Assembly (NCBI GenBank): GCA_938049385.1 | Contig: CALIBQ010000012.1 | Span: 74,131 to 138,130, forward strand | Origin: an uncultured Anaerolineae bacterium | Lineage (GTDB): Bacteria; Chloroflexota; Anaerolineae; JACIWP01 | Direction: 5' to 3' | Length of the DNA: 64,000 bases | Shown here: positions 1 through 64,000 of the stretch, one piece after another | How the letters are laid out: every line of letters begins with the position of its first letter | Position numbering within the stretch: the first letter of the stretch is position 1 | The notes under the pieces: generated by a model | What the model was told of the DNA's origin: nothing | What the model saw: only the letters and a program-made list of their open reading frames with translations | The model's database searches: none | Position numbers and translations under genes: made by a program

Positions 1-73
1 AGCCCAGCAGAGCGAAAAGCACGATAAGCACAAATGCCACTCGCCAGAATAGCTGCCCTGCAAGGGTGCGCAT
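1..73 (-). CDS. Partial CDS (N-terminus only, runs off the left edge): putative membrane protein
   Basis: Minus-strand ATG at 73..71 with AGGAGG 6 nt upstream (plus 74-85 cgctcacctcct); translated N-terminus MRTLAGQLFWRVAFVLIVLFALLG is hydrophobic and continues past position 1. Confidence 0.35.
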   Translation of the reverse strand, partial: MRTLAGQLFWRVAFVLIVLFALLG

Positions 74-101
74 CGCTCACCTCCTGTTGGCGGTACAAGC
101 G

Positions 102-131
102 GAAAAAATCAGGCGCCCAATCAGGGCGCCT
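102..131 (-). terminator. Rho-independent terminator downstream of the zinc-peptidase gene
   Basis: Hairpin aggcgccc-aatca-gggcgcct (111-131) followed on the minus strand by a U-run (plus A6 at 103-108), just 3' of the stop at 151-153. Confidence 0.5.
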
Positions 132-150
132 GTGTGCTGCGTCAGGGACG

Positions 151-846
151 TCAATCGCGCCGGCGGAAGCCGCCGAGCAGGAAGATGTAGTACAGCAGGG
201 TGGAAAGGGTCTGTGCCAGGGCCGCCACGTAGGTCAGGGCGGCGGCATCCAGCACGCTCTTGGCGGCGGCCAGCTCGCGGTTGTCCACCAGGCTGTACGT
301 GCGCAAAAGCTGGAGACCGCGCTGACTAGCGTTGAATTCCACTGGCAGGGTAACCAGGGCGAAGACCGCGCCGGCGGAGAATGCCAGCACGCCGGCCCAG
401 GCCAGGTTCGGCGAGCCGAACAGCAGTCCGATGAAGAAGAGCACCGGCCCGACCCAGGCCGCCACGGTCACCGCCGGCACCAGGCCAGAGCGGATGCGCA
501 AAGGCACATACCCCTGCGCGTCCTGCAGGGCATGCCCCACCTCATGAGCGACGATGCTCAGCGCCGCCACAGAGCGGCTCCGGGCCACCGCTGGAGACAG
601 GCGCAGGGTCTTACTGCGCGGGTCGTAGTGGTCGGTCAGCTCGCCCGGCGTGCCTTCAATGGAGATATGGTCCAGGCCCTGGCCGCGCAGTAATGCTTCG
701 GCCGCTTCTACCCCGCTGATGCCGCGGAAGTTCGGCTCTCGCAGATAGCGTGCATAGGCGGCCCGCACCTTCCACTGAGCGTACATGGCCAGCAGAAGCG
801 CCGGCAGTGCGAACACGAAGTACATCGGGTCCCACCAGAATACCAT
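151..846 (-). CDS. Putative zinc metallopeptidase (HEVGH motif, membrane-associated Zn-peptidase family)
   Basis: 231-aa ORF with HEVGHALQ zinc-binding motif and N- and C-terminal hydrophobic segments; AGGAGG upstream of start at 846. Confidence 0.8.
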   Translation of the reverse strand: MVFWWDPMYFVFALPALLLAMYAQWKVRAAYARYLREPNFRGISGVEAAEALLRGQGLDHISIEGTPGELTDHYDPRSKTLRLSPAVARSRSVAALSIVAHEVGHALQDAQGYVPLRIRSGLVPAVTVAAWVGPVLFFIGLLFGSPNLAWAGVLAFSAGAVFALVTLPVEFNASQRGLQLLRTYSLVDNRELAAAKSVLDAAALTYVAALAQTLSTLLYYIFLLGGFRRRD

Positions 847-900
847 GCTTCACTAATCCTCCTTCACAGCCTTCAGCTCATCTTATCCTGGCTTTCAGCT

Positions 901-1034
901 CGGACGCGGCTTGACGGCTGAAGCCACGGCAACAACTGCAAAGCCTGTGCAGACAGGCTTCGCGAAATCGGCGCAGGATGACTTCGCAGGCACAGCCGCA
1001 GTTTCAACTGCCAGGTGACTTTTTCCACACCCCC
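901..1034 (-). repeat. Copy A of a ~130-220-bp intergenic palindromic repeat family (4 copies in window; same orientation as copy D, inverted relative to B and C)
   Basis: Contains core ggctgaagccacggcaacaactgcaaagcctgtgcagacaggcttcgcgaaatcggcgcaggatgacttcgcaggcacagccgcagtttcaactgccagg and terminal ctttttccacaccc; near-identical to 62983-63138 and to the reverse complement of 46040-46245 and 51835-51980. Confidence 0.85.
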
Positions 1035-1047
1035 ATGATATAACAAA

Positions 1048-1085
1048 GCGCCAGTCTGGACAAGTTCCGCTTGTCCAGACTGGCG
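1048..1085 (-). terminator. Hairpin terminator downstream of dnaK
   Basis: 14-bp perfect stem ccagtctggacaag / cttgtccagactgg with loop ttccgc, 12 nt after the dnaK stop (1097-1099). Confidence 0.5.
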
Positions 1086-1096
1086 TTGGGACGGCG

Positions 1097-3007
<1,911 letters not shown>

Positions 3008-3073
3008 AGTGTATCCCTCCTATCTGATAACCATGATATGATTGCTATCCTGTGTCATGCCGGCGGGATGGTC

Positions 3074-3310
3074 TCAAGTCCGAGTGTCATCCGCGGTGTC
3101 CGCGCCCGGGTCTCGCCGCGGTACAATGTGGCCCTGCCCGCTGGCCCGGGCCAGTGGCAGGTTCTGATCCATGGCCGGCAGACGCGCGTAATCGCACGTG
3201 CACGGCCCCCCGCGACTGCATCCCACACAGCAGTAGACGGTGCCGCGGATGACCGTGGGACGCCAGGAAAAGACGATACCGCAGTTGGCACACTGCCATC
3301 TCGGCGTCAT
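3074..3310 (-). CDS. Small Cys-rich protein, bacterial metallothionein (SmtA/BmtA)-like
   Basis: QCANCG…YCCVGCSRGGPCTC resembles the YCCxxC…CxC hallmark of prokaryotic metallothioneins; start chosen at MTPRWQ (GAGGTGGAG just upstream); an alternative start is at 3331. Confidence 0.4.
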   Translation of the reverse strand: MTPRWQCANCGIVFSWRPTVIRGTVYCCVGCSRGGPCTCDYARLPAMDQNLPLARASGQGHIVPRRDPGADTADDTRT

Positions 3311-3377
3311 GCTCCACCTCTTCGCCGGCATGCGAAACTTCGCCCGCAGTGGGCTATTCCCATTGTATGCGGATGGT

Positions 3378-3419
3378 GTTAGAAGTATGCTAGAGATTTG
3401 TTAGAATTTCATTAGAGTT
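3378..3419. promoter_or_regulatory. AT-rich tandem ~22-bp direct repeat (GTTAGAA…TAGAG x2) upstream of the metallothionein-like/dnaK transcription unit
   Basis: gttagaagtatgctagagattt / gttagaatttcattagagttgc; an AT-rich island in a 67% GC genome, immediately downstream of the response-regulator gene and upstream of minus-strand genes. Confidence 0.3.
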
Positions 3420-3432
3420 GCAGAGGATACCG

Positions 3433-4170
3433 TCAGCCGGCCTCGGTCGGTTCGCGGCCGCGGCCGGCGCGCCGGCCGCGAAAGTCCACGAAACGGTACC
3501 CGATGCCGTGCTCCGTGAGGATGTATTTGGGGTTGGCTGGGTCCGGCTCGATTTTCTGGCGGAGATAGGTGATATACAGGCGCAAAAGCTGGTGATCATC
3601 GCGGTACTCGTGCCCCCACACTTTGGAAAGCAGCATCTCGTGGGTCATTACCCAGCCGGCGTTGTTGACCAGATGGTATAAAAGCCGGTATTCCGTCGGG
3701 CGGAGCTTGACCCGGTTTCCGCACACGATCACCTCGCGCTGGTCGAAGTCAATCTGCAGATCGTCATCTACCACTACCAGCCCCTGGGAGGCCGGCATGG
3801 CCGCTTCCGTACGCCGCAGTACCGCCTTGATCCTGCTGACCAGCTCGCGCGGGCTGAACGGCTTGGTGATGTAGTCATCCGCTCCCAAATCCAGCCCGCG
3901 CACGCGATCCTCCTCCTCGCCTTTGACCGTCAGCATGATGACCGGCACCGTGGAGAAACTGCGGATTTCCTTCAGCACCTCGAACCCGTCCATGTCGGGG
4001 AGCATGACGTCCAGCAGGACCAGGTCCGGCAGTTCGTTGCGCACCTTTTCGACGGCCTCGCGGCCGGCGTTCGCCTCGCTAACGCGAAAGCCCTCCAGCT
4101 CCAGGTTCATGCGCACGAAGCGCACGATGCGGGATTCGTCATCCACTACCAGGATATGACGCCTCTCCAT
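3433..4170 (-). CDS. OmpR-family response regulator (receiver + winged-helix)
   Basis: [12 protein letters not shown]…[13 protein letters not shown]…[17 protein letters not shown]; GGGAG RBS. Confidence 0.9.
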
Positions 4171-4203
4171 CTTGACTCCCTTCCGCCCTCCGAGCAGGCC
4201 GCG

Positions 4204-5784
4204 TTATTCGGTGATGCGCGGCAGGGTGAAGTAGAAAGTAGCGCCCTTGCCGGCCTCGCTCTCCACCCAAATGCGCCCGCCGTGGGCCTCGATGATGGCC
4301 CGGCTGAGATACAGCCCCAGGCCGACGCCAGGAGTTTGCCGGCGCAGGCCGGAATCCACGCGGTAGAAACGCTGAAACAGGCGGTTCTGCTCCTCTTTCG
4401 GTATGCCGATGCCCTCGTCCGAGACGTACACCATCACCTCATGATCCAGCACGCGGCCGCCCACGCGAATGGTGCCGCCGCGCGGGGAGTACTTCACCGC
4501 ATTGTTCAGCAAGTTGTACAGCACCTGGCTGATGCGCTCCTCATCGGCGAAGACCGGCGGGAAGTCAGGCGGGAAGGCAAGCTCGAAGCGGTGCACGGAA
4601 GTCTGGGTACGCAGGCGGTTCACGATTTTCTCCGCCAGACGCGGCAGGGAAACGTCGGTCAGCTCCAGCTTCAGGCCGCCGGCCTGGATGCGCGAGGCGT
4701 CCAGCAGGTTGCTGATAAGCTGGTCCAGCCGATCGCTTTCCTCCTCAATGATGCGCAGTCCCTCGCGCACTGTCGCCTCGTCCCAATGTGCATCTTCCCG
4801 GCGCAGTGTGCTGGCGTAGCCTTTGATGAGCGCCACCGGCGTCTTCAGCTCATGGGAGATGACCGAGATAAAGGTGGACTGCAGTTCCTCGGCCTGGCGA
4901 AAGCGGGTGATGTCGTGCACATCCAGGATGATGTTCAGCAGACGGCCTTCCTCGTCCCAGAGCAGGGAATGGTTGATGCCCACGGAGACCTTACTGCCGT
5001 CCGGGCGGACGATATCTCCCTCTAGGTAAAGCGTCTCTTCGGCGCCGGCCGGCTCCTCCGCCTGCTCCAGCGCGGCGCAGACCCTGCCGCACAGCGGCTG
5101 TCCCTGGGCATTGACCGCATTCAGCACCTCCGCGCAGTGCCGGCCGACCGCATCGCCGGAACGCCAGCCGGTCATGCGCTCCAGCGCCCGGTTGATGACC
5201 TCTACCCGGCAGTAGGCGTCCAGGATCATGATGCCGTCGGCGCTGTGTTCGATGATGGCATCCAGCCGGCGCTTCTCCGCCAGCAACTGCTGGTACAAGC
5301 GGGCGTTCTGGATGGCGATGGCCGCCTGGTCGGCGAAGCTGGCCAGCACCTGCCGGTCATCCTCGGAGAATGCCAGGCCGGTGAGCCGAAAGACGTAGAT
5401 GACGCCGATAAGTTGGTCGCCGATCATCATGGGCAGGGCTACGACCTGACGCAGGGGCAGGCCGACGGCGGTGCTGACAAGATGGAGCCGCCAGGACAGG
5501 TCGGGGATGGTCCAGCCGGCCGATACGCCGGCGCCGGGAAGGACCGGGATATTTTCCAGCAGGGGAGTAAACAGGTGGAGCATCTGGGATGGAATGCCGT
5601 ACGCGGCCCGAATGCGGAACGCATCCTGGTTATCCCGCACAGCGATGAAGGCCGCATCGGCACCCAGGAGTTCCGCCGCGCTTTCCAGGACCAGCCGGAG
5701 CACGGCGCGCACATCCAGCCGGGAGGTCATAGCCCGGCTGATGGCCAGCAGATAATCTCGCTGTCGCAGTCGGTAATCGAGCAT
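4204..5784 (-). CDS. Sensor histidine kinase with GAF and PAS domains
   Basis: H-box SHELKTPV, N/G1/G2 boxes (LLNNAVKYS, DEGIGIP, GVGLGL); an alternative GTG start is at 5808. Confidence 0.85.
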   Translation of the reverse strand: MLDYRLRQRDYLLAISRAMTSRLDVRAVLRLVLESAAELLGADAAFIAVRDNQDAFRIRAAYGIPSQMLHLFTPLLENIPVLPGAGVSAGWTIPDLSWRLHLVSTAVGLPLRQVVALPMMIGDQLIGVIYVFRLTGLAFSEDDRQVLASFADQAAIAIQNARLYQQLLAEKRRLDAIIEHSADGIMILDAYCRVEVINRALERMTGWRSGDAVGRHCAEVLNAVNAQGQPLCGRVCAALEQAEEPAGAEETLYLEGDIVRPDGSKVSVGINHSLLWDEEGRLLNIILDVHDITRFRQAEELQSTFISVISHELKTPVALIKGYASTLRREDAHWDEATVREGLRIIEEESDRLDQLISNLLDASRIQAGGLKLELTDVSLPRLAEKIVNRLRTQTSVHRFELAFPPDFPPVFADEERISQVLYNLLNNAVKYSPRGGTIRVGGRVLDHEVMVYVSDEGIGIPKEEQNRLFQRFYRVDSGLRRQTPGVGLGLYLSRAIIEAHGGRIWVESEAGKGATFYFTLPRITE

Positions 5785-5987
5785 GGCAGGTCCCCGTCTT
5801 TGGGGCACAGCGCCGCTGTGCCCCTACAGCAAATCCCTATCGCACGACGCTGAGCACTCTAACACCATTCTTTCGCGCTCTCAAAAATCTCCCTTGCCGA
5901 CCGTGCGGATTCATTATACCATAAAGGATATCTGTTGGCGGATTACTGCTGGTGGATGTTTCTGCGCCTCGCGCACAGGAGGTGGAT

Positions 5988-6464
5988 ATGGCTTGGGTGC
6001 GGTTTGACCCGGACGGCATGCCGGCGCCTTCGCTGGACCTGCCGGCGGTTGGCGAGGCGGAGCTTGGGATCGCCGATTTTCGCGGCGTGTCCAGCCTGCT
6101 GGTGTTGTTCAGCCATGGGCCGGCCTGCGCCGGCTGTCAGGAGGCTGTGTCCTGTTTGGCCGAACGGGAAAGGGACCTGGAATTCGCCCGGGCGGAGGTC
6201 ATCATCGTCCTGCCGGCCGCGCCGGCGGAAACCGGAACCCTGCCGGCAGGCCGGCGGCTCCACTGGATCGTTGACGCAGGGGGTGCACTGCGTCAGGCAT
6301 ATGCCGGCCTGCTCCCAGATGCATCGCCAGATGCGGCCATGCTCTTTGTCCTGGACCAGTACGGCGTGCCCTGGGCCGGCTGGCACGGCGCGGAGCCGGC
6401 GGGTGAGCTATGTGCGGAGGGCATTGAGTGGCTGGAGTTCATCGCTCTCCAGTGCCCGGAATGA
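5988..6464 (+). CDS. Thioredoxin-fold protein (redoxin/AhpC-TSA-like, CxxC)
   Basis: LVLFSHGPACAGCQEAV motif; AGGAGG 6 nt before ATG 5988. Confidence 0.65.
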   Translation: MAWVRFDPDGMPAPSLDLPAVGEAELGIADFRGVSSLLVLFSHGPACAGCQEAVSCLAERERDLEFARAEVIIVLPAAPAETGTLPAGRRLHWIVDAGGALRQAYAGLLPDASPDAAMLFVLDQYGVPWAGWHGAEPAGELCAEGIEWLEFIALQCPE

Positions 6465-6605
6465 GGCTCGGCGGAATGGCCCGTGCGGCCATAAGGTGGA
6501 AGAGAGGCTCTCAGCGCCGGCTGGCGGGTTCCCTCATCAGTTCCTCTACCAATGCGCCAAGCGTGCGCACCGCTGGCTCAGCCGCCGGCGACCAGTTGGC
6601 GGCGT

Positions 6606-7964
6606 TCAGGCGGATGAAGTTGCGGTAGCGCTCGCTGGCGGAGAAGAGAAGATGTAGCCCGGGGTGATGGCAGTGCCGGCCCTGAGGGCGCGCCGGTATA
6701 ATTCCAGCGAGTCCACGTGTTCCGGAAGCTGGACCCAGAGGAGGAAGCCGCCGGCCGGCCGAGTGACGCGCGTGCCGCGCGGGAAGTAGCGCGTCACTGC
6801 CAGGGACAGCTCCGCCACGTTACGGGCATATTCGCGGCGGATGTGGCGCAGGTGGTGGTCATAGCTCCCGCTGGCCAGGAACTGGGCGATGGCCAGTTGG
6901 GGCAGGGTGGCGGTAGCCAGAGAAGAGGTATATTTGAGCCACTCCACCGCCGGCGCGAAGCGCCCCGGCGCCGTCCAGCCCACGCGGTAGCCCGGGGACA
7001 GGTCTTTGGAGAACGAGGAGCAGAGCATCACCAGCCCCTTGCGGTCGTAGGCCTTAGCCACGGTGGGGCGCTTCCCCGAGAAGTAAATTTCCCCGAAGAT
7101 GTTGTTCTCGATGAGCGGGATATCGTGTTGGGCCAGCAGGGCCACCAGCTCGCGCTTCTTGGCATCCGGCATACAGCTTCCCAGGGGATTGTTGAAATTG
7201 GAAATGACCAGACAGGCGCGCACTGGCGTGTGTTCCACGGCGAAGCGCAGGGCGTCCAGGCTGATGCCCTCGCGTGGGTGCGTGGGTATCTCCAATGCCT
7301 GCAGGCCGAGCACTTCTAGGGTCTGCAGGGCATCAAAGCAGATGGGTGATTCAATGGCGACGATGTCCCCGGGCCGGCAGACGGCACGCAGACAAAGGGT
7401 GATGGCCTCGGCACAGCCGGAGGTGATGATGATATCCGCCGGCGTGAGGTTACAGCCGGCGGCCACCATCCGCTGGGCGATTTGGACGCGCAGGGCATCA
7501 CAGCCGGCCGGCAGGGCATACACCCCGCTCTGCTCTCCCAGCTCGCGCGCGATGGCGCTCATGATGCGGTTCAGCTTGCGCGTCGCCGTCAGCGCCAGGT
7601 TGGGGTACGCAACACCGAGCTGTACCAGCCTGGGGTTCAGGGCATCGCGCAGAACCATGGTCACCAGGTCGCGCACGCTCACCTCAGCCGGGTCCAGGCT
7701 GGGCGCCGATATCTCTGGCTCAGGCAGGACCGCCGGCAGTGCCGTGCGCACATAAAAGCCCGAGCGAGGACGCGCCTCAATGACCCCGCGTGCCTCCAGC
7801 AGATAATAGGCGGTCAGCACCGTCGTAATGCTGACCTGCTTCTGCTGGCTCAACTGCCGCACCGAGGGCAGGCGGTCGCCGGGGCGGAAGATGCCGCTCT
7901 CGATCCAGCGCGTGATCTCGCCGGCGATTTGTTCATACGCAAAGGACTGCTGTGGATCGCCCAT
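6606..7964 (-). CDS. MocR/GntR-family transcriptional regulator with PLP-dependent aminotransferase-like domain
   Basis: N-terminal GntR HTH (RLPSVRQLSQQKQVSITTV) plus class-I aminotransferase fold (FSKDLSPGYRVGW, putative PLP Lys). Confidence 0.85.
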   Translation of the reverse strand: MGDPQQSFAYEQIAGEITRWIESGIFRPGDRLPSVRQLSQQKQVSITTVLTAYYLLEARGVIEARPRSGFYVRTALPAVLPEPEISAPSLDPAEVSVRDLVTMVLRDALNPRLVQLGVAYPNLALTATRKLNRIMSAIARELGEQSGVYALPAGCDALRVQIAQRMVAAGCNLTPADIIITSGCAEAITLCLRAVCRPGDIVAIESPICFDALQTLEVLGLQALEIPTHPREGISLDALRFAVEHTPVRACLVISNFNNPLGSCMPDAKKRELVALLAQHDIPLIENNIFGEIYFSGKRPTVAKAYDRKGLVMLCSSFSKDLSPGYRVGWTAPGRFAPAVEWLKYTSSLATATLPQLAIAQFLASGSYDHHLRHIRREYARNVAELSLAVTRYFPRGTRVTRPAGGFLLWVQLPEHVDSLELYRRALRAGTAITPGYIFSSPPASATATSSA

Positions 7965-8054
7965 ACTCTCATTATAGCGCAGGCACGGGGTGCTCAAAAG
8001 ATACAGAATCCCCTCGAAAGCATCAGTACAGTTTCCAAACAATCTCTTCTGTTA

Positions 8055-8085
8055 TGTAACAGATAGGATTTTCTGTATCTGTACA
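8055..8085. promoter_or_regulatory. Candidate operator: inverted repeat TGTAACAGATA-N10-TATCTGTACA in the divergent region between the MocR regulator and 8180 gene
   Basis: Imperfect 10/11-bp palindrome; GntR/MocR regulators typically bind such sites in their own divergent promoter region. Confidence 0.3.
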
Positions 8086-8179
8086 CTTCCCCTGGTCCCG
8101 GATACACTGATGATAGGATAGTGCCGTTCCCTATGAACATATTTCAACAGCCGGCGGTGCGGCCGGCAGGAGGTACATA

Positions 8180-8563
8180 ATGACCACATTCAAACCGAAA
8201 ACCAGCCTGGTGCTGACGGTGGCGAAGAAGCCTCGCTCCGAGGGAGTGCAGAGAGAACAATTGAGTGTGCCGGTGGTCAACCTGCGCCAGGGGATGATGG
8301 AGCGGATAGAGCTGTCCGCCGGCGAACTGGTGCGCCTCTCGGGTGCGAACCGCTGGCGCATCCTCGTGTGCCGGCGGGGACGCGTCTGGGTAACCCAGGA
8401 AGCCGATGTCCGGGATTACGTGCTGGAGCCGGGGCAGATGTTCGTCATCGCTCAGCCCGGCACGGTCATCCTCCAGGCGCTGTGCGAGGCGGAGTTGGTA
8501 CTGACGCCGGCCCTGCAGACCATCCCCTATCGCGGCCGGTACGAGGACGCCGTCTTCTCATGA
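8180..8563 (+). CDS. Hypothetical protein (possibly DUF2917-like), divergent from the MocR regulator
   Basis: 127-aa ORF with GGAGG RBS; no confident family assignment. Confidence 0.6.
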   Translation: MTTFKPKTSLVLTVAKKPRSEGVQREQLSVPVVNLRQGMMERIELSAGELVRLSGANRWRILVCRRGRVWVTQEADVRDYVLEPGQMFVIAQPGTVILQALCEAELVLTPALQTIPYRGRYEDAVFS

Positions 8564-8584
8564 CAAAAGGGGTGCGCCGGCCGT

Positions 8585-9205
8585 TCACTGCGCCGGCGCA
8601 CCGATAAACTCCTCATACAAGTCAGCGAACACCGCCGGCGCTACGGCGTATATCTGGCGTAGCATCTCTTTCGCTAGCTCTCGGATCTCCCACTGCGCGT
8701 CCTGCCGACAGCGCACGCGGAAGAAATGCCGCAGTTCGCGGAAGTTCATCGTCACCACGATGCGGGTCGCCGCGGCGTTGGGCAGGAGGAATCTGCTGTC
8801 CTCTTTACGCACCCCCCGTTCTCGCAGTTTGCGGTAGGCTTCCCTGGCCTGCTCCATGAACTCGTTCCAGATTTCCATGGCGGCCGGGTCGCCGGCGACA
8901 GCCGGCGGCACCACAAATTCCGCGTCCGACATATCCACGTAGCGCTGGGATTCCTGGGAATAGCTGGCCAGGCGGTGGCGCACCAGTTGATGCGAGCAGG
9001 CGCGCGAGATGCCCGTGATGTAAAAGGTGGCCGAGGCATGCTCGATGATGGATTCATGCCCCTCGCGCACGCGCTTCATGACGAAATCGCCGGCGTCGCC
9101 GCGCGGCGCACTGCGGTAGCAGACCCGGCCGGCGAACTCCAGCAGTTCCACCGGCGTGCCCCCGCCCTTCAAATAGCGCGTTAAGGCGATCAGCTCAACC
9201 TGCAT
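8585..9205 (-). CDS. thyX: Flavin-dependent thymidylate synthase ThyX
   Basis: ThyX motif RHRLASYSQESQRY; AGGAGG RBS; lies 30 nt downstream of the SdhA-like gene on the same strand. Confidence 0.85.
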   Translation of the reverse strand: MQVELIALTRYLKGGGTPVELLEFAGRVCYRSAPRGDAGDFVMKRVREGHESIIEHASATFYITGISRACSHQLVRHRLASYSQESQRYVDMSDAEFVVPPAVAGDPAAMEIWNEFMEQAREAYRKLRERGVRKEDSRFLLPNAAATRIVVTMNFRELRHFFRVRCRQDAQWEIRELAKEMLRQIYAVAPAVFADLYEEFIGAPAQ

Positions 9206-9234
9206 TATCCTCCTCCTGGCAGAGGGAAGCACCC

Positions 9235-10866
9235 TCAGCGGATCTTGCGCGTGTAGTCGGGCAGGACCTGGGGCGAGGGCTTGGCGGTTTCCAGCAGGCC
9301 GGCCTGCGCCAACTGCTGGTTCCAGGCGCGCACATGCTCCAGGGTCAGCCGGCCCAGGCGCACCTCTTTCGCAAGCTGGCCGGCGGCGCGGCCGGCGCGC
9401 CGGCCGAACACCACCACGTCCAGCAGGGAATTGCCCATCAGGCGGTTGCGGCCGTGCACGCCGCCGGAGGCCTCGCCGGCGACGAACAGGCCCGGGATGC
9501 CGGTGAAGCCGTCCGGCCTGATGGCGACGCCGCCGTTCTGATAGTGCAGGGTTGGGTAGACCAGCATGGGTTCTTTGGTGATATCAATGCCAAAGCGGCC
9601 GAACTGGCGCACCATGGCCGGCAGTGCCCGGGCGATGGTACCCGGACCGTGAATCATGTCAATCATGGGGGAGTCCAGCCAGACGCCCACCATGCCGGTG
9701 GGGGTGCGTACCCCTTTGCCGCGTTCCACACACTCACGGATAATGGCGGAAGCCTCCACATCGCGCGTCTCGCGTGGGAAGACGAACTGCTCGCCGTCCA
9801 CATTCACCACTTGGGCGCCCAGGCCGCGCACCTTTTCCGTGACCAGCAGGCCCAGTATCTGCTCGGGGTACGCCGCGCCAGTGGGGTGATACTGCATGGT
9901 GTCGATGAAGGCCAGCCGCGCGCCGGCGCGGTAGGCCAGCACCAGCCCGTCGCCGGTAGCGCCGTGGTGATTCGTGGTCGGGTATCCCTGATAATGCAGG
10001 CGGCCGCTCCCGCCCGTGGCGATGATGGTCGCCTTGGCGCGCACCACCAGATGTTCGCCGGTCTCCAGGTTTTGGAGCACTGCGCCGGCGACTTGCCCTT
10101 TATCGTCCATCAACAGCTCGATGGCCGGCGAGAATTCCAGCACCGTGATGTCCTCGGGATGACTGCGCACCTCATCCCGCAGAGTGCGCATGATTTCCGC
10201 GCCCGAATAGTCGCGTGCCGAGTGCATGCGCTTGCGCGAGGTGCCGCCGCCGTGGATGGTGATCAGCGTCCCGTCCGGCTCTTTGTCGAACATGCACCCC
10301 AAGCTCTCCAGCCACTGGATGACCAATGGGGCGTCGCGCACCAGCGCCTCCACCAGGTCGGGGTCATTGACGAAATGGCCGCCGCCCATGACGTCCAAGT
10401 AGTGGATGGCCGGCGAGTCGTTCTCCTTGTCCGCCGCCTGGATGCCGCCCTGGGCCATCATGGTGTTGGCGTCGCCGTGGCGGAGTTTTGTGGCGATGAT
10501 GACCTTGGCGCCTTGCTCGCGCGCCAGCAGCGCGGCGGCGGAGCCGGCGCCGCCCCCACCGATGACGAGCACGTCGGTGTCATAATCCACCTGCTCCAGG
10601 TCCAGCTTGTCCGGATCGATCAGCGGCCGGCCTTCCAGCAGATCGGCCAGCTCGTGCGGCGTGCGGTCCCCTTTGTTAGGCCCGATGCGGATTTCGCGGA
10701 AGGCCGAGGCGATATAATCCGGGTGGAAGCGGCGCAGAATCTCCTCCTTCTCCTGGGGGGACATCATGGGGAAGGTCTCATGCAGGCGCGCCGGCCGGCT
10801 CGCTTCCACCTTCTTGATGGATTCTCGCATTTCGGGCGGATAGCCCATCTTGCCATCCCATTCCAT
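9235..10866 (-). CDS. Succinate dehydrogenase/fumarate reductase-family flavoprotein (SdhA/FrdA/TfrA-like) with ~95-aa N-terminal extension
   Basis: VLVIGGGGAGSAAA FAD dinucleotide fold, MQYHPTG, RNRLMGNSLLDVVVFGRRAG signatures of SdhA/FrdA flavoproteins. Confidence 0.85.
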   Translation of the reverse strand: MEWDGKMGYPPEMRESIKKVEASRPARLHETFPMMSPQEKEEILRRFHPDYIASAFREIRIGPNKGDRTPHELADLLEGRPLIDPDKLDLEQVDYDTDVLVIGGGGAGSAAALLAREQGAKVIIATKLRHGDANTMMAQGGIQAADKENDSPAIHYLDVMGGGHFVNDPDLVEALVRDAPLVIQWLESLGCMFDKEPDGTLITIHGGGTSRKRMHSARDYSGAEIMRTLRDEVRSHPEDITVLEFSPAIELLMDDKGQVAGAVLQNLETGEHLVVRAKATIIATGGSGRLHYQGYPTTNHHGATGDGLVLAYRAGARLAFIDTMQYHPTGAAYPEQILGLLVTEKVRGLGAQVVNVDGEQFVFPRETRDVEASAIIRECVERGKGVRTPTGMVGVWLDSPMIDMIHGPGTIARALPAMVRQFGRFGIDITKEPMLVYPTLHYQNGGVAIRPDGFTGIPGLFVAGEASGGVHGRNRLMGNSLLDVVVFGRRAGRAAGQLAKEVRLGRLTLEHVRAWNQQLAQAGLLETAKPSPQVLPDYTRKIR

Positions 10867-10890
10867 AGCGTAAGCTCCTCTCTGGAGGCC

Positions 10891-11571
10891 TTATTCAGGT
10901 TCAATATCGCGAGTGTTGTAGAGCTGGCGCAGTTCGGCGTTGGAAAGCGATTTTAGGCGCTGGATATCCTGGTCGTAGAGGCCGGCCTCGATCTCCTGCA
11001 CGCGCTTGGCCAGGTGCTGGGCGCGCGGGGCGATGTATCTGCCGTACAGCCGGCGGGCCAGGATGAAGATATTGTACTGCGCCTCCTCCGCCGGACAGCG
11101 CGAGACACACATGCCGCACATGATGCAGTCGAAGGATTTGTCGGCCACGCCGGCGATGTCCCCGCGCATGGCGCGCGCCATAATGTCTTTGACATCCAGC
11201 TCCTGCGGGCAGACCTTGGTGCAGGTCCCACAGCCAAGACAGCGCAGTAGCTCCGGATACAGCGAGACCAGCGTCCCAAAGGTGGGCTGTAGTTGGGTGA
11301 TATCGTACTGGGCGCGCGGGGCCGGGTAGAAGGGGATCTGCGCCAGGTACATCCCCGGCTCGACGACCGTCTGACAGGCCAGCCCGACGCGCAGGCGGTA
11401 ATCGCCGGCCAGGCGGTACACCGTGGCGCAGGCGCCGCAGAAGCCGGCGCGGCACCCCACGCCCCGCACCAGACGGTAGCCGGCATACTCCATTGCCTTC
11501 ATGATGGTCAGCCCGGGCGGGACATCATAGCGCTTGCCCATGATATAGACGGGAACCAGCTCCTCAGCCAT
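10891..11571 (-). CDS. SdhB/FrdB-like iron-sulfur subunit (2Fe-2S + 4Fe-4S ferredoxin domains)
   Basis: CRAGFCGAC (plant-type 2Fe-2S), CLGCGTCTKVCP and CIMCGMCVSRCP cluster motifs; GGGAGGAG RBS; stop overlaps the RBS of the next gene. Confidence 0.8.
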   Translation of the reverse strand: MAEELVPVYIMGKRYDVPPGLTIMKAMEYAGYRLVRGVGCRAGFCGACATVYRLAGDYRLRVGLACQTVVEPGMYLAQIPFYPAPRAQYDITQLQPTFGTLVSLYPELLRCLGCGTCTKVCPQELDVKDIMARAMRGDIAGVADKSFDCIMCGMCVSRCPAEEAQYNIFILARRLYGRYIAPRAQHLAKRVQEIEAGLYDQDIQRLKSLSNAELRQLYNTRDIEPE

Positions 11572-11595
11572 TCCAGCACTCCTCCCGAAGCTCGC

Positions 11596-12708
11596 TTATT
11601 TCCCCAAATCCGTCAGCTCATCCTCGCGAAAAGCGGCCAGCGGCAGTTCCTCTTCCAGACTGCGGCCGGCCTCATAGTTGAACAGCGCCTGCACCGACTG
11701 CGCCACCGAGCGGAACAAGGTCGCCACCGGCAGGCGGTTTGGACAGGCGCTCTCGCACAGCCCGCACCCCACACACGAAGTCGCCATGTGATTCAATCGG
11801 GTGATGTGGAACAGCAGTGTATCGGTGGGCATGCGGATGACGCCCCGGCGCTCCGCCCAGCGGAAGTACTGCTCCGGCTCATGGTCGAAGGTCGGGGTGC
11901 GGAAGATGCACTCCTTGCAGTAGCAGATGGGGCAGGCCACCATGCAGTTGTGACAGCGGATACAGGTGGCGAAGCGTTCGGCCAGCCGGCGTAAGTCCGG
12001 CACTTCCGTCCGCCAGGCGGCAAACGCAGTATCCCGCTCCGCAGTGCGCCGCGCCCGCACCTGTTCCAGGACCTCCTGCCGGCGCGCCGGCACATCCGCC
12101 GGCGGCAGTTCCACCGGCAGGGGCTCCTTGCTCTCCACCAGCACCTGCCGCGGGAAATCCAGCCCGATCAGGCCGATGCGGATGTCGGCGTTGGCCGCCG
12201 TCGGATATTCGCACATGCGGCAGGCACTGCGCAGGGCACAGCCGTCCGCCGGCAGTGCCTCCCCCTGGGCCGCGCCCCGCCACAGCTCCGCCGGCTGTTT
12301 GCCGGCACGCACCAGGGCGGCATAGTCCACCACCTCATAGGTGCCCAGGCAGTCCACCGCGATGGTGCGCACATGCTCCAGCGTGGCCTGATGCAGTTTG
12401 GTCAGCTCGATGAGGGCGCGCAGTTCGCAGGGGCGGAGCCAGACGCCCACTCGCCGGCCGGTGTCCATGACGGTCAGCCGGCCGGCCATGGTAGCCATAT
12501 TGTGGGACATCACCGGCGCCAGCGGCTCGCAGGCTTCCAGCGCCTCAGGCGATTCCACCAGCGCCGGCATAACTGCCTCGTCGCCGGCCAGCCGGCAGGG
12601 CACCAGCAGGGCATCCACATATCCCGAGGTCAGCAGTTCCGCCAGGAATTTCCGCAGGGCGCCGGCCGCGTCTTCCCCTTCTACGGGCAACCAGGCTTGT
12701 ATCGTCAT
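11596..12708 (-). CDS. Fe-S/flavin oxidoreductase, FrhB-like (coenzyme F420 hydrogenase/dehydrogenase beta-subunit family) with C-terminal 2x[4Fe-4S] ferredoxin domain
   Basis: C-terminal CIRCHNCMVACP and CVGCGLCESACP; N-terminal ~220 aa resemble the FrhB/FdhB/AsrA-type flavin-binding module (tentative). Confidence 0.6.
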   Translation of the reverse strand: MTIQAWLPVEGEDAAGALRKFLAELLTSGYVDALLVPCRLAGDEAVMPALVESPEALEACEPLAPVMSHNMATMAGRLTVMDTGRRVGVWLRPCELRALIELTKLHQATLEHVRTIAVDCLGTYEVVDYAALVRAGKQPAELWRGAAQGEALPADGCALRSACRMCEYPTAANADIRIGLIGLDFPRQVLVESKEPLPVELPPADVPARRQEVLEQVRARRTAERDTAFAAWRTEVPDLRRLAERFATCIRCHNCMVACPICYCKECIFRTPTFDHEPEQYFRWAERRGVIRMPTDTLLFHITRLNHMATSCVGCGLCESACPNRLPVATLFRSVAQSVQALFNYEAGRSLEEELPLAAFREDELTDLGK

Positions 12709-12739
12709 TGCTTTTCACAACCTCGATGTTCCTGTCCGT

Positions 12740-13162
12740 TCAGCTCATGGGCAGTTCGCGCATGGGGTTAGGACCCAGCCGGCGGAGGTGCTCCACCATC
12801 TCAGTAACTGTGTCGGCAAAGCGCTGGCCCTCGCTGGCGCTGATCCATCTCAGCCAGACCCGCTGGGGGTCAAAGCCCAGCCCGGCCAAAATGGTGTGCA
12901 AGATGGCGATGCGCCGGCGGGCCTTGTAGTTGCCGCTCTGATAGTGGCAGTCGCCGGGATGACACCCACCGATAAGCACCCCATCTGCGCCCTCCAGCAG
13001 GGCTTTGGAGACATAGACCGGGTCCAGGGCGCCGGTGCACATCAGCCGGATGACGCGCACGTTGGGCGGATACTGCAGGCGCGAGGTGCCGGCCAGGTCC
13101 GCCGCTGTGTAGGTGCACCAATTGCACAAGAATGCCACGATGCGCGGCTCAAAATCCGCCAT
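12740..13162 (-). CDS. mvhD: MvhD-like (methyl-viologen-reducing hydrogenase delta subunit family) Fe-S protein
   Basis: RIVAFLCNWCTY…RLMCTG…GGCHPGDCHYQSGN is the MvhD/FlpD signature; start chosen at MADFEPR (GGAGGGG RBS); the listed ORF extends to 13357. Confidence 0.75.
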   Translation of the reverse strand: MADFEPRIVAFLCNWCTYTAADLAGTSRLQYPPNVRVIRLMCTGALDPVYVSKALLEGADGVLIGGCHPGDCHYQSGNYKARRRIAILHTILAGLGFDPQRVWLRWISASEGQRFADTVTEMVEHLRRLGPNPMRELPMS

Positions 13163-13176
13163 ATCCCCTCCCCGGG

Positions 13177-13824
13177 TCAGGTTTCGCGAATATCCAGTAT
13201 CTTCAGCACCGCTGGCTGTAGGGCTTTCTCCAGCTCTTCGATGCCCACGTCTGCTACTTTCATCAGGATTTGTCGGGTCGCCGGGTCCTCGCCCATGAAC
13301 GTCCCCAGGCTGACGATGTTGCCGCCGACGCCGGCGATGATCTCGGCCAGCCGGCACAGTTCACCCTTCTGGTCCAGGATGAGCACCGCGGCGCGCACCC
13401 CATGCTCCCAACCGCCCAGCAGTTCCAGGAAGGTGCGGAACAGGTCGGTTTCGGTGATGATGCCGATAAGCTTGCCGATGTCGTCCACCACCGGCAGGCC
13501 GCCGATCTTATGCTGTACCATCAATCGCGCGGCCTCTTCAATGGTGTTGGACTCCCGCACGGTGATGACATCGCTGGTCATCACATCCTTCACGGTGATG
13601 CGCGTCAGCAGGTACTGCATCTCGTAAAGGCTCAGGGTGGTCGCCGGCGAGGGCGCGGCGTACAGCAAATCCTTTTCCGATACAATGCCGACAAGCCGGC
13701 CGTTCTCATCCACAATCGGCAGACGGCGCACTCGTTTCTCGCGCATCAACCGCAGTGCCTCCGGCAGAGGCAGGTCGGGCGAGACGGCCACAGGCTGGCG
13801 CGACATGCGTTCCGCGACTAGCAT
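13177..13824 (-). CDS. CBS-domain pair protein with C-terminal ACT-like domain
   Basis: Two CBS motifs (…RRLPIVDENGRLVGIVSEKDLL; …GGLPVVDDIGKLIGIITETDLF); tandem paralog of the next gene. Confidence 0.8.
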   Translation of the reverse strand: MLVAERMSRQPVAVSPDLPLPEALRLMREKRVRRLPIVDENGRLVGIVSEKDLLYAAPSPATTLSLYEMQYLLTRITVKDVMTSDVITVRESNTIEEAARLMVQHKIGGLPVVDDIGKLIGIITETDLFRTFLELLGGWEHGVRAAVLILDQKGELCRLAEIIAGVGGNIVSLGTFMGEDPATRQILMKVADVGIEELEKALQPAVLKILDIRET

Positions 13825-13829
13825 CTGTC

Positions 13830-14549
13830 TCACTCCTTTCCAGCCGGCTCGGCTTCGCCAGGGGCTTCGGCGCGGCCGACCGCTTCCGCCGGCGCGCACT
13901 CCCGGATGTCCAGCAGGACGAATCCCCGTTCCTGTACGGCCCGTTCGGCGATCGCCCGCACCTGCTCCAGCGGCACCTCGGCGATGCGCAGGGTGAGCTG
14001 GCGCGTGCCGGGCCGTGGGCCGTGAAACTCGCCGGCGCTGAGGATATTCCCGCCGGCGGCCGCAATGTGCCGGCAGAGATAGGCGATCAGGCCCTTTTCG
14101 TCGGGGATGAGCATGGAAAGCCGCACCGCCGGCACTGGGGTGTCCAGCACTTCCAGGAACACCCGGAAGATATCGGTCTCGGTGATAATGCCCACCAGCT
14201 CCCCCTGGCTGAGCACCGGCAGAGCGTCCAGCTTGTGCTCCACCATCAGCCGGGCCGCTTCTTCCAGCGGGGCGTCGGCGTCCACGGTGATGGGGTTTTC
14301 GGTCATGATGCTGGCGATTTTCACCTGGGCCAGTTGATACAGCATCTCATGCAGGGTGATGGCCGCGGTAGGGGAAGGCGACACCAGGAGCAGGTCGTGC
14401 TCGGCCACAAAGCCCACCAGCCTGCCGGCATAATCCTGGACCGGCAGGTGATGCACCCCTTTCTCATGCATGATGTAGAAGGCGTCCTCCACCGAGGCCG
14501 TCGGCAGGATGGTCACCGGGTTGGGTGTCATATAGTGACGGACTAACAT
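13830..14549 (-). CDS. CBS-domain pair protein with C-terminal ACT-like domain (tandem paralog)
   Basis: HHLPVQDYAGRLVGFVAEHDLL and DALPVLSQGELVGIITETDIF CBS motifs; overlaps the end of the giant HdrA gene. Confidence 0.8.
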   Translation of the reverse strand: MLVRHYMTPNPVTILPTASVEDAFYIMHEKGVHHLPVQDYAGRLVGFVAEHDLLLVSPSPTAAITLHEMLYQLAQVKIASIMTENPITVDADAPLEEAARLMVEHKLDALPVLSQGELVGIITETDIFRVFLEVLDTPVPAVRLSMLIPDEKGLIAYLCRHIAAAGGNILSAGEFHGPRPGTRQLTLRIAEVPLEQVRAIAERAVQERGFVLLDIRECAPAEAVGRAEAPGEAEPAGKE

Positions 14550-17500
14550 GGTTTCTCCTCCTGGCCCGGCGCTTCCCACAGGCTGTCCAGCGCGGCGTCA
14601 ATGACCTGAAGCAGAGCCGGCGTCTCGAACAGCCGCTGTTGGGACGCGCCGTTGGGGCATACCATGGCGCAGGTGCCACAGCCGGCACAGAAGGCCGCCC
14701 GCACCTCCGCCACGTGCCGTTCGACGTTCATGACCCTGGCCTCAAAGGGGCAGGCACGCACGCACAGCTCACAGCCGGAGCAGAGCCGTTCGTTCACAAC
14801 GGCCACGCTCTCGACCGCCGTGCGCCGGCGCTCCCGCTGGGCCAAATATGAGGCCGCATGCGCGGCCGCCGCCTGACCCTGCAGTATTGCCTCTTCGGCG
14901 AAGCAGGGCCCCAGCACCGCGCCGCAGGCGAACAATCCGGGCTTGCCCAGGCTCGATGGGCGCATTTTCGGGTGTTCGGGGATCAGGTAGCCGTCGGCAT
15001 GGACCTGAGCGCCCAGCCCAGCGAGCCAGGACGGCAAGGCCGCCGGCACTGCGCCGACGCTCAGCACGATGGTATCCGCCGGCAGGCGCACTGGCCGGCG
15101 CAGTAGGGCGTCGTGGACCTCGACCTCCAATCCATCAGCGCCGTGCCGGACCAAGGGCGGGTGCTCCGCCTCATAGCGGACAAAGCGCACGCCGGCCCGC
15201 CGTGCCGTCAAATATTCCAGCTCATGCCGGCCGAAGGCGCGCATGTCGCGGTACAGGATGGCCACCTGGCTGGCCGGCTGGACCTCTTTCAGCCGCAGGG
15301 CATTGCGCAGGGCCTGGGCACAGCATGTCCGACTGCAGTACGGCCGCTCCGCGGTGCGCGAATCCACGCACTGCACCATGACCACATGACCGAAGTTTTC
15401 GCCGGCCTCCAGCCGGCGCGCCAGCTCGTCCTGCGTCATCACCCGCGGATCTTGGCCACAGCCAAAGGCGGACGTAGGCGCCGGCCGACTGCCAAGGGCG
15501 GCTATCAGCGCGCCGGCGCGCACCTGCTCCCTTCCAGCGCACGTCTCCAGCTCCAGCAGGTACGTTTCATCGGGCTGGCGGGAGGCGCTGATGACAGTGG
15601 TGCGGGTCAGCACCCGCACGCCGGCCGTCTGCTCCAGCCTGGCGGTGCGCTCCGCCAGCCAGGCCGCCGGGTCCTCGCCGTCGAGCCTGCCAGCAAGCTC
15701 CCGCAGATGCCCGCCCAACTGCGGCGCCTGTTCGACCAGCAGGACGCGCAGACCCAGCTCCGCCACCGCCAGTGCCGCCGAGATGCCGGCCGGCCCGCCC
15801 CCCACCACGACGCAGTCCACGAAGTCCGCCGCTTCGGGCATGGGGACGGCCGGCAGGATGGAACGCGGTGAAATGGGCCGGCGCAGAAGGCCAGCCGCCG
15901 CCATGCGCACGCTGTCCCAAAGGCCGTTAGCGGAATGGGCTGTCAGGTCACAGCCGGCCGGCCAACCTGCCTCGAGGTCCACCAGCTCGACGGCAGAGTC
16001 CGGCAGGCCCAGGGCACGCAGGACCTGCCCAAGGTTTGCCTCCACAGCCGGCGAGAAGCGCAAAGGTGCATCCACGATGACCAGCCGGTTGAGGCCAGCT
16101 TCGCCGGCATGCCGAAGCAAGGCATCGCGGCCGGCCGGCGAGGCCAGCGGAGGAATGCGTTCCACCAGGGCAATACCTCTCAGCCGGCGCAAGCGCCGTT
16201 CCAAGTCCTCCAGGGGTGCGGCATACTGCCGGCCGGCGCCCCCCAGGAAAATGCCCAATCGCGGCGGCTCATCCTCCAGCCCCGGCCGCACCGGTGGAGC
16301 TTCTTCCGCGACCCCAGGGGCGGCCGGCACACACATCGCGGCCAAGGCCGCCGCGGCGCCGGCCTCCACCACGCTGTGGACAATGTCCTTCGGTTCGCGG
16401 AACGCGCCGGCGGCGAACACGCCCGGGCGCGAGCTTTCCGCCGGCCGAAGCGCGATCGTGCGTGCGAATCCCTGGGCATCCAGCTCTATGCCCAGCGCCT
16501 GGGCCAGTTCGGCGGCTTCCGCCGGCGGCCCGAATCCCACCGCCAGCACTGCCAGGTCGAAGGCTTCCTCGTGCCGCTGGCCGGCCTCGTCCCAATATTC
16601 GATGATGACATCCTTACTGCGCTGGGACTGTTTGATGGTGGAGACCTGACAGCGCACGTAGCGGATGCCGGGCGCGTGGATCCGGCCGGCCATGTAATAC
16701 TCATCCTCCCGGCCCTGGGCGCGCAGGTCTATGTAAAACACCATGCATTCCGCATCTGGCTCCAGTTCCCGGGCGGCCGCGGCCTGTTTGACGGTGATGG
16801 TACAGCAGATGGAGGAGCAGTACGGCCGGCCCAGGGCGGGGTCGCGCGAGCCGACACAGCTAATGAACGCCAGCCGGCGTGCCGGCCGCCCATCCGCTGG
16901 GCGCACCAGCCGGCCGCGCGTACTGCCCGAGAAGCTGATCATGCGCTCGAACTGGATGCTGGTCACCACATTGTCCAGCACCCCGAAGCCGTATTCCCCT
17001 TTACGCTCGGCGGGGAAAGGCTCGAAGCCCGGGGAGGCGATCACTGCGCCGGCGCGCAAAGTTAGGGTCTCGGCCGACATCTCCAGGTCAATGGCGCCCT
17101 CCGGACAAGCTTCCACACAGACGCCGCAGTGCGTGCAGAGCGCCGGATCAATGACGAAGGCGCGCGGCACTGCCCGCCAGGGCGGCCGATAAATGGCCTG
17201 GCGCGGGGCCAGAGTGCCCTCATCGAACGAGGGGCCAGAAACGGGGCAAACGGCCAGGCATTCCCCGCAGGCGGTGCACAGGGCTGGGTCCACATAGCGG
17301 GGAAGCCGGCGCAGGGCCAATCGGAAATCGCCAGTCTCGCCCTCCAGCGCGGTCACTTGGGTCAGCGGATAGATGGATAGCAGGGGACTGCGGGCGCTCT
17401 CCAGGGTGGGGCAGTACGTCGGCGAGAGGCCAGCCTCCATAAAGCACAGACCGCATGAATCGGTGGGGAAGGTGCGGTCCAGCAGATGGAATGAACCGCC

Positions 17501-17644
17501 GATCCAGGGAGCAGTATCGAGCAAAGCGACGCGCCGGCCCAGGCTGGTCAGCAGGAAGGCGGCCTGCATGCCGGCGATGCCGGCGCCGACGATGGCTACG
17601 TCCACGCGTTCTACCTCTTGCTCATCCCGAGCAGGCAAAGGCAT
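14543..17644 (-). CDS. hdrA: Giant tandem-HdrA fusion (two heterodisulfide reductase subunit A-like FAD/Fe-S modules in one polypeptide)
   Basis: Module 1: VAIVGAGIAGMQAA, CGLCF…YCP, CTACGECLAVCP, CTHCGVCVEACP, FISCVGSRD…YCSSICC. Pro/Ala-rich linker. Module 2: CVVVGGGPAGISAA, VQCVDSRTAERPYCSRTCC, CSGCELCVRACP, CAGCGTCAMVCP. ATG 17644 chosen (GGGGGA RBS); GTG at 17680 is also possible. Confidence 0.8.
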   Translation of the reverse strand: MPLPARDEQEVERVDVAIVGAGIAGMQAAFLLTSLGRRVALLDTAPWIGGSFHLLDRTFPTDSCGLCFMEAGLSPTYCPTLESARSPLLSIYPLTQVTALEGETGDFRLALRRLPRYVDPALCTACGECLAVCPVSGPSFDEGTLAPRQAIYRPPWRAVPRAFVIDPALCTHCGVCVEACPEGAIDLEMSAETLTLRAGAVIASPGFEPFPAERKGEYGFGVLDNVVTSIQFERMISFSGSTRGRLVRPADGRPARRLAFISCVGSRDPALGRPYCSSICCTITVKQAAAARELEPDAECMVFYIDLRAQGREDEYYMAGRIHAPGIRYVRCQVSTIKQSQRSKDVIIEYWDEAGQRHEEAFDLAVLAVGFGPPAEAAELAQALGIELDAQGFARTIALRPAESSRPGVFAAGAFREPKDIVHSVVEAGAAAALAAMCVPAAPGVAEEAPPVRPGLEDEPPRLGIFLGGAGRQYAAPLEDLERRLRRLRGIALVERIPPLASPAGRDALLRHAGEAGLNRLVIVDAPLRFSPAVEANLGQVLRALGLPDSAVELVDLEAGWPAGCDLTAHSANGLWDSVRMAAAGLLRRPISPRSILPAVPMPEAADFVDCVVVGGGPAGISAALAVAELGLRVLLVEQAPQLGGHLRELAGRLDGEDPAAWLAERTARLEQTAGVRVLTRTTVISASRQPDETYLLELETCAGREQVRAGALIAALGSRPAPTSAFGCGQDPRVMTQDELARRLEAGENFGHVVMVQCVDSRTAERPYCSRTCCAQALRNALRLKEVQPASQVAILYRDMRAFGRHELEYLTARRAGVRFVRYEAEHPPLVRHGADGLEVEVHDALLRRPVRLPADTIVLSVGAVPAALPSWLAGLGAQVHADGYLIPEHPKMRPSSLGKPGLFACGAVLGPCFAEEAILQGQAAAAHAASYLAQRERRRTAVESVAVVNERLCSGCELCVRACPFEARVMNVERHVAEVRAAFCAGCGTCAMVCPNGASQQRLFETPALLQVIDAALDSLWEAPGQEEKPC

Positions 17645-17669
17645 TTCGATGATTCCCCCGACTGTCGGC

Positions 17670-18233
17670 TCAGAACTCACCGCGGTGGTCGGTGAGGTAC
17701 ATCACCAGCACCGCCATATCATACGTCTCCCCGTCATGCGTGATGAAATAATCGCGGTGCTGGTACTCCAGCTTGAAGCCCATTTCCTCGAAGGCGCGGA
17801 TGACCTTGGGCTGGGTGACCGCCACCTCCGCGATGACCTGCTGAAGCCCCATCATACGGGCGATATCGATTTGGGAGCGGATCATGGCGGTGCCGATGCC
17901 GCGCCGGCGGAACTCTTTGTCGAGATAAATATGGATCCAGGCAATGTGCCGTGTGTAATTTTCCCCCACGAATAATGTGGACAGCCCCACAATGCGCTCA
18001 TTCACCAGCGCGATGAGGGGAAAGGTGCGGGAATAATTGATGTTTTTGCACCACTGCGTGATGGAATCGGGCGTGGAAATATCAAAGCGGAAATATTCCT
18101 TGTCCTCCGGGCTGACGCGCGATAGCAAATCCACCAGCTTCTCGGCATCGTTGGCCATCAGCGGGCGGAAGAGCACCCGCGGCCCATCCTTCAGGATTTC
18201 GATGTGGCGGTAGTTCAACAATCGGTCTAACAT
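17670..18233 (-). CDS. GNAT-family N-acetyltransferase embedded in the hdr operon
   Basis: RRRGIGTAMIR acetyl-CoA binding motif; GGGGAGG RBS before ATG 18233. Confidence 0.8.
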   Translation of the reverse strand: MLDRLLNYRHIEILKDGPRVLFRPLMANDAEKLVDLLSRVSPEDKEYFRFDISTPDSITQWCKNINYSRTFPLIALVNERIVGLSTLFVGENYTRHIAWIHIYLDKEFRRRGIGTAMIRSQIDIARMMGLQQVIAEVAVTQPKVIRAFEEMGFKLEYQHRDYFITHDGETYDMAVLVMYLTDHRGEF

Positions 18234-18331
18234 GTCTGCCTCCCCTGGCCTCTTCATGCTCTGCCGTGGTATGACGCCTTCGCCGCGTTGTGCAAATTAT
18301 ACTGCGAGACAGGCAGGGCGCAACTCCCCCG

Positions 18332-19195
18332 TTATGATAACAACCCCAGCCGGCGCAGAAGGGGGCGCGGGTCCACGATGTGCCGGCCAAATAGGCCAGT
18401 CACTTCATCCAATCCCAGCGCCAGGCCCAGCAGTTCCGTAACGTAAAAGACTGGCATTGGCTGGGGACGTCGGCCCTGCCGGCCGTCCAGGTTCGCCTGG
18501 CAGAGGGGGCAGGCGGTCACGATGCAGTTGGCGCCGGCGTCCTCCGCCGCGCTGACCAGCCGGCCCACCAACCGCGCCACAATGTCCCCCCGGTTCAGGG
18601 TCATGCTGGCCCCGCAACAGTCCGTGGCATAGGTCCAGCGGCTTGGTTCCGCCCCCAGCAGTTCCAGCAGGCGGTCCAGCTTGACCGGGTGCTCGGTGTC
18701 GTCCCACGCGCCGGCGATCTGCGGCGGACGCAGGAGCAGACAGCCGTAGTAGCTCACCGGGCGCAGGCCAGTCAGCGGTTTGCGCAGATGGGCGCGTAGT
18801 TCCTCCGGCGGGAAATCGGAGGTCAGGATATCGAGCAGGGCGCGCGGCCTGGCCTGGCCGGCGTACTCCCTGCCGATGACCTGTTCCATCTGCTGGCGGA
18901 AGGCCTCATCCTCCCGCAGGCGGCGGTCGGCGCTGGAGAGTCGGCCGTAGCAGGCGGCGCAGGGGATGGCAATATCGCGGCCCAGCGGCTGTGCCAGCAG
19001 GATGTTGCGTGCCGGCAGGGCATCCGCCAGCTCCCCGCCCAGGCTGTGCGCGGACGAAGCCCCACAGCAATTCCAATCCTCGATCTCGACCAGTTCCACC
19101 CCCAGCGCCCGGCACACGGCCCGCGTGGAGACGCCGTACTCCAGACCGGTGGAGTGCAGGGTACAGCCAGGGTAGAAGGCATAGGAGCGGCTCAT
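18332..19195 (-). CDS. hdrB: Heterodisulfide reductase subunit B-like (two CCG domains), copy 2
   Basis: CCG-domain cysteine patterns (FYPGCTL, WNCCGAS, AACYGRL, YYGCLL, DCCGAS, ACPLCQ). Confidence 0.85.
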   Translation of the reverse strand: MSRSYAFYPGCTLHSTGLEYGVSTRAVCRALGVELVEIEDWNCCGASSAHSLGGELADALPARNILLAQPLGRDIAIPCAACYGRLSSADRRLREDEAFRQQMEQVIGREYAGQARPRALLDILTSDFPPEELRAHLRKPLTGLRPVSYYGCLLLRPPQIAGAWDDTEHPVKLDRLLELLGAEPSRWTYATDCCGASMTLNRGDIVARLVGRLVSAAEDAGANCIVTACPLCQANLDGRQGRRPQPMPVFYVTELLGLALGLDEVTGLFGRHIVDPRPLLRRLGLLS

Positions 19196-19758
19196 TCTCG
19201 CCCCTCCGGTGTTTCAGCGGCATGGGCGCCGGCGGCCTCGAACAGGCGTGCGATCTCCTGCCGGCGGCGGATAACTTGAGGGAGCGGCGGCAGTTTGCGC
19301 GCCAGCAGGAGCCGGGCACCCAGGTCCAAGTTGGACAGCAGGTCGAGGGAGCGCAGTTTGTACTCCACGATCATGGTGATCTCGTGCACCCGGCCGAAGC
19401 GCCGCAGGTTGTTCAGGAAGGCGCGGTGGAATTGGTATATCGCCGGCGCGCCCACCCGTACCCCTTCCTCCGCCGCCATCTGGCGCAGGGCGTCGTTGAT
19501 GCGCCCCACACAAATCCCGTTGGGACAGCGGGTGCCGCAGGTCTCGCACCCGACGCACATCCAGATGGCCTGGCTGGAAAGGAGCGCACGGCGTTCGCCC
19601 ATCTGCACCATATGCACGATTTGCGCCGGGTCATAGTCCATGACGAAGGCGGTGGGACAGCCGGCAGTGCACTTGCGGCACTGGTAGCATGTCGCGATGG
19701 GCTGACCGCTCCGCTCCGCCACGATGTCCATGAAGCGCCAATCTATCGGACTGCTCAT
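19192..19758 (-). CDS. hdrC: Heterodisulfide reductase subunit C-like (2x[4Fe-4S]), copy 2
   Basis: CYQCRKCTAGCP and CVGCETCGTRCP; ATGA start/stop overlap with the upstream hdrA. Confidence 0.8.
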   Translation of the reverse strand: MSSPIDWRFMDIVAERSGQPIATCYQCRKCTAGCPTAFVMDYDPAQIVHMVQMGERRALLSSQAIWMCVGCETCGTRCPNGICVGRINDALRQMAAEEGVRVGAPAIYQFHRAFLNNLRRFGRVHEITMIVEYKLRSLDLLSNLDLGARLLLARKLPPLPQVIRRRQEIARLFEAAGAHAAETPEGRE

Positions 19759-21512
19759 GCGCCCTCCTGCGCCTTCGCCGGCGCGAACAGCACATCCACC
19801 ATGGCGAGCACCTGTTCGGGGGTGTAGTTGCGCAGTTTGCTGGCCTTGTTCGGGCAGACCGTGGCGCAGGCACCGCATCCCTGGCACAGCGCGGCGTTGA
19901 CCGTCACCAGGGGCTTCCAGGGATGGGGCCGGCGGGCCTCGTAGGGACAGGCCGGCACGCAGAGCTGGCAGGCGGAGCACAGCTCCGGGTCTACCCAGGC
20001 GATGGTCGGCTCCTGCACCAGTTCATGGCGCGAGAAGAGGGAGAGCACCTTGGCGGCAGCCGCGCTGGCCTGGGAGAGGGTTTCGGGAATATCCTTCGGG
20101 CCCTGTGCCGCGCCGGCCAGGTAAATGCCGGCGGTCAGGCTCTCCACCGGCCGCAGTTTGGGATGCGCCTCATTGAAAAAGCCGTGCGCATCGGTGCCCA
20201 CCCGCAGGCGCTGGGCCAGGTCACGCGCATCTGCTCGCGGCACCACCGCCGTCGCCAGCACCACCAGGTCCGCGGCGATCTCCACCTGCTGGCCGCTCAA
20301 TGTATCGGCTCCCCAGACGATGACCTTATCGCCGTCGCGGAATATCTTTGATACCTTGCCGCGCAGGTACAGCACGCGCTCCTCTTCCATAGCGGCCTGG
20401 ACGAATTCCTCGGCGCCCTTGCCGCCGGAGCGGATGTCAATATAGAAGACATAGGCCTGGCCGTCAGGAGACTGCCGGCAGAACAGCCGCGCCTGCTTGG
20501 CGGTGTACATACAGCATATCTTGGAGCAGTAGGGCATGGCGTGTTCGGGGTCGCGCGAGCCGGCACACTGCACGAAAACCACCTCTTTGGGCGGCCGGCC
20601 GTCGGAGGGCCGCAGTACCCGCCCACCGGTGGGGCCATCTGGACGCAGGAGAGCCTCCATCTCCAGGCCGGAGATGACGTCGGGGACAGCGCCGGCGCCG
20701 TACTCGGGGAGCTGTTTCATGGGATACAGGTCGAAGCCGGTGGCCACGACGATGGCGCCGACGCTTGCCTCCTGCACCTGGTCCTCGCCCCGCCGGCGGA
20801 TGCGCACCGTGAAGTTCCCCACGTAGCCGTTGAGCGATTCCACCTCGCTCTCTGTCAGGACGGTGATCTCGGGGCGTGCGCGCAAGGCATCCAGCTTCTG
20901 CGCCAGCAGGTCGCCGGCCGATTCGAAATTGAGATAGGTGCCGGAGAGCTGGGCCATGCGTCCGCCCAGTTGCGCCTCGCGCTCCACCAGCAGGACGGGG
21001 AAGCCGGCTTCGGCGATGTCCAGCGCCGCCTGGATGCCGGCAATGCCCCCGCCGATAACCAGGGCACGGCGCACCACCGGCAGGGTGAATGGGAGCAGTT
21101 CCTCATCGTAGCGCACCTTCTCGATGATGGTGCGGATGACCTCGATAGCCTTGCGGGTGGCGGCGTCCGGGTCCTTGGCGTGCACCCAGGAGACCTGCTC
21201 GCGGATGTTGGCGATCTCGACGCGATAGGGGTTCAGGCCGGCGCTCTCGGCGTTGCGCCGGAAGGTGGCCTCGTGCATGGTGGGGGAACAGGCGGCCACG
21301 ACGATGCCGTCCAGCTTCTCCTCGGCGATCTTGCGGCGGATCAGCTCCTGTCCCGGTTCGGAGCACATGTACTTGTAGTCCAGGGCCACCAGCACCGCCG
21401 GCGCATCCTTGAACGCGTCCAGCACCTGCGGGATGTCCACGGTGCCGGCGATGTTCAGACCGCAGTGGCAGACGAACAGACCGATACGGTGGGCCTTAGT
21501 TTTCGCCGGCAT
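19755..21512 (-). CDS. hdrA: Heterodisulfide reductase subunit A-like, full-length (N-terminal CHCG Cys domain + FAD + ferredoxin domains)
   Basis: N-terminal RIGLFVCHCGLNIAG; GGGIAGIQAA; VQCAGSRDPEHAMPYCSKICC; CSACQLCVPACP and CQGCGACATVCP. Confidence 0.85.
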   Translation of the reverse strand: MPAKTKAHRIGLFVCHCGLNIAGTVDIPQVLDAFKDAPAVLVALDYKYMCSEPGQELIRRKIAEEKLDGIVVAACSPTMHEATFRRNAESAGLNPYRVEIANIREQVSWVHAKDPDAATRKAIEVIRTIIEKVRYDEELLPFTLPVVRRALVIGGGIAGIQAALDIAEAGFPVLLVEREAQLGGRMAQLSGTYLNFESAGDLLAQKLDALRARPEITVLTESEVESLNGYVGNFTVRIRRRGEDQVQEASVGAIVVATGFDLYPMKQLPEYGAGAVPDVISGLEMEALLRPDGPTGGRVLRPSDGRPPKEVVFVQCAGSRDPEHAMPYCSKICCMYTAKQARLFCRQSPDGQAYVFYIDIRSGGKGAEEFVQAAMEEERVLYLRGKVSKIFRDGDKVIVWGADTLSGQQVEIAADLVVLATAVVPRADARDLAQRLRVGTDAHGFFNEAHPKLRPVESLTAGIYLAGAAQGPKDIPETLSQASAAAAKVLSLFSRHELVQEPTIAWVDPELCSACQLCVPACPYEARRPHPWKPLVTVNAALCQGCGACATVCPNKASKLRNYTPEQVLAMVDVLFAPAKAQEGA

Positions 21513-22848
21513 GGACCACCTCCGGAACAGCTTGCCAGCGGGCGAAGAGGGCGAGCACCTTGGCGGCCGCGGCGCTGGCCTGCGCGACGGTTTCGGGGAT
21601 ATCGCGCGGGCCGACCGCCGCGCCGGCGATGAACACTCCCGGCCGGCGGGTGCTCACCGGCTCCAGGTTGGGGTTGACCTCCTGCAGGAAGCCGTGCGCA
21701 TCCACGTCAATGCCCAGCAGTTCTGCCAGCCGGCGCGTCTCCGGCCGCGGCACGATGGCCGTTGCCAGCACTACCATGTCCGCGGCGATCTCCACCTGCT
21801 GGCCGCTGAGGGTATCCGCCCCCCAAACCACCACTTTGTCGCCGTCGCGGAAAATCTTGGAGACCTTGCCGCGCAGGTACAGCACGCGGTCCTCCTCGAC
21901 GGCGCGCTGGAGAAACTCCTCATAGCGCCGGCCGGCGGTGCGGATGTCAATGTAAAAGACGTAGGCCTGGCCGTTCGGCACCCGATGGCGGTACAGCATG
22001 GCGTGCTTGGCGGTGTACATACAGCAGATGGTAGAGCAGTAGGGCATGGCCTTTTCCGGGTCGCGCGAGCCGGCACACTGCACGAAAACCACTTCTTTCG
22101 GCTCGCGCCCGTCGGAGGGCCGGCGGATTTTGCCGGCGGTGGGGCCGGAGGCGGACAGCAGTCGCTCGAAGGCCAGGCCGCTGATGACGTCCGGCACCTG
22201 GCCGGCGCCGTACTCGCCCAGGCGCGTTACATCGTACAGGTCATAGCCGGTGGCCAGGATGACGGCGCCGGCCTCAATCTCGAACAGCGCATCCTCCTGG
22301 TCGTAGGCGATAGCACCGGTAGGACAGAACTTCTCGCAGACGCGGCATTTGCCCTGGGTGAAGAAGCGGCAGCGCGCTTTATCAATGATCGGCTTGTTGG
22401 GCACGGCCTGCGGGGAAAGGGTGTAGATGGCCTTGCGCCGGCCCAGGCCCATATCAAAATCGGACTCCACACGCGTCGGGCATTTCTCGATGCACACGCC
22501 GCAGCCGGTGCAGATATCCCAGTTGACGCCGGCCGCGCGCCGGCGGATGCGCGCCCGGAAATGTCCGACCTCCCCCTGGATGTCCTCGACCTCGGCGTAG
22601 GTGATGAGATGGATGTTGGGATGGTGGCCAACCTCAACGGTGCGCGGGGTCAGGATGCACTGGGCGCAGTCCAGGGTGGGGAAGGTCTCCGATAACTGCG
22701 CCATGTGCCCGCCGATGGAGGGGAGCTTCTCCACCAGGGTAACCTCGTAGCCGGAATTGGCGATATCCAGCGCGGCCTGCATGCCGGCGATGCCGGCGCC
22801 GATGATGAGGGCATGCGGGTTCGGCGCACCAGTGTGCCGGGTCATCAT
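21496..22848 (-). CDS. hdrA: Heterodisulfide reductase subunit A-like paralog lacking the N-terminal Cys domain
   Basis: Starts directly at IIGAGIAGMQAA; inserted ferredoxin CTGCGVCIEKCP, CRVCEKFCP; VQCAGSRDPEKAMPYCSTICC; long stretches ~85% nt-identical to 19755-21512. Confidence 0.85.
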   Translation of the reverse strand: MMTRHTGAPNPHALIIGAGIAGMQAALDIANSGYEVTLVEKLPSIGGHMAQLSETFPTLDCAQCILTPRTVEVGHHPNIHLITYAEVEDIQGEVGHFRARIRRRAAGVNWDICTGCGVCIEKCPTRVESDFDMGLGRRKAIYTLSPQAVPNKPIIDKARCRFFTQGKCRVCEKFCPTGAIAYDQEDALFEIEAGAVILATGYDLYDVTRLGEYGAGQVPDVISGLAFERLLSASGPTAGKIRRPSDGREPKEVVFVQCAGSRDPEKAMPYCSTICCMYTAKHAMLYRHRVPNGQAYVFYIDIRTAGRRYEEFLQRAVEEDRVLYLRGKVSKIFRDGDKVVVWGADTLSGQQVEIAADMVVLATAIVPRPETRRLAELLGIDVDAHGFLQEVNPNLEPVSTRRPGVFIAGAAVGPRDIPETVAQASAAAAKVLALFARWQAVPEVVHAGEN

Positions 22849-23747
22849 GGGGCTTTCACCTCTCCCAGAACGCCGGCCTGCGTCAGCACCGGTCGGGGGT
22901 CCACATAATGCTGTTCGAAGCCGTAGCCGCTGGTGTCCAGGCCGAAGGCCAGGCCCATCAACTGGGTGAAGTACAGCACCGGCAGGGGTCGATACGAGGC
23001 ATACTGCTGGCGCAGGCGGGCCTGGAGCCAGTCCAGGTTGAACTGGCACAGCGGGCAGGCGGTGGCAAGCACATGCGCGCCGGCCCGCTCTGCGGCCGAA
23101 AGGATGCGGTACGACATGGGCATGGAGGCCTCAGGGGACTTCACCGTCAGGTATGCCCCACAGCACTCGCCGCGATGGGGGTAGTCCACCACCTCGGCGC
23201 CCAGCGCCGCCAGGAGCTGGTCCATGATGTCCGGGCGCTCCGGGTCATCCAGGGCGATCTCGGCCGCCGGCCGCAGGAGCATACATCCGTAATAGGCGGC
23301 CGCACGCAGACCCCGCAGGCCCGGCACGGCGCACTGTCGGATGGCTTCCAGGCCGATATCATGCACGAAAATGTCCAGCAGATGCCGCACCTCGACCTGG
23401 CCGGCATACGGCTGGGGCCGCTCCAGGAAGGCGTTCAATTTTTCCAGCGTCTCAGGGTTATTGCGGAGGAAGTGGTTGGTGCGGCGCAGGACGTTGAAGC
23501 AGGTGGCACAGGCCACAGCCAGGGTATCGCCGCCGGCCTCGGCCGTGCTGACCAGGTTGCGCGCCGGGCCGGCCAGGTCCAGCACGTTGTCGGTGGAGAG
23601 GGGGAAGGTCGCCCCACAGCAGTTCCATTCGGGCAGGGTGACCAGCTCCACCCCCAGCGCGCCGGCGGCATCCTTCGCGGAGCGGTTGAAGCCCACCGCC
23701 TTGGTCTCCAGCGTACAGCCGGGAAAGTAGAAATAGCGCATCTTCAC
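22845..23747 (-). CDS. hdrB: Heterodisulfide reductase subunit B-like (two CCG domains), copy 1
   Basis: FPGCTL, WNCCGAT, ACATCF, YYGCML, ECCGAY, ACPLCQ; ATGA overlap with the downstream hdrA. Confidence 0.85.
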   Translation of the reverse strand: MKMRYFYFPGCTLETKAVGFNRSAKDAAGALGVELVTLPEWNCCGATFPLSTDNVLDLAGPARNLVSTAEAGGDTLAVACATCFNVLRRTNHFLRNNPETLEKLNAFLERPQPYAGQVEVRHLLDIFVHDIGLEAIRQCAVPGLRGLRAAAYYGCMLLRPAAEIALDDPERPDIMDQLLAALGAEVVDYPHRGECCGAYLTVKSPEASMPMSYRILSAAERAGAHVLATACPLCQFNLDWLQARLRQQYASYRPLPVLYFTQLMGLAFGLDTSGYGFEQHYVDPRPVLTQAGVLGEVKAP

Positions 23748-23777
23748 GCTCCAGTGCGTGTAATGATCTGCTCGGCG

Positions 23778-24185
23778 TCAGGCCGTGTATTTGCGGAAGC
23801 CGGCAATGAATGCCTGCTGAGGGAACTCGGCCAGCGCCTGCACATCCAGCCGGGCGATCTCCAGATGATCGCCTCGCTTCTGCATGGCCAGCTCCCGCAG
23901 GGCCTCCATCAGCCGCGGCAGGTCTACCCCTTTGGGACAGCGCGCGTAGCAGGTCTGGCAGGCCGCGCAGTACCAGATGGTCTGGCTTTCCAACGCGCGC
24001 TCGACCTGGCCCAATTGGACCAGCCGGATGATCTGGTTGGGCAGGAGGTCCATGACCTCCGCGGCCGGACAGCCGGCGGAGCACTTGCCGCAGTGATAGC
24101 AGGCCATCACATCCTGGCCGCTGACCTCCTCAATGCGCCGCACCCATTCGGAACGCACCTGCTCGACAGAAATTGTCACGCGCAT
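23778..24185 (-). CDS. hdrC: Heterodisulfide reductase subunit C-like (2x[4Fe-4S]), copy 1
   Basis: CYHCGKCSAGCP and CAACQTCYARCP. Confidence 0.8.
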   Translation of the reverse strand: MRVTISVEQVRSEWVRRIEEVSGQDVMACYHCGKCSAGCPAAEVMDLLPNQIIRLVQLGQVERALESQTIWYCAACQTCYARCPKGVDLPRLMEALRELAMQKRGDHLEIARLDVQALAEFPQQAFIAGFRKYTA

Positions 24186-24188
24186 GGG

Positions 24189-24785
24189 TTACACCTTCTG
24201 CAGGAGTTTGCGGTACTTTTCCCGCTCCGCAACATAGGCATCGCCGCCGTAGATGTCGTTGATGACAATAGCCGGGAAGTCCACCACTGTCAGTTCTTGG
24301 ATCGCCTCCGGCCCCAGGTCTTCATAGGCGATGACGCGGGCGGCGACGATACTGCGGGAGATGAGCGCGCCGGCGCCGCCGGTAGCGGCGAAGTAGACGC
24401 ACTGATAGCGCTTCATCGCCTCGATGACCTCGGGGGCACGTTCCCCTTTGCCGATCATGCCCTTGATGCCGGCGGCCATCAGGCGCGGGGCATAGGCGTC
24501 CATGCGGTAGCTGGTGGTGGGGCCGGCGGAACCAATGGGGCGGCCGGGCTTGGCCGGCGAAGGGCCCATATAATAAACGACCTGGCCGGCGGGGTCAAAG
24601 GGAAGCGGTTCGCCGCGTTCCAGGGCCTCGACCATGCGCTTGTGCGCCGCGTCGCGCGCCACATAAATGATGCCGTTGATGAGAACCTTGTCGCCGGCGC
24701 GCAGGGGCGTGATCTGCTCCAGGGTGAGGGGTGTAGTCAGGCGAATTCCTGTCTTTTCCATGACCGTGTTCCTTTCGTCGCTCAC
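24189..24785 (-). CDS. Class I fumarate hydratase beta subunit (Fe-S hydro-lyase, tartrate/fumarate family, beta region)
   Basis: 198 aa with the FumA C-terminal/TtdB-like catalytic domain (IKGMIGKGER, ATGGAGAL). Confidence 0.8.
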   Translation of the reverse strand: MSDERNTVMEKTGIRLTTPLTLEQITPLRAGDKVLINGIIYVARDAAHKRMVEALERGEPLPFDPAGQVVYYMGPSPAKPGRPIGSAGPTTSYRMDAYAPRLMAAGIKGMIGKGERAPEVIEAMKRYQCVYFAATGGAGALISRSIVAARVIAYEDLGPEAIQELTVVDFPAIVINDIYGGDAYVAEREKYRKLLQKV

Positions 24786-25627
24786 AAGATAGCTTCTTTA
24801 TGGCGCGCCGCATGGCACTGGATGTTCACCGCCACCGGCATGCTGGCCAGGTGGCATGGATGGGTCTCCACATGCACGGCCAAGGCCGTTGTACGGCCGC
24901 CCAATCCCTGCGGGCCGATGCCGGTGCGGTTGATGCGCTCCAGCAGTTCCCGCTCCAGGTCTGCCACCTCTGGCTCTGGATGGTGTTCGCCCACTGGGCG
25001 GAGCAGGGCGTGTTTCGCCAGCGCCATGGCCTTATCGGCGCTCCCGCCGATGCCAACCCCGACGATGATAGGCGGGCAGGGGTTGGCGCCGGCCTTTTCC
25101 ACGCTTGCCACGACGAAGTCCACGATGCCCTGCCGGCCGGCCGCCGGCGGCATCATCGAGAGGAAGCTCATGTTCTCACTGCCGCCGCCCTTGGGCAGGA
25201 CGATCAGCTTGAGCTGGTCTCCGGGAACAAGCCGCACGTGGATCACTGCCGGCGTGTTATCGCGGGTGTTCTTGCGCGCCCCAAAAGGCGGGTACACCAT
25301 GGACTTACGCAGATAGCCCTCGGTATAGCCCTGACGCACCCCCTCATTGACGGCATCCTCAAACGCACCACCAACAATATGTACATCCTGACCCACTTCA
25401 GCGAAGACCACGGTCAGGCCAGTGTCCTGACAGATGGGGACCTCCTCCTGTCGGGCAATGGCGGCGTTCTCCAGGATTTGGTCGAGGATTTCCCGCCCCA
25501 GCGGTGAAATCTCCTGTTCGCGAGCCTTCTGCAGGGCTTGGACAACGTCCTCTCCCAGGAAGTAATTGGCCTCCATGCAGAGGCGCTTGACCGTCTGTAC
25601 GATGTCTTGAAAGGAGATCTCTTTCAT
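24782..25627 (-). CDS. Class I fumarate hydratase alpha subunit (Fe-S hydro-lyase alpha region)
   Basis: FumA N-terminal/TtdA-like domain with cluster cysteines (…PICQDTG…, …NPCPP…, …QCH…); start chosen at MKEISFQ; first gene of the long minus-strand operon. Confidence 0.8.
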   Translation of the reverse strand: MKEISFQDIVQTVKRLCMEANYFLGEDVVQALQKAREQEISPLGREILDQILENAAIARQEEVPICQDTGLTVVFAEVGQDVHIVGGAFEDAVNEGVRQGYTEGYLRKSMVYPPFGARKNTRDNTPAVIHVRLVPGDQLKLIVLPKGGGSENMSFLSMMPPAAGRQGIVDFVVASVEKAGANPCPPIIVGVGIGGSADKAMALAKHALLRPVGEHHPEPEVADLERELLERINRTGIGPQGLGGRTTALAVHVETHPCHLASMPVAVNIQCHAARHKEAIL

Positions 25628-25694
25628 GGATGGCGTCCTCCCGCCTGCGTATGTAGGATGTGGTACCTGCTCTGCCCTAGGGGGAATAAAACAA

Positions 25695-25758
25695 CAGGAC
25701 ACGTTTGGTCAGACTGCCGGCGCAGTTGGCGGCCGGTCTCCCACGCAAACGTGTCCTG
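25695..25758. promoter_or_regulatory. 13-bp perfect inverted repeat CAGGACACGTTTG-N38-CAAACGTGTCCTG in the leader/promoter region of the fum-hdr-sdh operon
   Basis: Seen directly in sequence, 70-130 nt upstream of the fumarase-alpha start on the minus strand. Confidence 0.35.
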
Positions 25759-25948
25759 TGCGGAAACCCATGTCCTTCCTATGGGTAAACCTCGTTTCCC
25801 GGCACGACCTGCATGCCAACCGACAGCGATTATGGGCCGCATGGATGGTTCATCTTCACCAATAAAAATTGTTCAATATGCTGTCAATGCCAGCCTGTGC
25901 TCCATTATAATACGAGCAAGGCTTTTGTCCAAATGTGAAACAGATTGC

Positions 25949-25977
25949 TTGAACTCTCCAAACTTTTGTGATATAAT
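25949..25977 (+). promoter_or_regulatory. Sigma70-like promoter (TTGAAC-N17-TGaTATAAT, extended -10) for the ABC-transporter operon
   Basis: Consensus-like hexamers in an AT-rich island; gives a ~165-nt structured 5' UTR before the SBP start at 26148. Confidence 0.45.
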
Positions 25978-26147
25978 GGCGTTGGCCGATGAAACATTGA
26001 CGTTTCCTCGCGCGGCGTGCGGTTCCCTTGCGGCCCATTCCTCATCATGACAGTCCGAGAGACAGGTTGTACTGTCTGTTGCGGGTTACTGGCATGGCGG
26101 CCATGCCAATATCATCATTCCCCGAGAGAGAGGGAGGAGGTCTAACC

Positions 26148-27278
26148 ATGGGTCACAAAGTCTGGAAGCTGTTGGTGCTGTTGGTAGTGGCAGTGCTGGT
26201 AGCCGCATGCGCGCCGGCGACACCCACGCCAGCCCCGCAGGCGACTCAGCCGGCGGCCGGCCAGGTGTGCACCGTGGGCTTCATCAACCACCTCACCGGC
26301 GATGCCGCGGCGTATGGCCAAAGTATGAAGAAGGGCGTTGAGCTGGCGCTGGATAAGATCAACGCCAACGGCGAGAAAATCCGCGTCATCTTCGAGGATG
26401 ACCGCCTCTCCGCCGCAGACGCCCAGACGGCCTTCCTGAAACTGGTGGACAGCGACAAGGTTCCCGTCATCCTCGGCTCCGGCTCTAGCACTGTGACGCT
26501 GTCGCTCTGTCCCAAGGCGGAAGAGCGCAAGGTGGTGCTCATTTCCTCTATCTCCACGGCGCCGGCGCTGAAGCAGTGCGGCGACTACGTCTTCTCCGCC
26601 ATGGCATCCGATGATGCCCAAGGCCCCGAATGGGCGAAGGTGGCCGAATATCTGAAGGCCGATGAAGTGGCCGTGATGTACCTCAACAACGACTACGGTA
26701 TCGGCGTCAAGGATGCCTTCCTCGCCTCGTACAAGGGCAAGGTGCTCATCGCTCAGCCCTTTGAGCTGGGCGCCAAGGACTTCCGCACCGAAATCCTGAA
26801 AGTCAAAGCCACCAACCCCAAGGTGGTGTTCATCGTGGACCATGTGGCGGAAGGCAGTATCGTCATCAAGCAGGCCGCCGAGCTGGGCATGAATGTGCAG
26901 TGGGTCACCGACGTTTCCATGGTGGCGAAGGAAGTGATTGACCTGGCCGGCGCGGCCGCCGAGGGCATCATGGGCCTGCGGGCCGGCAGTACCCAGACTC
27001 CGGAGTACAAGGAGTTTGAGGCGGCCTTCCAGAAGAAGTTCAACGAGCCACCCACCATCTGGGCCGACTTCTCCTATGACACCATGATGCTGGTAGCTAT
27101 GGCCATCGACAAGTACGGATGCAACTCCGAGGGCATCCAGAAAGGCCTGATGGAGGTTTCGCAGAGCTACGTTGGCCCGTCCGGCCCCAAGGCCTTCAAC
27201 GAGTACGGCATCTCCCAGGGCGTCTACGAGTGGATGGTGGTCAAGGACGGGAAGTGGGTCCTGTACGAGAAGAAGTAA
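26148..27278 (+). CDS. ABC transporter substrate-binding lipoprotein, Liv (branched-chain amino acid/amide) family
   Basis: Signal peptide + lipobox (LVAACAP), periplasmic binding protein type I fold; GGGAGGAGG RBS. Confidence 0.85.
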   Translation: MGHKVWKLLVLLVVAVLVAACAPATPTPAPQATQPAAGQVCTVGFINHLTGDAAAYGQSMKKGVELALDKINANGEKIRVIFEDDRLSAADAQTAFLKLVDSDKVPVILGSGSSTVTLSLCPKAEERKVVLISSISTAPALKQCGDYVFSAMASDDAQGPEWAKVAEYLKADEVAVMYLNNDYGIGVKDAFLASYKGKVLIAQPFELGAKDFRTEILKVKATNPKVVFIVDHVAEGSIVIKQAAELGMNVQWVTDVSMVAKEVIDLAGAAAEGIMGLRAGSTQTPEYKEFEAAFQKKFNEPPTIWADFSYDTMMLVAMAIDKYGCNSEGIQKGLMEVSQSYVGPSGPKAFNEYGISQGVYEWMVVKDGKWVLYEKK

Positions 27279-27374
27279 CCCTTTCCCAAGCTGTTACAAC
27301 AGGTTGACCCTGCAGATGAGGTGCCAGGCCGGCCGGCCTGGCACCTCAAAACCGCCACGCAACAGGAGTCATGG

Positions 27375-28259
27375 ATGGATATCTTCGCGCAGTTGCTGGT
27401 TAACGGGTTGATTGCCGGCGGTACGTATGCTCTCGCAGCCATCGGCTACTCGATGGTTTACAGCATCCTTAAGTTCATCAACTTCGCCCACGGTTCTATC
27501 GCCATGGTGGGCGCGTACATCACCTTTTTCCTCGCCATTCAAAGCCTGCATTTACCCCTGCCGGCGGCCTTCTTCCTCTCGATGCTCCTCACCGCCCTGC
27601 TGGGCATCAGCGTGGAGCGCATCGCCTACCGCCCCCTGCGGCGCGCCCCCAAACTCGCCACCCTGACCACCGCCATCGCGGTCTCCTTCGTGCTCGATGC
27701 GGCGGTCATGATCCTGATGGGGGCGGATATCAAGACCTTCTCCCTGCCGGTGATGCAGGGATACAGCATCGGGCCGGTGCTCATCACCCCGGTGCAGATC
27801 ATCATCATCGGCGCCAGCCTGCTCTTTATGCTTCTGCTGTACATCCTGCTGACGCGCACGAAGCTGGGCAAGGCCATTCGCGCTGTCGCCGATGACCCCA
27901 GCCTGGCGGAGGCCAGCGGCATCAACGCCAACGTGGTCATCGCCGCGGTGTTCGGCATCGGTTCGGCGCTGGCGGCGGCCGCCGGCTCACTCATCGGCCT
28001 GGACACGAACCTTCAGCCCACGATGGGCTTTCTCATCACCATAAAGGCCTTTGCCGCTGTGGTGCTGGGTGGCCTGGGAAGCGTGTATGGAGCGATCGTT
28101 GGGGGATTCATTATCGGCATCGTGGAGAACCTAGGCGTGTGGGTGATTCCCCCGGTTTGGAAGGACACCATTGCCTACGGCATCCTGATCCTGGTGCTGT
28201 TCGTGTGGCCGGCCGGCCTCTTTGGCTCCGTCGAGGAAGCCGGCGTCCTTCAGCAGTAG
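27375..28259 (+). CDS. livH: ABC transporter permease, LivH-like
   Basis: Multi-TM BPD permease; AGGAG RBS. Confidence 0.8.
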   Translation: MDIFAQLLVNGLIAGGTYALAAIGYSMVYSILKFINFAHGSIAMVGAYITFFLAIQSLHLPLPAAFFLSMLLTALLGISVERIAYRPLRRAPKLATLTTAIAVSFVLDAAVMILMGADIKTFSLPVMQGYSIGPVLITPVQIIIIGASLLFMLLLYILLTRTKLGKAIRAVADDPSLAEASGINANVVIAAVFGIGSALAAAAGSLIGLDTNLQPTMGFLITIKAFAAVVLGGLGSVYGAIVGGFIIGIVENLGVWVIPPVWKDTIAYGILILVLFVWPAGLFGSVEEAGVLQQ

Positions 28260-28284
28260 CCCTGGGAGGGAGGATATACCGAGG

Positions 28285-29160
28285 ATGGAAATTGCGGTCC
28301 ATCTGTTGGTGCTCATCACTATATACGGTATTCTGGCCATCAGCCTGAACCTGATGGTGGGTATGGCGGGCCTCTTTAACCTGGGGCTGGCCGCCTTCTA
28401 CGGCATCGGCGCCTACACCTCGGCCATCTTATCGCGCAACTTCGGCGTGCCGGTGGGGTTGTCCCTGCTGGCCGGCGTGGCCCTGGCGGCCCTGATCGGC
28501 TTTATCATCGGCTTGCCCACGGTGAAGCTGGTGGGGGACTATCTCGCGGTGGTCACCATGGGCCTGGGCGAGATCACCCGCGCCGTCTTCAAGAACTGGG
28601 TGCCGGTGACCCGCGGCCCGATGGGTCTGCCCGGCATCCCCCACATGTCCCTCTTCGGCTTCAAGCTGGACACCGCACCGTTCTTTCTGGCCTTCAGTTT
28701 CCTGATGATCGCCGTCAGCTTCATTCTTGTGGAGCGCATCCGCTTATCGCCGTTCGGGCGGGTACTGCGGGGAGTGCGCGAGGATGAGATGGGCGCTCAG
28801 GCCTTGGGCAAGAACACGTACTGGTACAAGATGACCGCGCTGGTAGTGGGTTCCGGGCTGGCCGGCCTGGCCGGCGGGCTCTTCGCCCATTACATGAACT
28901 TCATTGATCCCTCCAGCTTCGTCATGTGGCTCACCTTCTTCATTTTCCTTGCTATTATGATGGGCGGTCTGGGCAATAACCTGGGCGCGGTGGTTGCTAC
29001 CGGCGTGCTGATGGTCCTGCGCGAGGGCCTGCGCTTTGCCGGCCTGCCGCCGGCGGTTGCCGCCCCCCTTCAGCAACTGATCTTCGGCATCCTGCTCATC
29101 ATCATGACCATCTTCGCCCCGCGCGGGCTGATCCCTGAGCAAAAGCCCAGGTATGATTGA
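28285..29160 (+). CDS. livM: ABC transporter permease, LivM-like
   Basis: Multi-TM permease; GGGAGGGAGG RBS. Confidence 0.8.
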   Translation: MEIAVHLLVLITIYGILAISLNLMVGMAGLFNLGLAAFYGIGAYTSAILSRNFGVPVGLSLLAGVALAALIGFIIGLPTVKLVGDYLAVVTMGLGEITRAVFKNWVPVTRGPMGLPGIPHMSLFGFKLDTAPFFLAFSFLMIAVSFILVERIRLSPFGRVLRGVREDEMGAQALGKNTYWYKMTALVVGSGLAGLAGGLFAHYMNFIDPSSFVMWLTFFIFLAIMMGGLGNNLGAVVATGVLMVLREGLRFAGLPPAVAAPLQQLIFGILLIIMTIFAPRGLIPEQKPRYD

Positions 29161-29175
29161 GGAGGGACCTGCGAC

Positions 29176-29928
29176 GTGCTGCGCATCGAGAACCTCTCCA
29201 AGGATTTTGGCGGTCTGCGAGCGGTGGACCACTGCTCTTTCGAGGTGCCGGCCGGCACCATTTTCGGCCTCATTGGCCCCAACGGGAGCGGCAAAAGCAC
29301 CATCTTCAACCTGGTGACGGGCTTTCTCCTGCCCACTGAGGGGGAGATATACTTCAAGGGGGAGCGCATCACCGGCTGGCCGCCGTATGCGGTTGTGCGC
29401 AAGGGCATTGCCCGCACGTTCCAATTGGTGCGCGTCTTCCGCAACATGACCGTCATGGAGAACATGTTGCTAGGGCCCAAGCACCAGGTGGGGGAGAACT
29501 TCATCGCTGGCGTGCTGAACCTGCCGGCGGTGCGCCGGCAGGAGCGCGAGAACGTGAAAAAAGCCCGCGAACTGCTGGCCATGATGGGCCTGGAGCGCTT
29601 CGAGAACGAGTACGCCGGCAACCTCTCCTACGCGGAGCAGAAGCTGGTCGAGATTGCCCGCGCCCTAATGACCGACCCGGACTTCCTGATGCTGGACGAG
29701 CCGGCCTCCGGCATCAACCCTACGCTGGTGGATAACATCCTCCAGCATATCCGCCGCTTGCGCGACGAGCAGGGCAAGACCATCCTGCTGGTAGAACACG
29801 ATATGAACGTGGTGATGAACCTCTGTGACTGGATCGTAGTGCTCAACTACGGCCAGAAAATCTGCGAGGGCACGCCGGAAACAGTGAGCTGTGATCCGCG
29901 TGTCATTGACGCCTATCTGGGCGTATAG
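29176..29928 (+). CDS. livG: ABC transporter ATP-binding protein, LivG-like
   Basis: Walker A GPNGSGKST, signature LSYAEQK, Walker B LLMLDEP; GTG start. Confidence 0.9.
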   Translation: MLRIENLSKDFGGLRAVDHCSFEVPAGTIFGLIGPNGSGKSTIFNLVTGFLLPTEGEIYFKGERITGWPPYAVVRKGIARTFQLVRVFRNMTVMENMLLGPKHQVGENFIAGVLNLPAVRRQERENVKKARELLAMMGLERFENEYAGNLSYAEQKLVEIARALMTDPDFLMLDEPASGINPTLVDNILQHIRRLRDEQGKTILLVEHDMNVVMNLCDWIVVLNYGQKICEGTPETVSCDPRVIDAYLGV

Positions 29929-29946
29929 CCGGAATGGGAGCAAAGC

Positions 29947-30681
29947 ATGAGCGAACACACCGGTGAGACACTGCTGGAAATCCGCGACCTGGTCGCCGGC
30001 TACGGCAAAATCGAGGTACTGCACGGCATCTCGCTGAAGGTCCAGCGGGGAGAAATCGTGACCCTGGTCGGCGCCAACGGCGCCGGCAAGACCACCACCC
30101 TGCGCTCCATCATGGGCCTGACCGACATCCGCGCCGGCCGCATCATCTTCGACGGCACGGACATTACCGGCTGGTCCCCGCACCGCGTGGCCGCGCGCGG
30201 CATCGCCTTTGTGCCGCAGGAGCGCAGTATCTTCCCCTCCTTGACCGTTTACGAGAACCTGGAAATGGGCGCCTACCAACTGCCGCCGGGGGAATTTGCC
30301 GCCCGGCTGGAGGCCATTTATGCCCGCTTCCCCCGCCTGAAGGAGCGCTACCGCCAGCGCGCCGGCACTCTCTCCGGCGGTGAGCGCCGCATGCTGGCCA
30401 TCGCCCGCGGGCTGATCGCCAACCCGGCCCTGATGCTGGTGGACGAGCCGTCCCTGGGGCTGGCGCCGAAAGTGGTGGAGGCCGTCTTCGAGAACGTGCA
30501 GGGCATCAACCGCGAAGGCACCACCATCCTGCTGGTGGAACAGAACGCTCGGCGCGCATTGGCGATCGCGCACCGCGCCTATGTGATGGAACTGGGGCAT
30601 ATCCGCTACGAGGGCACCGGCCGGCAGTTGCTGGAGGACGAGCAGGTCCAGCGGCTGTATCTCGGCGGCGCCCGCACCTGA
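29947..30681 (+). CDS. livF: ABC transporter ATP-binding protein, LivF-like
   Basis: Walker A GANGAGKTT, LSGGERRM, LMLVDEPS. Confidence 0.9.
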   Translation: MSEHTGETLLEIRDLVAGYGKIEVLHGISLKVQRGEIVTLVGANGAGKTTTLRSIMGLTDIRAGRIIFDGTDITGWSPHRVAARGIAFVPQERSIFPSLTVYENLEMGAYQLPPGEFAARLEAIYARFPRLKERYRQRAGTLSGGERRMLAIARGLIANPALMLVDEPSLGLAPKVVEAVFENVQGINREGTTILLVEQNARRALAIAHRAYVMELGHIRYEGTGRQLLEDEQVQRLYLGGART

Positions 30682-30744
30682 TGCTCAAAGAGCGCCGGCT
30701 CCCGCCAGGCCGGCGTCTGTCTGCACCGCACGGAGGAAAGGAAC

Positions 30745-32199
30745 ATGCGCAGTAACTATCATGCCCAACTGACCCCTGCTGTTCGCGTGTTGTCCCAGGC
30801 ACAAATTGAGGAACTGCATTATGCCACGCTGGAGGTACTGCGGCGCACCGGCGTGCGCGTCCTGGTGGAAGAGGCGCGCGATCTGCTCCGCAAGGCCGGC
30901 TGTTGGGTGGACGGGGACCGCGTGCGCTTCCCCGCCGGCCTGGTGGAGTGGGCGATCCGCACCGCGCCCTCGCGCGTCGTGCTGTGCGATCGGGAAGGCC
31001 GGCCGGCCATGTACCTGGAGGACGGCCGCACCTACTTCGGCACCGGCTCCGACACTCCCTTTGTGATTGACATCCACACGGGGGAGCGCCGGCCCAGCCG
31101 CCTGCAGGATGTGGTGGATATGACGCGCCTGGTGGACGGCCTGCCCAACCTGGATTTTGTCATGTGCATGGGCATCGCCCAGGATGTGGACCAGGCGGTC
31201 TCCGACCTGTACCACTTCCGCGCCATGGTGGAAAACACCACCAAGCCCATCTGCTACACCGCCTGGAACCTGCGCAACCTGAAGGCGATCATCGAGATGT
31301 GCGAGGCGATCGCCGGCGGCGAGGAGGCCTTCCAGCGCAATCCCTTCGCCATCCTGTATGCCGAACCCATCAGCCCGCTCCAGCACATCGTCGAGGGCAC
31401 GGAGAAACTGCTGTACACTTGCCGCAAGCGCCTGCCCATCGTCTATACCCCGGGCATGATGTTCGGCGCCGCCGCGCCCATGACCAGCGCCGGCGGCCTG
31501 GTGGTGGCCAACGCTGAGCTCCTCTCCGGTCTGGTGATGGCGCAGTTGGCCTGCGAGGGGGTGGGCTTCGTGTACGGCGGCGGCGTCACCATCATGGATA
31601 TGCGCACCATGAGCGTTACCTACGCCTCACCGGAGTTCCTGCTGAACATGGTGGCGCTGACGGAGATGGCGCATTATTACCATCTGCCGGTCTTCTCCTT
31701 CGGCGCCTGCTCCGACAGCAAGTGCTTTGACCAGCAGGCCGGCCTGGAGGGGGGCATGTGGACGCTCCTGGCGGCGCTGGCCGGCGGCAACCTCTGCCAC
31801 GACGTCGGATACATTGACTCGGGGCTGACCGCCTCCATGGAGATGGTAGTGCTGGGCGACGAGGCCGCCGGCATGGTGCGGCGCTTCATGCAGGGCATCA
31901 CCATCAACGCCGAGACGCTGGCACTGGATGTCATTGACGCAGTGGGACCGGGCGGCAGTTTCTTGGGCACGGAGCACACTGTGCGCCATGTGCGCGAGAA
32001 TTGGTTCCCGACCCTGCTGGAGCGCGGCAGTTACGAGAACTGGGTGCAGGCCGGCAAACGCACGCTGGGGGATAAGGCCCGCCAGCGCGCCCTGCACATC
32101 CTGGAAACCCATCAACCGAAACCGCTGGAGCCGGCGGTCAAGCAGAAGCTTGATGCCATCATCGCCCGCGTGGAAGCGGAAATCGCCGGCGGGCACTAG
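30745..32199 (+). CDS. MttB-superfamily methyltransferase (non-pyrrolysine member; glycine betaine/quaternary amine:corrinoid methyltransferase-like), copy 1
   Basis: 484-aa uninterrupted ORF with trimethylamine methyltransferase (MttB) family fold; GGAGGAAAGG RBS. Confidence 0.85.
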   Translation: MRSNYHAQLTPAVRVLSQAQIEELHYATLEVLRRTGVRVLVEEARDLLRKAGCWVDGDRVRFPAGLVEWAIRTAPSRVVLCDREGRPAMYLEDGRTYFGTGSDTPFVIDIHTGERRPSRLQDVVDMTRLVDGLPNLDFVMCMGIAQDVDQAVSDLYHFRAMVENTTKPICYTAWNLRNLKAIIEMCEAIAGGEEAFQRNPFAILYAEPISPLQHIVEGTEKLLYTCRKRLPIVYTPGMMFGAAAPMTSAGGLVVANAELLSGLVMAQLACEGVGFVYGGGVTIMDMRTMSVTYASPEFLLNMVALTEMAHYYHLPVFSFGACSDSKCFDQQAGLEGGMWTLLAALAGGNLCHDVGYIDSGLTASMEMVVLGDEAAGMVRRFMQGITINAETLALDVIDAVGPGGSFLGTEHTVRHVRENWFPTLLERGSYENWVQAGKRTLGDKARQRALHILETHQPKPLEPAVKQKLDAIIARVEAEIAGGH

Positions 32200-32231
32200 C
32201 CTTCCCATTGACAGAGGAAAAGGAGGGAGAG

Positions 32232-33698
32232 ATGAACTCGGGATTCCGGTCCCAATGTGTGCCCAGCTACCGCCTGCTGACCGAGGAGCAGATTAAGGAG
32301 ATTCACCTGGCCACCTTGGAGGTGCTGGAGACGGTCGGTGTGCGGGTGATGTGCGAGGAGGGCGTGGAGCTCCTGCAGAGCGCCGGCTGTCGCGTGCGCG
32401 ACGGCAACATCGTGATGATACCGCCTTGGCTGGTGGAAGAATGCATCCACAGCGCACCGCCCCGCATCACCATCTACAACCGCAAAGGCGAGGAGGCGAT
32501 GCTCCTCGAGGGGCGCAAGATTTACTTCGGCATGGGCACCGACCTGACCATGACCTATGACCTCTACACGGGGGAACTGCGCCCCTCGGTCCTGCAGGAT
32601 GTGCGCAACATGGCGCGCGTGGCCGACGCCTGCGAGCATATTGACTTCCTGGCATCCATGGCACTGCCGCACGACGTCCCGACCAACGCCATGTACCTGG
32701 AGTGCGTCAAGGCGCAGATGGAGAACTCCACCAAGCCCATCTTCTTCACCGCCGGCGGGAGTGAGGACCTGGCCTACATCATCCGCATGGCGGAGGTGGT
32801 GGCCGGCGGCCCGGAGGCCCTGCGCGCCAAACCCTTCATCATCCATTACTCCGAACCGACGCCGCCGCTGACCCATTCCTACGGCGCGGTGCGCAAGCTG
32901 TTCCTGTGCGCCGAGCGCGGCATCCCCATCTGCTACCCACCGGGATTGATCCTGGGCGCCAGCGGCCCGGTGACGCTGGCCGGCGGCATTGTCCAGGCCA
33001 ACGCCGAGGCGTTGAGCGGCGTGGTGCTCCATCAGCTCAAGGCTAAGGGTGCGCCCATCATCAGCGGCATCGCCGCTGTACCTATGGACATGTCCACCTC
33101 CACCTTCTGCTACGGCGCGCCGGAGTTCCGGCTGACCAACTCTGCCTTCGCCGACCTGTACCACTGGTACGGACTGCCGATGTGGTCCACCGTGGGGACG
33201 GACGCCCATGCCTTCGACCAGCAGGCGGCCATCGAACATGCCGTCGCCACCTTCATGGCGGCGCTGGACGGGGCCAACCTGATCCACGACGTGGGCTACC
33301 TGGGGCAGGGCCTGATCGGCAACCCGGCCATGGTGCTGATGGGCAACGAGCTGATCAGCTACACCAAGCGGCTCCTGCGGGGTTTTGACATCAACCGCGA
33401 CACCCTGGCGCTGGATGCCATCCGGCGGGTGGGGCCGGGCGGCCATTACCTGGCGGAGGAGCATACCCTGCGGCACTTCCGCCAGGAGCTGTGGCGGCCG
33501 CAGTTCCTGAACCGCGATGACCCCGATACCTGGATCAGCAAGGGGCGCAAGACCTACAGCGACCGGGTGATTCAGGAGACGAAGCGGCTCTTGGAGGCGC
33601 ATCGGCCGGAGCCTCTGCCGGCCGATACCGCCGCGGCTATCGAGGCCATCGCCGCAGAAGCGCGCCAGGCACTGGCCGGCATCCACTTCATCGCCTGA
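32232..33698 (+). CDS. MttB-superfamily methyltransferase (non-pyrrolysine member), copy 2 (tandem paralog, ~45% aa identity to copy 1)
   Basis: Start MNSGFRSQ with AAAGGAGGGAGAG RBS; same family as the preceding gene. Confidence 0.85.
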   Translation: MNSGFRSQCVPSYRLLTEEQIKEIHLATLEVLETVGVRVMCEEGVELLQSAGCRVRDGNIVMIPPWLVEECIHSAPPRITIYNRKGEEAMLLEGRKIYFGMGTDLTMTYDLYTGELRPSVLQDVRNMARVADACEHIDFLASMALPHDVPTNAMYLECVKAQMENSTKPIFFTAGGSEDLAYIIRMAEVVAGGPEALRAKPFIIHYSEPTPPLTHSYGAVRKLFLCAERGIPICYPPGLILGASGPVTLAGGIVQANAEALSGVVLHQLKAKGAPIISGIAAVPMDMSTSTFCYGAPEFRLTNSAFADLYHWYGLPMWSTVGTDAHAFDQQAAIEHAVATFMAALDGANLIHDVGYLGQGLIGNPAMVLMGNELISYTKRLLRGFDINRDTLALDAIRRVGPGGHYLAEEHTLRHFRQELWRPQFLNRDDPDTWISKGRKTYSDRVIQETKRLLEAHRPEPLPADTAAAIEAIAAEARQALAGIHFIA

Positions 33699-33714
33699 CC
33701 CCCTACCCGCAACC

Positions 33715-33766
33715 TCACAGCCCGGGCGGAGAGCGGCTCCCGTTTTTGCGCCCCGTCCCGGGCTGT
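33715..33766 (+). terminator. GC-rich nested hairpin with internal T5 after the MttB pair (putative terminator)
   Basis: cacagcccggg…cccgggctgtg 11-bp outer stem enclosing gcggagagcggctcccgttttt. Confidence 0.3.
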
Positions 33767-33819
33767 GTTATGATGCAGATGTGAAGGCTTGCCAGGCTAA
33801 CGCGCAAATCGGGAGTCAT

Positions 33820-34524
33820 ATGAAAGCCAGAGAAACGGCCGGCCGCGCCGGCTCAACCACCGGGGAGCGCAAACCGCCCGTGGACTATGTGGTGTTCGAC
33901 CTGGACGAGACCATTTATCCCCGCGATGCCGGCGTCATGCAGGCCATTGGCGAGCGCATCACCGAATATCTCCAGCGCTATCTGGGCCTTTCCTTTGAAG
34001 ATGCGGTGGCCCTGCGCCGGCGCTACGTGAGGGAATACGGCACGACCCTGCGGGGACTGCGCCGGCACCATCAGATTGACGCCGACCACTATATGGACTT
34101 CGTCCATGACATTCCCATTGAGCGACTGCTCCACTACGACACCCGCCTGGACCAAGCTCTCTCCCGGATTGATGCCCAGAAAGCGATATTCACCAATGCC
34201 TCGCGCCAGCACGCCGAACGGGTGCTGGAGGCAATGGGCATCCGCCGGCATTTCTCCCGCATCATCGAGGTGCGCGACGTGGGATGGGAGGGCAAGCCCG
34301 ATCCCCAGGCCTACACCCGTCTGGTGGAACTGCTTGGGACCAGGCCGGAGCGCATCATGCTGGTGGAGGACAGCCTGCGCAACCTGCGGCCGGCGGCCCA
34401 GCTGGGCATGATCACCGTGCTGGTGGACGGTGAGGGCTACGGCGAGGTGGATTTCGTCATTGATGAGGTATGGCAGATCGGCGACGTGTACGCGGCCTTG
34501 TGCCAGCGGAGCCAAGAGGAATAA
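33820..34524 (+). CDS. HAD-superfamily hydrolase (pyrimidine 5'-nucleotidase-like)
   Basis: VVFDLDETIY motif I, HAD motifs; GGGAG RBS. Confidence 0.75.
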   Translation: MKARETAGRAGSTTGERKPPVDYVVFDLDETIYPRDAGVMQAIGERITEYLQRYLGLSFEDAVALRRRYVREYGTTLRGLRRHHQIDADHYMDFVHDIPIERLLHYDTRLDQALSRIDAQKAIFTNASRQHAERVLEAMGIRRHFSRIIEVRDVGWEGKPDPQAYTRLVELLGTRPERIMLVEDSLRNLRPAAQLGMITVLVDGEGYGEVDFVIDEVWQIGDVYAALCQRSQEE

Positions 34525-34561
34525 CCCCTGGGGACAATAAAAACGCGACAAGGAGGTTGCG

Positions 34562-35782
34562 ATGTTGAAATCCCCCATGGACGGTCAGTGGACGACCAAT
34601 TGGGAGCTTCAGTATGCCCAGCGCACCCAGGCCATGACGAGCTCCATTATCCGGGATTTGCTGAAGCTCACCCAACAGCCGGATGTCATTTCCTTCGCCG
34701 GCGGACTGCCGGCACCCGAACTGTTCCCCATCCGTGAGTTCAAGGAAGCCTGCGCCTACATCCTTGAGCACGACGGTGCCCGCGCCCTGCAGTACGGCCC
34801 CACCGACGGCTACCCGCCGCTGAAAGAGTTCCTGGTGGAGAAGATGCAGAAGTACGGCGTGCCGGCGGAGATGGAAAACGTGCTCATCACCAACGGCTCC
34901 CAGCAGGCGCTGGACCTCATCGGAAAGGTCTTCATCAACCGCGGCGATGTCATCGTCACCGAAGCGCCGACCTATCTGGGCGCCCTGCAGGCCTGGAACC
35001 TCTTCGGCCCGCGCTATGTGACGGTGCCCAGCGATGATGACGGCATGCAGGTGGACAAGCTGGAAGAGGTGTTGAAGCGGGAGAAGGTCAAGTTCATCTA
35101 TGTACTGCCCAACTTCCACAATCCCGCCGGCGTCACCCTGGCGGAAGAGCGGCGCTACCGGCTGGTGGAGATCGCCGGCAAGTACGGCGTCCCCATCATC
35201 GAGGACGACCCCTACGGCGAACTGCGCTTCGAGGGCAAAGACCTGGTGCCCATCATCGTGCTCCATAAAGAGAACGTCATCTATCTGAGCACCTTCTCTA
35301 AAACGCTGGCGCCCGGCATCCGCCTCGGCTGGGTGACGGCGCCGGGCCGGGTGATTGACCGCCTGATCATGGCCAAGCAGGCGGCAGACCTGCACACCAG
35401 CACCTTCGTGCAGATGGTGGCCAATGATATCTGCCAGCGCGGCATCCTGAAGCGGCATGTGCAGATCATCCGTAAGGTGTACCGCGAACGCCGCGACGTT
35501 ATGCTGGAGGCGATGGAAGAGTTCTTCCCCGAGGGGGTTACCTGGACGCGGCCGCAGGGCGGCATGTTTCTGTGGGTGCGCTTGCCGGAAAAAGTGGATG
35601 CGGCCAAGCTCCTGCGGGTGGCACTGGAAGAAAAGGTGGCCTTCGTGCCGGGCGCGGCTTTCTTCCCCAACGGCGGCGGCCACAACACCATGCGGCTGAA
35701 CTTCTCCAACGCCCAGCCGGAGATGATTCGCGAGGGCATCCGCCGGCTGGGACGCGCCATCGCGCGGGAGATTGACGGATGA
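34562..35782 (+). CDS. PLP-dependent aminotransferase class I/II (2-aminoadipate/aromatic aminotransferase-like)
   Basis: AGGAGG RBS; FSKTLAPGIRLGW with putative PLP lysine; aminotransferase fold. Confidence 0.85.
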   Translation: MLKSPMDGQWTTNWELQYAQRTQAMTSSIIRDLLKLTQQPDVISFAGGLPAPELFPIREFKEACAYILEHDGARALQYGPTDGYPPLKEFLVEKMQKYGVPAEMENVLITNGSQQALDLIGKVFINRGDVIVTEAPTYLGALQAWNLFGPRYVTVPSDDDGMQVDKLEEVLKREKVKFIYVLPNFHNPAGVTLAEERRYRLVEIAGKYGVPIIEDDPYGELRFEGKDLVPIIVLHKENVIYLSTFSKTLAPGIRLGWVTAPGRVIDRLIMAKQAADLHTSTFVQMVANDICQRGILKRHVQIIRKVYRERRDVMLEAMEEFFPEGVTWTRPQGGMFLWVRLPEKVDAAKLLRVALEEKVAFVPGAAFFPNGGGHNTMRLNFSNAQPEMIREGIRRLGRAIAREIDG

Positions 35783-36213
35783 GCGAGGAAGGCGCTCCGA
35801 TCGCCGCGCCGGCGGTCGAGACCAGCCTGCGCGTGCGCTACGCCGAGACCGACGCCCAGGGTGTGGTCTATTACGCCAACTACCTGGTCTGGTTCGAGGT
35901 CGGGCGTGTGGAGTACATCCGCCGGCAAGGCATCTCCTATGCTGACTTGGAGGCCCAGCGCCTGGGCATCATGATCGTGGAAGCGCAGTGCCGCTATTAC
36001 GCGCCGGCCTTTTTCGACGACCTCATCACGATCCGTACCTGGATCGACGAGGCGCGGCGGAGCAGTTTCCGCTTCCGCTATCAGGTGCGGCGTGGAGAAA
36101 CACTGCTGGCGGAGGGATACACCGTGCAGGTGATGGTGGACATGGAGCGGCGGGAGCCGGTGCCCATCCCGCCGGCCCTCCGCCAGCTTTTCCTCGGAGG
36201 TGAAAGCCGGTGA
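35779..36213 (+). CDS. Acyl-CoA thioesterase (YbgC/4HBT hot-dog fold)
   Basis: RVRYAETDAQGVVYYANYLVWFEVGR motif; overlaps the aminotransferase stop by 4 nt. Confidence 0.8.
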   Translation: MSEEGAPIAAPAVETSLRVRYAETDAQGVVYYANYLVWFEVGRVEYIRRQGISYADLEAQRLGIMIVEAQCRYYAPAFFDDLITIRTWIDEARRSSFRFRYQVRRGETLLAEGYTVQVMVDMERREPVPIPPALRQLFLGGESR

Positions 36214-36259
36214 CGGGCACTTCGCTGGAGACTGTCACCGGCTGACGGCTCTCTGGCGG

Positions 36260-37471
36260 TTATCCCCGGGAGCGGCGGCCTGCCCACCAGGCGAGCAGTG
36301 CAAGCACGCCGGCGAACAGTATGGCCCGCGACAGCGAGATACCGCCCTTCGGCTCACGCAGGGCCGGCACATAGCGCGTCATATCATGGATGATGATGTT
36401 GCGCTTTTCCAGCTCCCGCAGGAAGGCGCGCGGGTCAATGCATGCCTCCGGCGCCAGCACCCCTTTCTCCTTAATCTGCCCCGCTCCCAGCATCACTGTA
36501 CCGATGGCCAGCGGGATGCCGGTCAGCCGGTTCATGTGGTCGGCGGCGCCGTAGGAGATGAGCTGGGGCTTGCCGTTCTTGCGGCCGTGGACATCCACGC
36601 GTATCGCCGAACAGGGTTCCTCCGGTGCCCCGATACGCGAGAGAAGCGGCAGGGCCATTTTGATGACCTTGCCCAGGGCATCCTTGCGCGCCGGCGTGCG
36701 GGTCAGTCCAACGCGGTTGAGGAACATCGCCAGGCGGTTCAGCTCATCTTCCGAAAGCCCGCCTTTCAGGGTAACCGTCTTCACCCCCGGCAGGAAGCGC
36801 GGCAGAGTGACCGGTTCCGGATGACCCAGGTGGTAGACGTAGATATCGCCCACCGGGTCGGGGAAGCGCACCAGCTCCCGGCCGGAGCCGGCCGGCACGC
36901 TCACCAGCTCGCCGTTCTGGAAGGACGGCACCATGCCGGTGAAGATGTGAATGGTGTGCAGGATCACGGCATAGCCCTCGCTGTCGGAGGCACTGCCGGC
37001 CCAAGCCACATGGATTTCGTCCACTTCATCGAGCTGGTCGGCGGCGCGGCGCGCCAGCACGTTCGATAACCCCGGCGTCCAGCCCAACCCGGTGATGACG
37101 GTCACCCCCTTTTCCTTCGCCAGGGGGTCCATCTCCAGCACCGCCTGGGCGGCATCGTAATCATCGCACAGGCTGACGTAAGGGACGCCGGCCTCGATGG
37201 CGGCGCGCGCCATTTTGGCCTCGTACTTGTAGAACGGCCCGATGGCGCCGGCGGCCGCATCATGGCCGGCGATGACCTGCACCAGCAGGTCATGGTCGTT
37301 GGCATCCACCCACAGCGCCTGGGCCTTGTCCCCCACCAACTGTGCCAGGCGCTGGGCACCCTCGAAGTTATAATCCGCGATGGTGATGCGCTCCACCTGG
37401 GGCTGTGCGGCCAGGTCCCATACCGCCGCACTGCCCATGTCACCAGCCCCTCCCAACACCACGACCTTCAT
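36260..37471 (-). CDS. Saccharopine dehydrogenase-like NAD(P)-binding oxidoreductase
   Basis: MKVVVLGGAGDMGSAAV Rossmann N-terminus, Sacchrp_dh family architecture. Confidence 0.8.
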   Translation of the reverse strand: MKVVVLGGAGDMGSAAVWDLAAQPQVERITIADYNFEGAQRLAQLVGDKAQALWVDANDHDLLVQVIAGHDAAAGAIGPFYKYEAKMARAAIEAGVPYVSLCDDYDAAQAVLEMDPLAKEKGVTVITGLGWTPGLSNVLARRAADQLDEVDEIHVAWAGSASDSEGYAVILHTIHIFTGMVPSFQNGELVSVPAGSGRELVRFPDPVGDIYVYHLGHPEPVTLPRFLPGVKTVTLKGGLSEDELNRLAMFLNRVGLTRTPARKDALGKVIKMALPLLSRIGAPEEPCSAIRVDVHGRKNGKPQLISYGAADHMNRLTGIPLAIGTVMLGAGQIKEKGVLAPEACIDPRAFLRELEKRNIIIHDMTRYVPALREPKGGISLSRAILFAGVLALLAWWAGRRSRG

Positions 37472-37507
37472 GTGCTCCCTCCTTCCTTGGCGCGAGCAGA
37501 GAACAGG

Positions 37508-37936
37508 TTATGCCAGGGCATGCAGGGCCTGGCGAATGCGTTCCGCCATCTCGTCGAGTTCCGGGCGGGATGCCCGCCGGCCGTAGCCGGATGGGAAGCG
37601 GAAGCCGAAGCCATCCCCCGGATAGCGGGGCAGGAGGTGCAGATGCAGGTGCCAGACCTCCTGGCCGGCGGCCGCCTCATTGGCGATGTGGCAGTTCAGC
37701 CCGGCACAACCGGTGGCCTGACGCAGGGCCGGCGCCAGGCGTGCCGCCGTCTCCATCAGCTTGCCGGTTATTTCCGGCGGCGCATCGAAAACGTTGCGGT
37801 AATGGGCCTTGGGGATGATCAGGAGATGCCCCGGCAGTACCGGGATGATGTCCATGAACGCCATAACCTCGTCATCCTGGTAGACGATGCTGGCCGGCGC
37901 GCGGCCGGCGGCGATCTCGCAGAAAATGCAGTCCAT
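37508..37936 (-). CDS. HIT-family (histidine triad) nucleotide hydrolase
   Basis: CIFCEIAAG…HLHLHLLPR histidine triad. Confidence 0.85.
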   Translation of the reverse strand: MDCIFCEIAAGRAPASIVYQDDEVMAFMDIIPVLPGHLLIIPKAHYRNVFDAPPEITGKLMETAARLAPALRQATGCAGLNCHIANEAAAGQEVWHLHLHLLPRYPGDGFGFRFPSGYGRRASRPELDEMAERIRQALHALA

Positions 37937-38055
37937 GGCCGGCTCCTCGTGTTCGGCAGTGTCAGGTTGATTTCCCGCCTATTATAGCACGGGAGCGCCG
38001 GCGCTACAATACGGCGAACAGCCGTCCCGCTGGCGCGCGGCCGGCCGCGCCTGCA

Positions 38056-38084
38056 TGGACAAAGTGCGCGCATTCCGCTATAAT
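38056..38084 (+). promoter_or_regulatory. Sigma70-like promoter TGGACA-N17-TATAAT upstream of a long structured leader
   Basis: Consensus-like hexamers with 17-nt spacer. Confidence 0.4.
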
Positions 38085-38090
38085 GCAAGC

Positions 38091-38340
38091 TGTGCTCCAT
38101 CCCGCATCTTGCCTGGTGCTGAAGCACCAGGCTCACGGGCCAAGCCCCGCAAGGGCTTTGCTTCGTAGGCCGGCGGCTTCCAGCCGCCGGCGAACCCGCC
38201 GCCCTATGGCACGTGTCAATGCGAATAAGAAGCTGTGGCGCTGGTTAGCCTCGATAAGCACTTGAGACAACAGGTTTGCTGTCAAGATAAAAATATAAAA
38301 ATTTGCACTTCATCAACTGCCAGGCAACCTTTTTCAACAT
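38091..38340 (+). promoter_or_regulatory. Long GC-rich structured 5' leader (candidate cis-regulatory RNA/riboswitch or sRNA) upstream of the cell-wall amidase gene
   Basis: Several perfect hairpins: cctggtgct-gaa-gcaccagg; gccc-cgcaa-gggc (GCAA tetraloop); ccggcggc-ttcca-gccgccgg; second TATAAT at 38345. Confidence 0.3.
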
Positions 38341-38366
38341 CTGTTATAATGGGAGCGCGGGCAGTG

Positions 38367-39374
38367 ATGACGGAGGAGCGGGCGGACATGGACGATCGGG
38401 ATGTGCGCTATCTCGCCGGCGAAATGGACGAAGGGGTTTCCGAAGCCAACGCGGAAACGCTGGGGGCGGAGCTGGCCTGGCTGCGCGAGGAAGTGCGCCG
38501 GCTGAAGGCTGTGCTCCCTGCCCCTCCGTTCGTCGAGGCGCCGGCCATCGAGGACCGCAGTGCGATACTGCCCCGTAATCCTTCCGAGAGCTACGAACGG
38601 CGGTCGCTGGCCGATATCCAGCGGCTGGTCATCCACCACAGCGCCCTGCCGGCCGAGATCGGGCCGGAGACCATCGCCCAGTTTCAGGTGCGTCAGCGCG
38701 GCTGGCCGGCCATCGGCTACCATTACTTTATCACCGCCGACGGTTTGATCATCCAGACCAATCCGCTGGAAACCGTCGCCTTCCACACCCGGGTAGGTAA
38801 TGAGAGCAGTGTGGGCATCTGCCTGGCCGGCCGCTTCCTGGACGATGCCCTGCCGACTCCCGCTCAGCTTGACGCCGCCGCGGCCCTGTGCGCCTATCTC
38901 TGCGGGCGCTTTGGCCTGCACGCCCGCGCCGGCGGCATTGTCGGGCACGGCGAGCTGGTAGATGTGGAATGCCCCGGCTCCCAGTGGAACGAGGGCCTCC
39001 GCTGGCGGGAGGAGCTGTTCCAGCGCGTGGAAGGACTGCAGACCGCCGCCGGCCGCCGGCGTCAGCGCGCCATTGGCCATTACCTGCTCTTCTGGCAGGA
39101 AGCCGGCCGCTGGGACGAGCCGGCCTGGGAGGCCGCCCGCCGCTATATCGCCCGCTTCCAGCCCATCTGCGGATTCTCCATCGAAACAGCGAGCCAGGCG
39201 GAATATGTGACCATCGTGGGGGATGAGAGCAAATTTCCGCCGGCAGTGGAGACCCATCTGCGTGAGGCCGGCTGTATCGTGGAGCGCATCGCTGAGAGCG
39301 ACCCGCACCGCCTGCGCCAGGCCTTTGACCGCATGGTGGAGCAGGATCAGCGTTTCCTGAGCGTGGGCCTATGA
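38367..39374 (+). CDS. N-acetylmuramoyl-L-alanine amidase (amidase_2/PGRP domain) with N- and C-terminal extensions
   Basis: LVIHHSA…GYHYFI…ICLAGRF amidase_2 motifs; GGGAG RBS; 4-nt overlap with scpA. Confidence 0.8.
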   Translation: MTEERADMDDRDVRYLAGEMDEGVSEANAETLGAELAWLREEVRRLKAVLPAPPFVEAPAIEDRSAILPRNPSESYERRSLADIQRLVIHHSALPAEIGPETIAQFQVRQRGWPAIGYHYFITADGLIIQTNPLETVAFHTRVGNESSVGICLAGRFLDDALPTPAQLDAAAALCAYLCGRFGLHARAGGIVGHGELVDVECPGSQWNEGLRWREELFQRVEGLQTAAGRRRQRAIGHYLLFWQEAGRWDEPAWEAARRYIARFQPICGFSIETASQAEYVTIVGDESKFPPAVETHLREAGCIVERIAESDPHRLRQAFDRMVEQDQRFLSVGL

Positions 39375-40195
39375 TGCAGGTGGAAGCAGTGCCGGCCGGC
39401 GAACCGCACAACCTGCCCCCATCCCCCAGGGAATACACCATCTCGCTCCCCGTCTTCGAGGGGCCGCTCGACCTGCTCCTGCACCTCATCGAGCGAGAGG
39501 AGCTGGACATCACTGCCATTTCGCTGGTCCAGATCACTGACCAGTACCTGCAGTACATCGAGCGGATGGAGCGGGTCAATGCCGATTACCTGGCGGATTT
39601 CCTGGTCATCGCCGCGCAGTTGATCTGGATCAAGTCGCGCGCCTTACTGCCCAAGCCGCCGGCGCCGCTGGAAGAGGAGGAAGAGGACCCCGGCGAACAG
39701 CTTGCCCGCCAGCTCCGGGAGTACAAGCGCTTCAAGGAGGTGGCGCGCCAGCTGGGGGAGCGCGAAAAGCAGGGCCTGCGTTCCTACGTGCGGGTGGCTT
39801 CCATCCCTAAGTCGCAGGGCAGTATTGACCTCGGCGGCATCACCCTGGCCGACCTGGTGGCGGCGGTCCGGCAGGCGCTGGCAGTGGCACCGCCGGCGCC
39901 CCCGGTGGACCATGTCGTGCGGCCTTTCACTGTCACCGTGGCTCAGCGCGCCCGCCAAATCCTGGAGAGGGCGCGCGCCGGCGAACCCTTTACCTTCCAC
40001 TCTTTACTGGATGAGGCCGCCTCGCGCATCGAGATCGTGGTGACCCTGCTGGCGGTGCTGGAACTGCTGAAGCGGCAGGCCATCCGCGTCTATCAGGAGG
40101 AGCTGTTCGGGGAGATTATCATCCAGGCCGCCGGCCCCCTGCCGGAAAATGCGCTGGAAGGGTTTCAGTCGGAAATGGACGGGTCGGCGGGATGA
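39371..40195 (+). CDS. scpA: Segregation and condensation protein A (ScpA kleisin)
   Basis: VFEGPLDLLLHLIEREELDITAISLVQITDQYL. Confidence 0.85.
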   Translation: MMQVEAVPAGEPHNLPPSPREYTISLPVFEGPLDLLLHLIEREELDITAISLVQITDQYLQYIERMERVNADYLADFLVIAAQLIWIKSRALLPKPPAPLEEEEEDPGEQLARQLREYKRFKEVARQLGEREKQGLRSYVRVASIPKSQGSIDLGGITLADLVAAVRQALAVAPPAPPVDHVVRPFTVTVAQRARQILERARAGEPFTFHSLLDEAASRIEIVVTLLAVLELLKRQAIRVYQEELFGEIIIQAAGPLPENALEGFQSEMDGSAG

Positions 40196-40614
40196 GGAAC
40201 CGCCCCTTTGTGGGTATCGGGGCACGCGTCCGCGGATGAGGCGCGCCGGCGCTCCCAGCGCCAGACCAGCCACAGCGCAATCAGCGCTCCCAGTCCATCG
40301 AAGCCCAGGTCCATGAGCTGGCCGTGCCGGCCGGGCACAAAGGTCTGATGATACTCGTCGGAGGCGGCATACAGCACCGCCAGGAGCCAGCTCATGCCGG
40401 CTCGCAGGCGCATGGGATGACCGCTCAGAGCACGACAGAACAGGCCGGCCAGCACCCCATAGGCGGCCATGTGCAGTCCTTTTTTCAATATCAGGTCCAG
40501 CAGGGTATCCGGCGCCTGCGGCAGGCTGGATTGGGAAGAGACGAAGAAGATGGCCCCCATCCAGGCTACCGCCGGCCCCCATTGAAACAGCCAACCTCGG
40601 AGTCTTACAAGCAT
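40165..40614 (-). CDS. VanZ-family membrane protein
   Basis: Multi-TM protein with DEYHQ…GR motif; convergent with scpA and overlapping it by 31 nt. Confidence 0.6.
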   Translation of the reverse strand: MLVRLRGWLFQWGPAVAWMGAIFFVSSQSSLPQAPDTLLDLILKKGLHMAAYGVLAGLFCRALSGHPMRLRAGMSWLLAVLYAASDEYHQTFVPGRHGQLMDLGFDGLGALIALWLVWRWERRRASSADACPDTHKGAVPHPADPSISD

Positions 40615-40628
40615 CTGGAACCGTGCCC

Positions 40629-41873
40629 TTATTGGCGTGTGATGGGGACATTGTAGCGCAAAGTGTGCCGACGCCAAATCCGCGTGTAGAACCCTTCCAG
40701 CTCCTCTGCCAGCCGGCCCCAGGCGAAGCGCTCCCGCGCATGCGCCGCGGCTTTTTCCCCCATTCGCATCCGTGCCGCTTCATCCCGCAGGGCACCGCAG
40801 GCAGTGGCGACAAAAGCCTGCCCATCCCCTGGCGGCACCAACCAGCCGGTCTCGCCCGGAGCGATATACATGCCGGCCTCGCCCACGTCCTCGGCGACCA
40901 CGGGCAGGCCGGCGGCCAGCATGTGGGGCAGTCTGGCCGGACAGCGCGCCCGGTTGATGAGAGTATCATCCTGTGGGAAGAGACCCAGGTTGCTGGCGAT
41001 GACAGCATCCTCCCAGTCCGCCGGCGCCAGCAGGCCCAGGTACCGGCTTTGCTGGCGCAGATGTGCATCCGCCCCCACCAGCTCCTGCCACAGCCGCTCT
41101 TCGCCGGCCAGGCCGGCGCCGGCGACCAGCAGGGTCAGCTCCGGCACGGCCGCACACAGCGCCGAGAAAAGCCGCGCCGCGCGGGTAAGCGCTATCTCGT
41201 GAAAGCGCGTGCTCCACAGGGCAACCGTGCCATCCGCCGGCAGTGTCCAGCGCTGGCGCGCCCGTGCGCGGCGCTCCCGCCAGGCCGGCGTGAAGGGAGC
41301 CGGCAGGTCTGCCGGGCATCCATTGGGGAGATACAGGATTTCCTCGGGAGCACGGCCGGCCTCCAGCGCCCGGGAATACAAGAGTCGGCTGGCGGTGGTC
41401 AGCCCGTCGGCATGTTTCAGCGCCCAACGCTCCAGGAACTCACGCAGGAGCGCCTCTCCCGGCCAGCGGCTAATGCGGCCGGCCCAGCCGGCACACCCCT
41501 CCCAATCATCCAGGTCGAAGATGACGACCGGCCGGCGGCGCTGGGTCATCAGCCGCATTCCCACGACGGTGCCGTGCCCCACCGGCTTGAAAATATGCAC
41601 GATGTCGGGCCGATAGACTGCAACCTGTTGAAAGGCGCGCCGCGCCAGGCGGGGAGAAATTCGGGAGCACCGCAGGTCGTCCACCCGCAGATGATGCACC
41701 GTTACGCCGGCGTCCTGGTACGTGCGGCCGGAGTCCGCCGGCGTATCCCAAGGCGGGATGACCAGCATCACCTCATGGCCGCGCTGTGCCAGCGCCTGCC
41801 CTAGCGGCAGAGTACGGGCGGAGGCCGTGCCCCGCACGCCCAGCCCGAACGGCGCCAGGAGCAGGATGCGCAT
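40629..41873 (-). CDS. Glycosyltransferase family 4 (GT-B fold)
   Basis: MRILLLAPFGLG N-terminus, EX7E-type C-terminal motif region. Confidence 0.85.
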   Translation of the reverse strand: MRILLLAPFGLGVRGTASARTLPLGQALAQRGHEVMLVIPPWDTPADSGRTYQDAGVTVHHLRVDDLRCSRISPRLARRAFQQVAVYRPDIVHIFKPVGHGTVVGMRLMTQRRRPVVIFDLDDWEGCAGWAGRISRWPGEALLREFLERWALKHADGLTTASRLLYSRALEAGRAPEEILYLPNGCPADLPAPFTPAWRERRARARQRWTLPADGTVALWSTRFHEIALTRAARLFSALCAAVPELTLLVAGAGLAGEERLWQELVGADAHLRQQSRYLGLLAPADWEDAVIASNLGLFPQDDTLINRARCPARLPHMLAAGLPVVAEDVGEAGMYIAPGETGWLVPPGDGQAFVATACGALRDEAARMRMGEKAAAHARERFAWGRLAEELEGFYTRIWRRHTLRYNVPITRQ

Positions 41874-41882
41874 AGATGCCTT

Positions 41883-42437
41883 TCAGCGCCAGCGGCGGGC
41901 CAGCAGGAGGGCCGGCGCACCCAGCGCCAGCTTCAGGACATCGCCGATGAGGAAGGGGAAAAGGCCGAGGGACAGCGCCTTCTCCGGGCCGACGAAGCGC
42001 GCCAGCCAGAGCAGGCCGGGCAGGTAAATGGCCAGGTTGCCCAGCGCCAGCATGCCCAGCGCGGACAGCGGCCGGCAGTCCCAGCCGCGGTCCTTCAGCC
42101 ACCCAGTGACGAACGCGGCCAGCAGGAAGCCGGCCAGATACCCGCCGGTCGGCCCCAGCATATAGGGCAAACCTGCCGCGCCGCCGGCGAAAACCGGCAA
42201 TCCGGCCGCGCCCTCGGCCAGGTACGCCAGCACCGCCAGGGTGCCGCGCCGGCGGCCCAGCAGGGCGCCGGCCATCAGCACCGCCAGCGTCTGCGCGGTG
42301 ATGGGCACCGGCGTGAAGGGCAGGCGCACCGCTGTCTGGGCGCTCAGCACCAGGCTGATGTTGGCTAGTGCGGTCAGCGCCAGCTCTTCCATCCACTGCG
42401 TTACACGTGCAGGTTGCAAAATTCGGGTCCGAGACAT
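41883..42437 (-). CDS. bioY: Biotin transporter BioY (ECF S-component)
   Basis: BioY family TM pattern (TAQTLAVLMAGALLG…LPYMLGPTGGYLAGF). Confidence 0.8.
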   Translation of the reverse strand: MSRTRILQPARVTQWMEELALTALANISLVLSAQTAVRLPFTPVPITAQTLAVLMAGALLGRRRGTLAVLAYLAEGAAGLPVFAGGAAGLPYMLGPTGGYLAGFLLAAFVTGWLKDRGWDCRPLSALGMLALGNLAIYLPGLLWLARFVGPEKALSLGLFPFLIGDVLKLALGAPALLLARRWR

Positions 42438-42530
42438 AGCCGCGCTCCCCAGGCCGGTGGGATATTCGGAGGTGCCGGCCCGCCAGGAGATAAAACCCTG
42501 CCGGCGGGCCGGCGTCGCGGGATGCCGGCC

Positions 42531-44372
<1,842 letters not shown>

Positions 44373-44439
44373 GGTGGAATCCCTCCTGTGTGGTGAGATG
44401 AATTTGGAGCATGCTGTACGCCACTGCCCATCCTTTTGT

Positions 44440-44640
44440 CCCGGCGGTCGCCCGCGGGCGTTGTGGAAGGGCTTTCGTTACGCTCAGGAGGGGAAGCGTG
44501 AGGGACGTGGCCATCCCTGGAGGCATCCGCTGATCCTTCGATTTTCTCCGCCGGCCTGGCGGATTAGCCCTGGCTCGCGTCAGGGAACCTCCCCCTCGTC
44601 AGCTCACCCGCTTGCGCAGATGAGCCCGTGCGCTGTCGCT
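44440..44640 (-). ncRNA. glmS ribozyme: glmS ribozyme (GlcN6P-responsive self-cleaving ribozyme) in the glmS 5' UTR
   Basis: Minus-strand RNA …GACA^GCGCACGGGCUCAUCUGCGCAAGCGGGUGAGCUGACGAGGGGGAGGUU…AUCGAAGGAUCAGCGGAUGCCUCCAGGG…CGUAACGAAAG matches the conserved glmS ribozyme core (AGCGCC P1, UGACGAGG-GGAGGUU, AUCGAA…CGGAUGCCUCC, CGUAAGGA) as remembered from the Bacillus subtilis ribozyme; sits directly upstream of glmS. Confidence 0.75.
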
Positions 44641-44701
44641 TCCCCACTGCGTCTTTGGAATATCTACATACACCGGCCCTCCTTTCCTCGAGGCTAACCG
44701 T

Positions 44702-44729
44702 ACTATACCACAAATCGCGCCGTTCAGCA
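44702..44729 (-). promoter_or_regulatory. Putative glmS promoter (TTGCTG-N17-TATAGT on the minus strand)
   Basis: Hexamers read on the minus strand ~60 nt upstream of the ribozyme cleavage site. Confidence 0.3.
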
Positions 44730-44737
44730 ACGCATGT

Positions 44738-44791
44738 ACCACGGACGATGGTCTATCGTTCGTCTATGGTCTGTGGTTCCATCGTCCACAG
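44738..44791. promoter_or_regulatory. Operator-like cluster: inverted repeats CCACGGACGATGG / CCATCGTCCACAG flanking three tandem ~9-bp repeats GTCT(A/G)T(C/G)GT
   Basis: Seen in sequence between the divergent glmS promoter (minus) and the TATAAT (44821) of the + strand Asp23-like gene. Confidence 0.3.
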
Positions 44792-44919
44792 TTTACCTCT
44801 GGACGCACGGCCCGGCCTAGTGTATAATGGAATCAGCATCGGAGGAACGCGTTCACGGCCAGGCCGGCGAAAGGAGGAATTGCCCGATGAACGTTTTCAA
44901 CCGTATCATGATGGTGCTG

Positions 44920-45507
44920 TTATTCATCGCCATCATCGCGCTGGTGGTCGTTACTTTGCGCTGGCCCTTCGCCACGATTGCTGTCGTCCGCAACTTCCTG
45001 GATTGGGCGGAGGCCCAGATTACCCCCTATACCTGGCCTATCATGCTGGCCGGCGGCATCCTCATCGGCCTGCTGTGTCTCCTGCTCATTATCCTGGAAC
45101 TGCGCCGGCCGCGCCGCAAGATGGTGCCCATCCGCAAGGTCAGCGGGGGCAAGGCCTTCCTGCTGACCGAATCGGTGGCCCGTCGGCTGGGCTGGTACAT
45201 CGGCCGGCTGTCCGATATCTCTCGCGTCACGCCCATGGTCTGGGCGCGCGGCAGTGGGGTGGATGTGCGCATTGACCTGGAAACCGCGCCCCAGGTGGAT
45301 GTGCCGATGAAGACGGAGGAAGTGCTGGCTGTGGTGCGCGAGCAGGTGGAGGATAAGATGGGGTTGAAACTGCGCCGCGTGCGGGTACAAGTGCGCAGTG
45401 CCCCCTTTCCGAAGGAGCCGGCGGTGATCGCCGCGCCCCCTCCGCCCCCACTAGTGCCGGCCCCCTCAACGCCGCCGGCCGGCGAACTCGACCAGCCCCC
45501 CGGATAA
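44920..45507 (+). CDS. Asp23/Gls24-family (alkaline-shock-like) protein with N-terminal membrane anchor and Pro-rich tail
   Basis: AGGAGG RBS; TM helix then LTESVARRLGWYIGRLSDISRV…VDVRIDLE…VLAVVREQVEDKMGLKLRRVRVQV Asp23-type pattern. Confidence 0.5.
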   Translation, partial: LFIAIIALVVVTLRWPFATIAVVRNFLDWAEAQITPYTWPIMLAGGILIGLLCLLLIILELRRPRRKMVPIRKVSGGKAFLLTESVARRLGWYIGRLSDISRVTPMVWARGSGVDVRIDLETAPQVDVPMKTEEVLAVVREQVEDKMGLKLRRVRVQVRSAPFPKEPAVIAAPPPPPLVPAPSTPPAGELDQPPG

Positions 45508-45990
45508 TTCCAGACGCTGGATATCCCAGCTTGGAATCACCCGCTCTTCCCACCACTGGGTGGCCCGACGAGAGAGCAGTCGGCACAGAAAGGGCGGCAT
45601 TCTCCGCCGGCCCATACGCATTTCCGCGCATACCCATCGCAAGCGGCCGGCACTGCCCCCTTCCAGGCGCCAGCGCATGCGCATGCACACCGGCCAGGCC
45701 AGGATGTGCCGAAGCCGCAGGGCGAAGGCGAATTCCCACGGGGCGAATTCGACCTGCAGGCCGGCCAGCACAGCGCGATCGGGAACCACTACCAGACAGC
45801 GGGCGAGGGCCTGGAACTGCGCCGGCGTCAGCGATACGGCAGTCTCCTGGCCGGCGGACAGGCTGTTCAGAATCTGCCGGCTTTCCGCAGAGCAGGGCAT
45901 GCTCCGCCAATCAGGGGGACAGTCGGCCGGCGCGAGCGCGCCGAACCACAGCGCCGCCAGGGCCAGCGCCGCCGCGATTCCTATCCACAT
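45466..45990 (-). CDS. Hypothetical exported protein (uncertain)
   Basis: ORF with predicted signal peptide MWIGIAAALALAALWFG; overlaps the 3' end of the previous gene; no family assignment; high-GC context makes a spurious ORF possible. Confidence 0.3.
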   Translation of the reverse strand: MWIGIAAALALAALWFGALAPADCPPDWRSMPCSAESRQILNSLSAGQETAVSLTPAQFQALARCLVVVPDRAVLAGLQVEFAPWEFAFALRLRHILAWPVCMRMRWRLEGGSAGRLRWVCAEMRMGRRRMPPFLCRLLSRRATQWWEERVIPSWDIQRLELSGGLVEFAGRRR

Positions 45991-46039
45991 CCATTTCCCG
46001 CTTTCCCCAGGCATGACTCCCATGTTCCGCGACAGGGAT

Positions 46040-46245
46040 GTCCCTCGCTGAAGAATGTTGAAAAAGTCTCTCGATTTGCGGGTATTGGCTCATCGCCTGA
46101 CAGTTGAAACTGCGGCTGTGCCTGCGAAGTCGGTGCAGGCCGACTTCGCGAAGCCTGCGCAGACAGGCTTCGCAGTTGTTGCCGCGGCTTCAGCCGCCGG
46201 GAAGCTCTTCCACAGAGTATGTTTGGACCCTTTCAACACCCTCCC
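46040..46245 (+). repeat. Copy B of the intergenic palindromic repeat family (longest copy), immediately upstream of scpB
   Basis: tgttgaaaaag…cagttgaaactgcggctgtgcctgcgaagtcggtgcaggccgacttcgcgaagcctgcgcagacaggcttcgcagttgttgccgcggcttcagccgcc…ctttcaacaccctcc; its reverse complement matches copies A and D. Confidence 0.85.
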
Positions 46246-46332
46246 CACCGTCCATTTTGTCCTTTGGCCAATCTATTGTAATATATCGCCAATAACTGGC
46301 AATGCCCCGGCAGGGGAGGGAGCAAGCCCTGG

Positions 46333-46944
46333 ATGTCCCAGGAGGAAATCCAGCACCAGGAGAGCACGCCGGCGCCGGCCGGCGAAGCGGAGAAAAGGCC
46401 GGCGGCCGCCGCGCCGGCGGAGCTGGTGCCGTTCATCGAAGCCATCCTGTTCGTCGCCGACGAGCCGGTCTCGGTCGAGCGCCTCGCCGCTACCCTGATG
46501 GTGGATCAGGACATGGTCGCGCAGGCGCTGGACATCCTGCGCGGGCAGTGCGCGGCGCGCGGGGTGCGCCTCCAGCGCAAGGGGCACCGCGTCCAGATGG
46601 TCACAGCGCCGGAGACCGCGGAAGTGGTCGAGCGCTTCCTGGGGCTGGATGTGACCAGCCGGCTCTCGCCGGCGGCGCTGGAGACCCTGGCCATCGTGGC
46701 CTACCGCCAGCCCATCACCCGCGCCGAAGTGGATGCCATCCGCGGCGTGCAGTCCGATTCCGTCCTGCGCACCCTGGTGAGCCGAGGATTGATCGAGGAA
46801 GTTGGCCGGCTGGAGCAGGCCGGCCGGCCCATCCTCTACGGCACTACCTTTGAGTTCCTCCAGTACTTTGGGCTGGAGGACCTTTCCCAGCTCCCACCGC
46901 TGGAGCCGGAGGAAAGCGCCCCGGCGGAGGCACCGGAGAGCTGA
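46333..46944 (+). CDS. scpB: Segregation and condensation protein B (ScpB)
   Basis: ELVPFIEAILFVADEPVSVERLA…two winged-helix ScpB repeats. Confidence 0.85.
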   Translation: MSQEEIQHQESTPAPAGEAEKRPAAAAPAELVPFIEAILFVADEPVSVERLAATLMVDQDMVAQALDILRGQCAARGVRLQRKGHRVQMVTAPETAEVVERFLGLDVTSRLSPAALETLAIVAYRQPITRAEVDAIRGVQSDSVLRTLVSRGLIEEVGRLEQAGRPILYGTTFEFLQYFGLEDLSQLPPLEPEESAPAEAPES

Positions 46945-46949
46945 ACACT

Positions 46950-48041
46950 ATGACGGTACGCCGGCGCTGGCTGTGGGGCCTTCTCATCGGGCTGGCCGCC
47001 CTGCTGAACGTGGGCTTCGGCCCGGTCCTGCGCACCTCGGACACCGCCGGCGCCGCGCTGTATCCGGAGCAAGCGCGGCTCTTGGCTGAGACCTGGGCGG
47101 GGCCGGCGATTTCCGCGCCGGCGGCGGTGATCTACGACGTGGATGCCGGCCAGGTGCTCTTCGGACGCAGTGCACATCAGCGCCGGCCGCCGGCCAGCCT
47201 GACCAAAATCGCCACAGCCCTGCTGGCCCTGCGCCGGCTGGAGCTCTCGCAGTCCGTAACAGTGGGCGACGAGGTGCAGGTCGAGGGCATGCGCATCGGG
47301 CTGGCCCCCGGCGATACGCTGACCGTGGAAGCTCTGCTCTACGGCACACTGCTCAACTCGGGCAACGATGCGGCGGCGGCCCTGGCAGTGGCGGCCGCCG
47401 GTTCCCAGGAGCGTTTTGTCGAGGAGATGAACGCCCTGGCCGCTGAGCTGGGCCTCCGGGACACGCACTTCGTCAATCCACACGGCCTGGACAGCGCAGA
47501 GCATTATTCCAGCGCCTATGACCTGGCTCTGCTGGCCAAGGCCGCGCTGGACAATCCGACCTTTGCCGCTATTGTCGCGACGCCGGCGAAAGAGCTAGAG
47601 GGCTGGCAGTTCCGCACCACCAATCAGCTCCTCGGTGCTTATCCGGGGGTGGATGGGGTGAAGACCGGCACCACCGATGACGCCGGCGAGTGCCTGGTCG
47701 CCTCCGCCGCGCGGCACGGGCATCGCGTCATCACCGTCGTGCTGGGGAGCGCCGATCGCTACGCGGATACCCGGGCACTGCTGGACTTTTACTACCGCCA
47801 TTACCAGTGGGTGCGTCTGGAACTGCCGGCCGGCCGGCTGAGCACGGAAACCGATGCAGGGGGTCATTTCCTGCGCTACGCGCTCCCAGCCGCGATGGAA
47901 GTATTGCTGGCGCGCTGGGAACGGCCCTGGCTGGGCATGACCTGGCAGGGCGATGGATGGGGGAACTGGCAAGCTGTGCGCTTCTGGGTTGGGGGCCGGC
48001 TGATCACGGAACAGCCCGTGCAGGTCTATCAGGTATATTAG
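46950..48041 (+). CDS. D-alanyl-D-alanine carboxypeptidase (serine-type, PBP5/DacA-like)
   Basis: SxxK (PASLTKIAT), SGN (LNSGND), KTG (VKTGTT) motifs; N-terminal signal/TM. Confidence 0.85.
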   Translation: MTVRRRWLWGLLIGLAALLNVGFGPVLRTSDTAGAALYPEQARLLAETWAGPAISAPAAVIYDVDAGQVLFGRSAHQRRPPASLTKIATALLALRRLELSQSVTVGDEVQVEGMRIGLAPGDTLTVEALLYGTLLNSGNDAAAALAVAAAGSQERFVEEMNALAAELGLRDTHFVNPHGLDSAEHYSSAYDLALLAKAALDNPTFAAIVATPAKELEGWQFRTTNQLLGAYPGVDGVKTGTTDDAGECLVASAARHGHRVITVVLGSADRYADTRALLDFYYRHYQWVRLELPAGRLSTETDAGGHFLRYALPAAMEVLLARWERPWLGMTWQGDGWGNWQAVRFWVGGRLITEQPVQVYQVY

Positions 48042-48049
48042 GTCGGGCT

Positions 48050-48934
48050 ATGGCAGAAGAGCGACTGCAAAAAGTGCTGGCCAATGCCGGCATCGCCTCG
48101 CGGCGCACCGCGGAGGAAATGATCAAAGCCGGCCGCGTCACCGTCAACGGCCAGGTGGTCACCCAGTTGGGCACCAAAGTGGACCCTGACCGCGATATCA
48201 TCGCGGTGGACGGCAGTATCGTCGCGGTGGGCGCCGGCCGCATTTATATCCTGCTGAACAAGCCGGTGGGCGTGATTTCCGCGGTCAGCGACCGCTGGGG
48301 CCGGAAGACGGTGCTGGACCTGGTGGAGCTCCCTGGGCGGGTATACCCGGTGGGCCGGCTGGACCTGGACAGCGAAGGGCTGGTACTGCTGACCAACGAT
48401 GGGGAGGTCACGAATGTGCTGACCCATCCCCGCTACGGCCAGCCGAAGACCTACCTGGTGCTGGTGCGCGGCGAGCCGAACGATGCGGTGCTGGAGAAGA
48501 TGACGCGCGGCGTGGAACTGCCTGACGGTGTGGCGAAAGCTCAGCAGGTCCAGCGTATCGCCGGCGTTCCTACTAGCACTCCCGGCATGACCCTGCGCAA
48601 ACCGGAGGGGATGACCTGGCTGGAGATCAGCATGGTGGAGGGGCGCAAGCGTGAGGTCCGGCGAATGCTGGAACAGCTCGGCCACCCCGTGGAGCGGCTC
48701 ATCCGCATCCGCATGGGGCCGCTGTCGCTGGGCCGGCTGGCACCGGGGGAATGGCGTCATCTGACGCCGGCGGAGGTGCGGGCACTGCGGGCATTGGTGG
48801 GGAAAGCTCTCCTGCCGCAGAAAGAGCGCAAGCTGTCCCGGCCGGTCAGCCCGCCGGCGCGGAGGACGTCTGGCCCGTCCACCCGCAGAAACTCACTACC
48901 ACGTAAGGAACGAGGGGGAAAGAGACAGCGTTGA
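48050..48934 (+). CDS. rluB: 23S rRNA pseudouridine synthase RluB-like (S4 domain + RsuA family) with basic C-terminal tail
   Basis: S4 domain (RLQKVLANAGIASRRTAEEMIKAGRVTVNG), GRLDLDSEGLVLLTNDGE catalytic Asp motif. Confidence 0.85.
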   Translation: MAEERLQKVLANAGIASRRTAEEMIKAGRVTVNGQVVTQLGTKVDPDRDIIAVDGSIVAVGAGRIYILLNKPVGVISAVSDRWGRKTVLDLVELPGRVYPVGRLDLDSEGLVLLTNDGEVTNVLTHPRYGQPKTYLVLVRGEPNDAVLEKMTRGVELPDGVAKAQQVQRIAGVPTSTPGMTLRKPEGMTWLEISMVEGRKREVRRMLEQLGHPVERLIRIRMGPLSLGRLAPGEWRHLTPAEVRALRALVGKALLPQKERKLSRPVSPPARRTSGPSTRRNSLPRKERGGKRQR

Positions 48935-49620
48935 ACAGGACGCCTTCGACCATTGCCATCGATGGGCCATCTGCCTCGGGCAAGAGCACGCTCGGCGGCC
49001 TGCTGGCAGAACACCTGAGATATATCTATTTCGATACTGGCGTCATGTACCGGGCGGTAACGTGGGAGGCTATCCGCCGCGGCATTCCCATTGAGGATGA
49101 GGCGGCGCTGACGCGCTTGGCGGAAGAAATCGTCATAGATGTTACCCGACCGACGGCGGCCGACGGCCGGCAGTATTCCGTGTTCGTTGACGGCGAGGAT
49201 GTGACCTGGGATTTGCGGCGCGACGAGGTGGATAAGGCCGTCTCGCCGGTGTCCGCCTACCCGGGCGTGCGCACTGCGCTGACCCAACAACAGCGCCGCA
49301 TCGGCCAGGGCGGTCATATTGTCATGGTGGGGCGCGATATCGGCACCGTCGTGCTCCCCGAAGCGGAGCTGAAGCTCTATCTGACCGCCTCACTGGAGGA
49401 ACGGGCACGCCGGCGCTACCTGGAGAAGCTGGGCAGGGGCGAGCAGGTCTCTTATGAAGAAGTGCTGGAGACCCTGCGCCGGCGGGATGAGATAGACAGC
49501 TCGCGCGCCGTGGCCCCCTTGCGGCCGGCGGACGACGCCGTGATCATAGACACCGAGAACCTGGGCATCCAGGAAGTGTTCCAATGTGTGCTGGGGATTA
49601 TCCATGATCCGGAAACCTGA
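48931..49620 (+). CDS. cmk: Cytidylate kinase
   Basis: IAIDGPSASGKST P-loop; TTG start overlapping the rluB stop. Confidence 0.9.
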   Translation: MNRTPSTIAIDGPSASGKSTLGGLLAEHLRYIYFDTGVMYRAVTWEAIRRGIPIEDEAALTRLAEEIVIDVTRPTAADGRQYSVFVDGEDVTWDLRRDEVDKAVSPVSAYPGVRTALTQQQRRIGQGGHIVMVGRDIGTVVLPEAELKLYLTASLEERARRRYLEKLGRGEQVSYEEVLETLRRRDEIDSSRAVAPLRPADDAVIIDTENLGIQEVFQCVLGIIHDPET

Positions 49621-50365
49621 ACGCGAGGTGGTGACCAGAAAACAGGGACTGCGGCGCCGCATCTACCGCATACCCTATCTGACGCGTTCGGTGCTGAACC
49701 GCCTGCTTCGCTTCCTGACCCGCCATCTGATTCGCTTTGAGATCACCGGTAAGGAGCATATCCCCCGCCAGGGGCCGCTGATCGTCTATATCAACCACGT
49801 GAACTTCCTGGACCCGGTGCTGGCCTGCGCGCTGGTACCGCGCGATGTGGTGCCGCTCTCCAAGGTGGAAAACCTGCGCCATCCGCTGATTGGCCCGCTG
49901 GCCAAGGCCTACGGTGCTATCCCGGTGCGGCGCGGCGAGCCGGATATGTACGCCTACCGCAGTGCGCTCTCGGTGCTGGAACAGGGCAAGGTGCTTCTCA
50001 TCGCGCCGGAGGGCACGCGCAGTGGGCACGGCCGGCTCCAGGAGGGCAAGGACGGCATGACCCTGCTGGCCCTGCGCACGGGGGCAGTGCTGGTGCCCAT
50101 CGGGCTGGTGGGCCAACAGCACTTCCGCCGCCGGCTTCAGCGCCTGCGCCGCACCCATGTGCGCGCCGCCGTCGGCCGGCCCTTCCGCTTCCACGCGCCG
50201 GCCGGCGTGGAAATCACCCGCGAGGTGGTGCGCGAGATGACGCGCGAGGCCATGGGCGAGCTGGCCCGGCTCCTGCCGGCCGAGTGGCGCGGCGTCTACG
50301 CCGATGCCGCAGAGGCCCCGCGCAAATGGATACGCTATGAAGACGTTTCCGCAACCAGCACCTGA
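49604..50365 (+). CDS. plsC: 1-acyl-sn-glycerol-3-phosphate acyltransferase (LPLAT/PlsC family)
   Basis: HVNFLD (HX4D) and PEGTRS motifs. Confidence 0.8.
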   Translation: MIRKPEREVVTRKQGLRRRIYRIPYLTRSVLNRLLRFLTRHLIRFEITGKEHIPRQGPLIVYINHVNFLDPVLACALVPRDVVPLSKVENLRHPLIGPLAKAYGAIPVRRGEPDMYAYRSALSVLEQGKVLLIAPEGTRSGHGRLQEGKDGMTLLALRTGAVLVPIGLVGQQHFRRRLQRLRRTHVRAAVGRPFRFHAPAGVEITREVVREMTREAMGELARLLPAEWRGVYADAAEAPRKWIRYEDVSATST

Positions 50366-51674
50366 AGCCTGCGGGAGAATCACCGGGGTGGCCGCCGGCA
50401 GTCTGGCCGCGCGCGCCGGCCTGCGCGCCGGCGACTGCCTGGTGGAGGTCAACGGCCTGCGGGTGCGTGATATCATTGATGTGCAGTACGCCGCCGCCGA
50501 GGAGTGGGTGGAGTTCGTGGTCTGGCGCGAGGGCCGGCTCCTGCGCAAAGAGGCGGAGCGCCGCTACGGCGAGGATATCGGCCTGCGCTTCGCGGATGAT
50601 CTCTTCGACGGCCTGCGCCAGTGCGACAATCACTGCCCCTTCTGCTTTGTCAAACAGCTCCCCGCCGGCCTGCGCCCCAGCCTCTACATCCAGGACGACG
50701 ACTACCGTCTGTCCTTCTTGCAGGGCAGTTTCATCACCCTGACCAATTTGACGGAGGAAGACTGGGAGCGGCTGGAGGAACAGCGCCTCAGCCCCTTATA
50801 CGTTTCCGTGCACGCCACACAGGAGGAAATCCGCCGGCGCCTGCTGGGCCGCCGCGACGCTCCACCGATTATGGCACAGCTCCGCCGGCTCATCGAGCTG
50901 GACATCACCGTGCACACCCAGATTGTCGTCGTGCCAGGGGTGAACGATGGGCATGTGCTGGAGCAGAGCTTGCACGACCTGGCGGGATTGTATCCCGGCG
51001 TGGCTTCCATCGGGGTGGTGCCGGTGGGGCTGACGCGCTTTGCCCGGCCGGCCCTGCGCCGGCCGACCCCGGAGGAAGCGCGGGAGGTGCTGGAGCAGGT
51101 GGAGCGCTTTCAGGAGAACTGCCGGCGCTGGTATGGGGTGGGCTTAGCGTATGCCGCGGACGAGTGGTACCTCACGGCCGGCCGGGATGTTCCGCCGGCG
51201 CAGGCATACGATGATTTCCCTCAGGTGGAGAACGGCATCGGACTGGTGCGGCTGTTCCTGGACGATTGGGCGGAGGTAAAAGCGCTCATCCGGCCGCCGG
51301 CCGGCGAACCGCCGGCGCTGTGCGGTGTCACCGGCCGGCTGTTCGCGCCCGTGCTGGCGCCCGTGCTGGAGGAATTCTCGCGGCTCACTGGTATCCCAGC
51401 GCGGCTGATGGCGGTGGAAAACGGTCTGCTGGGGGAGGCGGTGATGGTGGCCGGCCTGCTGGCCGGCGCGGATGTGGTGCAGGCCTATCGGAGCACTGGA
51501 CATGCGGCACCTTTGGTAGCCCTGCCGCGCCGCATGTTCGACGCACAGGGGGTATACACGCTAGATGACTGGACGCCGGCCCGGCTGGAGGCTGAGCTGG
51601 AGGCGCGCGTATGCCTCGTGGACTCTATGCGCGACCTGGCGAAGTGCGTGGGAGCGCTTGGATACCGCAGGTGA
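50337..51674 (+). CDS. PDZ + DUF512 domain protein (putative Fe-S/radical-SAM-like)
   Basis: N-terminal PDZ-like region, CDNHCPFCF cysteine cluster, DUF512-like remainder. Confidence 0.7.
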   Translation: MKTFPQPAPEACGRITGVAAGSLAARAGLRAGDCLVEVNGLRVRDIIDVQYAAAEEWVEFVVWREGRLLRKEAERRYGEDIGLRFADDLFDGLRQCDNHCPFCFVKQLPAGLRPSLYIQDDDYRLSFLQGSFITLTNLTEEDWERLEEQRLSPLYVSVHATQEEIRRRLLGRRDAPPIMAQLRRLIELDITVHTQIVVVPGVNDGHVLEQSLHDLAGLYPGVASIGVVPVGLTRFARPALRRPTPEEAREVLEQVERFQENCRRWYGVGLAYAADEWYLTAGRDVPPAQAYDDFPQVENGIGLVRLFLDDWAEVKALIRPPAGEPPALCGVTGRLFAPVLAPVLEEFSRLTGIPARLMAVENGLLGEAVMVAGLLAGADVVQAYRSTGHAAPLVALPRRMFDAQGVYTLDDWTPARLEAELEARVCLVDSMRDLAKCVGALGYRR

Positions 51675-51821
51675 TAGTGCTGGAGCAAAGGAGCAAGCTC
51701 GATACAGCCAATGCCGGCTCTACATGTAGTAGCCCTACCCCTGGCCCATTCCCCGCATGCAGGGAAGGGGGTTCGGGGATGGAGCTTCTGGGCCGGATTC
51801 ACCAGCTATACTCTTCCAGCG

Positions 51822-51989
51822 CCCTCGCAGTCAGAGGGTGTTGAAAAAGCTTGACAGTTAAACCGCAGGCCTGCGCCGACTTCGAGAAGCCTGCGCAGGC
51901 AGGCTTTGCAGTCGTTGCCGTGGCTTCAGCCGCCAGGCCGCTCTTCCCCAGATTGTATGGCTGGACTTTTCCGGCACCCTCGCAGTCAG
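51822..51989 (+). repeat. Copy C of the intergenic palindromic repeat family (short variant) flanked by 13-bp direct repeat CCCTCGCAGTCAG
   Basis: agggtgttgaaaaagcttgacagttaaaccgcaggcctgcgccgacttcgagaagcctgcgcaggcaggctttgcagtcgttgccgtggcttcagccgcc…cttttccggcaccct; direct repeat at 51822-51834 and 51977-51989. Confidence 0.8.
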
Positions 51990-52090
51990 CAATTTGGTCA
52001 AACGGTGCACATGGGATATAATATAGGATGCGCCGGCGGCCGGGCCGTTCGCACCGCCGGCGAGTAACGTCTGCACGAGGTTGATGACGC

Positions 52091-53188
52091 GTGGCACCAC
52101 TGTTCCCATTCACGGCCATCGTTGGCCAGGAGAAAATGAAGCGGGCGTTGATCCTCAACGCCATTAACCCGCAGATTGGCGGGGTTCTGATACGCGGGGA
52201 ACGCGGCACCGCCAAATCCACCGCGGCGCGCGCCCTGGCGGCTCTCCTGCCGGAGATCCGCGTGGTGGCGGACTGCCGCTTTAGCTGTGATCCCGATCAT
52301 CCGGAGACCTTCTGCGATGAGTGCAAGGCCAGAGCCGCCGCCGGCGAGGCCCTGCCCGTCACCACCCGCCGCATCCGCTTTGTGGATCTGCCCGTCAGCG
52401 CTACCGAGGACCGCGTCGTTGGCACATTGGACCTGGAGCGCGCTATCCAGAAAGGCGAGCGCCATTTCGAGCCGGGCGTGCTGGCCGCCGCCAACCGCGG
52501 CCTGCTCTATGTGGACGAGGTCAACTTGCTCGATGACCATGTGGTGGACCTCCTGCTGGATTCGGCGGCCATGGGCATCAACGTGGTGGAGCGGGAAGGC
52601 ATTTCCTTTTCTCACCCAGCGCGCTTTATCCTGGTGGGCACCATGAACCCGGAGGAAGGGGAACTGCGGCCCCAACTGCTGGACCGCTTTGCCCTGTGCG
52701 TGGAAATCACCGGCATCCGCGACCCGCATGACCGCGTGCTTATCATGGAGCGCTATGTGGAGTATGAGGCAGACCCCGCCGGCTTCTATCAGAAATGGCT
52801 CCCGCAGGAACAGCGCCTCTCGCGCGAGATTGACGAGGCCCGCCGGCGTCTGCCCCGGGTCACGTATACCGACGATGACCTTTACACCATTGCCAGCCTG
52901 ACCAGCTCCTTCCAGGTGGACGGCCATCGCGCCGATATCGTCATCCTGAAGACAGCCATCGCCAATGCCGCCTTTGAGGGCCGGCTCAGCGTCACCGAAC
53001 ACGATATCGCCTGCGCCGCCGAGCTGGCGCTCCCCCATCGGCTCAAGCGCCAGCCCTTCCAGGAGAGCGAGGTGGCCCAGCAGGAGCTGGAACAGCGGGT
53101 GGCGGAGATCGTCCAGCGAACCGCCGCCCGGCGCGACGACCTGGCGGTGGCCGGCGACCGCCAGCCGGCGGAAAAAAAAACGATGTAG
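52091..53188 (+). CDS. AAA+ ATPase, magnesium-chelatase ChlI/BchI-like
   Basis: Walker A GERGTAKST, Cys insertion CRFSCDPDHPETFCDEC typical of ChlI, Walker B LLYVDEVNLL, sensor/arginine finger region; ends …PAEKKTM immediately after an A9 tract. Confidence 0.85.
   Translation: MAPLFPFTAIVGQEKMKRALILNAINPQIGGVLIRGERGTAKSTAARALAALLPEIRVVADCRFSCDPDHPETFCDECKARAAAGEALPVTTRRIRFVDLPVSATEDRVVGTLDLERAIQKGERHFEPGVLAAANRGLLYVDEVNLLDDHVVDLLLDSAAMGINVVEREGISFSHPARFILVGTMNPEEGELRPQLLDRFALCVEITGIRDPHDRVLIMERYVEYEADPAGFYQKWLPQEQRLSREIDEARRRLPRVTYTDDDLYTIASLTSSFQVDGHRADIVILKTAIANAAFEGRLSVTEHDIACAAELALPHRLKRQPFQESEVAQQELEQRVAEIVQRTAARRDDLAVAGDRQPAEKKTM
53172..53180 (+). other. A9 homopolymer at the ChlI-like/vWA gene junction (candidate slippage or frameshift site)
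   Basis: gcggaaaaaaaaacgatgtag; A10 would continue the AAA+ ORF in-frame into the vWA ORF through a Pro-rich linker DVAPDAPGTPGPSGH. Confidence 0.6.
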
Positions 53189-53226
53189 CCCCTGACGCAC
53201 CCGGCACACCAGGCCCGAGCGGCCAT

Positions 53227-54180
53227 GTGCTGAAAGGGCATCGGGCGGACCCGCTCGGGCAGGGGCATTTCGGCCAGGCCGTTGTGCCGGTGAAGACGGG
53301 CGAGGTATTCAAACCCCGCCGGCTGGAATCCCCGCTGGACCGGCTGGTGCGGCGCACCGCCGGCAAACGCAGTTATACTTTGACTTCGCGCAAGCGCGGC
53401 CGCTATATTGGGAGCCGGCCGGCGAGCGGTCGGGTCACCGACCTGGCCCTCGATGCCACCATCCGCGAGGCCGCCCCCCATCAGGTGTATCGCCGGCACA
53501 TCTCTACCGCCTTCATTATTCAAAAACAGGACCTGCGCCAGAAGGTGCGCGTGCGCCGCGCCTCCAACGCCATCCTTTTCGTGGTGGACGCGAGCTGGTC
53601 CATGGCCGCCGCCAAACGCATGGAAGCCACGAAGGGCGCTATCCTCTCCCTGCTCATTGACGCCTACCAGCGCCGCGATTACGTGGGCCTGGTCGTCTTC
53701 CAGAAGGAGCGGGCGCGGCTGGTCCTGCCGCTGACCAACAGCGTGGAGCTGGCCCAGAAGGCGTTGAAGGACATTCCCGTCGGCGGCAAGACGCCTTTAT
53801 CCAGCGCCCTCCTGCTGGCGTACCGCGTGCTGATGCGGGAGAAGCGCCGGCATCCGGAGACTATGCCCATGATGATCCTGCTGACAGACGGCGCCGGCAA
53901 CGTCTCCCTCACCGACATCCCGGCGCAGGAAGAGGCCCTCATGCTGGCCCGCTATATCCGGCACAGCCCCATCCATTCGGTGGTGATTAACATGGAACAT
54001 ACGGCATTCGATCGCGGCCTGGCACAGGAGCTGGCGGATGCCTTGAACGCCCCTTGCTACTGCTTGCACGAGCTGAAGGCCTCCGACCTGTACGCCACCG
54101 TGCGCCGCGAGATCGAACAGAAGCAACCGCATGCCCAGGGAACGCCCCATGCCGGCACAACAAACACCTGCTCTGCCTAA
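53227..54180 (+). CDS. von Willebrand factor A domain protein (ChlD/BchD C-terminal-like); probably the 3' part of a frameshifted ChlD-like gene
   Basis: ILFVVDASWSM MIDAS-type vWA motif; annotated start is a GTG with no SD; the frame is open upstream back into the A9 tract. Confidence 0.7.
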   Translation: MLKGHRADPLGQGHFGQAVVPVKTGEVFKPRRLESPLDRLVRRTAGKRSYTLTSRKRGRYIGSRPASGRVTDLALDATIREAAPHQVYRRHISTAFIIQKQDLRQKVRVRRASNAILFVVDASWSMAAAKRMEATKGAILSLLIDAYQRRDYVGLVVFQKERARLVLPLTNSVELAQKALKDIPVGGKTPLSSALLLAYRVLMREKRRHPETMPMMILLTDGAGNVSLTDIPAQEEALMLARYIRHSPIHSVVINMEHTAFDRGLAQELADALNAPCYCLHELKASDLYATVRREIEQKQPHAQGTPHAGTTNTCSA

Positions 54181-55093
54181 ACAGCTCATCGCTGATTGCG
54201 CGCTCCTGCTGGTTACCGCGATCTGGGGCGCGACCTTCGTCATGGTCAAAGGAGCGGTACAGGCTTTCCCGGTGTTCGCCTTCCTGAGCATCCGCTTCGC
54301 CCTGGCCCTGCTGTTCCTACTGCCGGCACTGCTGTGGCGCTGGCGCGCCGGCCGGCAGTCCTGGCATCGGCCGACGCTCCGGGCAGGCATGCTGGTGGGG
54401 CTGGCCCTCTTCGCCGGCTACGCGTTCCAGACCTTCGGCCTGCAGTACACCACGCCGGCCAAGGCCGGCTTTATCACCGGCCTCTCGGTAGTTATGGTGC
54501 CGCTCTTCTCCGCCGCGCTCCTGCGGCAGGCCCCCGACCGCGCCGCCGTCGCCGGCGTCATCATGGCCACCGCCGGCTTGGCCCTGCTCACCTGGCAGGG
54601 CGAGCTGACAGTGGTGCTGGGGGACATCCTGGTGCTGGCCTGTGCGCTGTCCTTCGCCATGCATATTATCGCGCTGGGAGCATTTTCCCCGCGCATGGAC
54701 AGCCTGACCCTGCTGGCCGTACAGATTGCCACCGTCATGATCCTCAGCCTGGGGATTTCCCTGCTGACCGAATGGCCCTGGCCGGCCCTGCCGGCGGAGG
54801 TGCTGGGCGCGGCGGCCTTCACCGGCGTGGCCGCCACGACGGTGGCCTTCGGCATTCAGACAGCGGCCCAGCGCTTCACCTCCCCGACCCATACGGCGCT
54901 GATATTTGCGATGGAGCCGGTCTGGGCAGGGCTGTTCAGCTTCTGGCTGATCGGTGAGCGTTTGGGAGCGCGTGCCCTCGCCGGCGCCGGCCTCATCCTA
55001 GCCGGCATGCTGGTGGCGGAGCTGATGCCGGCACTCCTGGCGGCCAGGCGCCGGCAAGGCCGCTTCTCCTCAGGGGAGCGGTGCGCGGGATAA
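54149..55093 (+). CDS. EamA/DMT-family transporter
   Basis: 10-TM duplicated EamA architecture. Confidence 0.8.
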   Translation: MPAQQTPALPKQLIADCALLLVTAIWGATFVMVKGAVQAFPVFAFLSIRFALALLFLLPALLWRWRAGRQSWHRPTLRAGMLVGLALFAGYAFQTFGLQYTTPAKAGFITGLSVVMVPLFSAALLRQAPDRAAVAGVIMATAGLALLTWQGELTVVLGDILVLACALSFAMHIIALGAFSPRMDSLTLLAVQIATVMILSLGISLLTEWPWPALPAEVLGAAAFTGVAATTVAFGIQTAAQRFTSPTHTALIFAMEPVWAGLFSFWLIGERLGARALAGAGLILAGMLVAELMPALLAARRRQGRFSSGERCAG

Positions 55094-55136
55094 CGGAAAC
55101 GCTTGACCCGATTTCTCATCTCATAAGGAGCGAGGA

Positions 55137-56306
55137 ATGTCCCAATCTACGGCAAGTTCATACCAAGAACTGATGAATCAAGCGGTTCAATACCTCCGAG
55201 CGAGAGAATATGACAAAGCGGTTGAGATGCTGGACAGGATCAGCAAAAGCCTCAACCGGCTGAGCTACGAGGCACTGCGCAAGCGGCCAGACCTATGGGC
55301 ACTCTTCGTCATGGCCTGCACAGAGGGTTTGCAGATTGCGGGGGAACACGGCCTGGTGGAACGGGTGCGCTCCTTTCGAGACCGCATTCAACGGGTCATG
55401 CCGGCGGAGGACCGCGTTACCCAGCTTGTACTGGCCTTCGCTGAGGTATATTTGGGGGAAATGGATGAGGCCAGGAAACATATTGCCGGCCTGGTGGATG
55501 CCCCCGACTTGACGTTCGGACAGCGCCTTGAGCTGGCCGGCTTTGCGCTGAAGGCTTTCTCGCCGGAGCTGGCACTGCAGGTGCTGGAACATGCGGTGAT
55601 GCCGGCACTGCCGCAGGAAGACGATCCCCAGAGAGAAGAGATAGAGTGGAATATCATCCGCTACTGGAGGACCTATATCGAGGCCCTGCTCCAGGCCGGC
55701 CGGCTGGACGAGATTGATGAACCCCTTCGCCAGTTGGAGAAAATCGCGCCCCGCCGCATCCCCTATCCCTTTATCACCCATGCCTTTTTGAAGCGGAAAG
55801 ATTATGCTCGGGCGATCGAGTACGCGGACCGCACGCCGGAGCTGGCCGGCCGAGGTCTGCTCCGGGGATTGGTGGCCGCCGACCAGGGCAAAATGGATTG
55901 GGCGCGGGACGAGTGGTGGCGGGTGGTGCGCGAGCCGCTGGACGTCAAGGGCGAACGGCTGAATTTCGATGCCTGGATGGAGTGTGCCCTGCGCATGGAT
56001 GACCAGGAAAAGATGGCGTCGGCGCTGGAGGCCGGCACGCCGGCACTGGAAGACGCGGCCTGGTTCCGCCTGTATCGGTCCCTGTATCGAGCCAAGCAGG
56101 GCGAACCAGCGGAGGCCTTACCGCTCTTCCGGGAGGCGTTCCGGGACATGCTCGATATGACGGATGTGCCGGTCGCCAGGGAATGGGTGATTTGGCATAT
56201 CTCCGGCCTGGTGGAACAGGTCCTGCCCGAGGATGTCCGCGGCGATTTCCTGACGGCTGTACAGGAAGTGGGGGGTACACTGCCGGCCGAACCGCAGGAG
56301 GCGTGA
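55137..56306 (+). CDS. Hypothetical alpha-helical (TPR-like) protein
   Basis: AAGGAG RBS; helical repeat composition; no specific family. Confidence 0.6.
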
Positions 56307-56313
56307 GAGGGCT

Positions 56314-56751
56314 ATGCGGGCAGTCGTACAGCGGGTGGTGCGCTCATCGGTAAGCGTGGACGGAAGGGTGGTCGGGCAGATCGGCAGGGGTCTGAATGTG
56401 CTCATCGGCGTGCGCCAGGGCGATACCGAGGAACAGGCGCGCTGGCTGGCCCACAAGATCGCCGGCCTGCGCATCTTCGAGGACGAACAGGGCAAGATGA
56501 ACCTCTCCGTGCGAGACGTGGGCGGCGAGGCGCTGGTCATCTCGCAGTTCACCCTGTACGGCGACGCGCGCAAGGGCTTCCGCCCGAGCTTCGTGGATGC
56601 CGCGCCGCCGGAAATCGCTTCGCCGCTTATTGACCGCTTCGTGGAATTTCTGCGCGAGGAAGGGGTCCCTGTCCAGACCGGTGTGTTCCAGGCGATGATG
56701 CTGGTGGAAATTCTCAATGACGGTCCGGTAACGATTATTCTGGAGAGGTGA
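56314..56751 (+). CDS. dtd: D-aminoacyl-tRNA deacylase
   Basis: MRAVVQRV…SQFTLYGD…NDGPVT motifs. Confidence 0.9.
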
Positions 56752-56754
56752 ACC

Positions 56755-57591
56755 ATGATCACTCAGGAACGGACGTTCGAGGGTGCGAAGGGTTTGCGCA
56801 TTTTCTACCGGTATTGGGCGCCGGAGGGCCGGCCGCCCCGGGCCATCATCCTGCTGATTCACGGGTATGCAGAACACGCCGGCCGCTATCTTGCCCTGGC
56901 CGAGTACCTCACCGGGAGAGGCTACGGCATCTATGCCCCCGACCTGCGCTCTCATGGCCGCTCCCAGGGGGAGAAGGCGCTCATTGACAGCATGGATTAC
57001 ATGCTGGAGGACCTGCGCGCACTGCTGGATATCGCCCAAGCGGAGCATCCCGGCCTAAAGACCTTCGTCATCGGCCATTCTATGGGCGGCTTGCTGGCGG
57101 TATGCTTCACCATCCTGCACCAGAGCCGGCTCGCCGGCGTGGTGCTGTCCGGCGCCGGGCTGATGCCGGGGGCCGGCGTGTCCCCGTTGCTCAAACTCGT
57201 CAGCCGGCTCCTGGGTACCCTGTCCCCGCGCATGCCCCTCCAGGAACTGGACAGCGCCTGGCTCTCTCATGACCCCAACATTGCCCGTGACTACGACACC
57301 GCCCCGTTGAATTATCGGGGGAAAGTGATGGCCCGCACCGCCGCGGAGATGCTGCGCAAAGCCGATTGGGCGCTCCCGCGGGTGTCGGAAATCCGCATCC
57401 CCCTGCTGTGCCTGCACGGCGGGGAGGACAAGCTGGTCAGCCCGGAAGCCGGCCGCTACGTTTACGAACATGCCGGCTCAAGCGACAAGACATTGCGCAT
57501 CTTTGACGGCCTCTATCACGAGGTCTTCAACGAGATCGGCAAAGAGGGAATCTACGCGCTGGTCGCCGACTGGCTGGATGCGCGATGCTGA
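56755..57591 (+). CDS. Alpha/beta hydrolase (lysophospholipase/monoacylglycerol lipase-like)
   Basis: GHSMGG nucleophile elbow, HG oxyanion motif LLIHGYAEH. Confidence 0.85.
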   Translation: MITQERTFEGAKGLRIFYRYWAPEGRPPRAIILLIHGYAEHAGRYLALAEYLTGRGYGIYAPDLRSHGRSQGEKALIDSMDYMLEDLRALLDIAQAEHPGLKTFVIGHSMGGLLAVCFTILHQSRLAGVVLSGAGLMPGAGVSPLLKLVSRLLGTLSPRMPLQELDSAWLSHDPNIARDYDTAPLNYRGKVMARTAAEMLRKADWALPRVSEIRIPLLCLHGGEDKLVSPEAGRYVYEHAGSSDKTLRIFDGLYHEVFNEIGKEGIYALVADWLDARC

Positions 57592-57597
57592 TGCGGT

Positions 57598-57632
57598 CAG
57601 GTGACAGTCACCTCATCGGTGACTGTCACCTG
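57598..57632. terminator. Bidirectional hairpin between convergent genes (tandem self-palindromic 13-mers GGTGACAGTCACC / GGTGACTGTCACC)
   Basis: caggtgacagtcacc-tcatc-ggtgactgtcacctg; lies between the stop at 57589-91 (+) and the stop at 57636-38 (-). Confidence 0.5.
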
Positions 57633-57635
57633 CAG

Positions 57636-59870
57636 TTACCGGCTGTTCACTAGTTCGCGAAGCTGTTCCAACCAGTGCAGGAAGGGATTGCGAGGCACGG
57701 CCGGCTTCACTGCCGGCAGTTGCTCCGAAACAACATCCCCGCCTGGCTGAGAAACCACCTGAAACGCCTTTCCGCCCACCACGAAGATGACGTCCTGCCC
57801 CAGGGCCAGGTACGCCGCGCATTCCGGGTACTGCTCCAGGAGCTGGAAATAGGCCGGCGAGGCGAACGCCACCTTCACAGCCGTCATCCGGGATGGGTCA
57901 TAGCGGGTATCGGTCCAGACCCCCTGCCGCAGGATGAACGCCTTATCGCCCACATATCGCACCTCTGCCGGCGCCGCCTGCACCACCTGCTCCACACCCC
58001 GCAGGGCCTGCACGGCCATGCTTTTCTCCACCGCGCCGGCGCCTACCGCCGGCTCCGGCGCCATCAGGCGCAGTTCGTCCTGCGCAATTTGCGCACGCCC
58101 CTCTTCTGTCAGCACATATTCCGGCTCTTCCACCAGGAAAGCGGTATAGGGCGTGATAATGCCGTAGCGCACGCTCAGGTCAATGAGTTCCTCCACCAGT
58201 TCGCGGTTCTCCCCATGCAGGCGAATCTGGTCCAGCAAGTAGCCGACCTTGCGCGTGGCCCACAGCCGCGCAACGAACGCCGGCCCGCCGGCGTCGGTGA
58301 ACCGCAGACCCTCGTACACGTATTCCTCCAGCCGGCCGTTCACCTCCCCGCGCAGGGTGATGGTGGTTGTCCCGCCGGCACGATAGCGGCCGGCGACCAC
58401 CAACTGCGAGCCGAGGAAGATATCCGGTAGTGGGTCGGGATACAGCTCCATCACGTGCAGGTCCCCGAAGTCCAGCGCCGGCGCGACCAGCAGAGGGGCG
58501 TTAATCTTGGCGTACAGCGCGGAGACCTTCTCGTCAATGCGCTCCTCCGGCAGGACATAGGTGGCGACCCCGCCGTGCCGTTGGGTGATGGTGTCCAGGA
58601 GCAGGGTGTTGACGTCATAGCCGACGCCGAAGGCGAAGATGCGCGCCTGTTTGCCGGCCGCCTCGTCCACCGCCTGGATGATGCGGTCAATGTCGGTTAC
58701 CCCCTCAGTGGGCAGGCCGTCGGTCAGGAACAGCACCACGAAGGGCCGGCGGGTATCCTCTGCCAGCGCCAGCGCCTCCAGCAGGGCACGGTGGATGTTC
58801 GTTCCGCCGGCGGCTCGCAGTCCCTCGACGTAGCGTACAGCCTCTGACGCCTTGCCCGCCGGCTCCAGCCGGCGGGAGAAGCTGCGCACGCCGGTGCTGA
58901 AATCAATGATGTTGAAGCGGTCCTCGGACCGCAACTGCTCCAGGATGTAGCGCGCCGCGGCCTTGGCCTGTTCGATCTTCTGACCCTGCATACTGCTGGA
59001 GGTATCCAGCACCAGCACCACATCGCGCGGGACGATTTCCTCCTGGGGCCGGCGGTCGTCCGGCGTGATGAAGAGGAGGAAGAAGCCGTCCTCGCCGGCC
59101 GGCCGATAGCTGATGAGATTCACGGCGAACGGGTCATCGGCCGTGCTGAAGTAAAGGGCAAAATCCTGGTTCGGCAGGACGTTGTTCGCCTCGTAGCCGA
59201 TGCGCGCACGCCGCTCGTCGAGACGCTCGACGGCCACCTCGTGGCTGGGAGAATATACCGCCCGCAGGGGGGCGTCCGTCGAAAGCTCCACCGCGATGCT
59301 CACGCTCTGAATGGGGCGGGCGGAGAAGCGCTCCGTGTCCAGTGGGTAGACGTACTGGTACAGGCCGTTTTCCCGGCGCAGGGTCTGGGTGTAGGAGATT
59401 TGCACGCGGCGCTCGCCGCCGGCGGGGATGGGGAAAATGCGCGCCTGGAACGCGCCGCGCCCTACGTACTCCAGCAGGGCAGGGTCGCGCTGCCGGCGCA
59501 CGATTTCCTCATAGATGCGCCGCGCCTCCTCCCGGTCCAACAGCTTCCCTTCCAGCCGCTGGCCGTCCACGATGAGGTCGAACTGCGAGATGGCGGCGTC
59601 CTCCGGCAGGGGGAAGACGTAGGTGCCCTCAACCGGGAAGCGGGACTCATTGACGAAGACCTGGTCCACTTTGGTCTCCGCCACCATGCCTTCAATGTGC
59701 ACTTCCACATGATGGTAGCGGATGGTCAGTGCCGGCGGCTCCGGGATAGGCGGTATAATGGGCGGCGGGTCCGGGATAATGATGCCGTCGGCCAGGGCCG
59801 GCGGAGCCAGCATCAGACATAGCACCAGCGCCATGCATCCGATCAGCCAGCGGCGCATTATGCGCTTCAT
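57636..59870 (-). CDS. Secreted VIT (vault inter-alpha-trypsin) + vWA domain protein
   Basis: Signal peptide MKRIMRRWLIGCMALVLCLMLAPPALA, N-terminal VIT domain, vWA MIDAS VVLVLDTSSSM. Confidence 0.85.
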   Translation of the reverse strand: MKRIMRRWLIGCMALVLCLMLAPPALADGIIIPDPPPIIPPIPEPPALTIRYHHVEVHIEGMVAETKVDQVFVNESRFPVEGTYVFPLPEDAAISQFDLIVDGQRLEGKLLDREEARRIYEEIVRRQRDPALLEYVGRGAFQARIFPIPAGGERRVQISYTQTLRRENGLYQYVYPLDTERFSARPIQSVSIAVELSTDAPLRAVYSPSHEVAVERLDERRARIGYEANNVLPNQDFALYFSTADDPFAVNLISYRPAGEDGFFLLFITPDDRRPQEEIVPRDVVLVLDTSSSMQGQKIEQAKAAARYILEQLRSEDRFNIIDFSTGVRSFSRRLEPAGKASEAVRYVEGLRAAGGTNIHRALLEALALAEDTRRPFVVLFLTDGLPTEGVTDIDRIIQAVDEAAGKQARIFAFGVGYDVNTLLLDTITQRHGGVATYVLPEERIDEKVSALYAKINAPLLVAPALDFGDLHVMELYPDPLPDIFLGSQLVVAGRYRAGGTTTITLRGEVNGRLEEYVYEGLRFTDAGGPAFVARLWATRKVGYLLDQIRLHGENRELVEELIDLSVRYGIITPYTAFLVEEPEYVLTEEGRAQIAQDELRLMAPEPAVGAGAVEKSMAVQALRGVEQVVQAAPAEVRYVGDKAFILRQGVWTDTRYDPSRMTAVKVAFASPAYFQLLEQYPECAAYLALGQDVIFVVGGKAFQVVSQPGGDVVSEQLPAVKPAVPRNPFLHWLEQLRELVNSR

Positions 59871-59971
59871 CTCTCTCCTCCGTCACCTCGTAAAAGGCTA
59901 TCGGCGCGTTTCTGCATATCAGACGCCGGCAAATTGCGCTTCGTTCCCCGAAACCGGCCGACGCGAACGCA

Positions 59972-60001
59972 TTTCGCCCCGCAGAAGTTTCGTGGTAGAA
60001 T
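59972..60001 (+). promoter_or_regulatory. Putative promoter with extended -10 (TGgTAGAAT) upstream of the AOR gene
   Basis: tggtagaat at 59993-60001; weak -35 tttcgc. Confidence 0.3.
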
Positions 60002-60030
60002 AGCACCAGCTACTGCACGGAGAGAACGCC

Positions 60031-62025
60031 ATGCGCGAATGGTTCGGCTGGGTCGGGAAATTCCTCTGGGTGGACCTCTCCGCCGGCAGGGTGGAGGAGA
60101 TGGACACCGCCCCGTATACGGAAGCGTACATCGGGGGGCGGGGCATCGAGGCGCGCCTGGCCTGGGAGAAGATGCCGGCCGGCATCGGTGCCTTCGATGA
60201 AGCCAACCTGCTGATGTTCTTCCCTGGGCCGCTGACCGGCACCATCGCACCCTTTTCCGGCCGCACCAGTGTGGCCAGCCACGCTCCCCAGGGTTATCCC
60301 CATGAGTGGTTCAGCCGCGCCAACTTCGGCGCGCATTGGGGCGCCTCGCTGAAATACGCCGGCTACGACGGGCTGGTGATCGCCGGCAAAGCGGAACAGC
60401 CGGTCTACCTGTGCATCGAGGATGGTCGGGCCGAGGTCCGGCCGGCCGAGCACCTGTGGGGCAAGGGCATCCTGACAACCCAGCAGATGCTCCAGGAGGA
60501 GCTGGGCAAGGGCTGGCGCATCCTGTGCATCGGGCCGGCCGGCGAACACCGCAGTCGCATCGCCGTCATCCAGACCGAGACGGAATCGGCGGCTGGCCAG
60601 GGCGGTTTCGGCGCTGTCATGGGGGATAAACGGCTGAAAGCGGTTGCTGTGCGCGGCACCGGCCCGGTGCGGGCGGCGCATCCCGATCTGCTCTGGGAAC
60701 GGACGAAGGCGATACTGGAGGAAGCGCGGCAGGGATGCCGGCTGGCGCAGGGCAAGCTTGACCCCGAGCGGGTGAAGCGCTACGGCCTGCGCTATCACGC
60801 CTGCACCCAGCAGTGCGGCATCGAATGCGGCGGCGGCTCGTACTATTACCGGGATGTGCCCGGCCCGCTGAGTGGCCGCAAGCTCTCCGGGCATATGCAC
60901 TGCGTCGCCCCCATTTTCCCGGGACTGCCCGGCACCTTCTACGATTGGAAGCTGGGGTTCGAGGCCGGCTTCGAACTGGCACAGATGTCCAACGACTACG
61001 GCATCAACCATTGGGACCTGGTTTTCGGCATCCTCCCCCTCCTGCGCTACTGGCGGGAGAGCGGCCTGCGGTCAGAGATTGACGGCCTGCTTATTGACCT
61101 GGATGAACCGCGCTTCTGGGCGGAGCTGTTCCGCAAGATCGCCTATCGGGAGGGCATTGGGGATGTGCTGGCCGAGGGTGGCTGGCGGGCGGCCAAGCAG
61201 TTGGGGCTGGCGGAGGATTTCGCCGACGGCTTATACCAGGCCTGGGGGTACGCCGGCCATATGGATTCCCGCGGCGACCGCGCCAACCGAGTGATGTTCC
61301 CCTTCTGGATCGTGCCGGCATTGCAGTGGGCCATTGACACCCGCGACCCTATGGGAGGGAGCCATGGGTACATCACCGGCGCGCTGGGGTATTCCCCGCT
61401 GGCACATAACGGGCAAGGGCCTTCGTGGGAGCAGTTGATGGCCGGCGCGGAGAAGCTGTACGGCACGCGCTTGGCGCTGGACCCGTATTCAGGCTACGAG
61501 GGAAAGGCGCCGGCGGCACGCTGGCACTGCATCCGCGGCGCGCTCAAGGACAGCCTGACGGTGGACGACAACGTCTTCCCCATGTTGTGGAGCTACCGCA
61601 CCGAGGACGGCATGGCGCGCGCCGGCGGTATGGAAGGCTACGCGTTCGAATACCACCTCTTCACAGCGGCTACCGGCCTGGAGCTGAGCGAAGAAGAGTT
61701 CAACCGCTGTGGGGAGCGCATCGTGAGCCTGGAGCGCGCCCTGCAGGTGCGCGATTTCGCCCGCTCGCGTCAGGACGACGAGGTCATCATCCCACATTTC
61801 ACCGAGCAGGAGGACTTCCTGCCCAGCCCGTATTTGGGCGGGACCCAGCGGGGGGATGCGGAGAAACTGCGCGCTGCGTTGAGCGAGTTCTACGCGCTGT
61901 GGGGGTGGGATGTGGAGAGCGGCCGGCCGACCGCCGAGGCTCTGCGCCGGCTGGATATGAAGGATGTCGCCGAGGTCCTGCTGGCCCGCCGGCTCATCCG
62001 CGACCCTCAGCACTCCCCGGCATAA
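60031..62025 (+). CDS. Aldehyde:ferredoxin oxidoreductase family protein (tungsten/molybdopterin AOR)
   Basis: AFOR N-terminal domain (LWVDLS…YIGGRG…), cluster Cys region CTQQCGIECGGG, large C-terminal AOR domain. Confidence 0.85.
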   Translation: MREWFGWVGKFLWVDLSAGRVEEMDTAPYTEAYIGGRGIEARLAWEKMPAGIGAFDEANLLMFFPGPLTGTIAPFSGRTSVASHAPQGYPHEWFSRANFGAHWGASLKYAGYDGLVIAGKAEQPVYLCIEDGRAEVRPAEHLWGKGILTTQQMLQEELGKGWRILCIGPAGEHRSRIAVIQTETESAAGQGGFGAVMGDKRLKAVAVRGTGPVRAAHPDLLWERTKAILEEARQGCRLAQGKLDPERVKRYGLRYHACTQQCGIECGGGSYYYRDVPGPLSGRKLSGHMHCVAPIFPGLPGTFYDWKLGFEAGFELAQMSNDYGINHWDLVFGILPLLRYWRESGLRSEIDGLLIDLDEPRFWAELFRKIAYREGIGDVLAEGGWRAAKQLGLAEDFADGLYQAWGYAGHMDSRGDRANRVMFPFWIVPALQWAIDTRDPMGGSHGYITGALGYSPLAHNGQGPSWEQLMAGAEKLYGTRLALDPYSGYEGKAPAARWHCIRGALKDSLTVDDNVFPMLWSYRTEDGMARAGGMEGYAFEYHLFTAATGLELSEEEFNRCGERIVSLERALQVRDFARSRQDDEVIIPHFTEQEDFLPSPYLGGTQRGDAEKLRAALSEFYALWGWDVESGRPTAEALRRLDMKDVAEVLLARRLIRDPQHSPA

Positions 62026-62040
62026 AGGACTGCGGCCGGC

Positions 62041-62988
62041 ATGCCAGCTTCCGCCCCTCCTTCCGCCTCTCCTAGAACGCGCGGCCGGCTCTGGCGTCTG
62101 GCCCAAATTCTCGTCGTCGTCGCCGTCCTGTTCTTCTGGGGACGCGCTGTCTGGAACAACTGGCCGGCCTTCGCCGCGCAGGAGTGGCATGTTCAGCCGG
62201 CGTACCTGCTCGCTTCCTTCGCGCTGGTGCTGGCCCAGCTTTTCCTGCTGGCGGCTGTCTGGCACTGGACGCTGGTGCGGCTGGGGGTACGCCGGCCGTG
62301 GCAGGAGGCCGCACGCATCTGGGCATTATCGCAGATCGCGCGCTACCTGCCGGGCGGCATCTGGGACGTGGCCGGCCGCTTCGCCATGGGGACGCGGGCC
62401 GGCTATCCGACGCTGGCGCTTTCCTTCAGCATCCTGCTGGAAATGGCCCTGCAGGCGCTGACGGCCGCCCTCGCCTTTGTGCTGAGCCTGCCGTTCTGGC
62501 CCCAACTGCCGCCAGCAGATGGCCTGCGCTGGGCTATCCCACTGAGCCTGCTGGGCCTGGCGGCGCTCCATCCCCGGGTGATCCAGTTCGGCCTACGGGC
62601 AGGCGCGCGCCTGCTCCACGTGGAACTGCCGGCGGTCACCCTGCGCTATCGGGACATGCTCTTCCTGCTCCTCGGCCACATGCTCACCCAGGTCTGCATC
62701 GGTACCGGCTTTCACCTGTTCATGCGAGCGGTGTATCCCGCCTGGCCGGCGCATCAGTGGCCGGTGGCGGTTGGCACCTATACTGCCGCCTGGCTGATCG
62801 GCTTCCTCATTGTCTTCGTCCCTATGGGCATCGGGGTGCGGGAAGGCATCATCGTGATACTGCTGGCGCCTTTTGTGCCGTTCGCGCCGGCGAACGCCGT
62901 TGCCATCGGCTTCCGCCTCTGGATCGCCTTGCGCGACGCTCTCTTCGCCGGCATCGGCGCCCTTTTGAAGACGCGGCCTGGCGGCTGA
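62041..62988 (+). CDS. UPF0104/lysylphosphatidylglycerol-synthase-TM-like membrane protein (flippase-like)
   Basis: 8-TM protein of the LPG_synthase_TM family; stop codon lies inside repeat copy D. Confidence 0.75.
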   Translation: MPASAPPSASPRTRGRLWRLAQILVVVAVLFFWGRAVWNNWPAFAAQEWHVQPAYLLASFALVLAQLFLLAAVWHWTLVRLGVRRPWQEAARIWALSQIARYLPGGIWDVAGRFAMGTRAGYPTLALSFSILLEMALQALTAALAFVLSLPFWPQLPPADGLRWAIPLSLLGLAALHPRVIQFGLRAGARLLHVELPAVTLRYRDMLFLLLGHMLTQVCIGTGFHLFMRAVYPAWPAHQWPVAVGTYTAAWLIGFLIVFVPMGIGVREGIIVILLAPFVPFAPANAVAIGFRLWIALRDALFAGIGALLKTRPGG

Positions 62989-63138
62989 AGCCGCGGCAAC
63001 ACCTGCGAAGCCTGTCCGCGCAGGCTTCGCGAAGTCGGCGCCGGCCGACTTCGCAGGCACAGCCGCAGTTTCAACTGCCAGGCGATGAACCAATACCCGC
63101 AAATCGACAGACAATCTTGATTTTTTCAACACCCTCCC
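62970..63138 (-). repeat. Copy D of the intergenic palindromic repeat family
   Basis: gacgcggcctggcggctgaagccgcggcaacacctgcgaagcctgtccgcgcaggcttcgcgaagtcggcgccggccgacttcgcaggcacagccgcagtttcaactgccagg…ttttttcaacaccctccc; reverse complement of copy B. Confidence 0.85.
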
Positions 63139-63146
63139 GGCGGTTT

Positions 63147-63176
63147 TTGGAAAACGCCGCAGGGCTGTGGTATACT
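63147..63176 (+). promoter_or_regulatory. Sigma70-like promoter TTGGAA-N18-TATACT for efp, immediately abutting repeat copy D
   Basis: Hexamers and spacing; GGAGG RBS before efp ATG 63224. Confidence 0.4.
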
Positions 63177-63223
63177 ATTGGGTGTAGATTGATATTTGTC
63201 TGACTACGGAGGAACACAACTCT

Positions 63224-63781
63224 ATGATCGGCGTGACAGAACTGCGCAAAGGGGTTACATTCGAGCTGGACGGCGAATTGTATAAAGTCCTGGAATATCA
63301 GCACCACAAGCCCGGGCGCGGCAACGCCATTATCCGCACCAAACTGCGCAACCTGCGCACCGGCGCCCTCATCGAGCGCACCTTCATTTCTGGGGACCGG
63401 GTCCAGGATGTGCGGCTGGAGCATAAGACCGTCCAGTACATGTATAACGACGGCGATATGTACTATTTCTTGGATACCGAGACTTACGAACAGCCGGCCC
63501 TGCCCCGGAAGGCGTTGGGGGATGCGGTCAATTACCTGACCGATGGGCTGACGTTGGACCTTTCCCTGTACGAGGGGGAACCCATTGACATCGAACTGCC
63601 CATCACCGTGGACCTGAAGGTGGTGGAGGCGGAGCCCGGGGTGCGCGGCGACACCGCGCAGGGCGGCACGAAGAAGGCCAAGCTGGAGACCGGGCTGGTC
63701 ATCAATGTGCCGCTGTTCGTGGAGGCCGGCGACGTGGTGCGGGTGGACACGCGCACGGGTGAGTACATCACGCGCGTGTAA
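63224..63781 (+). CDS. efp: Translation elongation factor P
   Basis: MIGVTELRKGVTFELDGELYKVLEYQHHKPGRGNAIIRTKLRNLRTG…; loop-tip residue is Arg (KPGRG). Confidence 0.95.
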   Translation: MIGVTELRKGVTFELDGELYKVLEYQHHKPGRGNAIIRTKLRNLRTGALIERTFISGDRVQDVRLEHKTVQYMYNDGDMYYFLDTETYEQPALPRKALGDAVNYLTDGLTLDLSLYEGEPIDIELPITVDLKVVEAEPGVRGDTAQGGTKKAKLETGLVINVPLFVEAGDVVRVDTRTGEYITRV

Positions 63782-63813
63782 GGATAAGGGGTACTGGCTG
63801 GCCGCGTCAGAAT

Positions 63814-63842
63814 TTGCGCCGGCGGCCCCTTTGCGATATAAT
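63814..63842 (+). promoter_or_regulatory. Putative promoter TTGCGC-N17-TATAAT for tRNA-Thr
   Basis: Consensus -10 at 63837-63842, ~17 nt before the mature tRNA 5' end. Confidence 0.35.
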
Positions 63843-63858
63843 AGAATCTCGCAAGCGA

Positions 63859-63934
63859 GCCACCGTAGCTCAATCGGCAGAGCAGGCGCTTCGTAAGCGT
63901 CTGGTTATCGGTTCAAGTCCGATCGGTGGCTCCA
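63859..63934 (+). tRNA. tRNA-Thr (anticodon CGU)
   Basis: Manual cloverleaf: acceptor GCCACCG/CGGTGGC, D-stem GCTC/GAGC, anticodon stem GGCGC/GCGTC with loop TTCGTAA (anticodon CGT), T-arm ATCGG-TTCAAGT-CCGAT, discriminator U, encoded CCA. Confidence 0.85.
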
Positions 63935-64000
63935 ACCTATTGTATCTAGTAGCCAAAGTCTCCCTGACTACTACACCGAGTAGTCGAGGAGGCTTCGCTA

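Follow-up and report, generated by a model that had tools for sequence, protein, structure and literature searches.

The window analysed here is a stretch of 64,000 nt from an uncultured Anaerolineae bacterium (Chloroflexota; GCA_938049385.1, contig CALIBQ010000012.1, positions 74,131–138,130 of the forward strand), whose genome has a G+C content of 65%. Four repeats (copies A–D) occupy intergenic spacers within it; they are 132–190 bp long (about 146–190 bp when full-length), built of hairpins and devoid of coding capacity, and they lie beside genes that are ordinary and unrelated to each other. The four-copy family of the original prediction is real and lies where it was placed, with pairwise blastn identities of 83–90% (B/D, 90.4% over 146 bp; C/D, 88.8% over 80 bp; A/D, 87.9% over 116 bp; A/C, 86.5% over 74 bp; A/B, 85.7% over 105 bp; B/C, 83.2% over 107 bp). 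Similarity extends outside the palindromic core to ends that are common to the copies and to an internal segment of ~35 bp common to B and D; because sequence beyond the hairpins is also shared, copies A–D are assigned to one family. The family 18-mer and the ends are far commoner than chance predicts. The box GGCTGAAGCCNCGGCAAC was observed four times, versus 0.66 expected, and a count of four was reached in none of 100 shuffles; the 17-nt end AGGGTGTTGAAAAAGTC, allowing up to three mismatches, occurs six times in the window, each time adjoining a unit (see below), with one chance match in ~1 Mb of other DNA.

Copy A (901–1032, − strand) has the dnaK terminator (1050–1085) on one side and, on the other, the ribosome-binding site that serves a Zn_peptidase_2 gene. 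It comprises a type II unit (962–1017, −) and a type I unit (908–963, +), with covariance-model scores of 51.7 and 25.9 bits, and a single terminal inverted repeat (1016–1032, reading GGGGTGTGGAAAAAGTC on the − strand); its far end is decayed or ill-defined (about 870–903). Copy B (46052–46241, + strand) is full-length at 190 bp, with a left end at 46052–46068 (AGAATGTTGAAAAAGTC), a right end at 46226–46241, a type II unit at 46094–46149 (+) and a type I unit at 46148–46203 (−). It stands 92 bp upstream of scpB, with the divergent promoters on one side and the beginning of an unknown 185-aa gene on the other. Copy C (51835–51980, + strand; 146 bp) has a left end AGGGTGTTGAAAAAGCT, a right end GACTTTTCCGGCACCCT and a type I unit (51884–51939, −), most of the type II unit being deleted. 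A perfect 9-bp direct repeat, CGCAGTCAG (51826–51834 and 51981–51989), lies on either side, and together with it the copy spans 51826–51989; the 13-bp direct repeat claimed earlier is present at 51822–51834 and 51977–51989. Copy D (62971–63135, − strand) comprises a type II unit (63029–63084, −), a type I unit (62975–63030, +) and a single terminal repeat (63119–63135, reading AGGGTGTTGAAAAAATC on the − strand), the other end being lost; its core folds as DNA at −41.6 kcal/mol (z = −5.1). As had been noted from the sequence, the stop codon of the upstream gene (LPG_synthase_TM) lies inside D, as a TGA at 62986–62988 in the loop of the first hairpin, and the efp promoter (TTGGAA, 63147–63152; TGn-TATACT, 63168–63176) follows it and is kept in relatives that lack the element. 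A stop codon supplied by a hairpin loop was seen at D and at three other loci.

Two related pieces had been missed. The first is an E-type variant element (38097–38194, + strand) with three hairpins (GCCTGGTGC-TGAA-GCACCAGGC; AAGCCC(C)-GCAA-GGGCTT; CCGGCGGCT-TCC-AGCCGCCGG), positioned directly downstream of a promoter-like TGGACA-17-TATAAT; its covariance-model scores are 15.8 and 21.7 bits, its DNA fold is −34.2 kcal/mol (z = −5.9), and homologues occur at other loci in L108–L110. The second is a solo end remnant (~38316–38346, − strand; AGATGTTGAAAAAGGTTGCCTGGCAGTTGA), consisting of a terminal repeat and the start of a type II unit.

The core of the element consists of a ~57-nt two-hairpin unit present twice in inverted orientation; in each unit, a stem of 5 bp closed by an invariant TGAA loop is followed by GGCAAC and then by a second G+C-rich hairpin. 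Two perfect hairpins had been claimed for the family; these are found only in B and D, whereas A carries mismatches and little of the second hairpin is left in C. Likewise, the two terminal inverted sequences described earlier are both present in B and C only, A and D each keeping one, and the supposedly complementary second ‘arm’ is actually the first unit repeated in inverted orientation and diverged (GGCAGT-TGAA-ACTGC), rather than an exact complement.

The unit extends well beyond Anaerolineae. It was found in at least five phyla (Chloroflexota, Gemmatimonadota, Armatimonadota, Abditibacteriota and Myxococcota) with its hairpin core preserved nearly letter for letter, and the 18-nt box plus hairpin is identical across these five. 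The unit model gave no matches in 307 kb of unrelated G+C-rich DNA. Units can stand alone, in inverted dimers or in tandem (108 matches in 411 kb), and inverted pairs were seen both in the window and in four other phyla. The dimers of the other phyla stop at the units themselves, lacking outer inverted repeats and duplications, with the exception of one Longimicrobium locus (L050), where inverted GACTGTTGAGARA ends flank a unit dimer at a distance of ~45 bp. L110 carries a variant element in which similar ends (GAGGGCGTGGAAAGAC / CCTTTCACACC) enclose a different core. Stems covary around conserved loops (TGAA and CTNC): paired states make up 97.6% of stem cells, double-sided changes affect all 12 pairs, and 181 cells are changed on both sides versus 8 on one side only (G–U type). 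These nearly exclusive Watson–Crick double changes point to a palindrome maintained at the level of DNA rather than RNA.

Congeneric MAGs, at about 79–90% nucleotide identity, have all four positions empty. Copy A is absent in L123 and L124, the boundary falling exactly after tatcatgg; B and C are absent in L117–L119, and C also in L122; D is absent in L108–L110, L112–L114, and L117–L121. At B, window positions 46041–46252 correspond to 11 bp in L117. Sequence of L117, L119, and L122 can be aligned at the right junction of C, and the empty site would have read ccct/cgcagtcag/caatttgg. Copy D stands in place of 29–36 bp of the relatives’ sequence, a stretch that contains the gene’s own stop codon and one arm, the 5′ one, of its terminator (gccggccggcaatcccgccggcgttttttgg). 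An A–D-type copy follows tRNA-Thr in L113 and L114 and is absent there in L112; the L113 and L114 contigs end inside this copy, as is typical of multi-copy repeats. No units were found in ~100 kb of the remaining relatives. Insertion boundaries coincide with the terminal inverted repeats, and read (A)GGGTGT in A, C, and D, a diverged AGAATGT in B, and CACCCT in B and C. The 9-bp duplication of C abuts both element ends, and relatives carry a single orthologous stretch; the flanks of B (46043–46051 and 46242–46250; 5/9 identical) may represent a decayed 9-bp duplication, and A and D, each missing one end, have none.

The four repeats are copies of a small non-coding mobile element, recently inserted beside housekeeping genes, and the element is an ordinary kind of bacterial repeat. 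The mobile or amplified, REP/MITE-like family that had been proposed is borne out by alignment outside the core, by the four empty sites and by relatives with a copy at another locus. Other roles suggested for it fare less well. Copy B had been placed at a rearrangement junction, but both of its flanking genes are syntenic in L117 and the synteny break lies ~1.2 kb further left, near 44795; we found no evidence that the copies mediate rearrangements. The promoters beside B, C, and D are ancestral, being conserved in element-less relatives, and are not carried by the element. There is also no evidence for encoded small RNAs, given a single spurious Rfam match (CRISPR-DR28) and stem changes of the Watson–Crick type only.

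We consider it probable that the copies form a family of MITEs mobilised by an unseen DDE transposase that acts in trans. A full element consists of imperfect 15–17-bp terminal inverted repeats (AGGGTGTTGAAAAAGTC ... GACTTTTTCAACACCCT) around the inverted unit pair, and would integrate through staggered cuts made by the transposase; the hairpin core would be a DNA-level palindrome shared with the REP/REPIN-like repeats of other phyla. Copy C appears to be the youngest. A and D have lost one end each, in D probably by a deletion between GAAG microhomologies that also took half of the neighbouring gene’s terminator, along with its last codons and stop codon. Consequences for adjacent genes, such as a new stop codon or extra hairpins in 5′ or 3′ UTRs, would be by-products rather than a selected function.

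Bacterial MITEs include Correia/NEMIS (Neisseria), RUP (Streptococcus pneumoniae), and ERIC/IRU (enterobacteria), which are non-coding, multi-copy, intergenic elements of ~100–200 bp with terminal inverted repeats, a target duplication, long hairpins, and long and short variants, and whose insertions can reshape gene ends and UTRs. The window element resembles them in size, lack of coding capacity, terminal repeats, copy number, intergenic location, hairpin formation, the occurrence of long and short variants and its effects on gene ends, and its dispersed copies show the presence/absence polymorphism of a MITE. It differs in having as its core a REP-like unit pair, the units of which are found without the ends in other phyla, and in that an intact duplication accompanies only one of the four copies. 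The internal unit, not the ends, is best conserved across phyla, which is unusual for a MITE recognised by a transposase, and the bare dimers of other phyla look REPIN-like.

An IS903-like element of the IS5 family would be a likely source of the transposase, because IS903 ends resemble those of the element and both give 9-bp duplications. The terminal repeat of IS903B, verified on plasmid Rts1 (GGCTTTGTTGAATAAATC), has in common with AGGGTGTTGAAAAAGTC the motif TGTTGAA and four of the next six bases, placed almost equally far from the tip, and IS903B makes 9-bp target repeats (PMC9769513), as seen at copy C. IS903 is, however, a 1057-bp enterobacterial element with a transposase gene, and its outermost bases are GGCTT, versus AGGG here. 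No transposase with matching ends was seen, and no IS903-like gene was present in ~1 Mb of fetched DNA. The likeness emerged from comparison with a few known ends rather than from a systematic search, and as a resemblance between sequences it is a lead rather than a demonstrated relationship.

A possible, though doubtful, alternative is that the unit is a REP and the inverted pair a REPIN, moved as single-stranded DNA by an HUH Y1 transposase (RAYT) whose single-copy gene lies elsewhere in the genome; on this view the outer inverted repeats are merely the outermost part of a long palindrome. REPs of E. coli also have the arrangement GGCG-TGAA-CGCC...CTAC, and the unit is like REP, BIME and REPIN sequences in being a short G+C-rich hairpin beside a conserved tetranucleotide that occurs as singles, inverted dimers, tandems and clusters, with many copies per locus. 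Dimers without outer repeats or duplications in other phyla, and stem variation that is complementary and Watson–Crick only, also agree with a REPIN. On the other strand the unit reads GTTG-CC-GCGGC-TTCA-GCCGC, and the GTTG tag, replaced by GTAG in some L012 and L072 copies, resembles that of GT[AG]G-tagged REPs (PMC3733652; PMC6006769). Single units lie just 3′ of ORFs, and copy D is inserted into a terminator palindrome; REPs are reported in the former position and inserting into small palindromes (PMC3733652). GTAG-tagged REPs are moreover reported in Chloroflexi, namely GTAG-23 of Thermomicrobium roseum and Roseiflexus castenholzii (PMC3733652). Identity of the unit with GTAG-23 was rejected, as a different sequence results when the peptides given for GTAG-23 copies inside genes are back-translated.

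Several features nevertheless argue against a REPIN. The perfect 9-bp duplication of copy C is not a product of Y1 transposition, and the insertion boundaries in the window lie at the outer inverted repeats, 25–50 bp outside the units. The tag, 2 nt from the hairpin, is GTTG in most copies and not the canonical GT[AG]G, and the second hairpin is always at a fixed distance, both unlike REPs. No RAYT gene was found in the window or in ~0.55 Mb around copies, and no unit was found in 80 metagenomic RAYT/TIRYT loci, each a weak sample.

It is improbable that the unit instead functions in UTRs, 3′ or 5′, as a structured RNA (terminator, stabiliser, processing site or small RNA) for which the repeats are only carriers, a role that would explain its persistence in many phyla. 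The conserved loops with covarying stems could be read in this way, as could an extra helix enclosing the first hairpin in one Chloroflexia MAG, with one compensatory change, and the start of the E-type copy right after a strong promoter-like site. Single units within 120 nt of a gene 3′ end are in sense orientation in 28 cases versus 8 antisense (p = 0.001), but the genes were called by a crude GC3 method. Against an RNA, G–U intermediates are nearly absent; A·C mismatches on the sense strand (19) are not rarer than G·T (9), units are found in either orientation and as inverted pairs, and copies are polymorphic for presence among close relatives. No U-tract follows the second hairpin, and terminator calling at B was negative. 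At the gathering score, Rfam 15 recovered only a tRNA and a glmS ribozyme in the window; relaxed searches added only the 24-nt CRISPR-DR28 model (RF01356) on hairpin 2, which scored 24.9 bits on copy B and 36–37 bits (threshold 35) on second hairpins of the Chloroflexia MAG. A CRISPR array was rejected: window copies are 5–45 kb apart, with no spacer-separated arrays and no cas genes nearby, and in the one tandem case (L005) the repeat takes in all 71 bp, ‘spacer’ included. Convergence of independent G+C-rich terminator hairpins, the null of the original prediction, would suit copies near gene ends and promoters in a G+C-rich genome, but is refuted by alignments that include non-palindromic segments and by the empty sites, to which the specific common ends and the silence of the unit model in unrelated DNA may be added.

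The elements account for odd gene ends, break metagenome assemblies (as in the L113 and L114 contigs), may be taken for CRISPR repeats, since Rfam DR28 matches them, and provide presence/absence markers for separating closely related uncultured Anaerolineae. REP and MITE families are normally lineage-specific, and an 18-nt box plus hairpin that is identical in five phyla is unusual for either. We suggest, only speculatively, that the ~57-nt unit is an undescribed hairpin DNA module, horizontally spread or ancient, present in at least five phyla, recognised by a conserved trans-acting protein and riding different carriers. If so, the recogniser might, for example, be a host factor or a hairpin-binding enzyme (an unrecognised HUH protein or one of another kind); the carriers would be MITEs with outer repeats in Anaerolineae and at least one Longimicrobium, and elsewhere bare REPIN-like dimers or single units; and the window elements would be a hybrid of the MITE and REPIN modes of spread. 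The box offers a concrete handle for finding the recognising protein, and permits testing whether MITE-type and REPIN-type spread share one module.

The original prediction named four stretches of the window as a family of intergenic palindromic repeats, and all four are real repeats; its general label of a REP/MITE-like mobile family was also right. Copies A (~901–1032, minus strand), B (46052–46241, plus), C (51835–51980, plus), and D (62971–63135, minus) share 83–90% identity over 74–146 bp (pairwise blastn), and a four-way alignment carries the conserved block well past the hairpins. Exactly four instances of the box GGCTGAAGCCNCGGCAAC are present in the window (G+C content 64.9%), versus 0.66 expected. 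The terminal motif is also over-represented: its 17-mer form (≤3 mismatches) is found six times in the window, always at element ends, and once, by chance, in ~1 Mb of other DNA.

The element core is an inverted pair of ~57-nt units. Each unit combines a TGAA-loop hairpin with a 5-bp stem (GCGGC/GCCGC in type I, GCAGT/ACTGC in type II), the motif GGCAAC (which has become GGCTGT in type II), a spacer of 4–7 nt, and another G+C-rich hairpin, either AAGCCTG...CAGGCTT or AAGTCGG...CCGACTT. In the window, a covariance model built for this unit (R1) identifies four type I units (52–70 bits) and three type II partners (24–40 bits), together with both arms of a variant fifth element at 38097–38194. 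The twin perfect hairpins predicted for the family are perfect in B and D only, and the second "arm" proved to be the first unit in inverted, diverged form (GGCAGT-TGAA-ACTGC). Outside the core, AGGGTGTTGAAAAAG lies on the type II side in all four copies and its inverse on the opposite side in B and C, the two copies for which the predicted terminal inverted sequences at both sides hold. An extra ~35-bp segment is common to B and D. Folded as single-stranded DNA, the intact cores of D (–41.6 kcal/mol; z = –5.1) and B (–34.1 kcal/mol; z = –3.9) clearly outperform shuffled sequences, and the decayed A and C are unremarkable (z = –1.7 and –1.1).

The variant fifth element (plus strand) has three hairpins and directly follows a near-consensus promoter (TGGACA-17-TATAAT, ~38058–38086); a solo terminal-repeat remnant (38316–38346, minus) lies ~120 bp beyond it, followed by an A+T-rich stretch. 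An Amidase_2 gene and scpA lie downstream of both, and the amidase ORF probably starts further downstream than annotated (38235). A weak look-alike of the unit (GGCGGAAGCCGATGGCAAC..., 62875–62924, minus; R1, 20.8 bits, E ~1e-4) is situated within the LPG_synthase_TM coding region, ~50 bp away from where copy D inserted.

The copies adjoin housekeeping genes: dnaK and a Zn_peptidase_2 gene (A), an unknown 185-aa gene and scpB (B), a radical-SAM/DUF512 gene and a MoxR-like ATPase gene (C), and an LPG_synthase_TM gene and efp (D). The closest efp homologues (97–98% identity) belong to "Anaerolineae bacterium" MAGs, and contigs of congeneric MAGs, obtained via neighbouring proteins, have the same gene order at ~79–90% nucleotide identity. 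In the D region, homology with these relatives ends at 62970 and restarts at ~63137, the spacer measuring 102–129 bp in contigs L108–L110, L112–L114, and L117–L121 versus 235 bp in the window. At the D site the relatives carry 29–36 bp (L112–L114, L117) or ~120 bp (L108, L110), a stretch that holds the last codons and native stop of the upstream gene and, in L112–L114 and L117, also the 5′ arm of an intrinsic terminator (gccggccggcaatcccgccggcgttttttgg). In the window, that gene stops at the TGA in the first-hairpin loop, which bears out the predicted stop codon within D. The D junction falls at GAAG, which is also present at the matching place inside full-length copies, and this suggests that a microhomology deletion took one element end plus the gene end. 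For copy B, L117 and L119 have 11 bp in place of window positions 46041–46252; for copy A, L123 and L124 pass from tatcatgg directly to the ribosome-binding site, and the window continues at once with GGGTGTGGAAAAAG....

The relatives have a different spacer at the site of copy C, full of AGGTGACWGTCACCT palindromes. The right junction can be aligned, and with the inferred empty site (ccct|cgcagtcag|caatttgg) it places C within a perfect 9-bp duplication; the 13-bp direct repeat described around C was also verified. The AGGTGACWGTCACCT palindromes form a second short repeat family, with two adjacent copies between convergent genes in the window (57599–57631) and two to six copies per locus in relatives (L112 1652–1684; L117 9773–9880 and 15495–15599; L118–L122), where its sites include the spacer orthologous to copy C and, in L112, the position after tRNA-Thr.

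We consider the best-supported reading to be a MITE that has a REPIN-like pair as its core and is moved in trans by a DDE transposase, probably one of IS5/IS903-like type. Inverted-repeat ends at the insertion boundaries, the perfect 9-bp duplication, small size, and absence of coding capacity together form the signature of a MITE that integrated through staggered cuts. IS903B is known to make 9-bp target repeats (PMC9769513). On Rts1, IS903B is a 1057-bp element with perfect 18-bp inverted ends, encoding an "IS5-like element IS903B family transposase," and a 51-mer of the IS903 end (GGCTTTGTTGAATAAATC) is present at ≥99% identity in at least 5000 plasmids. The end of the window element has TGTTGAA and four of the next six bases in common with the IS903 end, placed one base nearer the tip in the window element. 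This likeness between sequences is a lead rather than proof; the DNA fetched contained no IS903-like transposase. In L110, a variant element combines similar ends with a different core.

A closer rival is that the elements are REPINs moved by a RAYT. The unit resembles REPs in having a short hairpin beside GTTG (GTAG in some copies), in forming inverted dimers, and in having complementary stem variants (PMC3733652, PMC6006769). The GTAG-23 REPs of Chloroflexi are a different sequence, to judge from the peptides listed for their intragenic copies. A tblastn search using E. coli RayT, nine further RAYT/TIRYT or guessed sequences, and IS200 TnpA as queries found no RAYT flanked by units, and 80 metagenome loci encoding acidobacterial-type RAYT relatives contained no unit; these searches covered small samples, given that a RAYT gene is normally single-copy. 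The sole tblastn match was an ordinary IS200-like Y1 transposase gene in a Capsulimonadaceae MAG (L067 3852–4514, minus), 1 kb from a unit dimer and flanked by its own hairpins (CCGGCC-TGAA-GGCCGG and CCGGCC-TTAA-GGCCGG), one of which has the loop of the unit on different stems. A Pfam scan of 134 neighbouring ORFs returned unrelated housekeeping families only, and no recurrent neighbour emerged when 560 flanking ORFs were clustered all against all. The 9-bp duplication at C speaks against a purely REPIN-type mechanism in this genome, as do insertion boundaries located beyond the units.

A less likely alternative is that the unit acts as a structured RNA. Its stems covary, with double-sided changes at 12 of 12 pairs, 97.6% of cells paired, and every control far below the observed values. 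Nearly all stem changes are from Watson–Crick to Watson–Crick pairs (181 cells versus 8 of G-U type; a search for RNA-sense wobble pairs found none), and on the sense strand of the unit A.C mismatches (19) outnumber G.T (9). This substitution pattern is more in keeping with a palindrome constrained on both strands, as DNA, than with a functional RNA. An additional helix around the first hairpin was considered and rejected; it is lineage-specific, with pairing in only 48% of cells. In favour of RNA, single units within 120 nt of a gene 3′ end are more often sense than antisense (28 versus 8, p = 0.001, by a crude GC3 gene caller). REPs likewise prefer sites downstream of ORFs (PMC3733652), and the bias could be explained by strand-specific insertion or by selection against harmful orientations. 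By the same crude GC3 calls, the loop TGA is the stop of the upstream ORF at four independent loci: window D (62986–62988), L048, L058, and L080. Rfam yielded no relevant family for the unit at gathering or relaxed thresholds apart from CRISPR-DR28, a 24-nt model that matches the second hairpin only; it scores above its gathering threshold, outside CRISPR arrays, at L005 391–414 and 462–485, L012 4310–4333, L040 2423–2446, and L044 1103–1126, and this Rfam family may partly describe the unit repeats. Hammerhead, twister, and integron attC were ruled out by sequence and by absent Rfam matches.

Among the further roles proposed for the elements, small RNAs are unsupported. The efp promoter after D is present as described, and the promoters adjoining the copies are ancestral, which leaves a promoter role for the elements unsupported. 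The same applies to rearrangement: B had been placed at a rearrangement junction, but synteny with L117 ends near window position 44795 (L117 3102), not at B. Left of this break, L117 has leuD/leuB/leuA-like genes and the window has glmS (42531–44372, minus; SIS and GATase domains) with a glmS ribozyme upstream (44416–44645, minus; Rfam RF00234, 48.5 bits).

Beyond the genus, a scan for the 18-mer box in one genome per species matched at least 107 loci. Among the matches listed, 59, including the four in the window, have a perfect hairpin of ≥6 bp no more than 16 nt after the box; the remainder look like chance. Family members among these matches come from Gemmatimonadota (Longimicrobium MAGs and a Gemmatimonadetes MAG), Chloroflexota (a Chloroflexia MAG and one more MAG), three lineages of Armatimonadota (including Capsulimonadaceae and Chthonomonadaceae), Abditibacterium, and a Myxococcales MAG, with weaker matches in Neolewinella. 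R1 detects 108 units in 411 kb of the matched loci listed, often several per 8 kb; in 307 kb of unrelated G+C-rich metagenome DNA it detects none. The units can stand alone, form inverted dimers, or be arranged in tandem, and their flanks differ by lineage. Dimers in other phyla stop at the units, without outer repeats or duplications, except in L050 (3243–3518), from a Longimicrobium MAG, where a dimer lies ~45 bp inside inverted GACTGTTGAGARA ends (GAGACTGTTGAGAAAGCC / GGTCTCTCAACAGTCC) resembling those of the window; among the matches listed, this is the sole such case outside the genus. In L050, TCCCTCAG is also present on either side, with a 3-nt offset. A metagenome scan with a pattern of 28 specified bases gave no matches, in a JGI set that apparently lacks this genus. 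Viral contigs gave one 18-mer match, probably by chance, and 120+ matches to the 15-mer end, an uninformative, chance-expected level. A full-text literature search for 14–16-mers found no relevant paper.

Within the genus, the family is dynamic and has expanded in the lineage of the window. In the window, tRNA-Thr(CGT) (63859–63934, plus) lies downstream of efp, and the window ends at 64000. In L113 and L114, a copy of the A–D type begins 71 bp after tRNA-Thr, and both contigs terminate inside it; L112 has none there, and units are absent from ~100 kb of the remaining relatives, from which this dynamism follows. Demonstrated effects on genes are limited to the replacement of a stop codon and terminator at D and the addition of UTR hairpins at A and B. 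The unit from which these elements are built is nearly identical across five phyla.

Follow-up and report, generated by a model that had tools for sequence, protein, structure and literature searches.

A putative Hdr-coupled fumarate reductase operon in an uncultured Anaerolineae bacterium, a variant of a widespread proposed system

Introduction

In the "succinate operon" of Pseudoclostridium thermosuccinogenes, fumarate hydratase is found together with Flx-Hdr and a two-subunit fumarate reductase, and a bifurcating fumarate reductase has been proposed (PMC7282089); tubeworm symbionts combine tfrAB with flxABCD-hdrABC and korABCD (PMC6315080, PMC11636981). The Hdr-Flx-Tfr model of NADH-driven bifurcation, in print for the Flx form (PMC7282089, PMC6315080, PMC11636981, PMC13147460), is still only a hypothesis; in the searched literature no purified enzyme of the FrdAB family was found, and the Flx form is still termed putative there. 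Tandem or fused HdrA heterodimers have separately been reported for ANME archaea and Moorella (PMC9012536).

By examining gene content, cofactor motifs, orthology and conserved synteny, which we report as observations, we describe a related operon from an uncultured Anaerolineae bacterium, contained in a window of 64,000 nucleotides (contig CALIBQ010000012.1). We give roughly even odds to the hypothesis that it encodes a cytoplasmic, anchor-free Hdr-coupled fumarate reductase that probably bifurcates electrons to ferredoxin and whose mid-potential donor module is not recognisable here. Such an enzyme may conserve energy during succinate production.

Results and discussion

Organization of the operon

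Seventeen genes, all on the minus strand (as are all features below), run from 25627 to 8585, close-packed with overlaps or short gaps, in the order and with the domains given by an earlier sequence-only reading. That reading described the junctions as overlapping or shorter than 35 nt, which holds for most, but two are longer. The ATGA overlaps it noted stand at hdrB1/hdrA1, hdrA2/hdrC2 and hdrC2/hdrB2; fumA/fumB is a GTGA overlap, hdrA1/hdrA2 overlap by 17 nt and hdrAA/cbs1 by 7 nt. The remaining gaps measure 3-36 nt, except for 98 nt between hdrB2 and the GNAT gene (74 nt from an alternative start), which includes TATAAT and weighs against co-transcription of the whole set. Stops at 10891 and 11596 do not fall inside the ribosome-binding site of the following gene, as that reading had it, but precede its Shine-Dalgarno motif by 8-9 nt. 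A strong promoter-like site (25904..25931, TGGACA-16-TATAAT), recognised from 11/12 matches to consensus alone, lies upstream of fumA, about 277 nt from its start; it faces a divergent promoter-like site of plus-strand ABC-transporter genes. Terminator-like matches show no excess over chance.

The first two genes encode a class I fumarate hydratase, namely fumA (alpha subunit, 24782..25627, Pfam Fumerase E 2.5e-119), which starts at ATG 25627 with GGGAGGA upstream and whose 281-aa product is of the same length in the relatives L085 and L086, and fumB (beta subunit, 24189..24785, Fumerase_C E 2.6e-55). At the other end, thyX (flavin-dependent thymidylate synthase, 8585..9205, Thy1 E 9.7e-69) is present in L001 and L085 and missing from L086 and other phyla; it is a co-oriented passenger outside the redox system, kept in close relatives only. 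The gene for a 187-aa GNAT acetyltransferase (17670..18233, Acetyltransf_1 E 1.1e-13) is likewise in L085 and missing from L086 and other phyla. Two CBS-pair proteins, of 239 aa (13830..14549, CBS x2, E 5.9e-34) and 215 aa (13177..13824, CBS x2, E 9.7e-42), share 45% identity along the whole of their length; the first, restricted to Anaerolineae operon versions in the locus census, is probably regulatory, and the second has a TTHA0829-like_ACT match below threshold (24.0 bits, cutoff 27.4). ThyX, the GNAT and the CBS proteins are lineage-specific extras outside the core, a point the sequence-only reading overlooked.

Fumarate reductase subunits and adaptor proteins

The flavoprotein FrdA (9235..10866, 543 aa, FAD_binding_2 E 7.8e-72) has an N-terminal extension of about 95 aa (HPDY) and lacks a Succ_DH_flav_C domain. 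Among NCBIfam models it scores best with TfrA (358.6 bits), followed by Sdh (298) and NadB (280), and a neighbor-joining tree sets its family apart from two reference groups, TfrA/Sdh (98% bootstrap) and the outgroup NadB. The substrate-binding residues H327, R368, H441 and R475, together with E344 and R347, are invariant in 85 family members. L-aspartate oxidase, an alternative named earlier, was rejected given this separation and the retained fumarate-binding residues; the SdhA-like protein is instead of the fumarate reductase type. The position of the covalent-FAD histidine is Asn in all 85 members (Asn134 here), which argues for fumarate reduction over succinate oxidation and makes the succinate oxidiser once suggested unlikely. 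FrdA is 64% identical to FrdA of a Flx-type operon, the two sharing a clade with 100% bootstrap. Its partner FrdB (10891..11571, 226 aa; Pfam Fer2, Fer2_4 and Fer4 families), 55% identical to Sporomusa FrdB, carries a [2Fe-2S] motif (C40, 45, 48, 66) and two CxxCxxCxxxC motifs for 4Fe-4S clusters.

Two adaptor-like genes precede frdB. The MvhD-type [2Fe-2S] protein (mvhD/flxD, 12740..13162, 140 aa, FlpD E 1.9e-53) is 53% identical to Sporomusa FlxD. The second product, an Fe-S and possibly flavoprotein of 370 aa (11596..12708), had been labelled FrhB-like; the family kinship stands, but it is a full-length FdhB homologue (PDB chain 8rvu_E, E 2.7e-21, residues 14-356; also 9t1s_M, 1.7e-23, and 7bkb_E, 1.1e-18), with only a sub-threshold Pfam match to FrhB_FdhB_C. 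It is merely 24% identical to FlxC, and in a tree its subfamily and FlxC form two separate deep clades, the former always in the gene position mvhD-X-frdB and flxC always followed by flxB. One locus, L067, has an isolated frdB-frdA-orf-mvhD-fdhB-like operon, hdr genes being absent within 10 kb. In methanogens, an adaptor chain of FdhB and MvhD connects formate dehydrogenase to HdrA, and the FdhB-like protein and MvhD of the window resemble this connection.

HdrA-type flavoproteins and HdrBC sets

The operon encodes three flavoproteins of HdrA type, which are 450, 585 and 1033 aa long. HdrA1 (21496..22848, 450 aa) is truncated, aligning with residues 152-571 of 8rvu_a (E 5.4e-132); it has a thioredoxin-reductase-like FAD domain, an inserted ferredoxin domain and a DCxxC (Cys197-type) motif, and by alignment and motif scan lacks the N-terminal Fe-S and C-terminal ferredoxin domains. 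HdrA2 (19755..21512, 585 aa), aligning with residues 12-245 and 321-652 (E 1.4e-155) and 68% identical to HdrA1 across 259 aa, has an N-terminal Fe-S domain, the FAD domain and a C-terminal 2x[4Fe-4S] ferredoxin domain, and by the same analyses lacks the inserted ferredoxin domain and the DCxxC motif. Because their domains are complementary when set against solved HdrA, the adjacent genes probably encode the two halves of a heterodimer. HdrAA (14543..17644, 1033 aa; 1020 aa in public record P0271) is a fused pseudo-dimer by Pfam/NCBIfam, its Cys map and BLASTP against HdrA1 (39% identity), HdrA2 (33%) and Sporomusa HdrA. Its N half resembles HdrA1 in having an inserted ferredoxin domain and CxxC; the linker (about residues 450-610) is a degenerate, Cys-less N-domain, residues 462-650 matching N-domain residues 3-182 in BLASTP; and its C half resembles HdrA2, ending in a ferredoxin domain. 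The asymmetric pattern recurs in L007, L008, L073, L085 and L086. Neither the heterodimer-like pair nor the pseudo-dimer had been picked out earlier.

Pfam matches also identify two HdrBC sets, each with one HdrC-like 2x[4Fe-4S] protein and one CCG protein. HdrC1 (23778..24185, 135 aa, Fer4_8/17) has two CxxCxxCxxxC motifs and scores 72.5 bits against TIGR03290, under the cutoff of 160; HdrC2 (19192..19758, 188 aa, Fer4_8/9/17), whose gene has an ATGA overlap at each end, is 41% identical to it. HdrB1 (22845..23741, CCG E 1.9e-24), with ten cysteines in two CCG stretches (9, 41, 42, 78, 81 and 153, 193, 194, 229, 232), and HdrB2 (18332..19195, CCG E 5.6e-24) each have two complete CCG motifs and are likewise 41% identical.

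Distribution among relatives

The FrdAB clade is tight and comprises at least 596 species-level genomes, mostly with adjoining Hdr genes. Among 53 species-level loci whose upstream sequence extends for 6 kb or more, same-strand hdr genes occur in 43, fumarase in 14 and a 2-oxoacid:ferredoxin oxidoreductase in 11. L085 has the identical 17-gene order and L086 a 14-gene version, and since order is kept although their double-HdrA proteins are only 51% and 44% identical to that of the window, the arrangement is beyond chance; the core order is found in other phyla too (L054, L073, L040). Short Anaerolineae forms without mvhD, the fdhB-like gene, hdrAA and hdrC2B2 (L007, L008) indicate that the long form is not a requirement. 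This conservation, with no transmembrane helix predicted in any of the 17 proteins, supports, at the level of sequence, one conserved operon of fumarase, Hdr core, MvhD, FdhB/FrhB-family protein and soluble SdhAB-like reductase, the linkage proposed at the outset.

Proposed electron path

Complex formation, reaction direction, bifurcation and donor identity are matters of hypothesis. The overall route would be malate to fumarate to succinate, the two-subunit fumarase providing fumarate and FrdA (non-covalent FAD) and FrdB (2Fe-2S, two 4Fe-4S) reducing it. FrdAB would connect via the FdhB-like Fe-S protein and MvhD to an asymmetric HdrA core, in which HdrA1 would supply the ferredoxin-exit domain and Cys197-type ligand. 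HdrA2 would contribute the cluster at its N terminus and, facing MvhD, the C-terminal ferredoxin domain; the fused HdrAA and the two HdrBC pairs would round out the system. Very exergonic fumarate reduction (+33 mV; PMC5861303) is most likely the high-potential branch of HdrA flavin-based bifurcation, and ferredoxin is most likely reduced in the low-potential branch. As HdrAA has no N-terminal cluster, its low-potential path may be incomplete.

FrdB might contact HdrB instead of the FdhB-like protein; gene order would fit either, and forms with frd adjacent to hdrB do occur (L002, L013, L014, L078). If FrdAB docks at the MvhD port, where the donor enters in methanogens, the canonical branch assignment would need re-wiring. 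As to the donor, the window was found to lack any module for NAD(P)H, hydrogenase or formate dehydrogenase, which makes its identity a guess: NADH delivered by a module encoded elsewhere, or a thiol with HdrBC as its entry point. Donor modules of relatives are of NADH type, through FlxAB or a NuoEF-like subunit; Sporomusa FlxA has FAD_binding_6, NAD_binding_1 and DHODB_Fe-S_bind domains, L003 has a NuoF-like gene after frdA, and in L040 hdrA1 and hdrA2 flank a NuoE-NuoF fusion. For the F420 partner suggested previously no evidence was found, FrhB_FdhB_C being below threshold and the relatives carrying NADH modules. That the FlxA/FlxB module is absent had gone unremarked.

Comparison with known systems

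The commonest form of the FrdAB clade loci, hdrBCA-flxDCBA-frdBA, agrees with the published "succinate operon" and Hdr-Flx-Tfr model. The combination in the window, once taken as undescribed, is thus already published in concept (PMC7282089; PMC6315080, PMC11636981), and its FrdA belongs to the same clade as the Flx type. Unlike the Flx form, the window lacks FlxA/FlxB and any other module for NADH; it has an FdhB homologue of the mvhD-X-frdB subfamily instead of one of the FlxC clade; it has two HdrBC sets; and an HdrA1/HdrA2 pair plus a fused pseudo-dimer replace HdrA, in agreement with the tandem and fused HdrA heterodimers of ANME archaea and Moorella (PMC9012536). Its wiring makes it a distinct and unstudied variant of a system that is very widespread and published as a proposal.

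Organization and conservation of the operon

Seventeen minus-strand open reading frames tile positions 8585-25702 of the window, nearly without gaps. With start codons picked by Shine-Dalgarno context, which places fumA at 25627-24782, the genes are transcribed in the order fumA, fumB, hdrC1, hdrB1, hdrA1 (450 aa), hdrA2 (585 aa), hdrC2, hdrB2, a GNAT gene, hdrAA (1033 aa, a fused double HdrA), two CBS-pair genes, mvhD, the gene of a 370-aa Fe-S protein, frdB (226 aa), frdA (543 aa), and thyX. The domain assignments made for these genes in the sequence-only reading were each confirmed by Pfam, and the adjacent fumA and fumB encode a two-subunit class I (Fe-S) fumarate hydratase with scores far above cutoffs (Fumerase, alpha, 398 bits; Fumerase_C, beta, 187 bits). 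None of the 17 operon proteins contains a transmembrane-like or strongly hydrophobic segment.

The junctions comprise three ATGA overlaps, one GTGA overlap, and two longer overlaps (17 and 7 nt), and the other gaps measure 3-36 nt, with the exception of a 98-nt gap before the GNAT gene; the claim that all genes overlap or are separated by less than 35 nt is accurate for most junctions and fails for two that exceed 35 nt. The stop codons at 10891 and 11596, said to lie inside the ribosome-binding site of the next gene, were measured 8-9 nt upstream of it. The 98-nt gap between hdrB2 and the GNAT gene (18234-18331, minus strand), the sole long intergenic gap in the operon, holds GCAGTATAAT, with TATAAT, and may contain an internal promoter that drives the half from GNAT and hdrAA to frdA separately. 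Upstream of fumA, at a distance of ~277 nt, is one strong promoter-like site; Rfam revealed no riboswitch or leader RNA in this ~277-nt region, and the terminator scan returned terminator-like matches in numbers no higher than chance. Directly downstream of thyX, at 6606-8563, a minus-strand gene encodes a MocR-type regulator (GntR and aminotransferase domains), and a DUF2917 gene runs convergently on the plus strand; the stop codon of the latter is only 21 nt from that of thyX, with no recognizable terminator there.

The gene order recurs in other genomes. One relative (locus L085) has all 17 genes in identical order, including the GNAT gene, both CBS genes, and thyX, and its double HdrA is 51% identical to that of the window; another (L086) has 14 of the 17, lacking the GNAT gene, one CBS gene, and thyX (double HdrA 44% identical). 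The core order hdrA1-hdrA2-(hdrC-hdrB)-hdrAA-mvhD-fdhB-like-frdB-frdA is also present in a Deltaproteobacteria MAG (L054), a Spirochaetales MAG (L073), a Thermoplasmata archaeon (L040), and a Deferrisomatales MAG (L082). Judged by this gene order, the arrangement is conserved and not accidental; and because the core order recurs in relatives that lack them, thyX, GNAT, and the CBS proteins are lineage-specific riders, the redox genes being the conserved unit. Three close Anaerolineae relatives (L007, L008, and L005) carry a short form, fumAB-hdrC1B1-hdrA1A2-(CBS)-frdBA, without hdrC2B2, hdrAA, mvhD, or the fdhB-like gene, and the long form is not obligatory.

In the ten flanking genes, Pfam recognizes nothing beyond DnaK, a two-component system, the MocR-type regulator, DUF2917, the binding protein of an ABC transporter, two MttB-family proteins, an aminotransferase, and a saccharopine-dehydrogenase-like protein. 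The MttB-family methyltransferase genes lie in tandem on the plus strand (30745-32199 and 32208-33698; Pfam MTTB, E ~1e-97 each), downstream of a Liv-type ABC transporter (binding protein 26028-27278) and upstream of the aminotransferase (34562-35782); they are of the non-pyrrolysine type, since their reading frames are uninterrupted, and the locus may serve quaternary-amine or betaine demethylation. Farther along, at 44416-44645 on the minus strand, Rfam detects a glucosamine-6-phosphate ribozyme of the glmS family (RF00234) with 48.5 bits, which exceeds the gathering score; it lies directly upstream of a long minus-strand open reading frame that is presumably glmS.

The FrdAB module

FrdA, the SdhA-like protein of the window, has FAD_binding_2 alone (residues 98-481), with no Succ_DH_flav_C domain (PF02910), and carries a family-specific N-terminal extension of ~95 aa with a conserved HPDY motif. 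Its best curated NCBIfam model is TfrA (358.6 bits), followed by Sdh (298) and NadB (280; exactly, 279.6 bits against a cutoff of 452.75), all far below cutoffs, and the match to the TfrA equivalog NF004900 (cutoff 718 bits) spans model positions 5-427 of 546 only. A bona fide TfrA (protein record P0183) reaches 765 bits and belongs to another clade than the window FrdA. In a bootstrapped neighbor-joining (distance) tree, labelled NadB proteins form the outgroup, the TfrA and Sdh references make up one clade (98%), and the family without the C-terminal domain makes up another (90%). The residues corresponding to those that hold fumarate or succinate in solved enzymes, H327 (in HPTG), R368, H441, and R475, are invariant in 85 aligned family members, as are E344 and R347, and the position of NadB Glu121 is His in 73 of the 85 (His205 in the window FrdA). 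The SdhA-like protein is thus set apart from L-aspartate oxidase, with which it might have clustered, by the outgroup position of NadB, the sub-cutoff score, and this His.

At the position of the His that carries covalent FAD, all 85 family members have Asn (Asn134 in the window FrdA). Variants of E. coli FrdA at His44, with non-covalent FAD, support fumarate reduction and are poor at succinate oxidation; we therefore read the direction as fumarate to succinate, and the succinate oxidizer that had been kept as an option is disfavored by the invariant Asn.

FrdB, the SdhB-like protein, combines a 2Fe-2S motif of plant type with two complete CxxCxxCxxxC motifs, shows only remote similarity to solved SdhB chains, scores 37.9 bits on the TfrB model NF004898 (cutoff 385), and carries no CCG domain. 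FrdB is present in 78 of 80 loci of the family, and the window shares the mark of the Hdr-associated soluble FrdAB clade, an adjacent FrdB of ~225 aa with 2Fe-2S and two 4Fe-4S motifs. Compared with Sporomusa rhizae, identity is 64% for FrdA and 55% for FrdB. A public protein of 727 aa (P0122) is an FrdB-FrdA fusion with 2Fe-2S and 4Fe-4S motifs in its N-terminal ~200 aa, and the Deferrisomatales MAG (L082:9839-11677), in which a 612-aa FrdA open reading frame has no separate frdB detected, may hold a second such fusion.

Phylogenetic spread and gene neighborhoods

Scanning one genome per GTDB species by pattern gave at least 596 confirmed relatives of the FrdAB clade among the 600 stretches listed. 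All of the best 80 of these are at least 59% identical along their entire length, and they belong to Anaerolineae, Dehalococcoidia, many Clostridia (including the isolate Sporomusa rhizae), Syntrophomonadaceae, Synergistaceae, Spirochaetota, Desulfobacterales, Cloacimonadota, and Thermoplasmata. Neighborhoods were annotated by phmmer, with the window proteins plus FlxA, FlxB, NuoF, and Kor as queries, and the counts that follow cover those 53 loci among the matches listed whose upstream sequence extends for at least 6 kb.

On the same strand as frdBA, hdr genes are found in 43 of the 53 loci; several of the remaining 10 consist of fumAB-frdBA alone. The commonest architecture, hdrB-hdrC-hdrA-flxD-flxC-flxB-flxA-frdB-frdA, accounts for 19 loci; nine are of the window type (mvhD and an fdhB-like gene, no flxA), 11 contain hdrA and hdrBC but lack an fdhB-like gene, with korDABG preceding in several cases, and one has hdrCB only. 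Fumarase is present in 14/53 and 2-oxoacid:ferredoxin oxidoreductase in 11/53. The family includes minimal hdrC-hdrB-frdB-frdA operons (L013, L014, L032, and L078) and Kor-linked versions of the same FrdA clade (L002, L037, L046, and L052). Across all architectures, the Flx type included, FrdA forms one tight clade (100% bootstrap) in which the types are mixed; the picture is of one catalytic module that has swapped its electron-input modules repeatedly.

Such input modules are varied. In Sporomusa, Pfam assigns FAD_binding_6, NAD_binding_1, and DHODB_Fe-S_bind to FlxA and Fer4_22 to FlxB. In the Thermoplasmata MAG, an otherwise window-type operon has a 621-aa NuoE-NuoF-ferredoxin fusion between hdrA1 and hdrA2 (L040:989-2854), with 2Fe-2S_thioredx, Complex1_51K, SLBB, NADH_4Fe-4S, and two Fer4 domains, which is likely the NADH input in that lineage. 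Outside the neighborhood survey, a gammaproteobacterial-looking contig (L003/L004:9366-12891) has frdB-frdA, 48% identical to the FrdAB family, followed by a gene for a 418-aa NuoF-like protein, and may encode a soluble NADH:fumarate reductase of three subunits that is based on the same family. In two Anaerolineae loci (L015:11647-20285 and L025:11716-20346), a second hdrAA-mvhD pair downstream of frdA is followed by an HdrA-like open reading frame of ~1560-1630 aa, which indicates that still larger HdrA fusions exist in the family.

An asymmetric HdrA core

When compared with a solved HdrA chain (8rvu_a), HdrA1 covers residues 152-571, that is, the FAD domain with its inserted ferredoxin domain, and HdrA2 covers residues 12-245 plus 321-652. 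The two are complementary: HdrA1 keeps the DCxxC with the Cys197-type ligand and has no N-domain, whereas HdrA2 lacks the DCxxC and has four N-terminal cysteines. This complementarity is repeated in five relatives (L007, L008, L073, L085, and L086), whereas operons of the Flx and Kor types contain a canonical HdrA with four domains in place of the pair. HdrAA joins an HdrA1-like half (with CxxC) to an HdrA2-like half through the remains of an N-domain that has no Cys, and the C..C...CC cluster motif of the FAD domain is kept in all four HdrA modules. The CCG domains reside in HdrB1 and HdrB2, each with two complete CCG motifs (10 Cys), and HdrC with two 4Fe-4S motifs and MvhD are present as in methanogen-type HdrABC. 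Identity to the Sporomusa Hdr subunits is 52-55% for HdrA1 and HdrA2, 46% for HdrC1, and 39% for HdrB1. Within the window, HdrA1 and HdrA2 (19755-22848, minus strand) are 68% identical over the last ~259 aa and ~48% over the first FAD-binding segment, which suggests a recent duplication or gene conversion confined to the C-terminal part of their FAD domain.

In the M. wolfeii structure, as summarized in PMC9012536, the C-terminal ferredoxin domain takes electrons from MvhD, and the N-terminal cluster (completed by Cys197 of the partner) and the inserted ferredoxin domain lead to ferredoxin. Given that path and the way the domains are split, the HdrA1/HdrA2 pair would hold one complete path and not two.

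The FdhB-like protein as a probable adaptor

The 370-aa protein, labelled 'FrhB-like' in the sequence-only reading, aligns over its full length to FdhB chains of solved complexes (9t1s_M, 1.7e-23; 8rvu_E, 2.7e-21; 7bkb_E, 1.1e-18). FdhB is the beta subunit of F420-dependent formate dehydrogenase and joins FdhA to MvhD and HdrA in the solved Fdh-Hdr complexes. A tree of 50 FdhB-family proteins from the loci has two deep clades: FlxC proper, whose gene always precedes flxB, and the clade of the window protein, whose gene lies between mvhD and frdB. The window protein is 24% identical to Sporomusa FlxC, and the window MvhD is 53% identical to Sporomusa FlxD (FlpD match, E 1.9e-53). One relative (L067:9305-13521) has an isolated operon, frdB-frdA-(130-aa ORF)-mvhD-fdhB-like, with no hdr gene within 10 kb and with unrelated TPR/kinase and LVIVD-repeat genes on its flanks. 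The FdhB homology, the separate clade, these identities, and the L067 operon argue for an electron-transfer chain MvhD - FdhB-like - FrdB - FrdA, analogous to MvhD - FdhB - FdhA. In five Thermoflexales/Anaerolineales loci (L011, L012, L017, L018, and L023), an extra fdhB-like gene (344-362 aa) forming its own sub-clade lies between frdB and frdA. F420, which had been suggested as a redox partner, finds no support: the FrhB_FdhB_C match is below threshold, and relatives carry NADH modules.

Proposed mechanism and alternatives

Fumarase would supply fumarate, which FrdAB would reduce with electrons from the Hdr-type Fe-S/flavin machinery. At +33 mV (PMC5861303), the fumarate/succinate potential is far above that of any plausible donor, so fumarate reduction can be the exergonic branch at the HdrA flavin, and ferredoxin would be reduced via the inserted ferredoxin domain of HdrA1. 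The identity of the donor is the weak point of this mechanism. By tblastn, FlxA, FlxB, NuoF-like, and KorABG have no match inside or outside the cluster in the whole 64-kb window; by Pfam, neither FlxA domains nor Fer4_22 (FlxB) occur among the 17 operon proteins; hydrogenase MvhAG and FdhA are absent from the 17 operon genes and 10 flanking genes scanned; and no candidate for a thiol carrier (DsrC, CoM/CoB biosynthesis) is found among the operon genes. Relatives point to NADH, because they have FlxA, a NuoF-like gene after frdA, or the NuoE-NuoF fusion of L040. The MvhD/FdhB-like port is the one used by electron donors in methanogens; if FrdAB occupies this port, the donor must come in elsewhere, which would be via HdrBC, via HdrAA, or directly at the flavin.

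We consider it probable that the operon encodes a soluble, Hdr-coupled fumarate reductase that runs in the reductive direction, and for the full statement, which adds bifurcation to ferredoxin, we judge the case evenly balanced. The most novel form would be a new flavin-based bifurcating class, in which FrdAB occupies the MvhD/FdhB-like port of an obligately asymmetric HdrA heterodimer, electrons come in from a thiol via HdrBC, via HdrAA, or at the HdrA flavin, and ferredoxin reduction is paid for by fumarate reduction without NADH modules, quinones, or membranes; in all its parts taken jointly, this is a tentative proposal that we would not call likely.

Instead of a single complex, FrdAB with one HdrBC pair could form a split Tfr that oxidizes a thiol, as in Methanothermobacter, while a separate HdrA-HdrBC re-reduces the disulfide, possibly with bifurcation and without any supercomplex. 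TfrA is the top-scoring model for FrdA, TfrB fuses FrdB-like and CCG modules, the biochemistry of Tfr is established (Heim 1998; Bobik & Wolfe 1989, cited in PMC8764690), minimal hdrC-hdrB-frdB-frdA operons exist, and a thiol-oxidizing and a disulfide-reducing site would explain the two HdrBC pairs with their complete CCG motifs. Most family operons, though (Flx, Kor, and short Anaerolineae forms), have one HdrBC pair, and the tandem fails for them because a single pair cannot be producer and consumer of the disulfide at once; the operon encodes no thiol carrier, and the mvhD-fdhB-like-frdB synteny together with L067 favors direct protein wiring, which leaves this arrangement unlikely. We think it more improbable still that the Hdr proteins serve as mere wires, with electrons from a low-potential donor, reduced ferredoxin or another, running along the Fe-S chain of HdrA, MvhD, and the FdhB-like protein to fumarate and no energy conserved. 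Such a sink would suit an operon that encodes no mid-potential donor module, an HdrAA without the N-terminal cluster of the low-potential bifurcating path, and the link to ferredoxin in the 11/53 loci with 2-oxoacid:ferredoxin oxidoreductase nearby, but it would waste ~0.5 V, relatives add NADH modules and not ferredoxin-only inputs, and the full HdrA cluster set in four modules and the exact HdrA1/HdrA2 complementarity are hard to square with a wire.

The system might also run in reverse, with succinate oxidized and its high-potential electrons confurcated with those of reduced ferredoxin to a disulfide or NAD+. This possibility, raised in the sequence-only reading, would help syntrophic oxidizers, and homologous operons do occur in Syntrophomonadaceae, Syntrophobacterales, and Desulfobacterales MAGs; we regard it as very unlikely, given the Asn in 85/85 family members, the same-operon fumarase and fermentative Anaerolineae host, which suit a reductive branch, and the published transcript data for the Flx form, which come from a succinate producer (PMC7282089). 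Just as hard to credit is a type-E-like quinol:fumarate reductase, in which HdrB and HdrC would act as SdhE/SdhF or GlpC and dock FrdAB to membrane quinone, with the HdrA genes serving a separate function: the model of the MFR anchor SdhE does score 160 bits on HdrB1 and 138 on HdrB2 against 187 and 145 for the methanogen HdrB model (all below cutoff), but no subunit has a transmembrane or strongly hydrophobic segment, FrdA has neither the covalent FAD site nor the C-terminal domain of complex II, and hdrA, mvhD, and the fdhB-like gene are kept between hdrBC and frdBA across phyla. Finally, the SdhA-like protein could act on something other than fumarate, as L-aspartate oxidase or a reductase of another unsaturated acid, since proteins with FAD_binding_2 only include urocanate and other reductases and FrdA is below all NCBIfam cutoffs; with NadB as outgroup to the family (90% bootstrap), His at the Glu121 position in 73/85, an invariant dicarboxylate-binding His/Arg set, and fumarase in the same operon in 14/53 loci, we give this hardly any weight.

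For HdrABC homologues in non-methanogenic bacteria, the FrdAB clade offers a recurrent candidate substrate, fumarate. Its hosts (at least 596 species-level genomes) include gut Clostridia, digester and sediment Anaerolineae, Dehalococcoidia, Thermoplasmata, Spirochaetota, and relatives of sulfate reducers. Should fumarate reduction by the Hdr-coupled FrdAB drive ferredoxin reduction, the reaction would be new among bifurcating ones, would account for the production of succinate where no membrane-bound reductase exists, would provide low-potential electrons for 2-oxoacid synthases in reductive TCA branches, and would be of relevance for the engineering of succinate production. Under the tentative reading with FrdAB at the port of an asymmetric heterodimer, abundant lineages of Anaerolineae, Thermoplasmata, Spirochaetota, and Deltaproteobacteria type would perform a soluble 'fumarate respiration'. 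What the window variant adds is that the NADH module can be dispensed with or exchanged, and its naturally asymmetric HdrA pair is of a kind that lends itself well to structural dissection of the bifurcating path. The value of the finding lies in the breadth of a very widespread, still uncharacterized system and in the clear experiments that it suggests.

Comparison with known systems

The central idea of the sequence-only reading, offered as an unrecognized combination, is neither new nor proven, because it has already been published as a proposal and because no purification or structure of any such Hdr-linked fumarate reductase was found in the literature searched. In PMC7282089, which cites the 2019 preprint of Koendjbiharie & van Kranenburg, the 'succinate operon' of Pseudoclostridium thermosuccinogenes is described as a fumarate hydratase with seven Flx-Hdr and two fumarate reductase genes, for which the authors propose a novel fumarate reductase, with succinate formation coupled to ferredoxin reduction; the union of fumarase, Flx-Hdr, and soluble fumarate reductase was thus in print as a hypothesis. 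That operon and the window share fumarase, HdrABC, an MvhD-type protein, an FdhB/FlxC-family protein, and soluble FrdAB, and the Flx-type architecture of 19/53 loci corresponds to the succinate operon gene for gene, matched by gene count and order only and not by sequence. By contrast with the Flx form, the window has no FlxA or FlxB, its FdhB-like protein is from another deep clade than FlxC, its HdrA is split into HdrA1 and HdrA2, and HdrAA and a second HdrBC pair are added; from the FlxABCD-HdrABC set, FlxD, HdrA, HdrB, and HdrC have counterparts in the window, FlxA and FlxB have none, and the FdhB-like protein falls outside the FlxC clade. Tubeworm symbionts (Ca. Endoriftia and the Escarpia symbiont) and Thioflavicoccus have tfrAB with flxABCD-hdrABC and with korABCD for 2-oxoglutarate:ferredoxin oxidoreductase (PMC6315080), for which co-expression data are available (PMC11636981), and a theoretical model in which fumarate reduction drives ferredoxin reduction (PMC6315080, PMC11636981). 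Their cluster resembles the relatives of the window FrdAB in its soluble AB-type fumarate reductase beside Hdr and in the Kor links, but the model has NADH entering via FlxABCD in an autotrophic rTCA cycle, whereas the window has no Flx NADH module, no kor genes, and a probably fermentative Anaerolineae host. A 2026 survey (PMC13147460) still treats Hdr-Flx fumarate bifurcation as a suggestion.

With the methanogen complexes MvhAGD-HdrABC and FdhAB-MvhD-HdrABC (PDB 5ODC, 7BKB, and 8RVU), the window shares the HdrA FAD C..C...CC motif, a two-CCG HdrB, HdrC, and MvhD, and an FdhB homologue adjoins MvhD as in methanogen Fdh-Hdr. It differs in having no hydrogenase or FdhA, FrdAB coming after the FdhB-like gene instead; its HdrA is not a four-domain symmetric homodimer, and the terminal acceptor, CoM-S-S-CoB in methanogens, is presumably fumarate. 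Closer in its HdrA logic are the tandem or fused HdrA of ANME and the fused HdrA of Moorella MetFV-HdrABC-MvhD (Chadwick et al. 2022, PMC9012536), where one paralogue has the N-terminal cluster domain and no Cys197, the partner has the reverse, and fusions of more than 1000 aa can serve as their own heterodimer. HdrA1 and HdrA2 follow this heterodimer pattern fully and HdrAA only in part (CxxC present, N-domain Cys absent); unlike the ANME and Moorella proteins, the window partners also split the two ferredoxin domains, the HdrAA halves are in reversed order, and the catalytic module is a fumarate reductase.

TfrAB of Methanothermobacter (EC 1.3.4.1) likewise joins an FrdAB-type module to HdrB-type CCG modules and is cytoplasmic and quinone-independent, and in TfrB, as in the window FrdB, two full 4Fe-4S motifs take the place of a 3Fe-4S motif. 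In TfrB, however, the SdhB-like part is fused to two CCG domains, which in the window are on the separate HdrB1 and HdrB2, and the window FrdA differs from TfrA in lacking the C-terminal domain and having the family-specific N-terminal extension; to our knowledge, CoM/CoB thiols are not expected in bacteria. The sub-cutoff TfrA and TfrB scores and the different clade rule out bona fide TfrAB. Classical complex II is ruled out by the lack of an anchor subunit, Asn134 at the FAD His, and the absence of PF02910. In sulfur-oxidizing sHdr systems, with the order hdrC1B1A-hyp-hdrC2B2 and LbpA, the sHdrA is short and has no ferredoxin domains, and LbpA ligases are encoded in the cluster; the likeness of the window is limited to its C1B1-A-...-C2B2 gene order, and sHdr is ruled out, as all window HdrA modules have ferredoxin domains and no lipoyl/GcvH-like domain occurs among the 17 proteins. 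FrdABCDE of Hydrogenobacter thermophilus (Miura 2008, summarized in PMC13147460), likened here by description and not by sequence, has been purified and is cytoplasmic and irreversible, with SdhA/B-like plus extra redox subunits; its donor is NADH, and bifurcation has not been reported for it. The finding is real and biologically coherent, and by its gene content the operon is a new form of the hypothesized system, with no FlxAB, an FdhB-like adaptor, an asymmetric HdrA core, and a double HdrBC set.

Follow-up and report, generated by a model that had tools for sequence, protein, structure and literature searches.

A flavoprotein and an iron-sulfur (Fe-S) subunit related to those of succinate dehydrogenases and fumarate reductases are encoded side by side in the window, the whole 64,000-nt stretch of Anaerolineae DNA analysed here. 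The question raised by this locus is which reaction the pair catalyses and from where it would obtain its electrons. The original prediction was of an enzyme resembling the soluble fumarate reductases of archaea, fed by F420H2 or NAD(P)H through an FrhB-like protein. The four genes on which it was built are:

9235..10866, minus strand: putative fumarate reductase flavoprotein with non-covalent FAD, 543 aa (Pfam/NCBIfam, motifs, orthologue alignment)
10891..11571, minus strand: putative fumarate reductase Fe-S subunit, [2Fe-2S] and two [4Fe-4S], 226 aa (Pfam/NCBIfam, motifs)
11596..12708, minus strand: FdhB/ElpB-like Fe-S protein, 370 aa (profile search, Foldseek, alignment, AF2 model)
12740..13162, minus strand: MvhD/ElpC-type [2Fe-2S] connector, 140 aa (Pfam FlpD, 181.8 bits, full length)

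All four genes are present, every one on the minus strand. Their placement is different from that first described. The MvhD gene, assigned to positions 9235-12708, lies just beyond 12708. The FrhB-like and MvhD genes were said to follow the Fe-S/flavoprotein pair; they precede it, because the genes are read towards lower coordinates, in the order MvhD, FdhB-like protein, Fe-S subunit, flavoprotein.

An operon of seventeen genes

The genes named earlier belong to an operon that is far longer than was recognised, comprising 17 genes from 25702 to 8585 on the minus strand, with neighbouring genes overlapping or separated by no more than 74 nt throughout. The decisive context, missing from the original prediction, is a two-subunit fumarase at the head of the operon, two HdrC/HdrB pairs and three HdrA paralogues. 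The additional features are, in the direction of transcription:

25904..25931, minus strand: promoter-like site TGGACA-16-TATAAT upstream of the first gene (11/12 consensus match alone)
24782..25702, minus strand: class I fumarate hydratase alpha subunit (Pfam Fumerase, 398 bits; likely start 25627)
24189..24785, minus strand: class I fumarate hydratase beta subunit (Pfam Fumerase_C, 187 bits)
23778..24185, minus strand: HdrC1, HdrC-like, two [4Fe-4S] motifs, 135 aa (Fer4_8/Fer4_17 matches)
22845..23747, minus strand: HdrB1, HdrB-like, two CCG domains, 300 aa (Pfam CCG twice, 86 bits)
21496..22848, minus strand: HdrA517, HdrA core of FAD domain and inserted ferredoxin domain (NCBIfam HdrA2, 488 bits, residues 77-504; the ORF reaches 23049, likely start 22848)
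19755..21512, minus strand: HdrA585, HdrA-like, with N-terminal domain and C-terminal ferredoxin domain (NCBIfam HdrA2, 602 bits; Pfam)
19192..19758, minus strand: HdrC2, HdrC-like, 188 aa (NCBIfam HdrC, 66 bits), absent from crude ORF calling because an antisense ORF covers the gene
18332..19195, minus strand: HdrB2, HdrB/SdhE-like, two CCG domains, 287 aa (Pfam CCG, 84.5 bits)
17670..18257, minus strand: GNAT acetyltransferase (Pfam Acetyltransf_1), also found in syntenic loci L001, L030 and L038
14543..17680, minus strand: HdrA1045, a pair of HdrA-like modules with multiple ferredoxin domains (NCBIfam HdrA2, 577 bits over 3 stretches; Pfam Pyr_redox_2, multiple Fer4)
13830..14579, minus strand: CBS-pair protein (Pfam CBS twice)
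13177..13899, minus strand: CBS-pair protein with ACT-like domain (Pfam CBS twice, weak TTHA0829-like ACT match), at the same position in many related loci
8585..9232, minus strand: ThyX, the last gene (NCBIfam thyX, 185 bits, above cut-off)

The thyX gene starts only 2 nt past the flavoprotein gene and recurs in loci L001 and L005; it is probably a passenger. The expectation that the operon lacks an SdhC/D-type membrane subunit was borne out by a hydropathy scan, in which no operon protein contains a membrane-like segment (19-residue Kyte-Doolittle mean, top value 1.87, reached in a Rossmann motif). Likewise, no obvious module for NAD(P)H, H2 or formate input is found among the operon genes.

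HdrC1 and HdrB1 are 44% and 47% identical to the HdrC and HdrB that adjoin the fumarate reductase genes of Desulfofundulus, where the operon consists of HdrC-HdrB-FeS-flavoprotein and nothing more. They are orthologues of this HdrCB pair, the sole companion of the core in the minimal Bacillota arrangement. All ten Cys of the two non-cubane cluster sites are kept in both HdrB1 and HdrB2. HdrB2 scores 144.7 bits against the NCBIfam HdrB model and 138.5 bits against the MFR SdhE model, both under cut-off.

The predicted catalytic core and its FdhB-like neighbour

The flavoprotein matches Pfam FAD_binding_2 (243 bits) and carries the canonical motifs reported for it, HPTG (residues 327-330) and RNRLMGNSL (residues 473-481). 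The fumarate-site residues are all kept (H327 in HPTG, T343/E344/R347, R368-D369, H441 and R475) and show no variation among 16 orthologues, 63-80% identical, that represent at least five phyla. The description "SdhA-like" fits these motifs but not the full protein, given a conserved N-terminal extension of about 93 aa, the absence of a Pfam match to the SdhA C-terminal domain, and Asn134, invariant in the orthologues examined, at the position of the covalent-FAD His. The NadB models and structures score nearly as high as SdhA, and the site that in NadB holds the specific Glu121 is taken here by His205, which is almost invariant.

The 226-aa subunit carries motifs for the predicted one [2Fe-2S] and two [4Fe-4S] centres, CRAGFCGAC...C (Cys40/45/48/66) for the former and two complete CxxCxxCxxxCP motifs (Cys111-121 and Cys149-159) for the latter. 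It matches Pfam Fer2 and Fer4 dicluster, and its C-terminal half is HdrC/SdhB-like.

Among the NCBIfam models, the flavoprotein scores highest against TfrA of the archaeal thiol:fumarate reductase (358.6 bits), below the cut-off of 718 bits. This ranking, the fumarase at the operon head, and the fumarase and malic enzyme genes that flank the orthologous pair in other phyla support an anchor-less cytoplasmic enzyme of the fumarate reductase type, closest to archaeal thiol:fumarate reductase. Fumarate is the likely substrate because the orthologous pair adjoins fumarase, malic enzyme and HdrCB in related genomes of several phyla; fumarase and/or malic enzyme flank it in about 16 of 80 loci (Anaerolineae, Bacillota, Dehalococcoidales). 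Where the upstream sequence extends for at least 6 kb (49 loci), the partners are a CCG-domain protein (36/49), HdrA (33/49) and MvhD with the FdhB-like protein (18/49). The core may also serve other partners, since an acyl-CoA dehydrogenase gene interrupts the pair in one clade, between the Fe-S and flavoprotein genes.

The 370-aa protein had been called an Fe-S flavoprotein, and only the first half of this label stands firm. The cluster cysteines are kept, 15 Cys being invariant in the family, and a profile of the family aligns with FdhB/ElpB from end to end (E-values 3e-43 to 1e-33), with ElpB (8rvu_E) and FdhB (7bkb_E) as top Foldseek matches. The protein is not AsrA-like; the AsrA-like sulfhydrogenase beta subunit gives an E-value of 0.09 against 3e-43 for FdhB/ElpB. 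The best match to AsrA that the original prediction named as speaking against it was thus not seen. The FAD-contact loops, including 24-QDGG and G73-T77, have been defined in FrhB (PMC3930138), and two of three are replaced throughout the family. In the pyrophosphate loop, the GG seen in FrhB (QDGG) and FdhB (ECGG) becomes Leu plus Gly/Ala/Glu, and the GSxH/Y loop becomes an invariant DPLAPV. From the beta-sheet subdomain lining the F420 channel, a deletion has removed about 17 residues, as seen both in the alignment and in the AF2 model. Pfam FrhB_FdhB_N was not detected, FrhB_FdhB_C reaches 21.2 against a threshold of 23.3, and among 120 relatives PF04432 occurs in only about nine and PF04422 in none. 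Judging from motifs and model, the flavin would have been lost, and the protein is probably a flavin-free Fe-S wire.

The adjoining MvhD has five Cys residues. Of 32 FdhB-like genes, 21 have an MvhD gene directly upstream. Together the two proteins correspond by homology to the ElpC/ElpB (MvhD/FdhB) arm of methanogens, which docks onto HdrA; there, ElpB and ElpC feed electrons to HdrA (PMC12350162). Many orthologous fumarate reductase operons have no FdhB-like protein at all.

Proposed electron route and rival readings

Gene content and conserved gene neighbourhoods can be read directly, as can cofactor motifs, active-site residues and homologies. On this basis, the Fe-S subunit and the flavoprotein are probably the catalytic core of a fumarate reductase that is soluble, independent of quinones and supplied with electrons by Hdr-type proteins. 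Fumarase would convert malate to fumarate, which the flavoprotein would reduce to succinate at its non-covalently bound FAD. Electrons would reach this FAD through the [2Fe-2S] and two [4Fe-4S] clusters of the Fe-S subunit. In place of a membrane anchor, the suppliers would be HdrC1/HdrB1, the three HdrA-type flavoproteins, and MvhD with the FdhB-like protein, the latter most likely acting as a four-cluster wire from HdrA/MvhD to the reductase core. We infer in this way how the complex would assemble, in which direction electrons would flow and which donor would be used. It is possible that exergonic fumarate reduction is coupled to ferredoxin reduction at an HdrA flavin by flavin-based electron bifurcation. 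Since both HdrB proteins are complete, electrons may pass by way of thiol/disulfide chemistry and not by direct wiring.

A bacterial thiol:fumarate reductase of the TfrAB kind is an unlikely reading, in which HdrB would oxidise a thiol pair or protein dithiol, with the electrons passing via the Fe-S subunit to fumarate, and the HdrA modules would form a separate enzyme reducing the disulfide again. The ranking of TfrA, the constancy of the CCG-domain partner, the minimal Bacillota operon and the intact cluster-site cysteines of both HdrB proteins are in its favour. However, TfrA and TfrB scores are far under the cut-offs, a thiol of the CoM/CoB type is not known from these bacteria, and the MvhD/FdhB-like pair directly adjoins the core, which suggests direct wiring. 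CCG proteins also act independently of thiols, as in LutA, GlpC and SdhE. It is quite improbable that the FdhB-like protein is instead an F420H2 or NAD(P)H dehydrogenase, passing electrons via the Fe-S subunit to the flavoprotein of an F420H2: or NAD(P)H:fumarate oxidoreductase. Its gene is immediately upstream of the pair, and the homology of the protein to F420-dependent FdhB and ElpB spans its whole length; in ElpB a hydride passes from F420H2 to FAD (PMC12350162), and F420 is made by some Chloroflexi (PMC8498797). The replaced FAD loops, the deleted F420-channel sheet, the Pfam results and the operons that dispense with this protein count against such a role, and the carriers originally predicted are left unsupported. 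No F420 biosynthesis genes occur among the annotated ORFs of the window.

Operation in reverse is very unlikely. The enzyme would then be a soluble succinate dehydrogenase whose high-potential electrons are raised by confurcation with reduced ferredoxin at HdrA, in syntrophic or oxidative metabolism. The Hdr-type context is compatible with reverse electron transfer, fumarase and malic enzyme suit both directions, and some related loci adjoin an Mvh-type NiFe hydrogenase. Efficient succinate oxidation by FrdA/SdhA enzymes needs covalent FAD, however, and Asn134 replaces the required His; the nearest analogues in the literature are reductive. There is equally little likelihood of another flavoprotein substrate, be it L-aspartate, as for NadB, or a different enoate or acyl compound. 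The NadB scores, His205 and the acyl-CoA dehydrogenase genes embedded in some related operons point that way. However, the protein does not have Glu121 itself, neither nadA nor nadC lies nearby, NadB has no Fe-S subunit, and a fumarase shares the operon here and in several phyla.

Relation to known systems

Like TfrAB of Methanothermobacter, the predicted fumarate reductase is soluble and anchor-less, has a flavoprotein of the SdhA/NadB class, and would pass electrons through a [2Fe-2S] and di-[4Fe-4S] module associated with HdrB-type CCG domains. It differs in scores that reach about half of the cut-off for TfrA and fall far short of that for TfrB, in encoding separately the Fe-S module and CCG protein that TfrB fuses, in the 93-aa extension and missing C-terminal domain, and in its HdrA, MvhD and FdhB-like partners; CoM/CoB are not expected in these bacteria. 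Type E succinate:quinone oxidoreductases and MFR (SdhABE) also have a CCG-domain HdrB-like subunit in place of a haem-b anchor. Here, HdrB2 is far under the 500-bit SdhE cut-off (138.5 bits), FAD is predicted to be non-covalent, both 4Fe-4S motifs of the Fe-S subunit are complete, and the neighbouring HdrA, MvhD and HdrC speak for a system that is cytoplasmic and not quinone-linked. In the QmoABC-AprAB system of sulfate reducers, HdrA-like flavoproteins and an MvhD-type domain are thought to supply an Fe-S protein and an SdhA-class reductase. The likeness to HdrA/MvhD feeding a soluble Fe-S protein and flavoprotein is by analogy and domain similarity only; the substrate site here is of the fumarate and not the APS type, and there is no membrane QmoC.

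The ElpABC-HdrABC and FdhAB-MvhD-HdrABC complexes of methanogens (8rvu, 7bkb; PMC12350162) share the full-length alignment of ElpB/FdhB with the 370-aa protein, its gene adjoining an MvhD/ElpC homologue and HdrA, and the ligands of the Fe-S chain. The FAD and F420 features are missing here, the host is a bacterium and the HdrA proteins are divergent paralogues. The FdhA/ElpA position would hold fumarate reductase, a high-potential acceptor as opposed to a low-potential donor. The fumarate reductase here occupies the arm that donates electrons in methanogens, and for this reason an acceptor in such a topology has no direct precedent.

The five-subunit NADH-dependent fumarate reductase of Hydrogenobacter thermophilus is likewise soluble, multi-subunit and quinone-independent, but no NADH-binding subunit is evident here. 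Its genes are reportedly scattered and not in one operon. This enzyme (Miura 2008) has an SdhA-type catalytic subunit (PMC13147460). In gene content the operon resembles the "succinate operon" of Pseudoclostridium thermosuccinogenes and the rTCA clusters of tubeworm symbionts, which likewise unite fumarase, an HdrABC-type complex that includes an MvhD-like subunit, and a predicted fumarate reductase of two genes with no anchor. For these Flx-Hdr systems, a link between fumarate reduction and ferredoxin reduction has been put forward (PMC7282089, PMC6315080). Their FlxABC NADH-input module has no counterpart here; in its stead the operon has an FdhB-like protein without flavin motifs, three HdrA paralogues, two HdrCB pairs, CBS proteins and a GNAT protein. 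The operon is a variant, not seen before, of the proposed Hdr-coupled soluble fumarate reductases (PMC7282089, PMC6315080, PMC13147460), and the predicted membrane-free enzyme is a widespread candidate for fumarate reduction without quinones.

The operon and its surroundings

The candidate soluble fumarate reductase consists of a flavoprotein and an Fe-S subunit, together referred to as the catalytic pair. The pair is encoded beside an FdhB-like protein and MvhD as follows:

9235-10866, minus strand: flavoprotein, 543 aa
10891-11571, minus strand: Fe-S protein, 226 aa
11596-12708, minus strand: FdhB/FrhB-like protein, 370 aa
12740-13162, minus strand: MvhD, 140 aa

The original prediction described the pair as followed by the FrhB-like protein and MvhD, but the genes lie on the minus strand and the actual order is reversed. 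Transcription runs from MvhD, whose gene sits just past the originally predicted end at 12708, through the FdhB-like and Fe-S genes to the flavoprotein. On re-reading of the flanks, the operon comprises 17 closely spaced genes, all on the minus strand and running from 25702 to 8585. Adjacent genes overlap or are separated by at most 74 nt, and a promoter-like site with 11 of 12 matches is located upstream of the fumarase gene.

Genes of the operon in order of transcription
1-2: fumarate hydratase alpha (Pfam Fumerase, 398 bits); fumarate hydratase beta (Fumerase_C)
3-6: HdrC1; HdrB1; HdrA517; HdrA585
7-9: HdrC2; HdrB2; GNAT acetyltransferase
10-12: HdrA1045 (two HdrA-like modules); CBS-pair protein; second CBS-pair protein
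13-17: MvhD; FdhB-like protein; Fe-S subunit; flavoprotein; ThyX

The predicted absence of a membrane anchor holds for the whole operon. Hydropathy analysis found no membrane-like segment in any of the 17 proteins, the highest 19-residue mean (1.87) corresponding to a Rossmann motif. No gene for an SdhC/SdhD-type anchor is present in the operon, and none was seen in 80 related loci, the best 80 of at least 594 relatives.

The two HdrB proteins, HdrB1 and HdrB2, are both complete, each with all ten Cys residues. HdrC1 and HdrB1 are 44% and 47% identical to the Bacillota HdrC and HdrB that adjoin fumarase and reductase genes, while the values for HdrC2 and HdrB2 are 36% and 31%. By sequence identity, HdrC1/HdrB1 are the orthologues of the Bacillota HdrCB pair.

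The G+C content of the window is approximately 65%. Two plus-strand ORFs, at 19295-19636 (113 aa) and 22908-25316 (802 aa), were rejected as antisense artefacts of this high G+C. Neither has a family match, and the genes beneath them (HdrC2, HdrB1, HdrC1 and FumB/FumA) are all on the minus strand. Such ORFs can hide true genes from naive ORF calling.

Several further genes were observed within the operon or elsewhere in the window:

8585-9232, minus strand: ThyX (flavin-dependent thymidylate synthase), starting 2 nt past the flavoprotein stop codon
13177-14579, minus strand: two CBS-pair proteins, one with an ACT-like domain, between HdrA1045 and MvhD
17670-18257, minus strand: GNAT acetyltransferase, between HdrB2 and HdrA1045
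26028-33698, plus strand: branched-chain-type ABC transporter, then two tandem MttB-family methyltransferases (30745-32199 and 32208-33698)
60031-62025, plus strand: aldehyde:ferredoxin oxidoreductase homologue (NCBIfam 301 bits, below the cut-off)

A CBS homologue (53-60% identity) occupies the same position in many related loci, which suggests a ligand-sensing regulatory subunit. GNAT homologues are found in or next to the related clusters L001, L030 and L038, and on the opposite strand in L037, L048 and L055. The linkage to ThyX recurs in L001 and L005 and in no other related locus among the best 80 of at least 594. The transporter and MttB genes suggest the demethylation of quaternary amines such as glycine betaine, and the aldehyde:ferredoxin oxidoreductase homologue fits a ferredoxin-based anaerobic metabolism.

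Catalytic pair and FdhB-like protein

The flavoprotein matches FAD_binding_2 over residues 98-481 with 243.2 bits (Pfam threshold 20.4). Its top family model is TfrA, the flavoprotein of the archaeal thiol:fumarate reductase (NCBIfam NF004900 equivalog), at 358.6 bits over model positions 5-427 of 546, which is about half of the curated cut-off of 718 bits and hence below it. The SdhA/FrdA and NadB models rank after TfrA, and the nearest solved structures are M. smegmatis SdhA and NadB. Both active-site motifs named in the original prediction were located, HPTG at residues 327-330 and RNRLMGNSL at residues 473-481.

The active site was assessed in an alignment of 16 orthologues (63-80% identity) from Anaerolineae, Bacillota, Dehalococcoidales, Planctomycetota, Omnitrophota and WOR-3. 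A dicarboxylate site was defined by the His of HPT(G), a Thr-Glu-x-x-Arg loop, the proton-donor Arg (RD), the His of HY and the Arg of NRL. The corresponding residues H327 (HPTG), T343, E344, R347, R368-D369, H441 and R475 are invariant in all 16. In the family alignment, R368-D369 of ‘ETRDVEASAI’ is the equivalent of the proton donor in ‘PRDIVARAI’; this overruled a phmmer alignment to NadB that had put the proton-donor Arg at ‘IIRECV’.

The SdhA C-terminal helical domain gave no Pfam match (Succ_DH_flav_C), and model matches stop at about residue 500-520 of 543. The N-terminal extension of residues 1-93 is conserved, Y9, R24, H48-P49-D50, G62, G66, E72 and E78 being invariant, and an extension of this kind, about 93 aa, is lacking in TfrA, SdhA and NadB. 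It could be a docking element standing in for the missing C-terminal domain. The AF2 model of the flavoprotein reached a pLDDT of 61 from a shallow alignment (77-94% identity) and was kept out of the fold search. One relative, P0034, is 840 aa long as against the usual ~540; it may be fused to an adjacent subunit, or two genes may have been merged in gene calling.

The Fe-S subunit carries CRAGFCGAC...C (CxxxxCxxC...C) at Cys40-66 and then two full CxxCxxCxxxCP motifs. All three centres of the original prediction are thus confirmed at the motif level, the set being one [2Fe-2S] and two [4Fe-4S] clusters, not 4Fe-4S plus 3Fe-4S. Pfam assigns Fer2 and a Fer4 dicluster. The layout is of the SdhB/TfrB type with an HdrC-like C-terminal half. 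The subunit scores 35.8 bits against the SdhB/FrdB model TIGR00384, below the 88-bit cut-off, and it is also below the TfrB family cut-off. Its best SdhB structure match has an E-value of 5.6e-5. MvhD matches Pfam FlpD over all of model positions 1-123 of 123 (181.8 bits, threshold 22.3).

The 370-aa protein, as a single sequence, matches the beta subunits of F420-dependent formate dehydrogenases in the PDB (E 1.7e-23 to 1e-18). A profile of 35 relatives gave full-length FdhB/ElpB matches over positions 10-359 (E 3.4e-43, 2.4e-37 and 1.1e-33). The AF2 model has a pLDDT of ~90 for residues 1-240, and its top Foldseek matches are 8rvu_E and 7bkb_E, from the methanogen ElpABC-HdrABC and FdhAB-MvhD-HdrABC complexes, followed by FrhB, Fsr and HCAR. 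In Pfam, FrhB_FdhB_N gave no match and FrhB_FdhB_C scored 21.2 bits, below its threshold of 23.3; among 120 relatives, PF04432 is detected in only about nine and PF04422 in none. An AsrA or sulfhydrogenase-beta identity was rejected: that match had an E-value of 0.09, whereas FdhB reached 1.7e-23 with the single sequence and 3.4e-43 with the profile. The AsrA-type best matches listed in the original prediction as counting against an F420 role were therefore not seen. Because of the FdhB/ElpB matches, the MvhD and FdhB-like pair is homologous to the methanogen ElpB/FdhB arm. MvhD lies directly upstream of the FdhB-like gene in 21 of 32 copies.

FAD binding in FrhB relies on three loops, at 23-30 (where the conserved 24-QDGG surrounds the pyrophosphate), 71-77 (with G73-T77) and 131-138, and a subdomain with a three-stranded sheet forms the wall of the F420 channel (PMC3930138). 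The GG positions of the pyrophosphate loop are occupied in the bacterial FdhB-like family by Leu (23 of 35), then Gly, Ala or Glu. In place of the GSLHC of FdhB, the second loop invariably reads DPLAPV. A deletion of about 17 residues covers the stretch matching the F420-channel sheet, and residues 149-175 of the AF2 model contain no sheet. Fifteen Cys residues are invariant in the 35 sequences: C94, C120, C163 and C166 of the N-terminal cluster and 11 in the C-terminal part. Archaeal ElpB/FdhB binds FAD and four [4Fe-4S] clusters. The original prediction had called the protein a flavoprotein, a description at odds with FAD-loop motifs that are not kept beside Fe-S cysteines that are. From sequence and model, the most economical reading is a putative Fe-S wire that lost its flavin. 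A parallel to such a loss is ElpA, a cofactor-less remnant of FdhA (PMC12350162). Two remoter FdhB-like paralogues, with 26-31% identity to the window protein, were noted in L055 at 4608-5798 and 8118-9191. Paralogues of this kind accompany the reductase core in some clades; like the window protein they carry the DPLAPV loop, but they have fewer C-terminal Cys residues.

Related loci and partner genes

A survey with one genome per species matched the catalytic pair in at least 594 species-level genomes, all confirmed relatives, of which the best 80 loci were kept. Close relatives of the window proteins are annotated as Anaerolineae MAG proteins, and locus L001, from MAG JAPWUQ01 of the Anaerolineae isolate RSWS7, is 97% identical with the same gene order. 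The Fe-S and flavoprotein genes are adjacent in 78 of these best 80 loci of at least 594. The surrounding genes fall into several arrangements.

Arrangements of related loci
Anaerolineae, window type: HdrA, sometimes a CBS protein, MvhD, FdhB-like, pair
Anaerolineae, second type (e.g., L004, L024): FumA-FumB-HdrC-HdrB-HdrA517-HdrA585, sometimes a CBS protein, pair
Bacillota, including cultured Desulfofundulus thermobenzoicus DSM 14055: (FumAB)-HdrC-HdrB, pair
Dethiobacter: FumA-FumB-malic enzyme, pair
Dehalococcoidales: malic enzyme, FumA, pair, small ferredoxin, acyl-CoA dehydrogenase, FumB
Further Anaerolineales clade: HdrD-HdrA-FdhB-like2-ferredoxin-FeS-acyl-CoA dehydrogenase-FdhB-like3-flavoprotein; Mvh-type NiFe hydrogenase nearby

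The window operon resembles the second Anaerolineae arrangement, with an extra module set inserted ahead of the catalytic pair. This set comprises HdrC2-HdrB2-GNAT-HdrA1045-CBS-CBS-MvhD-FdhB-like.

Partner genes in the 49 loci whose upstream sequence spans 6 kb or more, drawn from the best 80 of at least 594 relatives
CCG-domain protein (HdrB/HdrD): 36 of 49
HdrA: 33 of 49
Acyl-CoA dehydrogenase: 22 of 49
MvhD plus FdhB-like: 18 of 49
Fumarase or malic enzyme: 11 of 49
None of Hdr, MvhD, FdhB-like or acyl-CoA dehydrogenase: 1 of 49

The fumarate reductase operon of Dehalococcoidales and of one Anaerolineales clade has genes for an acyl-CoA dehydrogenase and a small ferredoxin of 150 aa embedded in it (L076 11676-13318; L055 5849-9191; L052, L064, L070, L078 and L080). 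In L076, they sit between the fumarase alpha and beta genes. This embedding may point to electron transfer between acyl-CoA and fumarate, or to a second acceptor of high potential. In some Anaerolineales, genes for an Mvh-type NiFe hydrogenase large subunit, MvhD, HdrA and HdrB adjoin the reductase cluster on the opposite strand (L055 12326-13924, minus strand, and neighbours; also L037, L048 and L053). H2 is a possible donor in these organisms.

Proposed electron transfer and its meaning

In the proposed scheme, malate would be dehydrated to fumarate, followed by cytoplasmic reduction of the fumarate to succinate with electrons that reach the reductase via Hdr-type proteins. These may travel straight along HdrA-MvhD-FdhB-like-FeS, by analogy with the docking of FdhA/ElpA on FdhB/ElpB, or via HdrC1/HdrB1, on the pattern of the minimal operon of Bacillota. 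At +33 mV, the fumarate/succinate couple is far above NAD(P)H and ferredoxin; therefore, an HdrA flavin could pair fumarate as the high-potential acceptor with ferredoxin as the low-potential one. It is tentatively postulated that the operon could encode a flavin-based electron-bifurcating fumarate reductase supercomplex, in which the electron pair would be split at an HdrA-type flavin. The high-potential electron would pass via MvhD, the flavin-less four-cluster wire of the FdhB-like protein and the Fe-S subunit to fumarate, and the low-potential electron would go to ferredoxin. Among the operon genes, no obvious input module for NAD(P)H, H2 or formate was recognised that would point to the electron donor.

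Other readings concern the reaction itself or the source of its electrons. Fumarate is the likely substrate, judged by the recurring fumarase and malic enzyme linkage across phyla and the intact active site, and action of the flavoprotein on a different substrate appears very improbable. NadB is among the nearest structures, but a NadB identity was rejected as the NadB-specific Glu121 is absent (its position is a nearly invariant His205 in the flavoprotein family), an Fe-S partner is present and the operon contains fumarase. Operation of the core in succinate oxidation is rated as just as improbable. Asn134 (GDANTMMAQGG), invariant across the flavoprotein family, aligns with the covalent-FAD His of M. 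smegmatis SdhA, a residue typical of SdhA and quinol-dependent FrdA. In FrdA/SdhA, non-covalent FAD permits fumarate reduction without efficient succinate oxidation.

A thiol-mediated mechanism of the TfrAB type is unlikely, though less so than either of these. Of the characterised enzymes, archaeal TfrAB comes nearest, but the window proteins score below its family cut-offs. The resemblance to a cytoplasmic, thiol- or cofactor-dependent fumarate reductase of archaea, as originally predicted, is borne out by TfrA as the top model and by an operon free of membrane segments. The original prediction also pointed to F420H2 or NAD(P)H as the carrier, which is unsupported given the loss of the FAD loops and the F420-channel sheet in the 370-aa protein. 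Some Chloroflexi make F420 (PMC8498797). No F420 biosynthesis genes (cofC/D/E/G/H, fbiC) were found among the annotated ORFs of the 64-kb window. A role of the FdhB-like protein as F420H2 or NAD(P)H dehydrogenase is rated as quite improbable.

The proposed bifurcating reading has precedents. Two-gene, anchor-less fumarate reductases beside Flx-Hdr genes have been proposed to be bifurcating in the succinate-producing Pseudoclostridium thermosuccinogenes, in an operon with fumarase (PMC7282089), and in tubeworm symbionts and Thioflavicoccus (PMC6315080). A 2026 survey reported numerous ‘incomplete AB’ fumarate reductases whose partner is unknown (PMC13147460). Both bifurcation proposals were drawn from gene clusters. 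The FlxABC NADH module of the P. thermosuccinogenes and tubeworm symbiont systems is absent from the window operon. In comparison with the Flx-Hdr-linked systems, the window operon alone has an ElpB/FdhB-derived protein without flavin motifs, as well as three HdrA paralogues, duplicated HdrCB, and embedded CBS and GNAT genes. Literature searches found no description of this Chloroflexota arrangement, and the locus is a so far undescribed variant of the proposed Hdr-coupled soluble fumarate reductases.

The catalytic pair is widespread and highly conserved (63-80% identity across phyla), and it joins varied partner sets: HdrCB alone, HdrA/HdrCB, MvhD/FdhB-like or acyl-CoA dehydrogenase. The system is relevant to fumarate as a possible driver of flavin-based electron bifurcation, and its presence in cultured D. 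thermobenzoicus DSM 14055 opens this question to direct experiment. The locus also reveals a bacterial branch of the F420-dependent FdhB/ElpB family of archaea, seemingly reduced to an iron-sulfur wire. If the proposal is true, it would be the first re-use of the methanogen ‘donor arm’ (FdhB/MvhD) as an acceptor arm. NADH-driven fumarate reduction releases a large amount of energy, which can normally be captured only by way of quinones and membranes. With a soluble reductase connected to bifurcating flavoproteins of the Hdr type, strict fermenters would be able to store this energy as reduced ferredoxin, and quinone-free fermenters of at least five phyla would gain a succinate branch that conserves energy.
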